From the NCBI RefSeq assembly GCF_023055435.1, contig NW_025964090.1:3224001-3288000 (forward strand): a DNA stretch of 64,000 nucleotides, read 5' to 3'. Each line of letters starts with the position of its first letter. Position 1 is the stretch's first letter. Source of the DNA: Haliotis rufescens. Its lineage: Eukaryota. Made by a program: the position numbers and the translations under genes. The notes beneath the pieces are model-generated. The model saw only the letters and a list, made by a program, of their open reading frames with translations, was not told the DNA's origin and did no database searches. Of the stretch, positions 1 to 64,000 are shown piece after piece.

Positions 1-22
1 CCGTAGATTCTGTCACCATTGT
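1..22 (-). CDS. MTO1: MTO1 coding exon 5 (partial, runs off the window)
   Basis: ttgatag|AC AAT GGT GAC AGA ATC TAC GG gives DNGDRIYG in phase 1. This fits the segment expected after GVVL in MTO1, but only 22 nt are visible. Confidence 0.65.
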
Positions 23-32
23 CTATCAACAG

Positions 33-201
33 TGAGTGAATGAGTGAGTTTGGTTTTACGCCGCTTTTAGCAATATTCAAGCAATATCACAGCGGGGGAC
101 ACCAGAAATGGGCTTCACACATTGAACCCATGTCCGGATTCGAACCCGGGTCTTCGGCGTGACGAGCGAACGCTTAAACCACTAGGCTACCCGACCGCCC
201 C
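33..201 (-). mobile_element. tRNA-derived SINE, family A
   Basis: A/B boxes (TAGCCTAGTGG, GGTTCGAATCC), (ACTC)n tail, 12-bp TSD gtctatcaacag. Confidence 0.9.
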
Positions 202-602
202 GTCTATCAACAGAAGATTGTCCATTAAACTTTGAAGTGACCCCATGGGGTTCCCAGGTTAGGTTAGGTCCCAGAAACCCATGCTTGTCAAAAGAGGCAA
301 CTTGATAGATTGGTGGTCAGGCTCAGTGAGTTGGTTGTGTGTCATCGTACCCTGACAGTGTGGATTGTTGTTCATAATATCAATCACTGTACAGGGTGCC
401 ATCACATAGCTGGTAAATTCCTGAGTGCACCATTACACAAACAACTAGTGAGTGTGCATGCGTTTTAAGCCACAGTCAGCAATATTCCAGTCGTATTATA
501 ATAGCCTTGAAATATTCTAGGGTTGGACAGTGGTTGATAGCAAGAGCATCGATCCAGGTTGTCAGACCACAATGACACACTGTCAGGGTCACAAGTTACT
601 CT

Positions 603-893
603 GGAGCACGGGTGGCCCAGTGGTCTAAGGCACTGCAATTCGCTGTGCAGAGTTGCGTTCCTTGGGCACGCCGGAAACCTATGATTGTGGGTTCAAATCC
701 CGGTTCACCCTGATTATGTTTCTAAGTTTGTCAGCACCATACCCATGCTCGTGGGTTTCACCGAAGTGGTAAATGTCTGAGACCTGGCATCACTTCGGGC
801 TTTCCTCCCACATTAAGCTGACACGCCGTGATATAACTGGAATACTGTCAAAAACGGCGTTAAACCCAACTCACTCACTCACTCACTCACTCA
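603..893 (+). mobile_element. SINE family B (widely spaced A and B boxes, (ACTC)n tail)
   Basis: A box TGGCCCAGTGG, B box GGTTCAAATCC, GCTTTCCTCCCAC core. Repeated many times in the window. Confidence 0.85.
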
Positions 894-1131
894 TTGATCC
901 TCATTCGTCGGCTTCCATGTCTTCATAATATGGTAAAAAATTCATGAGTGATATTCATGACTGCTGATATAGCATAAAAATATGTTCATAATACAGTAAA
1001 CTGGGTAAGTCAGGTTTTGCCCTGTTTTGAGGAATATTCCAGTATTATCAGGGTACCTTTCGTATGGCAACTGAAGGCATTGATGGACTGAACTTGAGAT
1101 TAAACAAACTCCAACACACCATGAAGATCAG

Positions 1132-1237
1132 GGCCCAGTCCTACCAAGTGATTGTACAAAACAAATGTCGTAAGTCTATGATAAAGTATGGGAGTTACGA
1201 TCGTCTTTGTGCTAAGATCGCTTTGTAGAACGGGACC
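1132..1237. mobile_element. Small MITE, PIF/Harbinger-like
   Basis: Imperfect TIRs ggcccagtcctac / gtagaacgggacc, flanked by CAG. Confidence 0.45.
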
Positions 1238-1479
1238 CAGAGCGTTATATCTGCAATAACATACTAAGTTTAATCATATAACATCCTATTGCATAACATA
1301 ATGTGATGAATGTTTTTGTTTATTTGTTGTTTAAAGGTGCACTGAGTAATATTTTCAAGCTATATGACGACAGCCTGTAAATAACCGAGTCTGGACCAGA
1401 CAAACTAGTGATTCCAATTATGAGTACTGTGCAACACTGTCGGGTATGATGTTATACAGCCAAGTCACCGAGCTTGCAA

Positions 1480-2403
1480 TTGACCCATCCACTCCGGTAA
1501 GTCGCCTCTTACAAGCCAATGTTGCTGCAGACCTAACTTTTCGGAGTGGCACATGTACCGAGCCTGACCCATCCACTCCGGTAAGTTGCCTCTTACAAGC
1601 CAAAGTTGCTGCAGACCTAACTTTATGGGAGTGGCACATGTACCATGACTGACCCATCCACTCCGGTAAGTTGCCTCTTACAAGCCAAGGTTGCTGCAGA
1701 CCTAACTTTATCGGAGTGGCACATGTACCCTGTCTGACCCATCCACTCCGGTAAGTCGCCTCTTACAAGCTAAGGTTGCTGCAGACCTAACTTATGGGAG
1801 TGGTACTTGTACCGTGTCTGACCCATCCACTCCGGTAAGTCGCCTCTTACAAGCCAAGGTTGCTGCAGACCTAACTTATGGGAGTGGTACTTGTACCGAG
1901 CCTGACCCATCCACTCCGGTAAGTCACCCCTAACAAACCAAGGTTGATGCAGACCTAACTTTATGGGAGTGGCACATGTACCGTGTCTGACCCATCCACT
2001 CCGGTAAGTTGCCTCTTACAAGCCAAGGTTGCTGCAGACCTAACTTTATCGGAGTGGCACATGTACCCTGTCTGACCCATCCACTCCGGTAAGTCGCCTC
2101 TTACAAGCTAAGGTTGCTGCAGACCTAACTTATGGGAGTGGTACTTGTACCGTGTCTGACCCATCCACTCCGGTAAGTCGCCTCTTACAAGCCAAGGTTG
2201 CTGCAGACCTAACTTATGGGAGTGGTACTTGTACCGAGCCTGACCCATCCACTCCGGTAAGTCACCTCTAACAAACCAAGGTTGATGCAGACCTAACTTA
2301 ATGGGAGTGGTACTTGTACCGAGCCTGACCCATCCACTCCGGTAAGTCACCTCTAACAAACCAAGGTTGATGCAGACCTAACTTAATGGGAGTGGCACAT
2401 GTA
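1480..2403. repeat. ~84-bp minisatellite, about 11 copies, derived from a SINE family C-like head
   Basis: Unit gacccatccactccggtaagtcgcctcttacaagccaaggttgctgcagacctaac...; contiguous with a family C body at about 1320-1480. Confidence 0.9.
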
Positions 2404-2515
2404 GGTTATCTAAGCAGATGATGCCGTTCAGGGAAACGGATATACACAGGGACGTGCTTCATTTTTTTAATGTAATGTAACACTTTCCCACTGATTGATA
2501 TGATATGAGTGAGTG

Positions 2516-3075
2516 CAATCTCATAAAAATCAGATTTTTGTGCTCACTACCGCTACACTCTGCTGACATGACCTGTATTGGGATGTCCTCAGGTTGAAGA
2601 CCAATACAGGTCATGTCAGGACAACCTTTTGACCGACCAATGAAATGACAAATAGAAAGTTAACATTCGCCAATCAGAAAGCAGGTTTTTTTTAGCTAAA
2701 CAGCACTGGTTTCAAACTGGTGTCTTCTATTCCTACTACACTTTGAAAAACATTTTGATAAAGTTCACGATTTAAAATTTGAAATCAGAACAAAATAAAA
2801 TTTGTCTGATAGATGTCTGAGATTGTACGGTAGTACTTCCGGGGGGATATGGAAAGTCTCTTCCGATGTCTAACATAAGTAATTAGTCATACTTTTGTTC
2901 GGTTGTTCGGAATGCTCGATGTTAACCTTTTCAAAACAAATTCAGTCTCTCACGATCCTGCAAGCAATGCTGTGATTGGTTGGATGAAAGGTTGTTCTGC
3001 CGTGACCTGTAATAAGATGTCCTCAGATTTTAGTGTAGCGCCAGTGAGCTCTAAGATCTGATTATTATGAGATTG
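2516..3075. mobile_element. MITE with long TIRs and ~10-bp TSD (MULE-like)
   Basis: TIRs caatctcataa.aatcagat...gctcact...cgctacact, flanked by tgagtgagtg on both sides. Internal 19-bp perfect hairpin at 2563-2619. Confidence 0.7.
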
Positions 3076-3212
3076 TGAGTGAGTGTTTTGAAACCGCTTT
3101 AAGACAGAATTCAGTTTCCATCATTGTACTTGAACCCAGGAATTTGGCGTGATGAGCGACCCCTTCAACCACTAGGCTACCTCAACAGCGCTGTTGTTTG
3201 ATATGACTGTAC

Positions 3213-3375
3213 CTAGAACAACTCCTTGACATCGCTGTTTTGTGACATCACTTCCTGTATTGGTGAGTATGAGATCTTCTACAGGAGCTGCTAGGACAGT
3301 TAGATTGTCGGTGTTGTTGATCTCAGTTTGTATATGTTGTTTGTACAGTTCTCTGTCTATCTGTGCTCTTGGGCC
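3213..3375 (-). CDS. MTO1: MTO1 coding exon 4
   Basis: GPRAQIDRELYKQHIQTEINNTDNLTVLAAPVEDL...CQGVVL continues GidA (RAQxDR). Phase 0/1. Confidence 0.94.
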
Positions 3376-3793
3376 CTGTAAGATAAAACCCATTGTAATT
3401 GCTGTTAAAATGATTTATCAGCATCTTAAAAGGTTCAACATTTTGGCAATTTACAAATCTATAAAGCTATGTAGAAATTTTCCAGAAGCATGGTACAGAT
3501 ATACTATATATACTGCTCAAAAGAAGTAAAGGACCACTCAATTCTTTCACATTACCATAGTTAATCGGTCATGAAAAGACATCGGGTGGTCCTTGTAGAG
3601 ATCATTTGGTCACATGCATTTCCATATTGCAAATATATATTAGGAATACAGGCGAGTTATAATATATTTTTCATATTATGTAATTCTTAAAATAAATGTA
3701 TGTTTAAAAATAAGATGTAATTTCACTCATAGCAGCAACTCTAGAAACCGCGTATGAATACACGTTTGAGTTAATCGCCGAATTTATCATATA

Positions 3794-4132
3794 CCGTATT
3801 CAACGTAATAAGTGCCCAGTGCGCTCTCAAAATTAGAAATAGGGGGCTCTAATTAGAATATTATTTTGGTGGAAAAAAAACAGAGTTGAAAGATCACAAA
3901 TTTCATGGTTTATGCTGACAGCCTGAAATGTTTACACACGATAGATATATTTTTCCAGAGTTTAATTGCCTATAATTAAGGGTGCATATAACACGTATTA
4001 TACATGATAATAAGTCTTATGTACATTGATCAATCAGAAGAAGTGTTAATTGGGATTGTTCACTAGCCAATATATTAGCAAATATCACCGTGGGTGCTTA
4101 TTAGAGCGGGGCGCTTATTACGTCGAATACGG
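3794..4132. mobile_element. MITE with TA TSD (Tc1/pogo-type)
   Basis: TIRs ccgtattcaacgtaataagtgccc / gggcgcttattacgtcgaatacgg flanked by TA. Confidence 0.75.
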
Positions 4133-5333
4133 TAGTACCAAATGATTTACACCCATTTTCGTCTACAGAAACACGGCAACACATTGGGTAATTCCTATCT
4201 AAGTATTTGGGGAATGATAATGTACAGTTTATTGAGAGAGGAGGGCATTGCACTGATGCATGGAGCTTGAAAGTAGTTCCTGGTGGGCAGGGGGCACGAC
4301 ACTCTCCTACCCAGAGTTCCATGCGGCCGGCAGCCAGCCAGCATAGTACCTCTGCCACAGGCCAGCGCCATGTGACGATTCGTCACATCTTTCACAGTCC
4401 ATTCAAGATATTGAATATGCTTTTCATCCGTTTCATGTTTGACAAGTCTACACATTTTTATAAACAAATGTCAAAGAATCGTTACGGTTCATTAAGAAAG
4501 TATCCTCATACGTGAACATCTACTTGTTTTTGCTTAGTTATCCTTTATTTACACTGGTTGTTCGGCTCCACGTGCTGTCATTGAAGCCCAACGGAGAGCT
4601 AGCGATACGGTCACTTTGATGCGTAAATATGTAGTTCATGCAACTCACTGTTGCAGTTGTAGTAGCATATTTATAAAACTATGCGAACCAATATTCAAAT
4701 TGCCCTAAAATTACTTGCATAATCTGTTCTATTCTGATTTCTGAAAAAGCGTGTTTGTTTACAAACAAGAGAAAAGGCTGGTAACGTGATATGCAAATTA
4801 GCCTGTGGCAGTGGTGTTATGCTGAGTCACCACTGCGCCGGAGTGTGGGGTCACGAGTAACCCAGTGGTCAAAAGACCTGCAATTTGCTGAGCAGAGTTG
4901 CGTCCCTTGAGCAGGCCAGAAGTGATCGTGGATTTTGAATCCTGCTTCACCCCATTTATGTTTCTAGGTTTGTCAGCAAACTTGGTGCTTGTGGGTTTCA
5001 CCAAATTAGTAAACATATAAGACATGCATCACTTCAGGCTTTTCTCCCAAAATAAGCTGACATGCCATGATGTAACCAGAATACTGTTAAAAGCACTGTA
5101 AACCAAACTCACTCACCTCATATGCATCATAATACCAAGTTTATTGTATTGGTTTATCGCATCAATAAAACTAGTCATGACCTGTGATATAAATCTGTAT
5201 TTTTTACTTATCTTAATACACGTACAATCAGAATCAGGTGGTGATGCTGAAAAGTAAGTAATTTATCATGGGCTTATTGTTTAAATTTTTGTTTTTGATA
5301 TTACATAGCTGGTTGCCAGGAAACTGTCCTTAC

Positions 5334-5389
5334 CCACACAGCTGGTCCCTTTCGCTTGTTAAGAACTTTGTATTGCACACCAGATTTAT
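5334..5389 (-). CDS. MTO1: MTO1 coding exon 3
   Basis: DKSGVQYKVLNKRKGPAVW (GidA LNxxKGPAV motif). tttcag acceptor, gtaagg donor, phase 1/0. Confidence 0.94.
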
Positions 5390-6371
5390 CTGAAACAAAC
5401 AAAGAAGAACAGGTTACAATGGTGAAAATATCTTAATTTTTTGCGTATCTCCTTGATTCCGGCCGGCATGTTCAGTGAACCTGACGTGACAGTAAACTCA
5501 AACATGCCCAGAAAATATCTTTATTAATGTGAGCAAGGGCCACATTTGCGCATTAATTTCATGATCTACAGTATTAGTTATGTTGAGGACGAACACACTT
5601 ACAAGCGAACATGGTGGTACATCAGGCCTACACTACATTCAGGGTTTTACACGACACACAAATATGCGTCGAGAACACACAAATGTATAGAATGGACGCA
5701 GGAAAAAAATATACTGCGTCCCGAAGAGCGCACAATAATATTCATTGTATCTACAGCACATCAACAGCAGTGATGGGTGTCTGTTATTTCATCCATCAAT
5801 AAAGACCACCGTCCACATGATCATTGATTCATTTCAGGCTCTGAGGCTAAAAAAAATCTTGGTTCTCAGGCACCACCCACATCATCATAAAGTTTGCGCC
5901 ATGTTTCATTTTTATTTCCATATTTAAAAAAATATCAAAAAATCCTTTAGTCAAATACTGTATACCAGTGTTTCACTCTTCAAGGAATACATTTATGTAG
6001 GGAGGCCCTTTCCCTGAGTGATAGTACACAATTGTTTATCTGGTTACACAACTGTTTATTTGGTTACATACCAGTTTAAATAACAACAACAACAAAATTT
6101 AAAATGACATCGCCGGCCCACACTATATTTTCAAAAAACATTGCCTGAGAACCAATTCATTTATTTTTTTAAGTCTAAAGTAATTATCAAGATGTACAGT
6201 ACACTACACCACAACATTACTTTACAGGACTCCATATTGCCTGCAAGGACCCTCAGATTGCCTGCAAGGACCCTTAAAAGTAGTTCTTGGGGATTTCCCG
6301 GACACCTAGTTTTGTAAGTCAAAACCCTGTACATTTATAGCAAAATTCATGATATAGTTCATGTAACATAC

Positions 6372-6467
6372 CACATATCCTGGCACAGACTCCGTCTAAA
6401 GCATCGATCTCTCTCATTAGATGCCCTTTACCGATACCACCGAATGAGGGGTTACACGACATAGCTC
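6372..6467 (-). CDS. MTO1: MTO1 coding exon 2
   Basis: [32 protein letters not shown], the hallmark GidA motif. AG/GT boundaries, 96 bp, phase 1/1. Confidence 0.96.
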
Positions 6468-6596
6468 CTGAAAAACACAAAGTCTTGAAACAGATTAAGT
6501 GAGTGGGTGAGTGTGCTTTCACGCCGCTTCAACCAACATTTCAGGTATATCACAGCACATCAGCTTGATGTGGGTGGCAAGTCCATGCAGGTCTTA

Positions 6597-6904
6597 GGCC
6601 TTTCCCTCTTTGATGATATGTATCGTAGACCTTTCCCTCTTTGATGATATGTATCGTAGACCTTTCCCTCTTTGATGATATGTATCATAGACCTTTCCCT
6701 CTTTGATGATATGTGTCATAGACCTTTCTCTCTTTGATGATATGTATCGTAGACCCTTCCCACTTTGATGATATGTGTCATAGACCTTTCCCTCTTTGAT
6801 GATATGTATCATAGACCTTTCCCTCTTTGATGATATGTGTCATATACCTTTCCCTCTTTGATGATATGTATCATATAGCTTTCCCTCTTTGATGATATGT
6901 ATCA
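6597..6904. repeat. 31-bp minisatellite, about 10 copies
   Basis: Unit gacctttccctctttgatgatatgtatc(g/a)ta. Confidence 0.93.
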
Positions 6905-7587
6905 GCCCTGGTATGATGCTGACAAACCTAGAACCATAATCCAGGTGAGTGAGTGAGTGAGTGAGTGAGTGAGTGAGTGAGTGAGTTGGGTTTAACCTCG
7001 CTTTGAACATTATTGCAGTAACATCACGTCGGGTTAGTTAGTGTGAGAGGAAAGCCCGAAGTGATGCAGGTCTTAGACATTTACCACTTTGGTGAAACCC
7101 ACGAGCATGGGTATGATGCCGACAGACCTAGAAAAATAATCTGGGTACAACAGGATTTCGAACCCATGATGTTTGTGTCATGCCTAAAGGATGCAACTCT
7201 GCCCTAAGAGAGTGCCATGTGAGACAGAATAACTACATCTGCACCAGGTTTCTCAAAGTGATCTGAGCGAGCCAATATTTGCTTTGTTTGATTGTTTGTT
7301 GATGAACGCTGCAGTCAGTAACATTCCAGCTATATAATATGACGGCGGTCTGTAAACAATCAAGTCTGGACCAGACAATCTAAGTGATTGACATCATGAG
7401 CATCGATCTACGCAATTGGGATATGATGACATGCATCAACCAAGTCAGCGAGTCTGACCACCCAATCCCGTTGGTCGCCTCTTACGACAAGCACAGTTGC
7501 CTCTTACAGCAAGAATGGTTTGCTGAAGACCTATTCTCTACCCGGCTATTCACGGGTCCCAATGTTTGAAGATGTACATAAAATCAG

Positions 7588-7755
7588 TTGAGGTGAGGTT
7601 ATGGTGTGAGGTGAGGATGTGGGGTGAGGTGAGGTTGTGGTATGAGGTGAGGTGAGGTGAGGTGGGTGAGGTTGAGGTGAGGTTTTGGTGTGAGATGAGG
7701 TGAGGTTGGAGGTGAGGTGAGGTTGTGGGTGTGGTGGGGTGGTGTGAGGTGGAGT
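7588..7755. repeat. Degenerate (GTGAG)n microsatellite
   Basis: Runs of gtgaggtgag. Confidence 0.9.
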
Positions 7756-7961
7756 GAGCAACTTATATCTTGGTGGGTTAACACCAGAAATGTGTTTCAC
7801 ACATTGTGCCCATGTGGGGAATCAAACCCTGGTCTTTGGCAGGATGAACCAGCATGTACCTACTGGACTACTCAACTAGCCTCTAACCCAGTAGTGTTCT
7901 GAGCAAACAGAATCAGATTGAACCTAATGTTGATCATGTCTGATCTCTATGCCAAGTTTAC

Positions 7962-8163
7962 CTATAGTTTCCAGTTTGTGTGTAACAAGCAGCGTGTCAG
8001 CGCCCATCCTTGCCGCAGCACATGCTGCTTCTGTCCCAGCATGCCCTGCTCCAACAACGATGACATCATATCCTGGTCGACCCTGGTGAGACAGTGCTCT
8101 ACATGTTTGTCTTGAAAGAAGCTTCCTTAACTGTTGCATACTTTTCAAACTTGTGAGATTCAT
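7962..8163 (-). CDS. MTO1: MTO1 (mitochondrial tRNA modification protein, GidA/MnmG family), first coding exon
   Basis: [25 protein letters not shown] (basic, transit-peptide-like) followed by [37 protein letters not shown], the FAD-binding N-terminus of GidA/MTO1. GT donor at 7961 (phase 1). An acceptor-like tttccag lies just upstream of the ATG. Confidence 0.93.
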
Positions 8164-8278
8164 TTTCCTGCTGGAAACAATAGTGAATGTATTAATACAA
8201 GCCCTATAGTACCTCTCCCAGTAGCCGGATTTCAACATGAAACCAAAACAGGGATTTATCTGACCCTACTGAAACAAA

Positions 8279-8656
8279 GCAAGGGAGTTAACTGACTTTA
8301 AAAGTCCAGTTTCCACCCTTGCCGAACTAGGGTTTCCTGGGCTCTATTGTAGCACCACCAGTGGCTATTATGAGTCATGTCCCTTCTTAGCCTCTCCCAT
8401 GGACCATTCAGATTCCACCTCTCGTAGCACTTGCATTAAAATATTGTTGACAGCGAGTTGGTGGTGTACATGCTTTGCAAATCCTGCAATCGACCGAAAT
8501 CTATGTGAGAGTTTACTGACAGGATTTCAATTTTGTTGTGCGATTTTGATTGGACTATGCATAGACTCGTCAGTCCTGCCAAAATGTAACTCCATAATAC
8601 CTGCCTAGTTCGTCAAGGTTGGAAACTGGACTTTTATAGTCAGTCAACTCCCTTGC
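8279..8656. mobile_element. Long-TIR MITE-like element; a deleted relative lies at about 39797-39881
   Basis: ~50-bp inverted repeats gcaagggagttaactgact...gaactagg / cctagttc...caactcccttgc. Confidence 0.7.
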
Positions 8657-9469
8657 CTGGGGAAGATGGCTCAGAGGCTGGTAATGAGCCCTAGGACTGC
8701 AGCAAATGTCAGAAAAACTCCCAGATTGGAATCATAAATTTCCCAGTTCATGTTCATATAGTTATATAGAGATTCTCACCCAAGTGTCTTTTGTTAATTA
8801 ACATATCAACAAGTGTTGATATATTTGATATCAAAAGACACTCGGGTGAGATTTTATTCATCATCCAACATCATTCTTCCAGTTTTTTCAGTTTGTAGAC
8901 AGTAATAAGCAGTGTCTTAAATGTAAAAAGTACTGCTAACAGCTTCAGGAGTGGAGCCATTAGTGATGTCACATGGCTGCATTAAATTCAATTATAAATA
9001 GGATGTTAAAATACCAACTTCAATAAAAGACAGTAACAAAATAACAGTATATTTCCCAGTGTGCCTACCAAGGGCACTTCGTTTGGAGATTCTTGATAAA
9101 TGCCTGCCTGTCTTATACATGATATAGATGCCGACCTTTCAGTATGCTTTACATATTATTTTGCATAATTATAAAGACACACTTGAGACAGTGATGAGGT
9201 GCATGGCAATGTAGCTTTACACATCAAAGTGACTGTATAACTAGCTTTCTGTAGGGCTTCGATGACAGCATGTTGAGGATGAAGATGCAAATGGAAATTG
9301 ATTATCACCAGAGACCATAAAATAGATCTATCTTATGGTGTCTGTTTTCATATTTTGGGATATTTGCTGAATGCAAGTTATGTCTATGTATATGTGTTTA
9401 CTCATTCAAAATGAAACAAATGAAAAACACATGTTGTAATGTGACAGAGGTACTAGGCTGGCCACAAGG

Positions 9470-9810
9470 AGGTGAGGTGAAATGGGGTTTAACGTCGCGT
9501 CCAAGATTATTGCACTTATATAGCGACATGCATGCACGTGTATGTGTGTGTGTTGCTGCTTGTACTAGTCCGGACTGATGCCGATTTATAGTGCTAGCAC
9601 ACTGAGATACCACGCCGCAGTTTAACATGAATACCCCACTCAGACTCCGAGCCGACCAGTCCTTGTTTTAGCCCCTTAATGCCGAGTGCCATACTGGGTA
9701 ACAACAAGTACCATCTATTAACGTCTTTTGGTATGACGCAGCTTGGGATCGAACCCCGGACCTTCCGCTCTCTGGGCGGACGCTCTACCACTAGACAACG
9801 GAGGCGGTCC
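9470..9810 (-). mobile_element. tRNA-derived SINE, family D (MetaSINE-like central domain)
   Basis: tRNA head with A/B boxes, then GGTACTTGTTG...GCATTAAGGG...GACTGGTCGGCTCGGA...GCTAGCACTATAAA. Other copies at 14970-15210 (+) and about 41800-42090 (-). Confidence 0.8.
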
Positions 9811-10433
9811 TGGCCACAAGGAACACTGGCTGGAGAGTGATTGGCTTCATTCAACCGAGGCATATATGTATTGTAATCGCTGTGCAGAGCTCTGTTGTTT
9901 TGGTTTGAGAATTGAACTGGACAATTTACTCTTTGCACGAAGACGCGAATGTCTAATAAAACCTCAAAATTCACTATGAGGAAGTTTATCTCAAGACACA
10001 TAAGAAAGAAATACGTCAGAAGTGCAAACATGTCCCTACATCTCACATTCCACGACCGTACATGATCACCACAATTAAGTATTGAGTTTGTGTTATCGGC
10101 ATTTCTATGAACGAAAACCGGACAGTTCACACATTGAATTTTATTCGAAAATCTCCTTTGTGTTGGACATGTCAATCATCTCAAAACCTCATCAATGTCG
10201 CGACAGTGTGTAACTTATTGTATGCAGCCAATGTGTATGTCTGTGACCTTCACCTCGTTTTCTCGCCGTTGTCTGTTGTGTTCAGGTGCCCATGCTGTCA
10301 AAAACATCAACGCAGCGGTAAGAGAACGATGTTTTGATTGGACAATCATTTCGGGGATTTCCGTTTTTAAACCAATCATATGTGACGTGACAATGATATT
10401 TATTTGCAAGTGTCTAAACCGGCTGTGTCTATT

Positions 10434-10740
10434 CGCACGATATCGTGTACATAAGGAGTACATATTCCACAATGTACACGATATCGTGTAAATAACAGAC
10501 AATTTCTCCCAATATGCACGATATCGTGTAAATAACAGACAATTTCTCGTAATATGCACGATATCGTGTAAATAACAGACAATTTCTCACAATATGCACG
10601 ACATCGTGTAAATAACAGACAATTTCTCACAATATGCACGACATCGTGTAAATAACAGAACTTTAACACGATATATCGTGTAAATAATGAAACATTTACC
10701 ATAATATGCTCGAAATCGTGGGAATAACAGCACACGATAC
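10434..10740. repeat. 40-bp minisatellite with palindromic core CACGATATCGTG
   Basis: Units start at 10471, 10511, 10551, 10591 and 10631. Confidence 0.9.
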
Positions 10741-10974
10741 TCACACGTTATGTTATCACGGGTTATATTATTTGATCTATCAGCAGCGATTACGAACATT
10801 ATATACAAGTACATGTTATCATTGTGGGGGGGGGGGGGGGGGGGGGGTGTGGAGCTCTACCAGCATTCCATGCGGTCATGGTTGTGGACCGGGAACATAT
10901 TTATCACACAACCAGATTTGTTGCAACCAACAGAAGAAACTGGTGCCTTCAACATGAAAGAGACAGACTCACTT

Positions 10975-11385
10975 GTCATCAAAGTGTACAATCCAGCATC
11001 GACTGCAACTAGCATTAATACACTTACAGCTGACATGTTCCACAGAGTTTGAGACCTAGAGGAACTCCAACCACACAACCTCTACTCAGATGTCAGCACC
11101 AGTGCATCACGTGGTGTTCTGCCCACAAAAGAGGGTCTGACATTCCACCACCAAAAGGATATAGGTGGACGTCTACAGGCGATGTCATAGAACCCATTCC
11201 AATGACTCAGAAACGAATGCCAGCACTGTGTCTAGAATTGCTCACATGTAAATGCACAACAGGTAGATGCTCCTCATTCAGGTGTAGCTGCGCCGAGAAC
11301 ATCATGGGATGTTCCTTTGGATGCAGTTGTGCTATGTCATGCCTAAACAGAAACAACTTACCTACCTCTCCAGATGACTCGGTGA
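10975..11385 (+). pseudogene. Relic of a transposon-type ORF C-terminus with Cys-rich CXC-like domain
   Basis: QCITW...PPPKGYRW...LLTCKCTTGRCSSFRCSCAENIMGCSFGCSC. Frameshifted upstream. This pattern is common in invertebrate DNA-transposon proteins annotated as tesmin/TSO1-like CXC. Confidence 0.55.
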
Positions 11386-12881
11386 CTAGAGATGACATTA
11401 TTTCACATTTTATTTTTAATACTTCATAATACTACAAGTATTCTCATGTTTGCTTCTTCACTCAAATTATATACTAGTGAAATGCTCAAACAAAAGTGCA
11501 GTATATCTACAATTTTGAGTGAAATTAGTTTTCAATATTTCCTTTTTTCATTATTGGGGATCAATTTACCACAGGAGTCAGTGAATAGTGTACATCATTG
11601 CAAAGACAATGTGAAAAGCTTTCATATGATATATTACATGACCATGTTGAAGAACTATATAAGATCTTGATTTTGAAAACAGGTCAAAATGGCGGCCATC
11701 TTGAAATTCAAGATGGCCACCATAAATGCTCACAGAAAAACTTGAAACATCATTTTTCTTTATGAGTTTACTATTTTGGTGTTTTTAAGCATTGTTGCAA
11801 TTATCCCACTCATCCACTACAGCAACATCATCTACCACCATATCTCAATAAGCAATTTTCGTCAAAATTGGTTTTTGGGGGGTGGGGTAACATTGTATAC
11901 AATATCTCAACCCCTATGTAATATATTTTCATTTTGTTTTTTGTATAGGATAGTACAATGGTTAAGGCAGATTTTAATACCCAGTTACAGTGGTTTTATT
12001 GTCACAATTCAATGGAATTAGTGTTTTACCTACTCACAAGATTTGAAAATGAAGTAAATAAACATGATTTTTACCAATGTTTCCACTGAGAATTAGAATA
12101 ACAGTAAAATGAAACAAAATGTTTGCCAAATTCAGATAACCGAACATATTACCTGTAATCAAAGACATAATTTGGATAGTTTAATGACTTAATAAAAATG
12201 TTACAGCCAATTTTGTCAAATTATGCATTTTTCTTAGTCTAACCAGGATCTTCACGGGTCTGATCCAATTTCGTCACATCACAACCAGCAATGGAGGGTT
12301 AGGAAACAAAACTGTCCCCGAAAATTCTTGGCAAGTAAAATTATGCTTCCGACATTGTTGAAAGGTGTTTCTCTTTTTAAAATAAGAAAGTTTCATAGTC
12401 TTAAATTTAAATCATATCTGGTTTGGTAGCTGTAGCTGAAAAAATATCTATGCTTAACACAAAATCACACCCCACCCAAACCATCCCCACCCCCGCCGTG
12501 ATATTGCTTGAATATTGCTAAAAGCGGCGTAAAGCCATACTCACTCACTCACTAAACCCACTTAATTTGCTTAACGAGCCAACAGATCAGTATATTAATA
12601 ACGTGAACGGTTCAATAACGGTAACTACAGAAAGACTCCTATAAACAGGGTTATCTAAAGACATCTAATGGAAAACTATAGTATGGCGCTTTTAGGAGTG
12701 GACGAAGGTATGTGCGTCTTTATATAAGCTTAGTCTAAGCGCACACGCACTATATGTCCTTCAAACAAACCAAAGATAAACAGCTGACGTTTTGCTTAGG
12801 GATGTATGTCAGGTCAAAAACAGTCACTTGAACCATTACACTCACTCCACATAAACATTGGAGACAGGGTGCTACAGCAAC

Positions 12882-12889
12882 ATGTCAAG
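12882..12889 (+). CDS. GH26 gene 1, micro-exon 1 (ATG TCA AG|gtaagt)
   Basis: caacATG context, consensus donor, phase 2 matches the exon at 14571. The paralogs share this architecture. Confidence 0.7.
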
Positions 12890-13767
12890 GTAAGTCAGTA
12901 TTTCGGCCAGCTGATAATGAAATAAGATATGAATATTACTATATGAATGTTTTATACTGATTTCATGAATATTAGGCTGTTTATTTTTGGTTTAACGAGG
13001 AATAATTAAATTTTCGTTGTGGTCATGGAAATTCCTGCATTCTGATTAGCTGAATTGGTCACGTGTTATTGCATTCATTTCCCAATGAGTGTAAAAAATT
13101 AAGCCACGCCCACCGCGGCGCACTACTTTTATTACTTCGGAATGTCGGGGAATCCCAATATTACAGTCGAGGGAATTCCCTTTCTGCTCATGTGTATCGT
13201 CATGCACAGGACATTTAGCGACTTTCATGCATATTCATTGTCCAAACTACCCTTTGAAACCGAAGGCCGAGAATGAATGAAACAGCAAACGTGCAGGCTC
13301 GCTCGCCTGTTTTTTTCTCGCTCGCCCCGGTTCAACTTTCATGTCTTCGGGTTTCATTTATAACTAGCATTTCTCCAACTGTGATTTACCGTAATCAGGG
13401 AAGTAATGTTTGAATCACGCAGTAAATGACCATGTTATTTGAAACTGCCGCCTTCTCTCGGACATATTTCTTCCGGTTCGTTACAGTCTGACTGTTGCAG
13501 TTCTTTTCGCCTCTTGCCTTAATTGACAGGTCAAATGAACATTGTTTAAATCCCACTCTCCGTTGATTGGCTACTGACTGTGTAGGCGTGTCAAGTTATG
13601 TGCATAAATTAAACGATCACCTGATTCATGTCACGCCACTGTATGTATTCCTACACCTGGAATGTTTATCAATGTCGTCATTTTTGTCTGTTTTGATATA
13701 TGCAACTGTTTTGGGTTAAACTATTGTAGATAAAACATGTTTTACGTTGTCGAATTTCATTATAAGC

Positions 13768-13917
13768 ATTGACTGTATATTTTTTTCGGTTCATTGAGGT
13801 ATGAATCGAAAAGCCGATGTGCAAACTTTTGTAAGAATCCGCTACGCGGATTCATACAGTTTGCATATCGGCTTTTCGATTCATACCTCAATGAACCGAA
13901 AAAAATACACAGTCAAT
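13768..13917. repeat. ~150-bp near-perfect palindrome
   Basis: attgactg...cggttcattgaggtatgaatcgaaaagccgat with its reverse complement; central gaatccg-cta-cgcggattc hairpin. Confidence 0.9.
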
Positions 13918-14082
13918 CCTTAAATGAATACACATGTTTTCTTACACGAATTTCGTAAAATCAGTGCGAAAACGACGAATATAATGATTTCTTCCTTATC
14001 TAAGTTTTAGTAAATGCTGCAATGAAGATAACATTTTCATCTATTTAAAAACTGTCGAGAAGCTAACATATCAACATATGTT

Positions 14083-14368
14083 GAGTGAGTGAGTGAGTGA
14101 GTTGGGTTTAACGCCGCTTTTAACAGTATTCCAGTTATATCACGGCGTGTCACCTTAATGTGGGAGGAATGCCCGAAGTGATGCAGGGATCAGACAATAA
14201 CCACTTCGGTGAAACCCACGAGCTAGAGTATGGTGCTGATAAACCTAGAAACATTATCAGGGCGAACCGAGATTCGCACCCACAATCATAGGTCTCTGGC
14301 GTTCCCAAGGGACGCAACTCTGCACAGCGAATCACGGCGACTTAGACGACTGGGCCACCCGTGCCTCC
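14083..14368 (-). mobile_element. SINE family B
   Basis: Full-length reverse copy of 603-893. Further copies near 4860-5118, 6946-7203, 40085-40262 and 42330-42470. Confidence 0.85.
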
Positions 14369-14570
14369 ATACCAACATAATATCAAACATATACTACTAT
14401 GTCATCAACTTGTCACCAGAACGCCACGTTTTTATGGAAAGAAACATAACAAAAATAACTAGGGATTATTGGAATGTATGTCTTTTACATTTCCCGGAAT
14501 ATCGAGTACTATATATGACACGAAAATATATTTTATATATGTATTGAACATTTATATATCTCATTTATAG

Positions 14571-14796
14571 GTATGTGTTTTTTGTCTTCGTGCTGCTACC
14601 AATTGTTTTGAGTCAACCCAATGACCGCAATGCCACCCCGGAGACTGTAGCTCTGTACAATCGCCTGAAGGAATTGGCAGCCAACCCTGACACCATTATG
14701 TTTGGTCAAAGTAGTGCCACGTGGATGGGGGCGTCTGGAGGACACGCCCCTTATGACGTCACAACCAACACCAGCAACCGTGGGTGGAGTTTCACG
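14571..14796 (+). CDS. GH26 gene 1, exon 2 (signal peptide plus N-terminus)
   Basis: YVFFVFVLLPIVLSQPNDRNATPETVALYNRLKELAANPDTIMFGQ...GWSFT is homologous to exon 2 of the paralogs and to the DxxATxETxxLY...MFG start of GH26 mannanases. tttatag acceptor, gtatgt donor. Confidence 0.88.
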
Positions 14797-15210
14797 GTAT
14801 GTCAGATGAAGAAATGTTCATTTAAGTTCTCGTTAAAGGGGGACTTTGCTCACTGATATAAAGTTCATTTTCAGTCAGTTTTTTTCAGTGTGAGGTTGTG
14901 ATTAGTGTCGAGCATCAGAAACTATTAGTTTGTGAAAGTGATTTATAAACACATCCTTCTGATATAGTCGACTGCCTCCGTGGTCTAGTGGTAGAGCGTC
15001 CGCCCGGAGAGCGGAAGGTCCGGGGTTCGATCAAATGACGTTTAAAGATGGTACTTGTTGTTACCCTTTCTGGCGCTTGGCATTAAGGGGTTTAAACAAG
15101 AACTGGTCGACTCGGAGTCAGTATACTGTGTCTGAGTGGGGTATTCATGTTAAACGGCGGCATGGTATCTCAGTGAGCTAGCACTGTAAGTAGGCATCAG
15201 TCCGGACTAG

Positions 15211-15539
15211 TGTAGCAGGGCGTGGAGTCATCCCACAGATGGCATCCTTACCTTGTCAGCTTGCTACATTGGCACCCAACGTGGGGCTGAGCACGTTCAT
15301 ATTAAATTTGAGCAAAATAAGCCTAAGCTTAGTACCCTACTATGCGGCCCGGGACGTGCCTTCTGTTGACGGGGAGTATGTAGCAGGGCGTGGAGGCATC
15401 CCACAGATGACATCCTTACCTTGTCAGCTTGCTGACGGGGTTAACCTCTTTTGTCATGTGGACAAGTCGTCCGACCTCGTATCAGAAGGTCCGTGGTTCG
15501 AGTCCCATCACGAGACTCAAAAATTTTATGGCCGCTACA
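15211..15539 (+). mobile_element. TRIM (miniature LTR retrotransposon) with tRNA-like sequence in the LTR, Helenus-like
   Basis: TG...CA LTRs at 15211-15268 (internally deleted) and 15379-15539. tRNA-Lys PBS tggcacccaacgtggggc at 15270. Short purine tract before the 3' LTR. 4-bp TSD ctag/ctac. B-box GGTTCGAGTCC in the LTR. Confidence 0.8.
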
Positions 15540-17687
15540 CTACTACAAGCAGCCACACAGAAACAGAAACACAAAAGACGTAAAAAGTTGGTACATGTTG
15601 TTACCCTGTCTGACGCTCGGCATCAAGGGGCTAAAACAAGGACAAAATCCTTGTCCATAAGCAAAAATATGACCTGAGTGGTCAGAAAGACAATTTTTTC
15701 CCAACTGTATACTTATTAAATTATATACAATTCTGTTCACTCCTTTATGAACAAGTTTATTTACACGTTTTGTATATTTTTATCGACTAACGGTAATGGC
15801 GGAATGGTCGGTACACATGAGAAAACGACAGTGTATATTTCCATTACATTTATGACGTTTATTGAATGAATTTATAACCATCATCACCCTAATCATCTCA
15901 ACGTTAATATCGTGTTACTCATATTTTATGCAGTGCCGCGGATTGCGAAATATGGCGAGATTATTAATGTGGTTACCGCGCTTCTCGATCTTTTTCTGCC
16001 ATGTTTGAACACCAAGCGAATGAAGGCAATTTTTTATTATACACCCATGTCACATACACGTAACTATTATTATATCAAACAGCCAATTTGAAAAAGAAAT
16101 CTGATCGGACTGGTCAGAAAGATTTACTAGTCCCCACTGTACAGTTATTAGCGTAAGAGTACTTACGTTTAGTCGGCCACGGAAGTTTTTTGTTCAAGTA
16201 TTGCATATGTTTATCGACTGTGTGTCATGGCGATTTAGCACGGCGCTATATACCAACTGACAGTGCAGATTGTCTTTTTGTTTATGATGCTGATTTACAG
16301 AAAATATTCAAATCAAAGATATGGAAAGATAGCTAAAATCGTTAATATTAAGTTGGTATAGTGTATATTTATGGGCAGGAGGTTCATGATGAAAACCTAA
16401 ACATTGAATGGCCAAGCCCGAAGTCATCGACAAGGCACGTTCGCATCATATCTGTGCCGCGATTTCGTGTCTACCGGTTGTCCTACATACTCGCCCGTTC
16501 AGACAAATAACTGCTACTTGTTTTCATAAGAAATGACTAAGAGTCATGTGTGATTGCACGTGTGAGTGACTTGCCCTAACTGTTTCACATTTTGTCGCAA
16601 ATGGAGATTTCAAAAGTGTGGCCACGACAACTAACGTGAGTCGACGCCATATTGTAAACAAATTGTGTCAAGGTCGGTTCCACATGTGGTAGCTCGGCCC
16701 CCGTTTCTGTCGATGGTACACGCGATACAAACATAATGCAACTACTGAAAACATCAACATAACTTCTACAATGATGACATCAATACCTTTTTGTATTTGG
16801 ATTAACCGCTTATGGATACGCTGTGCTGTAAAGTTCGATTTCGATTTGTTTTTCCTTTCATTGAAACTGTGATAATGGCGCTGTGATTGGTTTGCTGAAA
16901 TAGTATTTTCCATGAGTCTAATGTACATGGTACATGCTTTGATTGTAGAAGATAATTGATAACCAATTGTGTATGCATATATATCATCAAATACACATTA
17001 CTAATCTCTTCAGAAAATGGAATATATTATAGCTCGTTTTCAAACATTCTGCCATGGATATTAGATCAAAAATTAATATTAGATTCACAAATTATTTATG
17101 GACACTGTACTCTCGATTAACGTATGACAATCTAGACTATTGCAAGTCTTCAAGTCTTATTTGATATGTCATCTATAATGTCAGCAATGAGTAAAATTAA
17201 TTTTATTTCGTTACAATCCCTTTAAACCCAACTCACTCACTCACTCGGCAAGGGAACAGGCCCTTGTCTTGATCTCTCATCAGGTACATGATGTTTTCCA
17301 TGTGTCAATATACTGACTTCGAGTACCATCAATATCAGGATCTGATATCCCGCTCCAAACCTTCTTGTCAGGTGGCGTCCCCCTTAACGTTTTTCAAACA
17401 TTCCGTTATAATACATTTGATCAACCCAACAACATGTCGACGGAATCGAGTTTGAGCATTTGGTATGAACCCCTTGTAAACTCCAGTGAATGTCTGATTT
17501 CCAAGCAGTTTGTACATGGAGAGAAAATGCTTTTCCAATGACATGCTTGTCATGCTGCGAACAAGGCGTGTGGCTTTGTCTGGTCGTATACTGTAAGGTT
17601 TAAATATAACATGTACTTGTATGTTGCCCTTTCCAGCAAATGTACAGAGTTAACGTTCGGATTTGTGTAGTGACTGTTGGTTGCCGT

Positions 17688-17791
17688 CACAGGGCCACGT
17701 ATAGCCATACTATACTGACTGAACTGATTACATTAAAAAAATGTAATGTAATCAGTACAGTCAGTATAGTATGGCTATACGTGGCCCTGTG
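17688..17791. mobile_element. 104-bp fold-back MITE (P- or hAT-type)
   Basis: Almost entirely palindromic, with ends CACAGGG...CCCTGTG and 8-bp TSD gttgccgt. The empty site is visible in the other array units. Confidence 0.88.
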
Positions 17792-20700
17792 GTTGCCGTC
17801 ACATGATATGACTTGAATGCGTGTGCCTAGATGAGATCGCGTAGTTGTAAAAAGGAGAGGATTCTCCGTAACTATCATGTTGTGTGGTTAACACAGGTAT
17901 AATTAGTAAGTCTTTGTTTGGAAATTAAATCAGCAAGTCGCAGACGTAGTTATAACATGAGACCGCCTTTGTGCCATCAGTAACTAGTTGCTTGAAGGAA
18001 GTTATTTGGTGTATATTATAGAATGTTCACTTCATTTACTCGGCAGGTGCAACGATGCTTCAGATTGTTTTTAAATAGAATTCAGTTGTAAGTATGAGGG
18101 TCCTTTCCAAATACTCCCGCATGTATTACTGTAAAAACGCCAGTGGTCTACCCGAACTTGGTTTCGTTACTATGATTTGATGTGCGTTCTTTGCTGTAAA
18201 TTTTGTGTATTTTGTTTTTAACCTGTGCTAATTCATGACAGAGAGCATCTTATTGGGTTGATAAAGGGACCGTGTTTGTCTCAGTGGCTCGTATAATCAG
18301 GAGCGACGCTTGCCAAATAGTTACAGGGGTCCACAAACGGTTTACGACACAGCGGTGATGTCGTTAAGCAGGAATCTGTGACGTCAACAATGAAGCAACG
18401 TCATTGTTTATTGTGTCCCCATAAGTAATGACATCACAGAATAGATACGTCGACAATCATCTGACGTCATAGACAATCAGATTATCGGCAGTGTACGCTG
18501 CCGGAGGACGTGTTGCTTTGTGGGTGTATTACAAAAGCAGGTTTTGTTGTGACAGGAACGGGATTAGGCAGAGGTAAGTCAGAGGCCATATTCTTTGATG
18601 CGAAACCATTTTCTTTCAATATTCAAACAGACCTTCGCGTTATGCAGTGACTTGTGTTCACTGCAGACGACTGTTTAGATTTGGTGATTGTATACTAAAT
18701 TCCTCTGTCTAGTAATTTAGTATGAATAATAGATAAAGCTTATGGTGACGAGGAAAATGTTCTTGGCAGTGTCGGCATTGTGGTAGTGAATGAATGGGCT
18801 TGCTACGAGCGTTAAATTTGCTTTTAATTGAATGTGATTGGATAACTAGTATGTTGCCCTTTCCAGGAAATGTACAGAGTTAACGTTCGGATTTGTGTAG
18901 TGACTGTTGGTTGCCGTCACATAATATAACTTGAATGTGTGTGCCTAGATGAGATCGCGTAGTTGTTAAAAGGAAAGTATCACTTGTGTTGAGGTTGATG
19001 TTCAGATGGATCCATTCCTGTGGTGTATTGAAGTCGCAGTCAGTAAGGAAAAGCATTCTGTTGTCATCCTCCGTAACTATCATGTTGTGTGGTTAACACA
19101 GGTATAATTAGTAAGTCTTTGTTTGGAAATTAAATCAGCAAGTCGCAGACGTAGTTATAACATGATACCGCCTTTGTGCCATCAGTAACTATTTGCTTGA
19201 AGGAAGTTATTTGGTGTATATTATAGAATGTTCACTTCATTTACTCGGCAGGTGCAACGATGTTTCAGATTGTTTTTAAATAGAATTCAGTTGTAAGTAT
19301 GAGGGTCCTTTCCAAATACTCCCGCATGTATTACTGTAAACACGCCAGTGGTCTGTCTACCTGAGGTTGGTTTCGTTGCTAGGATTTGATGTGCGTTCTT
19401 TGCTGTAAATTTTGTGCATTTTGTTTGCAAACTGTGCTAATTCATGACATAGAGCATCGTATTGGGTTGATAAAGGGACCGTGTCTGTCTCAGTGGCCCG
19501 TATAATCAGGAGCGACCCTTGCCAAATAGTTACAGGTGTCCACAAACGGTTTACGACACAGTTGTGATGTCGTTAAGCAGGAATCTGTGACGTCAACAAT
19601 GAAGCAACGTCATTGTTTATTGTGTCCCCATAAGTAATGACATCACAGAATAGATACATCGACAATCAGCTGACGTCATAGACAATCAGATTATCGGCAG
19701 TGTACGCTGCCGGAGGACGTGTTGCTTTGTGGGTGTATTACAAAAGCAGGTTTTGTTGTGACAGGACCGGGATTAGGCAGAGGTAAGTCAGAGGCTATAT
19801 TCTTAGATGCGAAACCATTTTCTTTCAATATTCAAACAGACCTTCGCGTTATGCAGTGACGTGTGTTCACTGCAGACGACTGTTTAGATTTGGTGATTGT
19901 ATCCTAAATTCCTCTGTCTAGTAATTTAGTATGAAAAATAGACAAAGCTTATGGTGACCAGGAAAATGTTCTTGGCAGTGTCGGCATTGTGGTAGTGAAT
20001 GAATGGTCTTGCTACGAGCGTTAAATTTGCTTTTAATTGAATGTGATTGGATGACTAGTATGTTGCCCTTTCCAGGAAATGTACAGAGTTAACGTTCGGA
20101 TTTGTGTAGTGACTATTGGTTGCCGTCACATAACATGACTTGAATGTGTGTGCCTAGATGAGATGGCGTCGTTGTTAAAAGGAAAGTATCACTTGTGTTG
20201 AGGTTGATGTTCAGATGGATCCATTCCTGTGGTGTATTGAAGTCGCAGTCAGTAAGGAAAAGCATTCTGTTGTCATCCTCCGTAACTATCATGTTGTGTG
20301 GTTAACACAGGTATAATTAGTAAGTCTTTGTTTGGAAATTAAATTAGCAAGTCGCAGACGTAGTTATAACATGAGACCGCCTTTGTGCCATCAGTAACTA
20401 TTTGCTTGAAGGAAGTTATTTGGTGTATATTATAGAATGTTCACTTCATTTACTCGGCAGGTGCAACGATGTTTCAGATTGTTTTTAAATAGAATTCAGT
20501 TGTAAGTATGAGGGTCCTTTCCAAATACTCCCGCATGTATTCCTGTAAAAGCGCCAGTGGTCTACCTGAGGTTGGTTTCGTTGCTATGATTTGATGTGCG
20601 TTCTTTGCTGTAAATTTTGTGTATTTTGTTTTTAACCTGTGCTAAATCATGACAGAGAGCATCGTATTGGGATGATAAAGGGACCGTGTTTGTCTCAGTG

Positions 20701-23700
20701 GCCCGTATAATCAGGAGCGACGCTTGCCAAATAATTACAGGGGTCCACAAACGGTTTAGGACACAGCGGTGATGTCGTTAAGCAGGAATCTGTGACGTCA
20801 ACAATGAAGCAACGTCATTGTTTATTGTGTCCCCATAAGTAATGACATCACAGAATAAATACGTCGACAATCAGCTGACGTCATAGACAATCAGATTATC
20901 GGCAGTGTACGCTGCCGGAGGACGTGTTGCTTTGTGGGTGTATTACAAAAGCAGGTTTTGTTGTGACAGGAACGGGATTAGGCAGAGGTAAGTCAGAGGC
21001 CATATTCTTTGATGCAAAACCATTTTCTTTCAATATTCAAACAGACCTTCGCGTTATGCAGTGACTTGTGTTCACTGCAGACGACTGTTTAGATTTGGTG
21101 ATTGTATACTAAATTCCTCTGTCTAGTAATTTAGTATGAAAAATAGACAAAGCTTATGGTGACCAGGAAAATGTTCTTGGCAGTGTCGGCATTGTGGTAG
21201 TGAATGAATGGTCTTGCTACGAGCGTTAAATTTGCTTTTAATTGAATGTGATTGGATAACTAGTATGCTGCCCTTTCCAGGAAATGTACAGAGTTAACGT
21301 TCGGATTTGTGTGGTGACTATTGGTTGCCGTCACATAATATAACTTCAATGTGTGTGCCTAGATGAGTTCGGGTAGTTGTTAAAAGGAAAGTATCACTTG
21401 TGTTGAGGTTGGTGTTCAGATGGATCCATTCCTGTGGTGTATTGAAGTCGCAGTCAGTAAGGAAAAGCATTCTGTTGTCATCCTCCGTAATTATCATGTT
21501 GTGTGGTTAACACAGGTATAATTAGTAAGTCTTTGTTTGGAAATTAAATCAGCAAGTCGCAGACGTAGTTGTAACATGAGACCGCCTTTGTGCCATCAGT
21601 AACTATTTGCTTGAAGGAAGTTATTTGGTATATGTTATAGAATGTTCACTTCATTTACTCGGCAGGTGCAACGATGCTTCAGATTGTTTTTAAATAGAAT
21701 TCAGTTGTAAGTATGAGGGTCCTTTCCAAATACTCCCGCATGTATTACTGTAAACACGCCAGTGGTCTGTCTGCCTGAGGTTGGTTTCGTTGCTATGATT
21801 TGATGTGCGTTCTTTGCTGTAAATTTTGTGCATTTTGTTTGCAAACTGTGCTAATTCATGACAGAGAGCATCGTATTGGGTTGATAAAGGGACCGTGTCT
21901 GTCTCAGTGGCCCGTATAATCAGGAGCGACCCTTGCCAAATAGTTACAGGGGTCCACAAACGGTTTAGGACACAGTTGTGATGTCGTTAAGCAGGAATCT
22001 GTGACGTCAACAATGAAGCAACGTCATTGTTTATTGTGTCCCCATAAGTAATGACATCACAGAATAGATACATCGACATTCAGCTGACGTCATAGACAAT
22101 CAGATTATCGGCAGTGTACGCTGCCGGAGGACGTGTTGCTTTGTGGGTGTATTACAAAAGCAGGTTTTGTTGTGACAGGACCTGGATTAGGCAGAGGTAA
22201 GTCAGAGGCTATATTCTTAGATGCGAAACCATTTTCTTTCAATATTCAAACAGACCTTCGCGTTATGCAGTGACGTGTGTTCACTGCAGACGACTGTTTA
22301 GATTTGGTGATTGTATCCTAAATTCCTCTGTCTAGTAATTTAGTATGAAAAATAGACAAAGCTTATGGTGACCAGGAAAATGTTCTTGGCAGTGTCGGCA
22401 TTGTGGTAGTGAATGAATGGTCTTGCTACGAGCGTTAAATTTGCTTTTAATTGAATGTGATTGGATGACTAGTATGTTGCCCTTTCCAGGAAATGTACAG
22501 AGTTAACGTTCGGATTTGTGTAGTGACTATAGGTTGCCGTCACATAACATGACTTGAATGTGTGTGCCTAGATGAGATGGCGTCGTTGTTAAAAGGAAAG
22601 TATCACTTGTGTTGAGGTTGATGTTCAGATGGATCCATTCCTGTGGTGTATTAATTGCAGTCAGTAAGGAAAAGCATTCTGTTGTCATCCTCCGTAACTA
22701 TCATGTTGTGTGGTTAACACAGGTATAATTAGTAAGTCTTTGTATGGAAATTAAATCAGCAAGTCGCAGACGTAATTATAACATGAGACCGCCTTTGTGC
22801 CATCAGTAACTATTTGCTTGAAGGAAGTTATTTGGTATATGTTATAGAATGTTCACTTCATTTACTCGGCATGTGCAACGATGCTTCAGATTGTTTTTAA
22901 ATAGAATTCAGTTGTAAGTATGAGGGTCCTTTCCAAATACTCCCGCATGTATTACTGTAAACACGCCAGTGGTCTGTCTACCTGAGGTTGGTTTCGTTGC
23001 TATGATTTGATGTGCGTTCTTTGCTGTAAATTTGTGCATTTTGTTTGCAAACTGTGCTAATTCATGACAGAGAGCATCGTATTGGGTTGATAAAGGGACC
23101 GTGTCTGTCTCAGTGGCCCGTATAATCAGGAGCGACCCTTGACAAATAGTTACAGGGGTCCACAAACGGTTTACGACACAGTTGTGATGTCGTTAAGCAG
23201 GAATCTGTGACGTCAACAATGAAGCAACGTCATTGTTTATTGTGTCCCCATAAGTAATGACATCACAGAATAGATACGTCGAAAATCAGCTGACGTCATA
23301 GACAATCAGATTATCGGCAGTGTACGCTGCCGGAGGACGTGTTGCTTTCGGGATGTATTACAAAAGCAGGTTTTGTTGTGACAGGAACGGGATTAGGCAG
23401 AGGTAAGTCAGAGGCTATATTCTTTGATGCGAAACCATTTTCTTTCAATATTCAAACAGACCTTCGCGTTATGTAGTGACGTGTGTTCACTACAGACGAC
23501 TGTTTAGATTTGGTGATTGTATACTAAATTCCTCTGTCTAGTAATTTAGTATGAAAAATAGACAAAGCTTATGGTGACCAGGAAAATGTTCTTGGCAGTG
23601 TCGGCATTGTGGTAGTGAATGAATGGTCTTGCTACGAGCGTTAAATTTGCTTTTAATTGAATGTGATTGGATGACTAGTATGTTGCCCTTTCAGAGTTAC

Positions 23701-26700
23701 AGAGTTAACGTTCGGATTTATTTCATTTACTCGGCATGTGCAACGATGCTTCAGATTGTTTTTAAATAGAATTCAGTTGTAAGTATGAGGGTCCTTTCCA
23801 AATACTCCCGCATGTATTACTGTAAAAACGCCAGTGGTCTGTCTACCTGAGGTTGGTTTCGTTGCTATGATTTGATGTGCGTTCTTTGCTGTAAATTTTG
23901 TGCATTTTGTTTGCAAACTGTGCTAATTCATGACAGAGAGCATCGTATTGGGTTGATAAAGGGACCGTGTCTGTCTCAGTGGCCCGTATAATCAGGAACG
24001 ACCCTTGCCAAATAGTTACAGGGGTCCACAAACGGTTTAGGACACAGTTGTGATGTCGTTAAGCAGGAATTTGTGACGTCAACAATGAAGCAACGTCATT
24101 GTTTATTGTGTCCCCATGAGTAATGACATCACAGAATAGATACGTCGACAATCAGCTGACGTCATAGACAATCAGATTATCGGCAGTGTACGCTGCCGGA
24201 GGACGTGTTGCTTTCGGGATGTTTCACAAAAGCAGGTTTTGTTGTGACAGGAACGGGATTAGGCAGAGGTAAGTCAGAGGCTATATTCTTTGATGCGAAA
24301 CCATTTTCTTTCAATATTCAAACAGACCTTCGCGTTATGCAATGACGTGTGTTCACTGCAGACGACTGTTTAGATTTGGTGATTGTATACTAAATTCCTC
24401 TGTCTAGTAATTTAGTATGAAAAATAGACAAAGCTTATGGTGACGAGGAAAATGTTCTTGGCAGTGTCGGCATTGTGGTATTGAATGAATGGTCTTGCTT
24501 CGAGCGTTAAATTTGCTTTTAATTGAATGTGATTGGATAACTAGTATGTTGCCCTTTCCAGGAAATGTACAGAGTTAACGTTCGGATTTGTGTAGTGACT
24601 ATTGGTTGCCGTCACATAACATGACTTGAATGTGTGTGCCTAGATGAGATGGCGTCGTTGTTAAAAGGAAAGTATCACTTGTGTTGAGGTTGATGTTCAG
24701 ATGGATCCATTCCTGTGGTGTATTGAAGTCGCAGTCAGTAAGGAAAAGCATTCTGTTGTCATCCTCCGTAACTATCATGTTTTGTGGTTAACACAGGTAT
24801 AATTAGTAAGTCTTTGTTTGGAAATTAAATCAGCAAGTCGCAGACGTAGTTATAACATGATACCGCGTTTGTGCCATCAGTAACTATTTGCTTGAAGGAA
24901 GTTATTTGGTGTATATTATAGAATGTTCACTTCATTTACTCGGCAGGTGCAACGATGCTTTAGATTGTTTTTAAATAGAATTCAGTTGTAAGTATGAGGG
25001 TCCTTTCCAAATACTCCCGCATGTATTACTGTAAAAACGCCAGTGGTCTACCCGAGCTTGGTTTCGTTGCTAGGATTTGATGTGCGTTCTTTGCTGTAAA
25101 TTTGTGCATTTTGTTTGCAAACTGTGCTAATTCATGACAGAGAGCATCGTATTGGGTTGATAAAGGGACCGTGTCTGTCTCAGTGGCCCGTATAATCAGG
25201 AGCGACCCTTGCCAAATAGTTACAGGTGTCCACAAACGGTTTACGACACAGTTGTGATGTCGTTAAGCAGGAATCTGTGACGTCAACAATGAAGCAACGT
25301 CATTGTTTATTGTGTCCCCATAAGTAATGACATCACAGAATAGATACGTCGAAAATCAGCTGACGTCATAGACAATCAGATTATCGGCAGTGTACGCTGC
25401 CGGAGGACGTGTTGCTTTCGGGATGTATCACAAAAGCAGGTTTTGTTGTGACAGGAACGGGATTAGGCAGAGGTAAGTCAGAGGCTATATTCTTTGATGC
25501 GAAACCATTTTCTTTCAATATTCAAACAGACCTTCGCGTTATGTAGTGACGTGTGTTCACTACAGACGACTGTTTAGATTTGGTGATTGTATACTAAATT
25601 CCTCTGTCTAGTAATTTAGTATGAAAAATAGACAAAGCTTATGGTGACCAGGAAAATGTTCTTGGCAGTGTCGGCATTGTGGTAGTGAATGAATGGTCTT
25701 GCTACGAGCGTTAAATTTGCTTTTAATTGAATGTGATTGGATGACTAGTATGTTGCCCTTTCAGAGTTACAGAGTTAACGTTCGGATTTATTTCATTTAC
25801 TCGGCATGTGCAACGATGCTTCAGATTGTTTTTAAATAGAATTCAGTTGTAAGTATGAGGGTCCTTTCCAAATACTCCCGCATGTATTACTGTAAAAACG
25901 CCAGTGGTCTGTCTACCTGAGGTTGGTTTCGTTGCTAGGATTTGATGTGCGTTCTTTGCTGTAAATTTTGTGCATTTTGTTTGCAAACTGTGCTAATTCA
26001 TGACAGAGAGCATCGTATTGGGTTGATAAAGGGACCGTGTCTGTCTCAGTGGCCCGTATAATCAGGAACGACCCTTGCCAAATAGTTACAGGGGTCCACA
26101 AACGGTTTAGGACACAGTTGTGATGTCGTTAAGCAGGAATTTGTGACGTCAACAATGAAGCAACGTCATTGTTTATTGTGTCCCCATGAGTAATGACATC
26201 ACAGAATAGATACGTCGACAATCAGCTGACGTCATAGACAATAAGATTATCGGCAGTGTACGCTGCCGGAGGACGTGTTGCTTTCGGGATGTTTCACAAA
26301 AGCAGGTTTTGTTGTGACAGGAACGGGATTAGGCAGAGGTAAGTCAGAGGCTATATTCTTTGATGCGAAACCATTTTCTTTCAATATTCAAACAGACCTT
26401 CGCGTTATGCAATGACGTGTGTTCACTGCAGACGACTGTTTAGATTTGGTGATTGTATACTAAATTCCTCTGTCTAGTAATTTAGTATGAAAAATAGACA
26501 AAGCTTATGGTGACGAGGAAAATGTTCTTGGCAGTGTCGGCATTGTGGTAGTGAATGAATGGTCTTGCTACGAGCGTTAAATTTGCTTTTAATTGAATGT
26601 GATTGGATGACTAGTATGTTGCCCTTTCCAGGAAATGTACAGAGTTAACGTTCGGATTTGTGTAGTGACTATTGGTTGCCGTCACATAACATGACTTGAA

Positions 26701-29700
26701 TGTGTGTGCCTAGATGAGATGGCGTCGTTGTTTAAAGGAAAGTATCACTTGTGTTGAGGTTGATGTTCAGATGGATCCATTCCTGTGGTGTATTGAAGTC
26801 GCAGTCAGTAAGGAAAAGCATTCTGTTGTCATCCTCCGTAACTATCATGTTGTGTGGTTAACACAGGTATAATTAGTAAGTCTTTGTTTGGAAATTAAAT
26901 CAGCAAGTCGCAGACGTAGTTATAACATGATACCGCGTTTGTGCCATCAGTAACTATTTGCTTGAAGGAAGTTATTTGGTGTATATTATAGAATGTTCAC
27001 TTCATTTACTCGGCAGGTGCAACGATGTTTCAGATTGTTTTTAAATAGAATTCAGTTGTAAGTATGAGGGTCCTTTCCAAATACTCCCGCATGTATTACT
27101 GTAAAAACGCCAGTGGTCTACCCGAGCTTGGTTTCGTTGCTAGGATTTGATGTGCGTTCTTTGCTGTAAATTTGTGCATTTTGTTTGCAAACTGTGCTAA
27201 TTCATGACAGAGAGCATCGTATTGGGTTGATAAAGGGACCGTGTCTGTCTCAGTGGCCCGTATAATCAGGAGCGACCCTTGCCAAATAGTTACAGGTGTC
27301 CACAAACGGTTTACGACACAGTTGTGATGTCGTTAAGCAGGAATCTGTGACGTCAACAATGAAGCAACGTCATTGTTTATTGTGTCCCCATAAGTAATGA
27401 CATCACAGAATAGATACGTCGACAATCAGCTGACGTCATAGACAATAAGATTATCGGCAGTGTACGCTGCCGGAGGACGTGTTGCTTTCGGGATGTATCA
27501 CAAAAGCAGGTTTTGTTGTGACAGGAACGGGATTAGGCAGAGGTAAGTCAGAGGCTATATTCTTTGATGCGAAACCATTTTCTTTCAATATTCAAACAGA
27601 CCTTCGCGTTATGTAGTGACGTGTGTTCACTACAGACGACTGTTTAGATTTGGTGATTGTATACTAAATTCCTCTGTCTAGTAATTTAGTATGAAAAATA
27701 GACAAAGCTTATGGTGACCAGGAAAATGTTCTTGGCAGTGTCGGCATTTTGGTATTGAATGAATGGTCTTGCTACGAGCGTTAAATTTGCTTTTAATTGA
27801 ATGTGATTGGATGACTAGTATGTTGCCCTTTCAGAGTTACAGAGTTAACGTTCGGATTTATTTCATTTACTCGGCATGTGCAACGATGCTTCAGATTGTT
27901 TTTAAATAGAATTCAGTTTTAAGTATGAGGGTCCTTTCCAAATACTCCCGCATGTATTACTGTAAAAACGCCAGTGGTCTGTCTACCTGAGGTTGGTTTC
28001 GTTGCTAGGATTTGATGTGCGTTCTTTGCTGTAAATTTTGTGCATTTTGTTTGCAAACTGTGCTAATTCATGACAGAGAGCATCGTATTGGGTTGATAAA
28101 GGGACCGTGTCTGTCTCAGTGGCCCGTATAATCAGGAACGACCCTTGCCAAATAATTACAGGGGTCCACAAACGGTTTAGGACACAGTTGTGATGTCGTT
28201 AAGCAGGAATTTGTGACGTCAACAATGAAGCAACGTCATTGTTTATTGTGTCCCCATGAGTAATGACATCACAGAATAGATACGTCGACAATCAGCTGAC
28301 GTCATAGACAATCAGATTATCGGCAGTGTACGCTGCCGGAGGACGTGTTGCTTTCGGGATGTTTCACAAAAGCAGGTTTTGTTGTGACAGGAACGGCATT
28401 AGGCAGAGGTAAGTCAGAGGCTATATTCTTTGATGCGAAACCATTTTCTTTCAATATTCAAACAGACCTTCGCGTTATGCAATGACGTGTGTTCACTGCA
28501 GACGACTGTTTAGATTTGGTGATTGTATACTAAATTCCTCTGTCTAGTAATTTAGTATGAAAAATAGACAAAGCTTATGGTGACCAGGAAAATGTTCTTG
28601 GCAGTGTCGGCATTGTGGTAGTGAATGAATGGTCTTGCTTCGAGCGTTAAATTTGCTTTTAATTGAATGTGATTGGATGACTAGTATGTTGCCCTTTCCA
28701 GGAAATGTACAGAGTTAACGTTCGGATTTGTGTAGTGACTATTGGTTGCCGTCACATAACATGACTTGAATGTGTGTGCCTAGATGAGATGGCGTCGTTG
28801 TTAAAAGGAAAGTATCACTTGTGTTGAGGTTGATGTTCAGATGGATCCATTCCTGTGGTGTATTGAAGTCGCAGTCAGTAAGGAAAAGCATTCTGTTGTC
28901 ATCCTCCGTAACTATCATGTTGTGTGGTTAACACAGGTATAATTAGTAAGTCTTTGTTTGGAAATTAAATCAGCAAGTCGCAGACGTAGTTATAACATGA
29001 TACCGCGTTTGTGCCATCAGTAACTATTTGCTTGAAGGAAGTTATTTGGTGTATATTATAGAATGTTCACTTCATTTACTCGGCAGGTGCAACGATGCTT
29101 TAGATTGTTTTTAAATAGAATTCAGTTGTAAGTATGAGGGTCCTTTCCAAATACTCCCGCATGTATTACTGTAAAAACGCCAGTGGTCTACCCGAGCTTG
29201 GTTTCGTTACTATGATTTGATGTGCGTTCTTTGCTGTAAATTTGTGCATTTTGTTTGCAAACTGTGCTAATTCATGACAGAGAGCATCGTATTGGGTTGA
29301 TAAAGGGACCGTGTCTGTCTCAGTGGCCCGTATAATCAGGAGCGACCCTTGCCAAATAGTTACAGGGGTCCACAAACGGTTTACGACACAGTTGTGATGT
29401 CGTTAAGCAGGAATCTGTGACGTCAACAATGAAGCAACGTCATTGTTTATTGTGTCCCCATAAGTAATGACATCACAGAATAGATACGTCGACAATCAGC
29501 TGACGTCATAGACAATCAGATTATCGGCAGTGTACGCTGCCGGAGGACGTGTTGCTTTCGGGATGTATCACAAAAGCAGGTTTTGTTGTGACAGGAACGG
29601 GATTAGGCAGAGGTAAGTCAGAGGCTATATTCTTTGATGCGAAACCATTTTCTTTCAATATTCAAACAGACCTTCGCGTTATGTAGTGACGTGTGTTCAC

Positions 29701-32682
29701 TGCAGACGACTGTTTAGATTTGGTGATTGTATACTAAATTCCTCTGTCTAGTAATTTAGTATGAAAAATAGACAAAGCTTATGGTGACCAGGAAAATGTT
29801 CTTGGCAGTGTCGGCATTGTGGTAGTGAATGAATGGTCTTGCTACGAGCGTTAAATTTGCTTTTAATTGAATGTGATTGGATGACTAGTATGTTGCCCTT
29901 TCAGAGATACAGAGTTAACGTTCGGATTTGTTTCATTTACTCGGCATGTGCAACGATGCTTCAGATTGTTTTGAAATAGAATTCAGTTTTAAGTATGAGG
30001 GTCCTTTCCAAATACTCCCGCATGTATTACTGTAAAAACGCCAGTGGTCTGTCTACCTGAGGTTGGTTTCGTTGCTAGGATTTGATGTGCGTTCTTTGCT
30101 GTAAATTTTGTGCATTTTGTTTGCAAACTGTGCTAATTCATGACAGAGAGCATCGTATTGGGTTGATAAAGGGACCGTGTCTGTCTCAGTGGCCCGTATA
30201 ATCAGGAACGACCCTTGCCAAATAGTTACAGGGGTCCACAAACGGTTTACGACACAGTTGTGATGTCGTTAAGCAGGAATCTGTGACGTCAACAATGAAG
30301 CAACGTCATTGTTTATTGTGTCCCCATAAGTAATGACATCACAGAATAGATACGTCGACAATCAGCTGACGTCATAGACAATCAGATTATCGGCAGTGTA
30401 CGCTGCCGGAGGACGTGTTGCTTTCGGGATGTTTCACAAAAGCAGGTTTTGTTGTGACAGGAACGGCATTAGGCAGAGGTAAGTCAGAGGCTATATTCTT
30501 TGATGCGAAACCATTTTCTTTCAATATTCAAACAGACCTTCGCGTTATGCAATGACGTGTGTTCACTGCAGACGACTGTTTAGATTTGGTGATTGTATAC
30601 TAAATTCTTCTGTCTAGTAATTTAGTATGAAAAATAGACAAAGCTTATGGTGACCAGGAAAATGTTCTTGGCAGTGTCGGCATTTTGGTAGTGAATGAAT
30701 GGTCTTGCTACGAGCGTTAAATTTGCTTTTAATTGAATGTGATTGGATGACTGGTATGTTGCCCTTTCCAGGAAATGTACAGAGTTAACGTTCGGATTTG
30801 TGTAGTGACTATTGGTTGCCGTCACATAACATGACTTGAATGTGTGTGCCTAGATGAGATGGCGTCGTTGTTAAAAGGAAAGTATCACTTGTGTTGAGGT
30901 TGATGTTCAGATGGATCCATTCCTTTGGTGTATTGAAGTCGCAGTCAGTAAGGAAAAGCATTCTGTTGTCATCCTCCGTAACTATCATGTTGTGTGGTTA
31001 ACACAGGTATAATTAGTAAGTCTTTGTTTGGAAATTAAATCAGCAAGTCGCAGACGTAGTTATAACATGATACCGCGTTTGTGCCATCAGTAACTATTTG
31101 CTTGAAGGAAGTTATTTGGTATATGTTATAGAATGTTCACTTCATTTACTCGGCAGGTGCAACGATGCTTCAGATTGTTTTTAAATAGAATTCAGTTGTA
31201 AGTATGAGGGTCCTTTCCAAATACTCCCGCATGTATTACTGTAAAAACGCCAGTGGTCTACCCGAGCTTGGTTTCGTTACTATGATTTGATGTGCGTTCT
31301 TTGCTGTAAATTTGTGCATTTTGTTTGCAAACTGTGCTAATTCATGACAGAGAGCATCGTATTGGGTTGATAAAGGGACCGTGTCTGTCTCAGTGGCCCG
31401 TATAATCAGGAGCGACGCTTGCCAAATAATTACAGGGGTCCACAAACGGTTTACGACACAGTTGTGATGTCGTTAAGCAGGAATCTATGACGTCAACAAT
31501 GAAGCAACGTCATTTTTTATTGTGTCCCAATAAGTAATGACATCACAGAATAAATACGTCGACAATCAGCTGACGTCATAGACAATCAGATTATCGGCAG
31601 TGTACGCTGCCGGAGGACGTGTTGCTTTCTGGGTGTATTACAAAAGCAGGTTTTGTTGTGACAGGAACGGGATTAGGCAGAGGTAAGTCAGAGGCTATAT
31701 TCTTAGATGCGAAACCATTTTCTTTCAATATTCAAACAGACCTTCGCGTTATGCAGTGACGTGTGTTCACTGCAGACGACTGTTTAGATTTGGTGATTGT
31801 ATACTAAATACCTGTCTATTAATTTAGTATAAATAATAGATAAAGCTTTTGGTGACCAGGAAAATGTTCTTGGCAGTGTCGGCATTGTGGTGTTGAATGA
31901 ATGGGCTTGCTACGAGCGTTAAATTTGCTTTTAATTGAATGTGATTGGATAACTAGTATGCTGCCCTTTCCAGGAAATGTACAGAGTTAACGTATGGATT
32001 TGTGTAGTGACTGTTGGTTGCCGTCACATCATATTACTTGAATGTGTGTGCCTAGATGAGATCGCGTAGTTGTTAAAAGGAAAGTATTACTTGTGTTGAG
32101 GTTGGTGTTCAGATGGATCCATTCCTGTGGTGTATTGAAGTCGCAGTCAGTAAGGAAAAGCATTCTGTTGTCATCCTCCGTAACTATCATGTTGTGTGGT
32201 TAACACAGGTATAATTAGTAAGTCTTTGTTTGGAAATTAAATCAGCAAGTCGCAGACGTAGTTATAACATGAGACCGCGTTTGTGCCATCAGTAACTAGT
32301 TGCTTGAAGGAAGTTATTTGGTGTATGTTATAGAATGTTCACTTCATTTACTCGGCAGGTGCAACGATGCTTCAGATTGTTTTTAAATAGAATTCAGTTT
32401 TAAGTATGAGGGTCCTTTCCAAATACTCCCGCATGTATTACTGTAAAAACGCCAGTGGTCTGTCTACCTGAGGTTGGTTTCGTTGCTAGGATTTGATGTG
32501 CGTTCTTTGCTGTAAATTTGTGCATTTTGTTTGCAAACTGTGCTAATTCATGACAGAGAGCATCGTATTGGGTTGATAAAGGGACCGTGTCTGTCTCAGT
32601 GGCCCGTATAATCAGGAGCGACCCTTGCCAAATAGTTACAGGGGTCCACAAACGGTTTACGACACAGTTGTGATGTCGTTAA

Positions 32683-35600
32683 CCCCCTGGATGCCAGAGG
32701 GACATATATGTCCTTCCTCTACAACCCTCACTTTGAAGTCGAATAAAATTCAACATACATCATGCACACTTATACACATCACAGTTTTGAATAAGGTGGG
32801 AGATTCCCTGTTCTGTGATATTATTCATTTGCTTTTTAGGCCAAGCAAAAGTACAAAAAATGACCTCTGAAAATTAGGTACTTCGTAAATGTCGCCATGT
32901 TTTACACATTACTAAATCACCACTCGCCGCGTTATTTACAACATGTTCTGGAATCTAAATTTCGGATATTTACTCCGAGAAATGAATTTCAAAAATAGCA
33001 TATTAGTGATCACGGGTATCTGTCCTTTATGAAATCACCAATGATCATTCAAAAACGTCTCCGATAACCCTAGAATCGTTTAGAATGTTTCGGAAAATAC
33101 GCAAACACGAACGCCGAAGTGAACTTTCCGCCATATTGGATAGTGTTTACAAAATCACGTTTCAGGTACACCGGTTATGAAGCGCCTGAAACATCCCGTC
33201 TATTCCAAACTTTGCTGCGATACACACATCCTTGAATTCCTCATACATTTTAGAATCGAATGAACAATGGTCTTTGTCACCAATACGAAGTGGCTGGATG
33301 AAATCAAGCAATATAAGTCAGGTGTGAAAACGAACGCTGTGCTCGAAACACTGCACTTGTTTGAAGTGTAAACAAAGCAAAATACAGATTTTACACACTG
33401 TAGCATTTTCTCCTATTTTGAGCTATCCATTCGTCTATTCGTTCAAAATATTGGCTCAACATTTGCAGAATAGTCATGGGAAGAGAATCGTAGGAAGAAA
33501 TAGGGAATTTAAAATAGATACATTGACAACTTCTGTTGAAAATATCAAATCATTGCAAAGTTACCGTCCTGTGTGACGCCATGACTGACGCAAAATCACG
33601 CACAACGACAACGGTATTTATCGGAATTTCTGACTATTTCGGTTTGTTTCAATGGAAATTATAACAACAAATAACAGTACATAGATTGTCAGAATGTTTC
33701 TGATTACTTACATGTCACATTTATGTAAATACGATCCCTGAATCAACGAAAGTCCCCTCGTAAAATCCCGCGTACTGTTGACAGTGAACACGCCATTTTG
33801 TAAAAGTCGGTCACAGGTAGTGATGTCATACGTCAACATTGTTGTACATATTTGGTAATTTCTTTGAGGTGAAGGTCTTTGAATGAGAGTGCACACGATC
33901 ATTGTACCATGCTGTTTACAGTTTCAATTATGATGCAGATTTTGCACATCTTTTATACTTTGTTTCACACAATTAGATTCTAATTTCACTTTGGACATTT
34001 GTCAATGTTCAAAATGATATCATACGTAAATATCGGCCACAACATGTATGAAGGAACCTTGATAATCTCCTGTTAGTTTGAACATTGTTTACATAACAAT
34101 TGATAGGCTTTTAGTGTCGCATACGATATTTCTTTCCTTTGGACAAGTGTTACAAGAAGTGTAAATGTAACTGCAGCATGTACGCATTTCTTGGGATGTG
34201 CAATAGTCAATATTATAAGTTCATATTAGCAATGTCCATGAATAGCCGTTTCATTTTATTTTATAACTAAAACTGAATATATTACGTTTACAAAAAAAAA
34301 TCGGTAAAATATATGCACACATTTCTGAAAGAACTGTCTTGGTCTTGGAACTGTTTTTGATGTCGTTTGATACACAGAACAGTGATATCTAACGATTCGC
34401 CAGGTGCGCGTTAGTCACACACATTTTACGAATTATTCCTCTCGTTTTGCATTATATAATCAATGGGTTCATTCTTTTTTCAATATTGTGATCACGGGAT
34501 ATTAAACTGTTTACTTAATTTCTCCAGAAATTTTAAAATGTATAAAATACAATCCATGCCAGGTACCCCGTTTGTTCAACCTTATACGATTATCCTGATA
34601 ATTCTATAACAATATGATAGTGCTTTCTTCGCATCTTTTATTGTTTCATTCTGAGACGAGATGAAGAGAAATACTAACATGAAAATGAACAAATACTGAA
34701 TATAATTTTGGTTGTTTTGAAATATTCTTTTGTGAATTTCATAACTTAAATTGATGCCAAACAGGTGCGTGTCCTGTCCAATTAAGATACACGATAAACT
34801 ATCTAATTGTTTACATATTCAAGACATTATTTACTTGGTGAAAGCAGTAATTTTATGTTGTGTCGAAAAAGCGTCAAATTCCGTTTTACACATCGAGATT
34901 TTCCAAACCATGAACGAAAATTATGGGAGATATATATAAATCAAAATATCAGTGTCGTCTTTCTCCGACGTTATCAAAGACATAAAACCAGCCATGACGT
35001 CAAAAGGAATGGTGTTATTTTGGGGTATTTCATTACATTTGATGATAAAGCTAGTGCTCCATTAATAATGGTGCACCATAAGTCAAATTACACTTACACA
35101 CTCAGGAGAATGTTGGAATATAAGGACTAAGTTATAGGTTAGATAGGGCCATCCATTTCTCTATTACCTCTTTTTTTATGAAGTACGATTTCATCATTTC
35201 TTGTGGGTTTTATTTATAAGAAAACGTATACAGTTTCAATATCGATATTTGTGTTGGAATAGTTTGGTTCCTCGTGAACGAAACACAACGAAAATACATT
35301 GTCCTTACCCACAGCTAATTCTCACCAATTGACCTGAGTTACAATAATCTAGTGCTAAGCATAGCGGAGTTATGCCCCCTTTTCTTTGTACGCGTGTAAC
35401 CTCTCGGTCGCCTTGTGACGTCATAGAGAAAAATCAGTTTTCGTCATTTACGGCATGCTATTTTTGGCATTGAATGTATGTCGTTACACATACGCATATA
35501 ACTCCATTTGATATATAGTTATGTCGTTCAGATATAAGGAAGTATTTTGTTCGCTGACAGTTTCCGTAAAGCTTCGAAATAAAAAAAATCGTCGCACAGT

Positions 35601-35875
35601 ACTTTTATCGATGTACGATAAAAAGCGGAGAAATTTACTGTTTTTCAACGCAGAATAAAGTCTCGGACAACACTTAGAAGCGTATTTCTTTAAAACCGGT
35701 TTAATATTTGCAGTTAACTTAACACCATCAAATAGGAAATTTAATATTCTCCACCTCTGCGTAAGTTTATAGCCAGAGGTAGATCCAGTGCCGCGTGAGC
35801 GCAATTCTCGCACAACCTTCACTTTTCCGATCTTAGGAAAATGTGCGTCAGAAAAAAATCTCGGCATCCAGAGGG
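32683..35875. mobile_element. Non-autonomous piggyBac-type DNA transposon inserted in the array
   Basis: TTAA duplication on both sides. TIRs CCCCCTGGATGCC / GGCATCCAGAGGG. The array unit resumes exactly after it. No transposase ORF. Confidence 0.9.
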
Positions 35876-38762
35876 TTAAGCAGGAATCTGTGACGTCAAC
35901 AATGAAGCAACGTCATTGTTTATTGTGTCCCCATAAGTAATGACATCACAGAATAAATACGTCAACAATCAGCTGACGTCATAGACAATCAGATTATCGG
36001 CAGTGTACGCTGCCGGAGGACGTGTTGCTTTCGGGATGTATCACAAAAGCAGGTTTTGTTGTGACAGGAACATGATTAGGCGGAGGTAAGTCAGAGGCTA
36101 TATTCTTTGATGCGAAACCATTTTCTTTCAATATTCAAACAGACCTTCGCGTTATGCAGTGACGTGTGTTCACTGCAGACGACTGTTTAGATTTGATGAT
36201 TGTATCCTATATTCCTCTGTCTAGTAATTTAGTATGAATAATAGACAAAGCTTATAATGTTCTTGGCAGTGTCGGCATTGTGGTAGTGAATGAATGGGCG
36301 TGTTACGAGCGTTAAATGTGTTTTTAATTGAATGTGATTGGATAACTAGTATGCTGCCCTTTCCAGGAAATGTACAGAGTTAACGTTCGGATTTGTGTTG
36401 TGACTGTTGGTTGCCGTCACATAACATGACTTGAATGTGTGTGCCTAGATGAGATCGCGTAGTTGTTAAAAGGAAAGTATCACTTGTGTTGAGGTTGATG
36501 TTCAGATGGATCCATTCCTTTGGTGTATTGAAGTCGCAGTCAGTAAGGAAAAGCATTCTGTTGTCATCCTCCGTAACTATCATGTTGTGTGGTTAACACA
36601 GGTATATAATTAGTAAGTCTTTGTTTGGAAATTAAATCAGCAAGTCGCAGACGTAGTTATAACATTATACCGCGTTTGTGCCATCAGTAACTATTTGCTT
36701 GAAGGAAGTTATTTGGTGTATATTATAGAATGTTCACTTTATTTACTCGGCAGGTGCAACGATGCTTCAGATTGTTTTTAAATAGAATTCAGTTGTAAGT
36801 ATGAGGGTCCTTTCCAAATACTGCCGCATGTATTACTGTAAAAACGCCAGTGGTCTACCCGAGCTTGGTTTCGTTGCTATGATTTGATGTGCGTTCTTTG
36901 CTGTAAATTTTGTGTATTTTGTTTTTAACCTGTGCTAATTCATGACAGAGAGCATCGTATTGGGATGATAAAGGGACCGTGTCTGTCTCAGTTGCCCGTA
37001 TAATCAGGAGCGACGCTTGCCAAATAGTTACAGGGGTCCACAAACGGTTTAGGACACAGCGGTGATGTCGTTAAGCAGGAATCTGTGACGTCAACAATGA
37101 TGCAACGTCATTTTTTATTGTGTCCCCATGAGTAATGACATCACAGAATAAATACGTCGACAATCAGCTGACGTCATAGACAATCAGATTATCGGCAGTG
37201 TACGCTGCCGGAGGACGTGTTGCTTTCTGGGTGTATTACAAAAGCAGGTTTTGTTGTGACAGGACCGGGATTAGGCAGAGGTAAGTCAGAGGCTATATTC
37301 TTAGATGCGAAACCATTTTCTTTCAATATTCAAACAGACCTTCGCGTTATGCAGTGACGTTGATGTTGATGTTCAGATGGATCCATTCCTGTGGTGTATT
37401 GAAGTCGCAGTCAGTAAGGAAAAGCATTCTGTTGTCATCCTCCGTAACTATCATGTTGTGTTGTTAACACAGGTATAATTAGTAAGTCTTTGTTTTTGAA
37501 ATTAAATCAGCAAGTCGCAGACGTAGTTATAACATGAGACCGCGTTTGTGCCATCAGTAACTATTTGCTTGAAGGAAGTTATTTGGTATATGTTATAGAA
37601 TGTTCACTTCATTTACTCGGCAGGTGCAACGATGCTTCAGATTGTTTTTAATTAGAATTCAGTTGTAAGTATGAGGGCCGTTTCCAAATACTGCCGCATG
37701 TATTACTGTAAAAACGCCAGTGGTCTGTCTACCTGAGGTTGGTTTCGTTGCTAGGATTTGATGTGCGTTCTTTGCTGTAAATTTTGTGCATTTTGTTTGC
37801 AAACTGTGCTAATTCATGACAGAAAGCATCGTATTGGGTTGATAAAGGGACCGTGTCTGTCTCAGTGGCCCGTATAATCAGGAGCGACCCTTGCCAAATA
37901 GTTACAGGTGTCCACAAACGGTTTACGACACAGTTGTGATGTCGTTAAGCAGGAATCTGTGACGTCAACAATGAAGCAACGTCATTGTTTATTGTGTCCC
38001 CATAAGTAATGACATCACAGAATAGATACGTCGACAATCAGCTGACGTCATAGACAATAAGATTATCGGCAGTGTACGCTGCCGGAGGACGTGTTGCTTT
38101 CGGGATGTATCACAAAAGCAGGTTTTGTTGTGACAGGAACGGGATTAGGCAGAGGTAAATCAGAGGCTATATTCTTTGATGCGAAGCCATTTTAATGAGT
38201 ATAGATAATCTGTCATATCCCTTAGTGTTCCTTTTCTTCTTTTTAGCAGTATATATCATTCTAGCCGTTACGGACAAGGAGAATATTTCATGACATGACA
38301 GATTACTTGGAGTCTCATGAACAAATCAGGGGCTCTTTGACTTATTTTGAGTTGTATCTATCATTCTGACTATTGAGATGACTGATTAAAAACAGATTAA
38401 TTCATGATTAATTATAGTCGTAATAAAAACCGGATAATTTTGAGTAATTCATATCATCAAATTTGAGTGAGCATACATGTCTTCAATCCAACTTGTCAGG
38501 ACTGCCAATTCGATGGAACCTAGTCCCTCTTTGATGTAAGTCACGAGAGTGACACTGAAATTGAAACAAGGCTAGTTTTACCGAGTTACAGTAGTCCTAA
38601 TGAGGAAGTGAGTGATGCTTGTTTATGCAGCAGTCAGTACTAGTACAGCTATATCATGGTGGGCTGTTAGTGATCGCACATGGACCAAAAAGCGCAAGGA
38701 GTGATATTGTGAACAACTATCCACGTCGTCATGGTACGATGACACACCGATTCTTATTTATA

Positions 38763-39678
38763 AACTAGTGTCCAAAAGAAACGATACCAACTTATTTTCA
38801 AAATTGTTGTTAACTAAGTGAATTGTCTAGTATGAAAACATGCCAATTCGTATTGCACATCCCAAACACAGCATAGTCGATAAAAAATACCGGGAACACG
38901 TGATCACTTCCGGGAAAAAACGTAAATTTCGTGAAAGTGACATTTCCCTCTCTAGCATGTTCTGCACGTGCATAAAAACTGTATAAAACGGCTGGTCAGA
39001 CACGTTGATATCACAGCAACAAAAAGAACACAAGATATGCCACGTTTGACAGCCATCGAGAGAGAGAGAGCCGTTGGAATGGTCCAACAAGGAGCGTCAC
39101 ACGTCGACGTCGCCAGAAGGTTGGGCTGCGCACGCATCACTATCACCAGGTTGATGCAGCGGTTACTTCAGACAGGTCAGACGTCAGACAGGCCCGGGAC
39201 ATGTTCACCGGACATGAATCCCATCGAGCACTTATGGGACCACCTCGATCGGCAAATCCGACGTCGCCGTGTGCCTCCAGTCAACGTCCAGGACTTGGAA
39301 CGATGTCTCCTCGAGGAATGGCAACGCATCACTCCCAACGTCATCAGACGTTTGACGTCATCAGTCCGTAGGCATGTTCTGGCATGTATTGATGCTCACG
39401 GTGGATATACCCGCTACTGACTTGACTTTGAGACGTGTGGTGTGACATTTCCCGTTGTTTCTGTGATCAGTGCTCTAACGAAATGTTCATTTTTCGACCC
39501 CACCCATCTTTAAAGGCTTGTCATATTGGTTGTACAGATTTTATTGAAATGAAATTTTTGTACAGATGTTGTGAAAGGATTTCTCAAAAGCATAAAACCA
39601 ATCCTAAACTTCTGCATTGTTTAGTTTTTCTTTTATGTCGTTGCAAACAGGTGGTATCGTTTCTTTTGGACACTAGTT
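38763..39678 (+). mobile_element. Tc1/mariner element with internally deleted transposase (ORF 39037-39420)
   Basis: TA TSD and TIR aactagtgtccaaaagaaacgatacca. The paired-like HTH N-terminus is fused to the SPDMNPIEHLWD...GGYTRY C-terminus. Confidence 0.93.
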
Positions 39679-40458
39679 TATATAAAATATAAAATATAAT
39701 ATTGAATATAATATTAAATATAAATCCAGCTCTAAAGACGAGACAAGTGCAGCAGCCACCTTTATGTCCTGAAATACCCACTTGTGGTGGACTGTCATCT
39801 TCCCGAGGCAAGGCAGTTAACTGAATATAAAAGTTGAAACTGGACTCTTACGGTCAGTTACCTCCCTTGCCTCGGGAAGATGTGGGCTATTGCAACACTT
39901 TGTTGGGTGACGGACATGTCATTTTGTTCACTAAATTGTAGTGTTATAATATCCCCGCCAATACAGCATATGGCTTAAATGACTGCCTATGAATTCCTAA
40001 AGAATGTTAATCCCCTCTTCCACATTATGATCCTTTCAGAATCTTGTGGACTATGCTTGCCACGTTACTTTTAATTGACACGAGGGCCACATTTGCATAT
40101 AACTGTCGTCTCAGTCGTTTAGAGTTGCGTCCCTTAGGGGTGCCAGGAACCTATGATCGTGTTGATATGTTTCTTGGTTTGTCAGCACCATATTCGTACT
40201 CGTTGGTTTCACCTAAGTGCTGAACGTCCAGATCTGCATCACTTCAGGCTTTCCTCTCGCATCAAGCGGTCATTCAAGCACTCAGTTGACATATTCACAG
40301 CTAATCATCTCTCGAATTGCACATTTGATAATTTGAAACACTATTAGATGCAACAATAAATGTACTCACCCCACGGGGTAGTTAAATCGTGTCCTTCCAG
40401 TATGTATAATATACATACCATGTAATTAACTGAAACCTCCGTGGGAAGTATACTACAT

Positions 40459-40562
40459 AAGGAATTAATGTAAATTCATTGGTAATTCCTTGTATTCACC
40501 AATATTAGGAATTATTCATTGGTGATTACAAGGAATTACCAATGAATGTGCATTAATTCCTT
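40459..40562. repeat. ~100-bp fold-back repeat
   Basis: aaggaattaatg..ttcattggtaattccttgta / tacaaggaattaccaatgaa..cattaattcctt. Confidence 0.8.
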
Positions 40563-40821
40563 TGGTTATTCATGTATTCACTCCCAATTGCGTGGATCGA
40601 TGCTCATGATATAAATCACTGGATTGTCTGGTCCAGACACGATTACTCACAGACCGCAGTCATATAGCTGGGATATTGTTGAGTGCGGCGTTAAACAACA
40701 AACCACCCAACCAACCCACCTTGTATTCACAGTTGTATTACTTTGATAACTAAATTCAGATGCCAGATTATATACAAAGACAACAAAAAATATATTTGTT
40801 CATACTTGTTTTTTTCTGCAG

Positions 40822-41697
40822 GTCGATCAAGCTCTCGAGAACTACCCGGATGAGTTGTCCGACGTGAAGGGAGTCACAGGTCAATACCCCGCCATCTTTG
40901 ACCTTGGAATGTGGCAGCTAACCCCAAACAGAAGCATCACTCTGTCTTATCTCCTTAAGAAAGCCCACAGCAGAGGCATCATCACCACACTGTGTCAGCA
41001 CTTATACAACCCAGTCACTGGAGGAAGCCCTTGGGTGGACAAAGATCCTGGCAACGTTACCCACACTGTCAGACGTCTTCTCCCTGGTGGAGACACGAAC
41101 CGGAAGTACAGGGACAACCTCGACAAGATCGCCGAGCTTGTCCTCAATCTAAAGGACGAGGAAGGGAAACTGATTCCTGTTCTCTTCCGACCTCTGCATG
41201 AGCTGAATGGAGACTGGTTCTGGTGGGGATATGGAAACCGAGCCAAAAATACATTAGAAGATCTGAAGTCCTTCTATAAGTACATCGTCACCTATCTTCG
41301 AGGTGTCAAGAATGTCCACAACATCCTGTACGTCATCAGTCCCGACAAGTTCCAAAACAAGAATGATTATCTTCAATTTTACCCAGGCGATGAGTATGTT
41401 GACATCATGGGAACCGACTTTTATTATAAATCTTCGAACGATACTACAGCCGATTTCCACAGGATTATAACAGATCTGGTGGAGATGGCTGAGTCTAGAA
41501 ACAAAATTCCAACACTCTCCGAATGTGGAATGTTTGATAATGGGATCAGCACCCATATGAACTTCTGGAATGACAATATCCTTGACGTCATCAAGGCCAG
41601 TTTGACGACAAGAAGAATTGCCTACATCCTGACCTGGGCCAATCAGTGTGCTGAGAATACATGTCAACTGTGGACACCCTATAACATTGTGAGTTAA
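40822..41697 (+). CDS. GH26 gene 1, catalytic exon 3, C-terminally truncated (possible pseudogene)
   Basis: ctgcag|VDQALENYPDELSDVKGVTGQYPA, RPLHELNGDWFWWG (acid/base Glu), YPGDEYVDIMGTDFY, LSECG (nucleophile Glu). Ends PYNIVS*, while the paralogs continue 30 residues after PY. Confidence 0.88.
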   Translation, partial: VDQALENYPDELSDVKGVTGQYPAIFDLGMWQLTPNRSITLSYLLKKAHSRGIITTLCQHLYNPVTGGSPWVDKDPGNVTHTVRRLLPGGDTNRKYRDNLDKIAELVLNLKDEEGKLIPVLFRPLHELNGDWFWWGYGNRAKNTLEDLKSFYKYIVTYLRGVKNVHNILYVISPDKFQNKNDYLQFYPGDEYVDIMGTDFYYKSSNDTTADFHRIITDLVEMAESRNKIPTLSECGMFDNGISTHMNFWNDNILDVIKASLTTRRIAYILTWANQCAENTCQLWTPYNIVS

Positions 41698-42783
41698 TGT
41701 ATGGGTTGAAATGTACGACAGTGGTTGGTAGCCCACTTTCCTTTCCTGCTATAGTGCCTCCACCAATATAGATAAGTGAGACAGTTTCCTACCACTTTAC
41801 GTGAGGTGAGGTCAAATGGGGTTTAACGCTGTGTTTAAGATTATTTCACTAATATAGCGACTCGCGTGCACGGTGCGCAGTCGCTATACTAGTGCCGGTT
41901 TTATAGTACCAGCTGACTGAGATACCATGCCGCAGCCTAACATAAAATACAAACACAGACACATTTAACTGACTCCGAGGCAAATAGTCCTGCTTTTAAC
42001 CTTAAATGACGAGCGACAGGCAGGGTAACAACAAGTACCATCTTTTAACCTCTTATGGTTTGACATGGCCAGAGGGTCCGCTCTCAGGGCAGTCTCCTTT
42101 CCCGTACACAACGGAAGCAGTTCAACCTAGGCAAAACCAAAGAGAGTGGTTGGAGATAAATTAGAAATTTGAGCTCATGACTTGGGGATTCTGACATTGT
42201 GTCACCTCAGAGAAGCCTCTCTTCCAAAAGGTTGGACGACGCCATACAGTCTCAGCATATTTGTGTAGTTTGCCTGCTTCACAAAGTATAAAACAGGTTT
42301 GTGAAGTTGTGCTCAATAATACTTTTCAATAGCATTTCACTTAACATGACGACGTGTCAGCTTACTGTTAAAGGAAAGCCCGAAGTGATGCAGGTCTCAG
42401 GTTAACGCTTAGGTGAAACCCACGAGCACGGATATGGTGCAGACAAACCTAGAAACATAATCAAGGCGAACCCCATGAGATTCTTGTAGAGATGGCGTGT
42501 CTCTGGCGAAGCATGCTGTTCCACTGGTGCACACAAAACCACGAGTATGGTGCTGAGATCACTGATGGTTCTTCAAACCCACGATGCCCCATTTCTATGA
42601 CGCATAATGGACAAAAATATGCCTAGTGAATTCCCGTACTTCAGACAACCGAGCCACCCGTGTCCCCTATCCCATGTGTGGCCTTCCTGTTATCTCAGGT
42701 TGCAGGATTGGCTGTCGTTATCTTTGTCGTTGTCTGATTTTACAGCAGGGACGACAGCGAGTGTTGTTGTTGTTCCAGTCATA

Positions 42784-42788
42784 ATGAG
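42784..42788 (+). CDS. GH26 gene 2, micro-exon 1 (ATG AG|gtgaga)
   Basis: Phase-2 donor compatible with the exon at 43451; analogous to the other copies. Confidence 0.55.
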
Positions 42789-43175
42789 GTGAGAATAATT
42801 TGAAAATTTGTCTCTAGATTTGTATTTTGAAGTTTGTAGCATTTAAGAGTACACTGCAAATATAATTCAGAGGTACATGTATATTGAGTGAGTGAGTGAG
42901 TGAGTGAGTGAGTGAGTGAAGATTTAACGTCACATCGGCAGTATTTCAGCCATATCCTGACGAACATGTATATTGAAGATTTTTAAATATTATAAAATAA
43001 ATAGATTCGCGGAAAAACATATATGGCAAATAGGCCACGTGGCCACTGTGAACAGTAAACAATTGCATTAGAATAACTTGCCAAAATTTCAGGCTAGTAT
43101 TCTGATTGAATGTTTTACCTAAACCTTTGTATTCTAAACAAACACATAACTTAATTTTCACAACTGATGCCTTTA

Positions 43176-43337
43176 GTGAGTGAGTATGGTTTTACGCCTC
43201 TTTTAGTAATATTTCAGCAATATTACGGCGGGGGACACCAAAAATGGGCTTCACACATTGTACCCATGTCGAGAATCGAACCCAGGTCTTCGGCGTGACG
43301 AACGAACGCTTTAACCACTAGGCTACCCGACCGCCCC
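43176..43337 (-). mobile_element. tRNA-derived SINE, family A
   Basis: Near-identical to 33-201. TSD actgatgccttta. Confidence 0.9.
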
Positions 43338-43450
43338 ACTGATGCCTTTAACAAGCATAAGCCCTTTTTTTTGTCATGAGCATTCTTTGAATGTCGGCTG
43401 AAGAAAACAATTAAGGAAGTGCTGCGATATTTAATATCTTTGTCCCACAG

Positions 43451-43685
43451 ACACATACTAGCTGTAGGTCTTCTCCTGGGGTCTGCGACTTGTGGCCCAG
43501 TGGATCAGCAGGCTACCCAAGAGACGAGGAACTTATTCGGAAACATGAAAGACCTTGCTCGTAACTCCTCCAAGGTGATGTTTGGACATCATGAAGACAC
43601 ATGGATTGGAGCACAGGGAGGCCATCCTCCGTATATGGTACAGACTCTGACCCATGATGGAAACATACAGGCCTACATATTTTGG
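43451..43685 (+). CDS. GH26 gene 2, exon 2
   Basis: HILAVGLLLGSATCGPVDQQATQETRNLFGNMKDLARNSSKVMFGHHEDTW. cccacag acceptor. Probable GC donor (TGG|gcaagt) at the paralogous position. Confidence 0.85.
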
Positions 43686-44356
43686 GCAAGTAAAATATTC
43701 ATAATTCTACCTGTAACACTCATCTAAATGCTCCCATTTAACCCTCTCTTAAACTCTCTCTTAAGCAAACACAAAAGGAACATGTATATTTATCTTGTTG
43801 TCTGTACATTTATGTCACGTTAAGCATACGCCAATTTTGAATAGGACATTATAGGATTTTGTTTTGTTTGCTTGTTTGTTTGTCCACTCATCACTGGACC
43901 TGACAATCCAGCGATTGACATTATGAGCATCGATCCACGCAATTGAGATCTATGACATGCATCTACCATCTAGCCTGACCACCCGATCCTGTTAGTCGCC
44001 TCTTACGACAAGCATGGCCGCCTTTTACGACAAGCATTGGTTGCTGAAGACCTATTCTACCCCGGATCTGCCCGGGTCGACATTATATGAGTTTTGAAAG
44101 GTTCAAAAAGAATACTTGAACTATAATTTTGATGAAGACTAATTTCTTGCTTGTCTATAACAACATTTCAGGGTTGCTTCTTGCACCTTCTTGAAGAAGT
44201 AATCATTTTTAACAGATGAAAGGCAAGAAGCAGCCCAGAAACGTCGTTACAAACAATGAAGACGTTTTAATCCATACAAGGTTCCTGTTGTCTTGATCCT
44301 CCAACTTCTAAATGCTTATCAAAGACATAATTGTGATGTTTTATTTTCATTTCTAG

Positions 44357-45316
44357 GCACAACAGGCCAAAAATGGTGACCCTGATGAACTCTCCGACAC
44401 AAAAGGTGTTACTGGACAATATCCTGCAGTATCTGGTTTTGACTTTGCTCAGTTCTCTGATGAGCATATCATAAGCCTTACATATTTGGCAAAGCTTGCT
44501 TATGCTCGAGGGCAAATAGTCACCATATCTCAGCATCTCAACAACCCCGTGACTGGTGGTTCCCCATGGGTAAACAAGGACACGGGAGATGTTCTTCACA
44601 CAGTCAGAAGGATCCTGCCAGGCGGGGACAAGAATCACATCTACAAGCAGAATCTGGACAAGATTGCCGACTGGGCTCTCAACTTCACTGACTCAAGCAG
44701 CAAACCAATTCCTTTTGTTTTCCGTATCCTTCATGAGCTAAATGGCGGATGGTTCTGGTGGGGACTTTCTACAGAGACCCAGAATACTGCAAACGATATA
44801 ACTAGTCTGTATAGGTACATCGTGACCTACTTAAGAGACGTACGAGGTGCCCATAACATCCTTTACTGCGTCAGTCCAGATAAGTTTAAGACTAAAGACG
44901 ACTACCTGAAGGTGTACCCAGGAGACGACTACGTTGATGTACTGGGCACCGACTACTATTACATCAATGAGAACCAACCTCCTGTGTCAGATCTGAAGAG
45001 AACATTGGATGAATTGGTTGAGATTGCTGAAGCCAGAGATAAAATCCCCGCATTGACAGAAGTAGGTATGTTCAACAATGGTATCGATCGTGTGCACAAC
45101 TTCTGGAATGACCACGTTTTAGACATCCTGAAGACCGACTCCAAAGCAGCAAGAATTGCCTATATTCTCACATGGACCAATCATTGTTATGGTAACCACA
45201 AGTGCGAGCTCTGGATGCCTTACAAAGGCCACCCTGCAGAGGCGGACTTCAGAAACAACTTCTTCAATGATCCGATGACTTACTTTGCTGATCGAATTGG
45301 TGGCATGTACAACTAA
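44357..45316 (+). CDS. GH26 gene 2, catalytic exon 3 (beta-mannanase-like)
   Basis: Open from the ttctag acceptor. RILHELNGGWFWWG, YPGDDYVDVLGTDYY, ALTEVG, PYKGHPAEADF. AATAAA at 45330. Joined protein 399 aa. Confidence 0.93.
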   Translation, partial: AQQAKNGDPDELSDTKGVTGQYPAVSGFDFAQFSDEHIISLTYLAKLAYARGQIVTISQHLNNPVTGGSPWVNKDTGDVLHTVRRILPGGDKNHIYKQNLDKIADWALNFTDSSSKPIPFVFRILHELNGGWFWWGLSTETQNTANDITSLYRYIVTYLRDVRGAHNILYCVSPDKFKTKDDYLKVYPGDDYVDVLGTDYYYINENQPPVSDLKRTLDELVEIAEARDKIPALTEVGMFNNGIDRVHNFWNDHVLDILKTDSKAARIAYILTWTNHCYGNHKCELWMPYKGHPAEADFRNNFFNDPMTYFADRIGGMYN

Positions 45317-45991
45317 GATAGATCATCAGAATAAAGTCATGTATATTTGCTCATTATCTTACCTTATTTGAATTCTTAAGTCAGTGATGTTCAGATAAAT
45401 ATCCTTATGCTAACCTGTACAAAGATACTCGTTTCTGATTGGTTACTGACTGGGCAGTTTCTCCTTATGATAACCTGCACAAAGATACTCGTTTCTGATT
45501 GGTTACTGACTGGGCACTTTTCCGCCATGTACCCCGCTGACAGAGTAGGTACAACTTTCACATACCTCGCTTGGAAAAGCCGAAATGCTTACCATTGCGA
45601 TTTCAAAGATATAATTGTTGTGTCTTGGAACTGAACACTTATCAAATGACCTTAAGCAAGAATTCCAGATTGAAATGCATGGGCTGTAACTGGTGATGTA
45701 TGTACGTCGTCTGTTAGCTGTCAAGATATCCCTTAAACTATCTACTAGCCTTACGAATGAAGACATTTTAGATAGACGGGCCTCAGGTACTAGTAAGGTA
45801 GCGGCATACAACTGAAAAAGAATTCACCCTCTACCGTCATGGCAACAAACGTTTTGACTAGTTTCCTTACATCGAAACGGTTTCCTAATATATACACCAG
45901 CGGAAAACGTAAGTGTGCTTTTAATACATAGTGCAGTAAATGTTATGTTATTGAAAATAACATGTCCCAATCACTGTTATCGAAGCCATTG

Positions 45992-46157
45992 GGGGCGGTC
46001 GGGTAGCCTAGTGGTTAAGGCGTTCGCTCGTCACGCAGTAGACCCGGGTTCGATTCCCGACATGGGTACAATGTGTGAAGCCCATTTCTGGTGTCCCCCG
46101 CCGTGATATTGCTGGAATATTGCTAAAAGCGGCGTAAAACCATACTCACTCACTCAC
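45992..46157 (+). mobile_element. tRNA-derived SINE, family A
   Basis: Full length, TSD tcgaagccattg. Partial copies also near 3080-3185, 12490-12552, 48463-48531 and 49126-49200. Confidence 0.9.
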
Positions 46158-46699
46158 TCGAAGCCATTGATGTGGGTTCTGGATTATATACAAAGGCCAC
46201 CCTGCTGAAGCGGACTGCTGAATTATTTCTTTAATGGTCCCATGACTATATACCATGATGAACAATTATGAGGGCACTGTCCGTTCGTTTTTTAATGTCT
46301 CGGCTTCATGACGGCGACCTGAAAATGATCGTCCATTCGGCTTACCAGAAACCAATGATCGTGGGTTCGAATTCCAGATTCGCCCAGAAAATGTTGTGCT
46401 GTTTTTCAGCACCATACCCGTGTTCGTGGTTTTAACCAAAGCGGATAACCAAAAACCTGTATCATTTGGGGCTTTCATCCCACATCGAATCACGTGAACT
46501 ATCAAAATGTGGTTCGGTTTTTATGTTTTAAATGAACGAATTGCTTACATATAAATATACCAAGTTACGTTGCAAAATATGTTTGATAATAAACGGTACA
46601 TGATCGACAGAAATGAACAATGTACACATGAAGTATTTGAGACAAGTGGAATTAATACCTTGATTCTCAAAACCCCAAAGGATTTGCTATTTGAAATCT

Positions 46700-47385
46700 C
46701 AGAAAAGAACCAAGTTCTATTCTGTTAAAACATTCAACTTTGAACACCACTATCCCACATGACAAACTTAAGGAAAAGGGGCTTATGTTACAAAACGTGG
46801 TGAAGACAGATACAGTTACGTATCTATATTCAGATGTTGTGAAAAATGAAAGCAAATGCCATCTGAAGTTTTACTGAGAAAACAATTTGTGAAATGCTCA
46901 ACTTCTCATTGAAAACATCTTTGTAAAATTTGGGGGGAGACATTTATGGCCAGAAGTATGCATCCCCATGGGCACCAATTGTGCAAAGTCTGAACAAGGT
47001 TATGTGGTTATTATTATTAAATTTTCCTTCATCTCGAGCAATATTCCTGAAGCTCCAGCCTTTGGTGTTTATAGTTCACAACTTTTGAGATACAATCGAG
47101 CATGCTCTTTCTACCAAGATTTCAAAGAGTGTCAAACGACTCTTGCTCAGAATTTGATCAAGGTTACAACATTCAAGGCCTCAGTAAATCTTTCAATACG
47201 TTTTATGTTAGACATGTGAGGGACGCAATTTGACGCATCATTGACAAAAGTGATGTTCGATGCAATTCCCTATTTTGACTTGTGCCATGTGTCCCGTGTT
47301 TTTTTCAGAGAGACAGTTGACATGCCTTTGCATGTGTTTGTGACGGGTGCGACCAGTGGGGCAGGAAATGCTCACCTTGGTGTCA
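46700..47385 (+). mobile_element. Degenerate reverse-transcriptase retroelement relic (Penelope-like)
   Basis: Fragments NIFVKFGG...IPMGTNCA and SSNIPEAPAFGVYSSQLLRYNRACS, with deletions and frameshifts. Confidence 0.6.
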
Positions 47386-48273
47386 TAGTGATTCTTAAAC
47401 GCATGCTCATGATACAACCTGAATCATACTATCGACTCTTTTTATGCAGATATTTCTATTGGATATGGAAAGGGTTTTGTCGCTGTATGTGTGTGCTTAC
47501 TAAGCGGCAGTACAGTTCATTTCAGGTGAGAATGACTTCGCTCACTGAAAATAATTTCAAATGAACATGAAACACATGATAAATAAATTGAGAGCTTCAG
47601 TTTCTTTCGTCCCTTTGTTTACTTCCAATGGGGGCCCGTGAAGATCCGGGGAAGAATAGGTCTTCAGCAACCCATGCTTGCCGTAAAAGGCGACTATGCT
47701 TGTCGTAAAAGGCGCTGACTAGGTTGATGCTTGTCATCGATCCCAATTGCGTGGATCGATGCTCATGATATCAATCACTGGATTGTCTGGTCCAGACTCG
47801 ATTATTTACAGACCGCCGTCATATAGCTGGAATATTGCTGAGTGCGGCGTTAAACATCAAACAAACAAACAAAAACTTCCAATGGGTATTTTCAGCCAAC
47901 CCGAAATAATTCGAGTTAGAATTGGTCTTCATCAACACATGTCTGTCGTAAGAGGCAACAAACGGAATCAGGTGGTCGGGATCACTGGAATGTCTGGTCT
48001 AGATTCGACTATTTACAGACCGCCGCCATATAGCTGTAACAACCAACCAACCAACCAGTAAACCATTACAATGAATGCTACGATTAAGACTGCAGTAGGT
48101 GATGTGGTCTTACATAGTTTACCCTCTCAGGGGTACTCTTGTTCTACGCACGAACTAGCATGAGTATCACCCTAAACCATGAAATGTCCAACATATATTT
48201 ATCTGTGACTTTATCACGAGTCACGAAGAATGACTGAGAGATAGGAAAACGTAGTTTTTGAACACATGGTCTG

Positions 48274-48314
48274 TATAAATATAGTCTGAATTATCTCTGT
48301 TTGTGGAGTCATTC
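48274..48314 (+). promoter_or_regulatory. Putative core promoter of GH26 gene 3 (TATA, GATA, Inr-like)
   Basis: TATAAATA 48274, TTATCT 48291, TCATTC 48309, ATG at 48339. Confidence 0.45.
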
Positions 48315-48338
48315 TTATATGCTGGTCAGATTAAACAG

Positions 48339-48349
48339 ATGGCAGCCAG
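48339..48349 (+). CDS. GH26 gene 3, micro-exon 1 (ATG GCA GCC AG|gtacca)
   Basis: Lies downstream of TATAAATA (48274) and an Inr-like TCATTC (48309). Phase 2 fits the exon at 49493. Confidence 0.55.
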
Positions 48350-49492
48350 GTACCAGTACGACATTTTGCGTATTTTATTAGATTTTAATTTACATATAAA
48401 TCATTCTATCAATAATACGTCAAATCTGGAAACATCTTCCACATGTCTGAAATAAAACGTTTGAGTGAGTGAGTTTTGTTTTACGCCGCTTTTAGCAATA
48501 TTCCAGAAATATCACGGCGGGGGACACCAGAATAAAACGTTTGAAAGCTTTACTAAGGCCTTGAATGTGGTAACCTTGATAAAACCATTTTTAGCAAGAC
48601 ATGTATGACGCTCTTTGAAATGTTCGAAGAAGAGCATGATTAATTTACCTCAAAGCTGTAGACCAAAGGCTGAAGCTGTTGGAATATTGTTCGACATCAG
48701 GCAAAAAAAGAAAACGAAACATATGTTTCTCATTGCCGTGCGGATCATTCACAAATATACGTGGGAGGGAGATAAAGTGAGGAGGGAGATATGACTTTTT
48801 ATTGTATAGTTCACCTGGCTGAAATTCAACTGAGCTTATGTCGTGCCCTGTTTTTCGGTAATCCGTGATCCGTCGTAAACATCTTCTCCACAGAAACCAC
48901 TGGACCAAAAAAGTAAAATGTCATATGTTAGTTCCAACAAATGATAACAACCCGAATTGTTCAACAATTTCAAATCCGATTTTCAATATGGCCGCCGCGA
49001 CTGCCATATTGATAAACCTATTTATGACCCATGGGGTCATATGGGAATGAAATTTGGCATAGTTGTTGTTCTTGTATTGTATATATGTTCAGTGTTTTAA
49101 TGATATTTTGAATTTTGACTTTGTCAGGTGTCCCACGCCGTGATATTGCTGGAATATTGCTAAAAGCGGCGTAAAACCATACTCACTGACTCACTCACTC
49201 CATTACATTATGCCAAGGGCATACTGGCTCTGTAAACAAAGTCGGTTTCACATGAATTTGATTTCATTTTATTATCAATAGAAGTAACAGACGCGCAGGA
49301 TTTAAAGTGACGCGCTGCCGATGTCCGGGGACCTTTTTCCTATTGTAAGCCTTAAACAGGCGTCTTGTCACAACCCAGTGTCAAAAGACTGCTGCCTTCT
49401 ATCTGTATGTGATGTGTGTTTGTTTCAGGTGTACGTGCAGATATTCATCTCTGTTGCTTTGTCAGTACTAATTTGTCATATTTTGGTTGCAG

Positions 49493-49724
49493 TTCAACTT
49501 TTTGGATATTGTTCTTTGGGCTTTTCGTAAGTGCCTCTTGTCTACCCACGGACCAGCATGCTACGAACGAGACCCGTATTCTCTACAGGAATCTTTTGAT
49601 GATGGCCAGAAATCCAAACGTCTTCATGTTTGGTCATGCCAGCGACACATGGACCGGTTCATCTGGTGGCCACGCCCCTTATGCCATCATTACAAATACG
49701 AGTAATCAAGGTTGGAAATATACA
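49493..49724 (+). CDS. GH26 gene 3, exon 2
   Basis: STFWILFFGLFVSASCLPTDQHATNETRILYRNLLMMARNPNVFMFGHASDTW...GWKYT. ttgcag acceptor, gtatgt donor. Confidence 0.88.
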
Positions 49725-50093
49725 GTATGTACCTATTCTGTGGCACAGATGACATTATATACATTCTCTAACGAGAAGGTAGACGCCAATCTGTGTCAAT
49801 AACCCTAGTAATGCATTGATGAACTAGTTTATACATTTTAGAAATATAGGAAAGAATTGTGTCTAGTTTATAAATATGAGCAATATCAATACAAAATGTT
49901 CCAGTGGGAATTCCGAGTTAGGTCCCCAGCAAACCATGCTGGTCGTAAGAAGGAACCAAATGGAGTGGGTGGTCAGGCAAAGTGACTCGATTGGTCGCAT
50001 GTTATTGTTCCCCGACGACGTTAATCATTGCTCATACTATCCAAAACTGGATTGTCTGGACCAGACACGAGTATTTACAGGTCGCCGTCAAAG

Positions 50094-50349
50094 TTGGTTG
50101 GTTGGTTTGTTGTTCAACGCCGCACTCAGCAATATTCAAACTATATGACGGCGGTCTGTAAATAATCGAATCTGGACCAGTCAATCCAGTGAGCATCGAT
50201 CCACGCAGTTGGGATCGAAGACATGCATCAACCAAGTCAGCGAGCCTGACCACCCGATCCCGTAGGTCGCCTTTTACGAGAAGCATAGTCGCCTTTTACG
50301 GCAATTATGGGTTGCTGAAGATCTATTCTACCCCGGATCTTCACGGGTC
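50094..50349 (-). mobile_element. SINE family C (non-tRNA structured head, (AAAC/AACC)n tail), nested in an older copy
   Basis: TSD cgccgtcaaag fixes the 5' end at GACCCGTGAAGATCC. Other copies near 7295-7558, 43860-44078, 47634-47875, 53549-53806, 56250-56518 and 57740-57930. Confidence 0.85.
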
Positions 50350-50676
50350 CGCCGTCAAAGAGCTGGAATATTGCTCAGTGCGATGTGAAACAACAAACAA
50401 ACTATACAATGTTTATGAATATACAATTAAAACAGTATTGTACTTCAGATAACATTCTCTACTATAGATACAATATTCGCGGAAACAAATAAAAAAACCA
50501 TTAATGGTTGTGAGCAGAGTGACAGACGAAGGTCACAACCCTCTTCGGGTTTTTACACAACTGTCAATGTGTCCTGTCTAACATCGAGCATCTTCAGTGA
50601 AATCATCATATCATAATCATGTCAGGAAAGAAATGTGCCAGTACTGTACCGATACTTGTATTTGATTCTTTAACAG

Positions 50677-51630
50677 GTTGAACAGGCAATGACAGATTCC
50701 CCTGATGAGTTGTCCGACGTGAAGAGCGTGACTGGGCAGTACGCAGCAGTCATTGACTTCGGGATGTGGCAGCTGAGTCATGACCGAAAAATAATTCTGT
50801 CCCATCTTATCAAGACCGCCCACAAGCGTGGTGTGATTGCAACTCTGAGCCAGCATCTGTATAACCCCATCACAGGGGGAAGACCGTGGGTGGAAGAGGA
50901 CAATGGTACTGTCCTCCATACCGTCAGGCGTCTCTTACCAGGAGGAGATACCAATTGGAAGTTCCAGAAGAATCTCGACACGATCGCCGATCTCGCTCAT
51001 AACCTGACGGACGACCAGGGGAAGCTTATACCTGTTCTCTACAGACCTCTTCACGAGCTTAATGGAGACTGGTTTTGGTGGGGATTGGGAAATAAGGTTC
51101 AAAACACAGAAGATGACCTGAAATCATTTTATCGATACATAGTTACGTATCTACGTGATCATAAGAATGTTCACAACTTCCTGTATGTTTACAGCCCGGA
51201 CAAGTTCACGGACAAAACAGATTATCTCAAGGTGTACCCTGGTGATGATTATGTTGACGTTATAGCCACGGATTTCTACTACAAGACGCCAGCAGATAAG
51301 TCAAGTGACTTTCATACGGCAGTCAAGCAGATAGTGGAGATAGCCGAATCCAGAAATAAAATAGTTGCAGTGTCAGAGGCTGGAATTTTTGATAACGCCA
51401 TTGATAAGCAGACTAATTTCTGGAACGAAAAGATCCTTGATGCCATACAGAATGACCCCATCACTCGACGTATTGCATATATCCTGACATGGGCAAATCA
51501 GTGCAACAACAATGACTGTTCCGTGTGGGTGCCTTATAAAGGCCACCCTGCTGAAAATGACTTCAGACAAAACTTCTTTAATAACCCCATGACCCTGTTT
51601 GGAAGTGACATCCCAAACATGTACAAATGA
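50677..51630 (+). CDS. GH26 gene 3, catalytic exon 3 (beta-mannanase-like)
   Basis: RPLHELNGDWFWWG, YPGDDYVDVIATDFY, VSEAG. AATAAA at 51708. Joined protein 398 aa. Confidence 0.93.
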   Translation, partial: VEQAMTDSPDELSDVKSVTGQYAAVIDFGMWQLSHDRKIILSHLIKTAHKRGVIATLSQHLYNPITGGRPWVEEDNGTVLHTVRRLLPGGDTNWKFQKNLDTIADLAHNLTDDQGKLIPVLYRPLHELNGDWFWWGLGNKVQNTEDDLKSFYRYIVTYLRDHKNVHNFLYVYSPDKFTDKTDYLKVYPGDDYVDVIATDFYYKTPADKSSDFHTAVKQIVEIAESRNKIVAVSEAGIFDNAIDKQTNFWNEKILDAIQNDPITRRIAYILTWANQCNNNDCSVWVPYKGHPAENDFRQNFFNNPMTLFGSDIPNMYK

Positions 51631-52119
51631 AATATATGCTTATATAATTGGCGTATGGAAAGGGTGTTGTGTGGTAGAGCGTTTTCATGTTCCCATTGTC
51701 TTATTCAAATAAATAGACTTGTTTAGAATTGAATCATGACTTACTGCTTGCTATTTACTGTTGTACGTCAATGTAAGATTTTGAATATGTTAAAGAATGA
51801 GGTATTGAAAGAGTTCAAATGTATCTCCTTAGTGATGATGTCAGACAGGGGAAAGCAAGTTTTTATCAACTGAGGAAATTTTCTTTCTTCCGACCTTGAC
51901 GAATGCATATTTCAAATCGTTATGTTTTCATTCTCTAAAACTACAAACATACATGTTGAAAGTGGATGTGTAATCTTATTAAGTTTACATCTATTACTCG
52001 GATACGATACCTGTCTGAGTGATATTGTTTGTTTGTTTGTTTGTTGTTTAAAGCCGGATTTCAATGTGTTGTCTGGTCCAGACTCGATTCTTTACAGACC
52101 ACCGTCTTATAGTGAGTTA

Positions 52120-52587
52120 TTGAGTGAGTTGGGTTTAACACCGCTTTTAACAGTATTCAAGTTATATCACGGCGTGTCAGCTTAATGTGGGAGGAAATCC
52201 CGAAGTAATGCAGGTCTCAGACGTTTACCACTTCGATGAAACCCACGAGCACGGGTATGGTGCTGACAAATCTAGAAACATAATCGGGGCGAACTGGGAT
52301 TCGAACCCACAATCATGGGTTTCTTGCGAGCCCAAGGGACGTAGCTCTGCACACCGAATCGCTGCGTCTTAGACGACTGGGCCAGCCGTGCCCCCCAGTG
52401 AATGAGTGAGTCGGGTTTAACGCCGCTTTTAACAGTATTCCAGTTATATCACGGCGTGTCGGCTTAATGTGGGAGGAAATCCCGAAGTAATGCAGGTCTC
52501 AGACGTTTACCACTTCGGTGAAACCCACGAGCACGGGTATGGTGCTGACAAATCTAGAAACATAATCGGGGCGAACCGGGATTCGCG
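52120..52587 (-). mobile_element. Two tandem SINE family B copies (second is 5'-truncated)
   Basis: Direct repeat of the family B body at 52120-52396 and 52397-52587. Confidence 0.85.
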
Positions 52588-52712
52588 CCGTCATTTAGCT
52601 GAGTGACAAATAGTCACAAACATCATATCTCGTCCTACATTCTATTATTGTCCATAGATTAATCATGTTCATGAGAAGTTATAGGTATTGCAACATATGG
52701 TCACGTCAATCC

Positions 52713-52732
52713 AGATAACGTTACCTATAAAG
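52713..52732 (+). promoter_or_regulatory. Putative core promoter of GH26 gene 4 (GATA plus TATA)
   Basis: AGATAA 52713 and TATAAAG 52726, upstream of micro-exon 1. Confidence 0.45.
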
Positions 52733-52780
52733 TTGAGACATGAAGCTTGCATAATACCATTTGAAATGGATCCTATCACA

Positions 52781-52791
52781 ATGACAATAAG
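52781..52791 (+). CDS. GH26 gene 4, micro-exon 1 (ATG ACA ATA AG|gtaaag; in-frame upstream ATG at 52766)
   Basis: TATAAAG at 52726. Phase 2 fits the exon at 55191. Confidence 0.6.
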
Positions 52792-53292
52792 GTAAAGTGG
52801 TAACATTTTGCCGTTTGTAAAGTTTAATCCATGCATGCAGTCCTACGTGGGGTAAAAATATAGTTGATGTTTGAGAAATAGAGATTATTAACCGAGTGTT
52901 TCCGTCTCGTAAATTTCATATATTCGGTATAACAATTGTGATATCTGATGATGGACAGGTCACCAGAAACTGTACAGTGGAAACATGAAATACTTAAGAC
53001 TGAAGCCAAACCGCAAGTAGTGACATTAAACTCTTATTAAGCTAGCTAGAAGCATTGAAAATTCACGTTCCAAAGTACTACTGCATTTGTTTTCCCAAAC
53101 CGGAAGTATTGCCATTAAAACGGAAGTGCTAGTGTCCTTGTCATTGAGGTATTAAGAGGCATAAAAAAATATATGTGCATTGGATATTTGTTTCCCAAAA
53201 TAGGAGTGCTTATAACTTAATTTAGGAGAGCTAAAGACACAGGACTAAGTTGTACTTCATTGGACAGCATTAGAGATGAATGCAGATATATA

Positions 53293-54933
53293 TACTCTGC
53301 AGCAAAAATAAACAACGCAAAAGTTATTTTGGTTTTGTATATATTAGATATCATATAAATAATCAACAGATTGTAATCGAATTTTGGAAATTTGCACGCA
53401 TCAAATTCATTGACCCAGATTCCATATGGCATATATGGAACAGTAGATTTTCAAGGTGAAAGACATCTGTGCTCATTTATTTTGTATAGCCATCATTACA
53501 GTCACAAATTGACCGGCATCGTCGTCCAATGGAAGCAGTCAGATTCCTGGACCGTGAAGATCCGTGATAGAAAAGATCTTCACAAAGCCATGCTTGCCGT
53601 AAAAGGCGACTATGCTTGTCGTAAGAGGCGACTAACGGGATCGGGTGGTCAGGCTCGCTGACTTGGTTGATGCATGGCATCGATCCCAATTGCGTGGATG
53701 GAAGCTCATGATGTTAATCACTGGATTGTCTGGTCCAGGTTCGATCATTTACAGACCGTCGTCATATAGCTGGAATATTGCTGAGTCGGGCGTTAAACAA
53801 CCAACCATTCAGATTTCGAATTGTGACCTGGGGAATTTTCATCCCCTCTTCCTGCAATGCTTGTTCGCAGTCGTTGATCCAGTGCATCTCATAAATGTTC
53901 GATTGGGTTTAAATCTAGAGACCTGAAGGTCAATGGCCGAACCTGGATGTTGTGATTGCTGCGAAAAAGGCTGTTGTCTGTCTTGTCTTGTGAGGTCGGA
54001 CGTTGTCTTGTTCGCGTGTTACATAATGAGAAGAACGTGTGGCCGAAGAATCTCATCCGTGCAGCAAGTCTGTTCTACCAGTGTAGGAGATAGCTGCCCA
54101 CATCATCACACCACCACCGCCAAATCTGTCCATTTCCTGTATGCAGTTTCGTGCACAACGTCCCCCGCGACGCCTGTAAACACGACGTCACTCATCCGCA
54201 CGTCGAAGCATAAAACGAGACTCATCGCAAAACCAAACTGGTCTCTATCGCAGTTGTGGTCATACTCTGTGACCTAGAAACCACTGACGTCGCAGCCGAC
54301 GACGCAGGTCCTTCAAAATGCCCCCTCGAACAGGTCGTCTTGAGCGAATAGGTTCCTCACTGTCTGGGCTGACTGCATCCTGGTACTGCCGTGGTTGTAG
54401 AGGTGGTAGTGATGGTTCTTCCTCATGAGTGACGTAGCCGTATGAATCTGTCTTGTGCTCTTGTAGTGATACGTGGTCAACCGGATCGGCGAAGGTCACG
54501 TGTTGTGCCGTGTGTCTGATAACTGTTCCACTGTCTTGTAATCTGGCTACGGCCGAAGATGGTACGCCTCCATGCAGTCGGCCGCTGGCGTTGTTGCATT
54601 GGGCTTCCGACACTCGTGGCATGTTTTTAGTGTTCACTTGTATAAGATTGTGTTGGCATGCAAATGAAAACCCAACGTTTTTATAGACCAACAAGTGATG
54701 TTGCACGTGCATGTCATGTTGGTGTGTTTCGGCGCCAGGCTCTCAATTGGTTGTGTTTTTGCGTGATTTGCATCTTTTAACAAAATTTCTGCAGTACCTC
54801 ATTTTTTCTCCACAAAGAAATTCAAATCCATGCAGATTAAACCAATTGATTTTTGGTAATAATTTTGTATGGATATCTGCAACACTCGGATATTTACGAT
54901 TTTACTAATTTTGCGGGGTTTTTTTGCAGAGTA
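53293..54933 (-). mobile_element. Degenerate Tc1-like transposon in intron 1 of GH26 gene 4, interrupted by a SINE (about 53549-53806)
   Basis: Frameshifted transposase remnants starting MPRVSEAQCNNASGRLHGG. Imperfect TIRs tactctgca...cgcaaaa at both ends. Confidence 0.75.
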
Positions 54934-55190
54934 TATTAGTGAGATCAGCTATCACCTGATTTGGTGAAGTCAAAATGGTTTATGATACATGTTCCAGGAG
55001 AAAAGGTTTTGGGTTTTCAGGAAAAGGTGGGCATGAGGCCGTTTCGGGGTTTTCAATGCCTTGCAATCACCTTTTTAGTTAATATACTAGCAACCAAATA
55101 CAACTGTGCTGAGGATAAAATCAAATACCCAGTTCCTTTCACAGTGCAGCATATTTATCAACCAATAACCCAAACGACTTTCTATCGCAG

Positions 55191-55422
55191 CTACATATTC
55201 ACAACATTGTTGCTACCTGTCCTCCCATATGGTTTGTGTGCGCCAGTGGATCAGCATGCAACGCCAGAGACACGTCACCTCTACAAGAACCTCATGACCA
55301 TGGCCAGAAACCCGAATGCCATCATGTTTGGTCATTCCAGCGACACATGGACTGGTGCATATGGTGGACATGCCACTTATGACGTCGTCACAAATACGAC
55401 AAACAAAGGTTGGAGATATACA
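55191..55422 (+). CDS. GH26 gene 4, exon 2
   Basis: YIFTTLLLPVLPYGLCAPVDQHATPETRHLYKNLMTMARNPNAIMFGHSSDTW...GWRYT. tcgcag acceptor, gtaagt donor. Confidence 0.88.
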
Positions 55423-56582
55423 GTAAGTACCTCTTTGACGACATTTCATTTTGCTGCTGTGCTGACGTTACATAGTCATGTGTATTTGATCAACTTCAGT
55501 CATGTTTGAATGAGAAGAAGTATAGGCATAAAATGACTCGATAGTGACTATTAACTGAGTGAGTGAATGTTGTTTTATGTCAATGTTTGTTGTTTATGAC
55601 TGCGGTCTAGACCAGACAATCCAGTGACTGATATCATGTGCATCGATCCATGCAGTTGGGATATGATAACATGCACCAACAAAGTGAGCAAGCCGATACC
55701 GATCCAGTTAGTCGCCTCTGGGTTGCTGAAGACCTATTCTGACCCAGAACTTCGCGGGTATTTACGTCAGAGTCAACAGTATTCAAGCTATATTATTATG
55801 ACATGTAAATGACCGAATAATTCTGGGCCAGTCACACTTGCTAATAGCACCAGTGTTAAACAAGATGCCAAGTCGCACCTACAATAGTCGGATCCGATGT
55901 TTTATGGTCCGGAACAGACCATCCAGTGATTCATTTTATGAGTATCGACCAACGTCGGCGGTATACGGTTGATGACACACAATCAACCAATTCACAGAGT
56001 CTGACTACCTGATCCATTTAGTTGTATCGTATGACAAACACAGGCTGTGTGCGACCAATGCAAACCCGCAATTTCCTTGGGGACAGTTCCAGCACATATT
56101 TTGGATAGCGAGGTTCTTTTCTGTGCTGATATCTGTGCTGGCTCCACAGGGGAATCTCAAATGAAATCATTGTTGACAAATCATTATGCTCAATATCAAT
56201 AGATGTTAAGAAGGAAGATAGTATTGCACACGTTTAACCGACCAGTGTTTGTTTGTTTATTTCTTGTTTAACGCCGCACTTAGCAATATTCAAGCTTATA
56301 TGACGGCGGTCTGTAAATAATCGAGTCTGGACCAGACAATCCAGTGACTGACACCATGAACATCGATCCACACAATTGGGATACGATGACATGCATCAAA
56401 CCAAGTCAGCGAGCCTGACCACCCGATTCCGTTAGTCACATCTTACGACAAGCATAGTCGCCTTTTACGGCAAGCATTGGTGGCTGAATATCTATTCTAC
56501 CCCGAATCTTCACGGGTCACCAGTGTTAATAAAATTAACAAACCCTGAACCCTGGTGATCTTTGTCGTTCATATACTTACAG

Positions 56583-57536
56583 GCTGAACAGGCAATGAAA
56601 GATTCCCCTGATGAGTTGTCCGACGTGAAGAGCGTGACTGGGCAGTACGCAGCAGTCATTGACTTAGGGATGTGGCAGCTGAGTGATGACCGAAACATAG
56701 TTGTATCCCATCTTGTCAAGACCGCCCTCAAGCGTGGTGTGATTGCAACTCTGAGCCAGCATCTGTATAACCCCATCACAGGGGGAAGACCGTGGGTGGA
56801 AGAGGACAATGGTACTGTCCTCCATACCGTCAGGCGTCTCTTACCAGGAGGAGATACCAATTGGAAGTTCCAGAAGAATCTCGACACCATCGCCGAAGTT
56901 GCTCATAACCTGACGGACGACCAGGGGAAGCTTATACCTGTTCTCTACAGACCTCTTCACGAGCTTAATGGAGACTGGTTTTGGTGGGGATTGGGAAATA
57001 AGGTTCAAAATACAGAAGATGATCTGAAATCCTTTTATCGATACATAGTTACGTATCTACGTGATCATAAAAAAGTTCACAACTTCCTGTATGTTTTCAG
57101 CCCGGACAAGTTCACGGACAAAGCAGATTATCTCAAGGTGTATCCTGGTGATGATTATGTTGATGTTATAGCCACGGATTTCTATTACACATCACCTTCG
57201 GTTAAGACAAGTGACTTTTCTAGAATAGTGAAACAGCTAGTGGAGATAGCCGAGTCAAGAAACAAGATAGCGGCAGTGTCAGAGGCCGGGCTTTTTAACA
57301 ATGGCATTGATCAGCAGACTAATTTCTGGAACGAAAAGATTCTTGATGTCATCAAAACTGACCCCACTAGTCGCCGTATTGCATATATTCTCACATGGGC
57401 AAACCATTGTGGCAACAATAAGTGCGAATTGTGGGTGCCTTACAAAGGTCACCCTGCTGAGAATGACTTCAGGAACAACTTCTTCAATGACCCCATTACC
57501 ATGTTTGGGGATGATATTCCAGATATGTTCAAGTGA
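56583..57536 (+). CDS. GH26 gene 4, catalytic exon 3 (beta-mannanase-like)
   Basis: Same catalytic motifs as gene 3. ttacag acceptor. AATAAA at 57554. Joined protein 398 aa. Confidence 0.93.
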   Translation, partial: AEQAMKDSPDELSDVKSVTGQYAAVIDLGMWQLSDDRNIVVSHLVKTALKRGVIATLSQHLYNPITGGRPWVEEDNGTVLHTVRRLLPGGDTNWKFQKNLDTIAEVAHNLTDDQGKLIPVLYRPLHELNGDWFWWGLGNKVQNTEDDLKSFYRYIVTYLRDHKKVHNFLYVFSPDKFTDKADYLKVYPGDDYVDVIATDFYYTSPSVKTSDFSRIVKQLVEIAESRNKIAAVSEAGLFNNGIDQQTNFWNEKILDVIKTDPTSRRIAYILTWANHCGNNKCELWVPYKGHPAENDFRNNFFNDPITMFGDDIPDMFK

Positions 57537-59819
57537 AACGTTCTTAAGATATAAATAAAGGTCAAAATCGTTTTATAATATCTTGGATATCACCGTGAGA
57601 TATTTGATGACCAATAAAACATAATGATCAGAAAGACAGCCTCACAACTGTTGATATACTGCACGTGGAAGTTTCAGAAAGTTTCATTTTCTGTTTGTCT
57701 GAGGTGCTTGTCGTAGCAGGCGACGAACGGGATCGGGTGTCTGGACCTGACAATCCAGTGATTGATATCATGAGCATCGATCCACGCAATTGGGATCGAT
57801 GACAGGCTTCAACCAAGTCAGCAAGCCTGACCATCCAATCCAGTTAGCCGCCTCTTACGACAAGTATAGACGCCGTTTATCCCAAGCATGGGTTGCTGAA
57901 GACCTATTCTAACCCGGATCTTCGCGGGTCCCATGGTTTATTAATTGAACCATCGATGGAATGTAATTGTCTACAGCCCGACGTCAGTTCTTCGAAAGTT
58001 AAATTTCAGTACTTATTATGGATAGCGTATTAGACTGTCGTTAGTTTCGTTAATCGTTTAACGCCGCACTCATCAATATTTCACCAAAACGACAATTTGG
58101 ACAGGTTCAATATCACCTACCCATAATACAAGATATTCGCAGAAACGGATGTCATAGAGCTCTCAGGCAAATCCTTACTTCCGGTCCTTTCAGAACTAAA
58201 TAATATGTCCTTCGATCACGTGTTTTTTTTAAAGCCACATTAGCATTATCCAATGCCAGTACTCAGAACATCCAAATACAAACTTATTCACAGCATTTTT
58301 CCCAATACCCCGTATCCCATAGCAACGGATATATATTTACCTCCTACAAGATCAAGTGTTGACCCTTGAGTATGGTTCAAGTCAATATCTGAATATTATT
58401 ATGGATTTAAATGGGAGCTTAATGCTATTAGCGCTGATTTCAAGGAAAGGATGAATTCGTCTTACCAACCGGTACTGGAGAATCCCCCCAGAAGCATCTG
58501 TACGCCTGGCTTTTGGTGACCGATGACCCCAGAGTGTCAATGACTTTCATAGTTTAGGGGAGAAATTTGTTTAAACTTTGTAAAGTGTTCACGTTGTCAC
58601 TTCACATTAACCTTATAAAAGTCTCAACATTTGGCGGGTTGATTAGATGTCATTGGTGTGAAAAAGCGCGATATTTCCTGCACCAAAATATCGGTCACAA
58701 ATTATCAGCACATAGAAACTTGTCATCACTGTTAAGAAGGAGCGAACGCGTTCACCATATGGTATATTGTCATGACGTCCTCATTTTAGTCGAAAGTGTC
58801 ACATCGAAACATGATATTATTCTACGTTGATAAAGAGGAAGATCACGAGTTAAAGATCTGTCTACACCGAGTATTGTGTTAACCTGGGACTCAGTATTTA
58901 CATGTAGTTGAACCCTGGAACGAATGATGCCAGTTTTGTTTTCCATAATAATAAGGGTAGAAAGATCTTGTGTAAGTACTTTGCAATATTAACACTTGTG
59001 CATTTAGGCAATTCTCAATGCTGGTGTGTTAGTTGAAACCAAATGACGCCACAGTGCTTCGTTGTGAAAAAAACTACATGACGTCATCCATCGTTCATGA
59101 CGTCAAAAATTAATCAGATTTCGTAATAACAGTGAGCTGGTTTGGGTGAAGTTTCTCTGTATTGTTGACATTTCATACATTTTTATTCATTTTGTTAGTG
59201 TAAAATATATAGAATAACCTACTCGAAACACGGAATTTCATATTATTAGTCGCTGAAGGATCGTGACTCACACCATTAATACACTCGGGACAGATTATCT
59301 GTAATTCCTCGCAGCTCATTAGTTGTTCTCTAAGTAATACATTGTGTACAACGTATTACACATGTGTTTTCAATTGCACACCCAAAATTTAAAATAAATA
59401 ACACACTAGTGGTTATGGATATTTAGCACTTTTTAAATTCAAATTTATGTAATATTATAACTTAAAGTTTGAAAAGTGTTTTTTGCATCCTTTGTATTTT
59501 TTCGTGTCACAAGTTACACATTCGCAGTTATGCTTCAAAATATAAAGGAAAGATTTAGGAAACATGCCTGGTAAATACATCACATTACAAATGTGAATAT
59601 GCAACGAATATTCATTGTTCTACATCATTCACCAGAAATGAAGAAGATGCAGAAACGTGGCACTGACTGATATGAACCTGATTCTTGTATCCAGGGTTAC
59701 ACATGAAGCAAAGACAGAACATGAGTGAGTGAGTGAGCTGTTCATCGCCGCTTAGAACAGTGTTAAGTTTTATTACGGTGTGAAATAAAACCCAATGTAC
59801 CCCAAAGCCATATTTAAGG

Positions 59820-59920
59820 TGTGTATATGTGTGTGTGCGTGCTTGTTTGTGTGTGTCTATGTGTGTGCGTGCGTGCGTGTGTGTCTATGTTTGTGTGTGT
59901 CTGTGTGTATGTCTCTCTCT
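59820..59920. repeat. Compound (GT)n/(GTGC)n microsatellite
   Basis: Direct inspection. Confidence 0.9.
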
Positions 59921-61720
59921 CAAAACCGTTCAGTATCCTGCCTGTTAAATCCATGATTATTTCGCCCGAGTTGAATATGTATCCTACGCATCAAGAATAG
60001 AAATTCTTATTTGCTATGTATTATTTGTTATGAGTGAGCAATATTTCAGTCACATTATGCTTTTGTTTCTTTGTTGTTTAACGCCGCACTCAGCAATATT
60101 TCTGCTCTATGACGGCGGTCTGTAAATAATCGAGTCTGGACCAGACAATCCATTGATTGATATCATGAGCATCGATCCAGTCATATTATGGAGGAAGACG
60201 CCGCGAATAGGAGTACCAACGTGGGGAATCGATCTCGGACCTTCGGCGTGAGGTAGAAACCTCCTCTATGCCTTCAGTGTAATAAATATCAGTATACGTT
60301 ACCATTTTTTGTATTTTCCTCACGATAATGAGTGTATGAGTCGAATCTGTTTCCGTGTCAATGATATCAGTATCACTTATCACTCTTTGTACTTTCCTCA
60401 AGATAAACAAGGTCATAAACGAAACCAAAATTATTGCCTAATTTACAATTTGATCTTAAATCACATTTTGACGGTTTCGAGTGGGAAGTGAATGGTCCTG
60501 ATCAGCAAATGAAAACCTTCTGGTTCACTTTTCATGCGCTCCGACTTCATCAAAGATAAGGACTCTGCAGGGTTGTTGTTCTAATCAACACACCGTACAT
60601 GAACCCGTTCAGAGAGCCTACCCTTGAAAAACTGAATCTGTGTCGCTTGGTTGACACTCATTTCCAGCAGTACAGAACCTTCTTCAAAATACACATTAAC
60701 ATTGAGATTGTGTCCTTCATCTCTGGCTCATTTTAGAAAATTCTTGAATGCCTTAAGCTTGTTTTCATTATGAATCTTGACATGCTCCTCAAGAGGGTCA
60801 TCATATATTATTAGTATCGAAGTTCCACTGAGAATGCAATCGACCTCCCGAAACTCAATACAAATGTTATATCAGGACAATTATACTAAGCTGACTCGTA
60901 GCTTACTCTTCGGTGACTCTTAGTTGACATTCGTTTAAGCATTTGACAAATAGCAAGTGAAACAAGTTGCTGTGGTTTCAACTTTGGGAGACTACGACTG
61001 TATGAGCTACCTTTCAGTTTCACACACGAGTGAGCTATACACAAACATGGGACATGACCAGACTGTTACCTTAATAATGTTGGTATTACATGTACATTGC
61101 TCAGGGTTGCAGCATTCAAGGCCTGAGAAAAGGTTTTGAAACATTATATGGCAGACACGTGGAGGACATTTCCAAATGTGACGCACCAGTGACAAAACAG
61201 ATGTCCGCCTTTTGACTTGTACCATTTTGACTTACACAGTTGACTGACCTTTGCATGTGTTGGTGACAGGTGCCTCCGTTGAGCAGGATACGCTCACCTT
61301 TTCGCGAACACCTAGTATCATCACAAATTGATAGTGATTTATAAACACATGGTTATCATATAGTCGGAATCGTACAATGAATTTTGCTTTCAGCAGAGAC
61401 TTCTTACAATTGTGGTTAGGTTTTGTCGCTTTTGTAGACATCTGTTAACGTAATGTTCATTGGGATTTTAGCATTTGTTGTTCTTATCAATGAAGACAAT
61501 GATATCCATTGCCTGGGAAATGTGTTCACTAAGTTATCAATAAATGCATATTTTATTATGACTTTCCAAAAAGCACATTATATGATTTCAAATGACAACA
61601 CGCCGCTTTTGTTCCCTAATCAAGCAAATGACAGCTTCGTGCTTCTTATAAGACCGAGTATATCTCGGGTGACCTTGACATGCAAGACGTCGTGTCTATT
61701 GTCGACAAAACGTTTCAATC

Positions 61721-61850
61721 ATGAGAAGACTTCGGCATGATTTTGTGGTATTCTTTGTTATATGGTCAATATCTCTCTTCAATGGATTTGCACAGGATAC
61801 TAACACTGACAATAACATTATCGCTAAAAAGAACGTGGTCCTCATTTTGG
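61721..61850 (+). CDS. SGSH: SGSH-like sulfatase, exon 1
   Basis: MRRLRHDFVVFFVIWSISLFNGFAQ (signal peptide)...AKKNVVLILG|gtaagt. Phase 1 joins to DDAG, giving the sulfatase NxxLIxxDD motif. This exon is not in the ORF track. Confidence 0.82.
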
Positions 61851-62746
61851 GTAAGTATGTCTGGTCAAGAAGGCAACGTCTTGGAGCCTTTTAAACTCTC
61901 TAAAACGTCAATATTGTTCATATTTACAAATAGAGCTGAGCACTTAATTGATTACCAATTTGTTTTTGTATGTTGAATGAAGCTATATATAAAAATATTT
62001 AATTTCTATCGACGCTACAAGAAATGGTACTCGTGGCTGCATGTAAATCGTATCGTTTACGTTGTACAGTTTTATAAGGGAAATGTCTGTTATGCTCAGT
62101 GAGTCGGCTGTCTACGATTCGTACATGGCACTGTTTGATATGTACACGTAATAATCTAAGTGTCAAGGAGAGGAGATAGGGCACAACTGTTGGTTTCTCA
62201 TACCTAGCTTTGTAATCGCACCCACGCTGTTTATGTGCAGAAATGTATTAAACTCTAGATACTGCTGACATAATGTGTTACCGGTAGAGAAGGACATCAG
62301 TAAGCCTTTCGCAAAGACTTGCTGTCATCACTGTTATTAGTGGGGCGGTTAAGGCTGGATTTTGTCAAAATTGTGCAGTTTGGGTTAAAAGCACCAAACT
62401 TGGCACACTTATACATCTTCAGTAATTCATTCATAATTTTATTATTTTAATCACTATTTTGAATTGAATGCCCAATCGAATCTGTTTCGGTAGAAAATCA
62501 AGACTGATTATACTCTACCGCTGACGTTTCATATTTGAGAAAGAAAAGCTAATAAAATGCTATTGGTTATGTGACATTACGTTCTGCGGGGAACAGTTAT
62601 CTTTCTGAATGCGTCTTCGCAAATTAGAATTATTCAGAACACTTGTTCATACTTGCTGGTGGTATTTGCCTGGCTCTCGGTGTTAACCAAGGGCACTCTG
62701 GCTCGGAGTCAATATAATGTGCCTGACTGGAGTATCTTTTATTTCC

Positions 62747-63008
62747 GACCCGTGAAGATTCCGGTGTAGAATAGGTCTTCTGCAACCCATGCTTGCCGTA
62801 AAAGGTGTCTATGCTTGTCGTAAAAGGCGACTAACGGGATCGGGTGGTCAGGCTCGCTGACTTGGTTGATACATGTCATCGATCCAAGTCGCGTGGATGA
62901 TATTAATCATTGGATTGTCTGGTCCAGACTCGATTATTTACAGACCGCCGTCATATAGCTGAAATATTGCTGTGTGCGGCGTTAAACAATAAACAAACAA
63001 ACCAACCA
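62747..63008 (+). mobile_element. SINE family C inserted inside a family D SINE
   Basis: Imperfect TSD tctttt(t/g)atttcc. Family D sequence continues on both sides (about 62650-63175). Confidence 0.8.
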
Positions 63009-63184
63009 GTCTTTTGATTTCCACTGCGGCATCTTATCATAAGTGGGCAAGCAACATAAAACCGGCATTAGTCCGGAATAGTACAAGCAGCCACACGCAC
63101 ACGTGCATGCACGTCGCTATATGAGTGAAATAATCTTGAACGTTACGTGAACATACATTTCACCTCGCCTCACCCCACCTTATA

Positions 63185-63460
63185 GTGAGTGAGTTGGGTT
63201 TAACGCCGCTTTTAACAGTATTCCAGTTATTTCACGGCGTGTCAGCTTAATGTGGGAGGAAAGCCCGAAGTGATGCAGGTCTCAGACGTCTACCACTTCG
63301 GTGAAACCCACAAGCACGGGTATGGTGCTGACAAACCTAGAAACATAATTAGGTTGAACCGGGATTCGAACCCACAATCATAGGTTTCTGGCGTGCCCAA
63401 GGGACGCAACTCTGCACAGCGAATCGCGGCGCCTTAGACAACTGGTCCACCCGTGCCCCA
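63185..63460 (-). mobile_element. SINE family B
   Basis: Full-length copy in intron 1 of the SGSH-like gene. Confidence 0.85.
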
Positions 63461-63837
63461 AACTCGCCATGATGCCAATATTATACAGTTTTATGAAAAG
63501 AATGTTCAAGGCATATATATATCTAAAGACTACAGCAGTATAGAACTGCATGTAACTGATCTTAACAGGCGCCCTGAACATTCTTTTTATAAAACTGTCA
63601 CTGTAATACTGATCTCATGGCCAGTCAATACGAATACAATGTCTCTATGTATGTCTGTCTGTCTAAATCTCTAGACTAGAGGCAAATGTTAAAGTCTCTC
63701 ATTTGGATCAGTGATGGTTGTGTTGATGTGACAATACGTTGGCAATATATTAATATTTTACTTTCAGCAATGTATGACACGTTTTTCTCTGAACAACATT
63801 AAAGCGTTTGTAGTAAACGTTCTTTATTCCACTGAAG

Positions 63838-63970
63838 GCGACGATGCGGGTTTCGAGATGGGAGCCTATAACAACACGGCCTGCAAGACACCAAATTTTG
63901 ATAAACTTGCCTCCAGGGGTGTAACGTTTGATAACGCCTTCACCACCGTCAGCAGCTGCTCGCCAAGCAG
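63838..63970 (+). CDS. SGSH: SGSH-like sulfatase (N-sulphoglucosamine sulphohydrolase), exon 2; gene continues past the window
   Basis: [44 protein letters not shown], with the formylglycine motif CSPSR. Closely matches the sulfamidase N-terminus. Confidence 0.9.
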
Positions 63971-64000
63971 GTAGGACATCCCGTGCCTTTCGTCACCACT

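What the first reader, a model, noticed from the sequence alone, without database searches (positions are those of the whole stretch)
12882..57536. Four tandem, intron-containing, secreted GH26 glycanase genes in an animal genome: candidate domesticated bacterial transfer
Seen: four paralogs with both catalytic Glu motifs (HELNGxWFWWG; xSE/TExG), signal peptides and identical intron positions, three of them followed by AATAAA. They sit between MTO1 and an SGSH-like gene and are interspersed with host SINEs, so contamination is unlikely. Known: GH26 (beta-1,4-mannanase, beta-1,3-xylanase, lichenase) is mainly bacterial and fungal, and the characterised mollusc mannanases are GH5. The DxxATxET...MFGH...SDVKxVTGxYPA...PYxGH layout resembles Bacteroidota-type Man26A. 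Inference: a horizontal transfer gained two 5' introns, kept an unbroken ~950-bp catalytic exon, and then expanded, probably for digesting algal mannan or xylan.
Basis: partly seen in the sequence, partly recalled or inferred. Interest (0 to 1): 0.88.

Follow-up and report, generated by a model that had tools for sequence, protein, structure and literature searches.

The report
Abalone GH26 mannanase gene cluster
Red abalone carries a tandem cluster of four spliced, secreted GH26 beta-mannanase-type genes that belong to a family found in molluscs but no other animals and probably came from bacteria very long ago; the genes are already annotated, so this is a real but only moderately new finding.

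Summary
The window is from Haliotis rufescens. It carries four three-exon GH26 (PF02156) genes on the + strand. Both catalytic Glu motifs are present, and both introns sit at the same position and phase in every copy. MTO1 and a sulfatase gene flank the cluster, and abundant host SINEs lie among the genes. RNA contigs from four runs show intron 2 of copy D spliced.

All four genes are already RefSeq models named "mannan endo-1,4-beta-mannosidase-like". Two published surveys already count GH26 in molluscs.

Copy A is damaged in this assembly. It lacks the conserved C-terminal tail and an AATAAA, and its intron 2 is 26 kb long and filled with a long-period satellite. The genome holds about nine GH26 places in all.

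The family is mollusc-wide: gastropods, bivalves and a chiton form one clade (SH-aLRT 99-100). No other eukaryote appeared in an exhaustive search. The nearest relatives are prokaryotic CjMan26C-like enzymes at 30-40% identity.

A single ancient bacterial transfer into the mollusc stem is the most economical reading. However, the trees neither nest the clade inside bacteria (AU p 0.82 for the non-nested tree) nor point to Bacteroidota as donor. Fold and sequence favour mannan over xylan.

Novelty: new member of a known kind. Interest is moderate.

The parts
12882..12889 (+). Copy A exon 1 (ATG TCA AG, then donor GTAAGT). Encodes M, S and two bases of the R codon.
   Evidence: Matches RefSeq XP_046343050.1 (P0122) and the H. 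cracherodii ortholog P0004, which begins 'MSR..'.
14571..14797 (+). Copy A exon 2: the rest of the signal peptide plus the N-terminal DxxATPET..MFGQ..GGHAPY..GWSFT segment.
   Evidence: Acceptor ..tttatag|G in phase 2; donor ACG|gtatgt in phase 0.
14798..40821 (+). Copy A intron 2, 26,024 bp. It holds the long-period tandem array and a Tc1/mariner remnant.
   Evidence: intron length; array; transposase remnant.
18199..38118 (.). Long-period tandem repeat array with units of about 1205 and 866 bp, 95-100% alike and GC skew +0.18. It is interrupted at about 32.9-35.9 kb. The same unit is arrayed elsewhere in the genome.
   Evidence: flat GC 0.405, skew 0.18; 16 in-register copies; copies at C312:1.58 Mb and C57; 343 first-look candidates. 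TRF missed it because the period exceeds 500.
38968..39420 (+). Degenerate Tc1/mariner-type transposase ORF (HTH plus a DDE_3 fragment) inside copy A intron 2.
   Evidence: ORF; PF13384 E 8e-6; PF13358 E 8e-4, below cut-off.
40822..41697 (+). Copy A exon 3: the GH26 catalytic exon, truncated. It ends ..QLWTPYNIVS* and lacks the conserved KGHPAENDF..F..T.F tail. No AATAAA within 800 nt.
   Evidence: The H. cracherodii ortholog P0004 and a Logan contig ORF (P0124) keep the tail.
42465..42537 (-). Inverted relic of a D-like exon 2 (LCAPVEQHASPETRHLYKNLM..), 89% nucleotide identity to 55233-55296.
42784..42788 (+). Copy B exon 1 (ATG AG, then donor GTGAGA).
   Evidence: Matches XP_046343054.2 (P0127), which begins 'MR..'.
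43175..43337 (-). Host tRNA-derived SINE copy inside copy B intron 1.
   Evidence: Family size.
43451..43685 (+). Copy B exon 2. The donor is GCAAGT, so this is a GC-AG intron.
   Evidence: translation contained in P0127; H. asinina ortholog P0006 reads through ..AYIFW|AQQ.
44357..45316 (+). Copy B exon 3: GH26 catalytic exon, 319 codons. AATAAA at 45330.
45992..46160 (+). Host tRNA-derived SINE copy. Its head scores as tRNA in Rfam.
   Evidence: RF00005, 30.6 bits at 45997-46068; at least 2718 candidate copies, 97-99% identity.
46171..46215 (+). Relic of a GH26 C-terminal tail (CGFWIIYKGHPAEAD), B-like, with no gene attached.
48339..48355 (+). Copy C exon 1 (MAARY plus CA). An alternative donor 6 nt upstream gives isoform X2 (MAAS..).
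49493..49724 (+). Copy C exon 2.
50677..51630 (+). Copy C exon 3: GH26 catalytic exon. AATAAA at 51708.
52766..52791 (+). Copy D exon 1 as in the RefSeq model (MDPITMTI plus AG). The RNA contigs I laid barely cover it.
   Evidence: In one search the bin 52684-52867 has depth 0-2.6. Contigs that end at 55189 carry 20-38 further unplaced letters.
55191..55422 (+). Copy D exon 2.
   Evidence: RNA contigs cover 55189-55422 in all four runs.
56583..57536 (+). Copy D exon 3: GH26 catalytic exon. AATAAA at 57554 and 57613.
   Evidence: The joint 55422->56583 (GT..AG, skips 1160) is seen in runs X1, X5, X3 and X8.
3175..8238 (-). 5' exons of the MTO1/GidA homolog (upstream neighbour, divergent orientation).
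   Evidence: PF01134, E 2.5e-13, 3e-10 and 1.5e-8 on three exons.
61721..63971 (+). First exons of a sulfatase gene: a signal peptide, then ..[19 protein letters not shown]. It runs off the window. It resembles SGSH only by my recollection of the motif.
   Evidence: PF00884, E 1.5e-6.

Best explanation
The region is a tandem array of four paralogous host genes of Haliotis rufescens. Each encodes a secreted, single-domain glycoside hydrolase of family 26 of about 400 residues.

What the enzymes are. Each is a (beta/alpha)8-barrel retaining enzyme. The acid/base is the Glu of the HELNG motif and the nucleophile is the Glu of the (S/T)E(A/V/C)G motif. It most likely cleaves beta-1,4-mannan or glucomannan from dietary algae in the gut lumen.

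State of the copies. Copies B, C and D look intact. Copy A in this assembly has lost its conserved C-terminal strand/helix and its poly(A) signal in a local rearrangement. Its second intron has been inflated to 26 kb by a satellite array, so it is probably disabled.

Origin of the array. The array arose by duplications in the abalone lineage after its split from limpets and before the Haliotis radiation.

Origin of the family. The genes belong to a GH26 clade that is shared by gastropods, bivalves and a chiton and is seen in no other eukaryote. Its nearest relatives are prokaryotic CjMan26C-like mannanases. The most economical origin is one transfer from a bacterium into the mollusc stem lineage. 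The gene then acquired a eukaryotic signal peptide and two introns, gained lineage-specific insertions and a Cys pair, duplicated early, was lost in several lineages and expanded in grazers.

What is shown: gene structure, family membership, fold, splicing of copy D, mollusc monophyly, and the distribution.

What is inferred: secretion, substrate, digestive role, the transfer itself and its date.
For: Family and fold:
- PF02156 at E 1e-42 to 3e-44 on each exon 3.
- Full-length similarity to Cellvibrio japonicus CjMan26C (2vx4, E 1e-54), with both catalytic Glu aligned.
- The AF2 model has pLDDT 95.2. Foldseek TM is 0.78-0.89 to CjMan26A/C, CfMan26A and BoMan26A, against 0.51 for lichenase and 0.48 for beta-1,3-xylanase.

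Host genes:
- Canonical introns with the same phases in all copies, and in dispersed paralogs on other contigs.
- Host SINE inside B intron 1.
- MTO1 and sulfatase flanks.
- All four copies are RefSeq models with orthologs in three other Haliotis genomes. The accessions run consecutively in H. cracherodii.

Expression: a GT..AG joint 55422->56583 appears in contigs of four runs from three studies.

Selection: C versus D gives dN/dS 0.27 at dS 0.28.

Copy A damage. Tail positions P372, G375, F386 and T392 are invariant across 15 mollusc sequences.

Clade and distribution:
- Molluscs form one clan with SH-aLRT 99-100 in three trees.
- In an exhaustive search of 1.84 billion representatives, every representative above 320 bits is molluscan, apart from one multi-domain metagenome protein whose single domains score 153-188 bits.
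- Queries with Haliotis, with a mollusc profile and with Pinctada each give a score gap: molluscs first, then only prokaryotes.
- PF02156 occurs only in Lottia among 21 metazoan genomes (PMC6011409 supplement).
- Fungal GH26 is far more distant (3zm8, E 2e-9).

Digestive role: GH26 is expressed in scallop hepatopancreas according to PMC7560691 Table 1.
Against: - No enzyme of this clade has been assayed. The closest solved relative, CjMan26C, is (from my own recollection) an exo-acting mannobiohydrolase, so the mode of action and the exact substrate are open.
- The tissue of origin of the RNA runs is unknown, and only copy D was laid.
- The trees do not nest molluscs inside a bacterial lineage. 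A tree with all 62 sampled prokaryotes held together is at least as likely (lnL +18.6, p-AU 0.82), and the mollusc stem is long (0.5-0.6). Direction and donor therefore rest on distribution alone.
- Most metagenome relatives carry no taxonomy, so an unrecognised eukaryotic relative cannot be excluded.
- Copy A's truncation could be an assembly or haplotype peculiarity.
Confidence: 0.72

Rival explanations
1. Vertical inheritance. A CjMan26C-like GH26 gene was already present in an early animal or eukaryote ancestor, and every sampled lineage except Mollusca lost it. No transfer is involved.
For: The AU test does not reject molluscs as sister to all sampled prokaryotic members of the subfamily. 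The mollusc stem is long. The genes are fully eukaryotic in structure. The family is at least as old as crown Mollusca.
Against: It needs many independent losses. No other eukaryote appears in the clade or near it in searches of 5.8 and 1.84 billion sequences. PF02156 is absent from 20 other metazoan genomes. Fungal and protist GH26 are far more distant than bacterial ones. The subfamily is spread over at least 10 bacterial phyla.
Confidence: 0.13
2. The proteins are GH26 enzymes for another algal glycan, or they serve a non-digestive role. Candidate substrates are beta-1,3-xylan, mixed-linkage xylan or glucan, or lichenan.
For: GH26 includes xylanases and lichenases. Abalone eat red algae that are rich in beta-1,3-xylan. 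Molluscs already have GH5_10 mannanases. The clade carries its own insertions near the N-terminal loops.
Against: Sequence and fold are much closer to mannanases: E 1e-54 and TM 0.78-0.89. Lichenase scores E 1e-10 and TM 0.51. Beta-1,3-xylanase 2ddx scores TM 0.48 at 11% identity. The residues conserved with the mannanase group are kept, namely R209, H212, E213, W218, Y287, E320 and W358.
Confidence: 0.12
3. Bacterial contamination or a recent, abalone-specific transfer.
For: The nearest non-mollusc relatives are bacterial.
Against: Spliceosomal introns, host flanking genes, host SINEs inside an intron, spliced RNA, the same gene series in four Haliotis assemblies, only 30-40% identity to any prokaryote, and orthologs across three mollusc classes.
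Confidence: 0.01

Closest known systems
Cellvibrio japonicus CjMan26C (PDB 2vx4) and CjMan26A (1gvy/1j9y), bacterial GH26 beta-mannanases
   Same: The full-length architecture is shared, including the N-terminal D-x-x-A-T-x-E-T..L(F/M)FGH segment, the HE(x)NGDWFWWG acid/base motif and the (S/T)E(x)G nucleophile motif. E is 1e-54. The TIM-barrel fold matches at TM 0.78-0.85.
   Different: Only 31-33% identity. The mollusc proteins carry a 13-15 residue insert (GGHxPY..) before the GW motif, a 3-residue insert after WWG and a Cys-x(4-6)-Cys pair near the C-terminus. They have a eukaryotic signal peptide instead of a lipoprotein signal or linker, and two introns. Activity is untested.
Mollusc GH26 genes already catalogued (Lottia gigantea 4, Chlamys farreri 1, Pinctada fucata 1; PMC7560691, PMC6011409) and the RefSeq 'mannan endo-1,4-beta-mannosidase-like' models
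   Same: The window's four genes are XP_046343050.1, XP_046343054.2, XP_046343055.2/056.2 and XP_046330291.2. They fall in one clade with the Lottia, Patella, Littorina, bivalve and chiton genes.
   Different: Those papers only count the family. In the library I could search, I found no analysis of its origin, gene structure, tandem organisation or biochemistry.
Animal GH5_10 endo-beta-1,4-mannanases (Haliotis discus hannai HdMan, Aplysia AkMan, Mytilus MeMan5A)
   Same: Probably the same substrate and digestive role. Both are secreted clan GH-A barrels.
   Different: A different GH family with no detectable sequence relationship here. GH5_10 enzymes are biochemically characterised; no animal GH26 is (PMC5576741).
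Horizontally acquired plant-cell-wall hydrolases of animals (for example the coffee berry borer GH5 mannanase HhMAN1, nematode and beetle cellulases and pectinases)
   Same: A bacterial-type polysaccharide hydrolase is fixed in an animal genome. It has acquired introns and a signal peptide, and it has expanded by tandem duplication in a herbivore.
   Different: Here the event would be far older (mollusc stem) and the donor is unresolved. The evidence is distributional rather than a nested phylogeny.

Membership tests
Glycoside hydrolase family 26 (Pfam PF02156, clan GH-A) | Significant match to the family profile above the curated threshold | tested here: met
   All four exon-3 translations score 147-152 bits against a cut-off of 20.2, with E 1e-42 to 3e-44.
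Glycoside hydrolase family 26 (Pfam PF02156, clan GH-A) | Two catalytic glutamates: the acid/base in the H-E-x-N-G..W motif and the nucleophile in the x-(S/T)-E-x-G motif | tested here: met
   Both are present in A-D. They align with the HEHNGDWFWWG and ALTETG motifs of CjMan26C. E320 is invariant and E213 is conserved in at least 90% of 92 sequences.
Glycoside hydrolase family 26 (Pfam PF02156, clan GH-A) | (beta/alpha)8 barrel fold | tested here: met
   The AF2 model of copy D has pLDDT 95.2 and pTM 0.92. The top 15 Foldseek hits are all GH26 mannanases or a design built on one, with TM 0.71-0.89.
GH26 beta-1,4-mannanase group (as opposed to beta-1,3-xylanase or lichenase) | Closer in sequence and structure to characterised mannanases than to the other GH26 specificities | tested here: met
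   Mannanases score E 1e-54 to 1e-37. The lichenase CtLic26A scores E 1e-10. TM is 0.78-0.89 for mannanases, 0.51 for lichenase, 0.51 for AlXyn26A and 0.48 for Vibrio beta-1,3-xylanase.
GH26 beta-1,4-mannanase group (as opposed to beta-1,3-xylanase or lichenase) | Hydrolysis of beta-1,4-mannan or glucomannan | not testable with these tools
   Needs a recombinant enzyme assay.
Horizontally transferred gene domesticated in an animal | Physically integrated in the host genome and processed as a host gene | tested here: met
   Introns, host flanks, SINE inside an intron, spliced RNA and conserved orthologs in four Haliotis genomes.
Horizontally transferred gene domesticated in an animal | Patchy distribution: absent from other animals and eukaryotes while common in the putative donor domain | tested here: met
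   Only molluscs lie above the score gap. In a 21-genome survey only Lottia has the family. Prokaryotic homologs occur in at least 10 phyla. Caveat: most metagenome hits are unnamed.
Horizontally transferred gene domesticated in an animal | Recipient clade nested within the donor clade in a rooted phylogeny | tested here: inconclusive
   The outgroup-rooted tree puts molluscs inside a 100%-supported ingroup and, at SH-aLRT 84, with Paenibacillus, Actinomycetota and Hydrogenedentota. The AU test does not reject all prokaryotes held together (p 0.82).
Secreted protein | N-terminal cleavable signal peptide | tested here: inconclusive
   A hydrophobic stretch of 12-18 residues follows the Met in A-D, with small residues before the conserved (P)xDQxAT start. 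In the model, residues 1-30 have low pLDDT and form a lone helix at 3-16. No signal-peptide predictor was available.

The most novel reading that the evidence does not exclude
A single bacterial GH26 gene entered the mollusc stem lineage more than half a billion years ago. That would make it one of the oldest retained bacterium-to-animal enzyme transfers. It then acquired an animal-specific insert and a disulfide. It has since been lost (cephalopods, oysters, some mussels) or amplified (limpets, abalone: about 9 loci) in step with algal grazing. This second, uncharacterised mannanase system works beside GH5_10 and may have a distinct specificity for algal mannans.
Probability: 0.45. Interest if true: 0.6.

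Novelty: new member of a known kind. Interest (0 to 1): 0.45.

Why it matters
All biochemically characterised animal mannanases are GH5_10. An expressed, selectively maintained GH26 family in molluscs is therefore a second, untested route to mannan digestion in marine grazers. It bears on abalone nutrition and aquaculture feeds.

If the mollusc-stem transfer is right, this is an unusually old case of a bacterial carbohydrate-active enzyme kept by animals. It comes with a clear record of domestication steps: a signal peptide, two introns (one missing in one paralog), lineage-specific inserts and tandem expansion.

The value is tempered. The genes are already annotated and counted in published surveys. 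The transfer cannot be shown by nesting with present sampling.

Tried and rejected
I could not fetch genomic DNA of Lottia, Littorina or the chiton, so intron positions outside Haliotis were not read. There is only indirect support. Several truncated database models (chiton P0016, Patella P0142, Batillaria P0141, Mercenaria P0227) start at or within a few residues of the exon-3 boundary. Lottia P0014 has a 19-residue insert exactly at the intron-2 position.
- The 'careful' IQ-TREE run (ultrafast bootstraps) did not finish in two 288-s calls. Support values are therefore SH-aLRT from quick searches.
- Tandem Repeats Finder found nothing in 12-40 kb because the period exceeds 500. The repeat finder did find the array.
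- The search of earlier findings was blank by place and by words.
- Read laying allows one call, so only copy D was tested. Splicing of A (across 26 kb), B (GC-AG) and C is untested, and D exon 1 was not covered.
- P0228 (2457 aa, 379 bits) looked like a possible non-mollusc close relative, but its single domains score only 153-188 bits.
- Contamination and a recent transfer were rejected (see the rival explanations).
- A Bacteroidota donor was rejected as unsupported.
Searches used exon 3 by reference, or full-length database proteins that the tools returned.

Full report
**What is there**

The window is Haliotis rufescens contig C312:3224001-3288000. A tblastn of the largest ORF finds four paralogous catalytic exons on the + strand. 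Their pairwise protein identities to D are C 86%, A 66% and B 60%. Each translation matches Pfam PF02156 (Glyco_hydro_26) at E 1e-42 to 3e-44.

The N-terminal segment is encoded by a separate upstream exon in each copy, and a tiny first exon supplies the ATG. It comprises a signal peptide, then (P)xDQxAT(P)ET..L(Y/F)..MFGH..GGHxPY..GWxxT.

Instead I translated each exon by reference and checked that it is contained in the RefSeq proteins the search tools returned. The models are:
- A: 12882-12889 / 14571-14797 / 40822-41697 (369 aa)
- B: 42784-42788 / 43451-43685 / 44357-45316 (399 aa)
- C: 48339-48355 / 49493-49724 / 50677-51630 (400 aa, with an alternative donor 6 nt upstream giving isoform X2)
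- D: 52766-52791 / 55191-55422 / 56583-57536 (403 aa)

Intron 1 is always phase 2 within the signal peptide. Intron 2 is always phase 0 after GWxxT (AYIFW in B). The introns are GT-AG except B intron 2, whose donor is GCAAGT, the usual GC-AG form.

AATAAA follows B, C and D but not A.

MTO1/GidA exons lie on the minus strand (PF01134). A sulfatase with the CSPSR motif lies on the plus strand (PF00884).

A 172-bp SINE has a tRNA-like head that scores as tRNA in Rfam. It sits inside B intron 1 and between B and C. It has at least 2718 candidate copies at 97-99% identity across the genome.

**Expression**

Contigs of four public runs were laid on 52500-57999. The runs come from three studies and carry three organism codes. 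All four contain the joint 55422->56583 with GT..AG ends, skipping 1160 bases, with up to 255 letters on the shorter side. Intron 2 of copy D, or of its near-identical ortholog in close relatives, is therefore removed in RNA.

Contigs that stop at 55189 carry 20-38 further letters that were not placed. This is consistent with a short exon 1 ending in AG. The RefSeq exon 1 at 52766 itself has almost no coverage.

Two runs also hold a contig that runs unspliced from 54120 into exon 2 and is then spliced to exon 3. That is either a retained intron 1 or an alternative start.

The tissue is unknown, and only one read-laying run was allowed.

**Already annotated**

All four copies are RefSeq proteins named "mannan endo-1,4-beta-mannosidase-like". 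A is XP_046343050.1, B is XP_046343054.2, C is XP_046343055.2/056.2 and D is XP_046330291.2. Orthologs of each occur in H. cracherodii (consecutive accessions XP_071093122-126), H. rubra and H. asinina. The four-gene array therefore predates the divergence of these abalone species.

**Copy A is damaged here**

Its ORF ends ..QLWTPYNIVS*. The H. cracherodii ortholog (P0004) and a Logan contig ORF that is 98-99% identical (P0124) continue ..PYKGHPAENDFR(N/D)NFFNDPLTIFAGD... Tail positions P372, G375, F386 and T392 are invariant among 15 mollusc sequences.

Recognisable homology to the other copies stops between 41649 (nucleotide level) and 41684 (protein level). It is followed by dispersed repeats, a SINE-like piece and an inverted 64-bp fragment 89% identical to D exon 2.

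Intron 2 of A is 26,024 bp. It contains a tandem array of units of about 1205 and 866 bp that are 95-100% alike (18.2-32.8 kb and 35.9-38.1 kb). The same unit is arrayed at two other genomic places. The intron also holds a degenerate Tc1/mariner ORF.

A further tail relic (CGFWIIYKGHPAEAD) lies at 46171-46215.

I regard A as probably non-functional in this haplotype. This is inferred, not shown.

**The family in the genome**

Six-frame search finds nine GH26 places:
- the four in the window;
- one with an in-frame TGA about 7.5 kb past the window end on the opposite strand (the RefSeq model P0018 lacks the acid/base region);
- one 1.3 Mb upstream on the same contig;
- two on C124 (one a fragment);
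- one on C146.

The paralogs at C312:1.90 Mb and on C124 have both introns at the same positions and phases. The most divergent paralog, on C146, has intron 2 but no intron 1: its ATG is contiguous with exon 2.

C versus D gives dN/dS 0.27 at dS 0.28. All other pairs are saturated at synonymous sites.

**What the protein is**

The closest solved structures by sequence are Cellvibrio japonicus CjMan26C (E 1e-54 over residues 24-402), CjMan26A, Cellulomonas fimi Man26A and Bacteroides ovatus BoMan26A. The two catalytic Glu motifs align.

An AlphaFold2 model of D, built on a 92-sequence alignment, has mean pLDDT 95.2. Foldseek returns the same mannanases at TM 0.78-0.89. The GH26 lichenase reaches TM 0.51, the mixed-linkage xylanase AlXyn26A 0.51 and the Vibrio beta-1,3-xylanase 0.48 at 11% identity. 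Mannan or glucomannan is therefore the favoured substrate.

Endo versus exo action cannot be called. From my own recollection, CjMan26C is an exo-acting mannobiohydrolase.

Compared with prokaryotic relatives, the mollusc proteins have a 13-15 residue insert (GGHxPY..) just before the GW motif. Intron 2 lies immediately after that motif. They also have a 3-residue insert after WWG, and gastropods and the chiton have a Cys-x(4-6)-Cys pair near the C-terminus. The bacterial lipoprotein-type leaders and linkers are replaced by short eukaryotic signal peptides.

**Distribution**

With exon 3 of D as query, the ranking runs Haliotis spp., Patella, Lottia, the chiton Liolophura sinensis, Littorina and Batillaria. 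After that come prokaryotes, almost all bacteria, at 36-42% identity.

A profile of 15 mollusc sequences gives the same gap: molluscs 327-668 bits, bacteria 319 bits or less.

An exhaustive HMMER scan of 1.84 billion cluster representatives finds 6815 GH26 representatives. Those above 320 bits are all molluscan, now including Pinctada imbricata and Mercenaria mercenaria. The one exception is a multi-domain metagenome protein whose single domains score 153-188 bits.

A Pinctada query adds Mytilus coruscus and three scallops. It again shows no other eukaryote.

Published surveys agree. PF02156 occurs only in Lottia among 21 metazoan genomes (PMC6011409, supplement file 3). GH26 counts in seven molluscs are scallop 1, pearl oyster 1, Lottia 4, and none in Pacific oyster, two mussels or octopus, with hepatopancreas expression in scallop (PMC7560691). 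All characterised animal mannanases are GH5_10 (PMC5576741).

**Phylogeny**

Three maximum-likelihood trees (LG+C20+F+G4, quick search) each recover the mollusc sequences as one side of a branch. SH-aLRT is 99-100 and the stem is 0.5-0.6 substitutions per site.

Inside the clade, A, (C, D), B and the paralogs L005, L006 and L007 form an abalone-specific group sister to a limpet group. Older lineages are:
- a Haliotis + Lottia + Patella lineage;
- Caenogastropoda;
- the C146-type paralog;
- the chiton;
- the bivalves.

At least two or three paralog lineages therefore predate gastropod diversification.

Named prokaryotic relatives from species-representative genomes are 30-38% identical and come from at least 10 phyla. 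Most are Bacteroidota. Others are Paenibacillus, Actinomycetota, Gemmatimonadota, Balneolota, Cellvibrionaceae, Hydrogenedentota, Planctomycetota, Spirochaetota and Kiritimatiellota.

I rooted the tree with seven distant GH26 paralogs taken from a Paenibacillus and a Cellvibrio genome. Molluscs plus 62 prokaryotic sequences form a 100%-supported ingroup. The free tree places molluscs with Paenibacillus, Actinomycetota, Hydrogenedentota and an unnamed metagenome protein at SH-aLRT 84.

However, the constrained tree with all 62 prokaryotes together is slightly better (lnL +18.6) and is not rejected (p-AU 0.82). Neither nesting nor a donor is established.

**Reading**

The genes are ordinary, well-integrated host genes of a mollusc-wide GH26 family. 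One ancient transfer from a bacterium into the mollusc stem explains the data with far fewer events than vertical descent with loss everywhere else. The relevant facts are:
- the clade's restriction to Mollusca among eukaryotes;
- its membership in a subfamily that is otherwise prokaryotic and phylogenetically widespread;
- the much greater distance of fungal GH26.

I put that reading at roughly 0.8 and vertical descent at roughly 0.13. My overall confidence in the combined explanation (host GH26 mannanase array, A disabled, ancient transfer) is 0.72.

The tandem expansion is abalone-specific. The pattern of loss in carnivores and some filter feeders, and gain in grazers, fits a digestive role. 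That link is inferred.

**Novelty and score**

The gene family, its annotation and its presence in molluscs are known. Its origin, gene structure, tandem organisation and biochemistry have not been treated in the literature I could search.

I classify it as a new member of a known kind, namely bacterial-type polysaccharide hydrolases domesticated in animals. Interest is 0.45.

Noticed in passing
window 18199-38118: Long-period tandem array inside an intron, with units of about 1205 bp and a variant of about 866 bp, 95-100% identical and strong GC skew (+0.18). The same unit is tandemly arrayed at C312:1.584-1.587 Mb and on C57, with 343 first-look candidates genome-wide. It looks like a macrosatellite family.
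   Followed up: partly
window 54120-55422 (copy D intron 1): RNA contigs in runs X1 and X5 run unspliced from 54120 into exon 2 and are then spliced to exon 3. An in-frame ATG at 55033 (MRPFRGFQCLAITFLVNILA..) would give an alternative N-terminus with its own hydrophobic stretch. This could be a retained intron or an alternative promoter. The same contigs lack 252 bp (54594-54845) relative to the reference, an indel polymorphism.
   Followed up: no
G000:C312:3295579-3296511 (-), about 7.5 kb beyond the window end (locus L006/L011): A fifth GH26 copy of the cluster lies on the opposite strand beyond the start of the sulfatase gene. It has an in-frame TGA. The RefSeq model XP_048237312.1 (P0018, 242 aa) skips the region holding the acid/base Glu. 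It is probably a pseudogene.
   Followed up: partly
P0007 (Patella vulgata), alignment A1 column of E213: One limpet paralog has LHKLNGGWFWWG, with Lys in place of the acid/base Glu. It may be a catalytically inactive GH26 paralog.
   Followed up: no
G000:C146:4578196-4579143 (locus L008/L013): The most divergent abalone paralog (ortholog of P0017) lacks intron 1, its ATG being contiguous with exon 2, but keeps intron 2. So either intron 1 was gained after this paralog split off, or this paralog lost it.
   Followed up: partly
window 11049-11429 (+) and 9594-10175 (-): Two unannotated ORFs lie between MTO1 and copy A. One is Cys-rich (..CKCTTGRCSSFRCSCAENIMGCSFGCSC..). Neither has a Pfam match. 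They may be transposon-derived.
   Followed up: partly
P0121 versus P0006/P0131 (H. asinina): In H. asinina the ortholog of copy A is reported on a different large scaffold (71.8 Mb) from the orthologs of B and D (106 Mb). The cluster may be split in that species or assembly.
   Followed up: no
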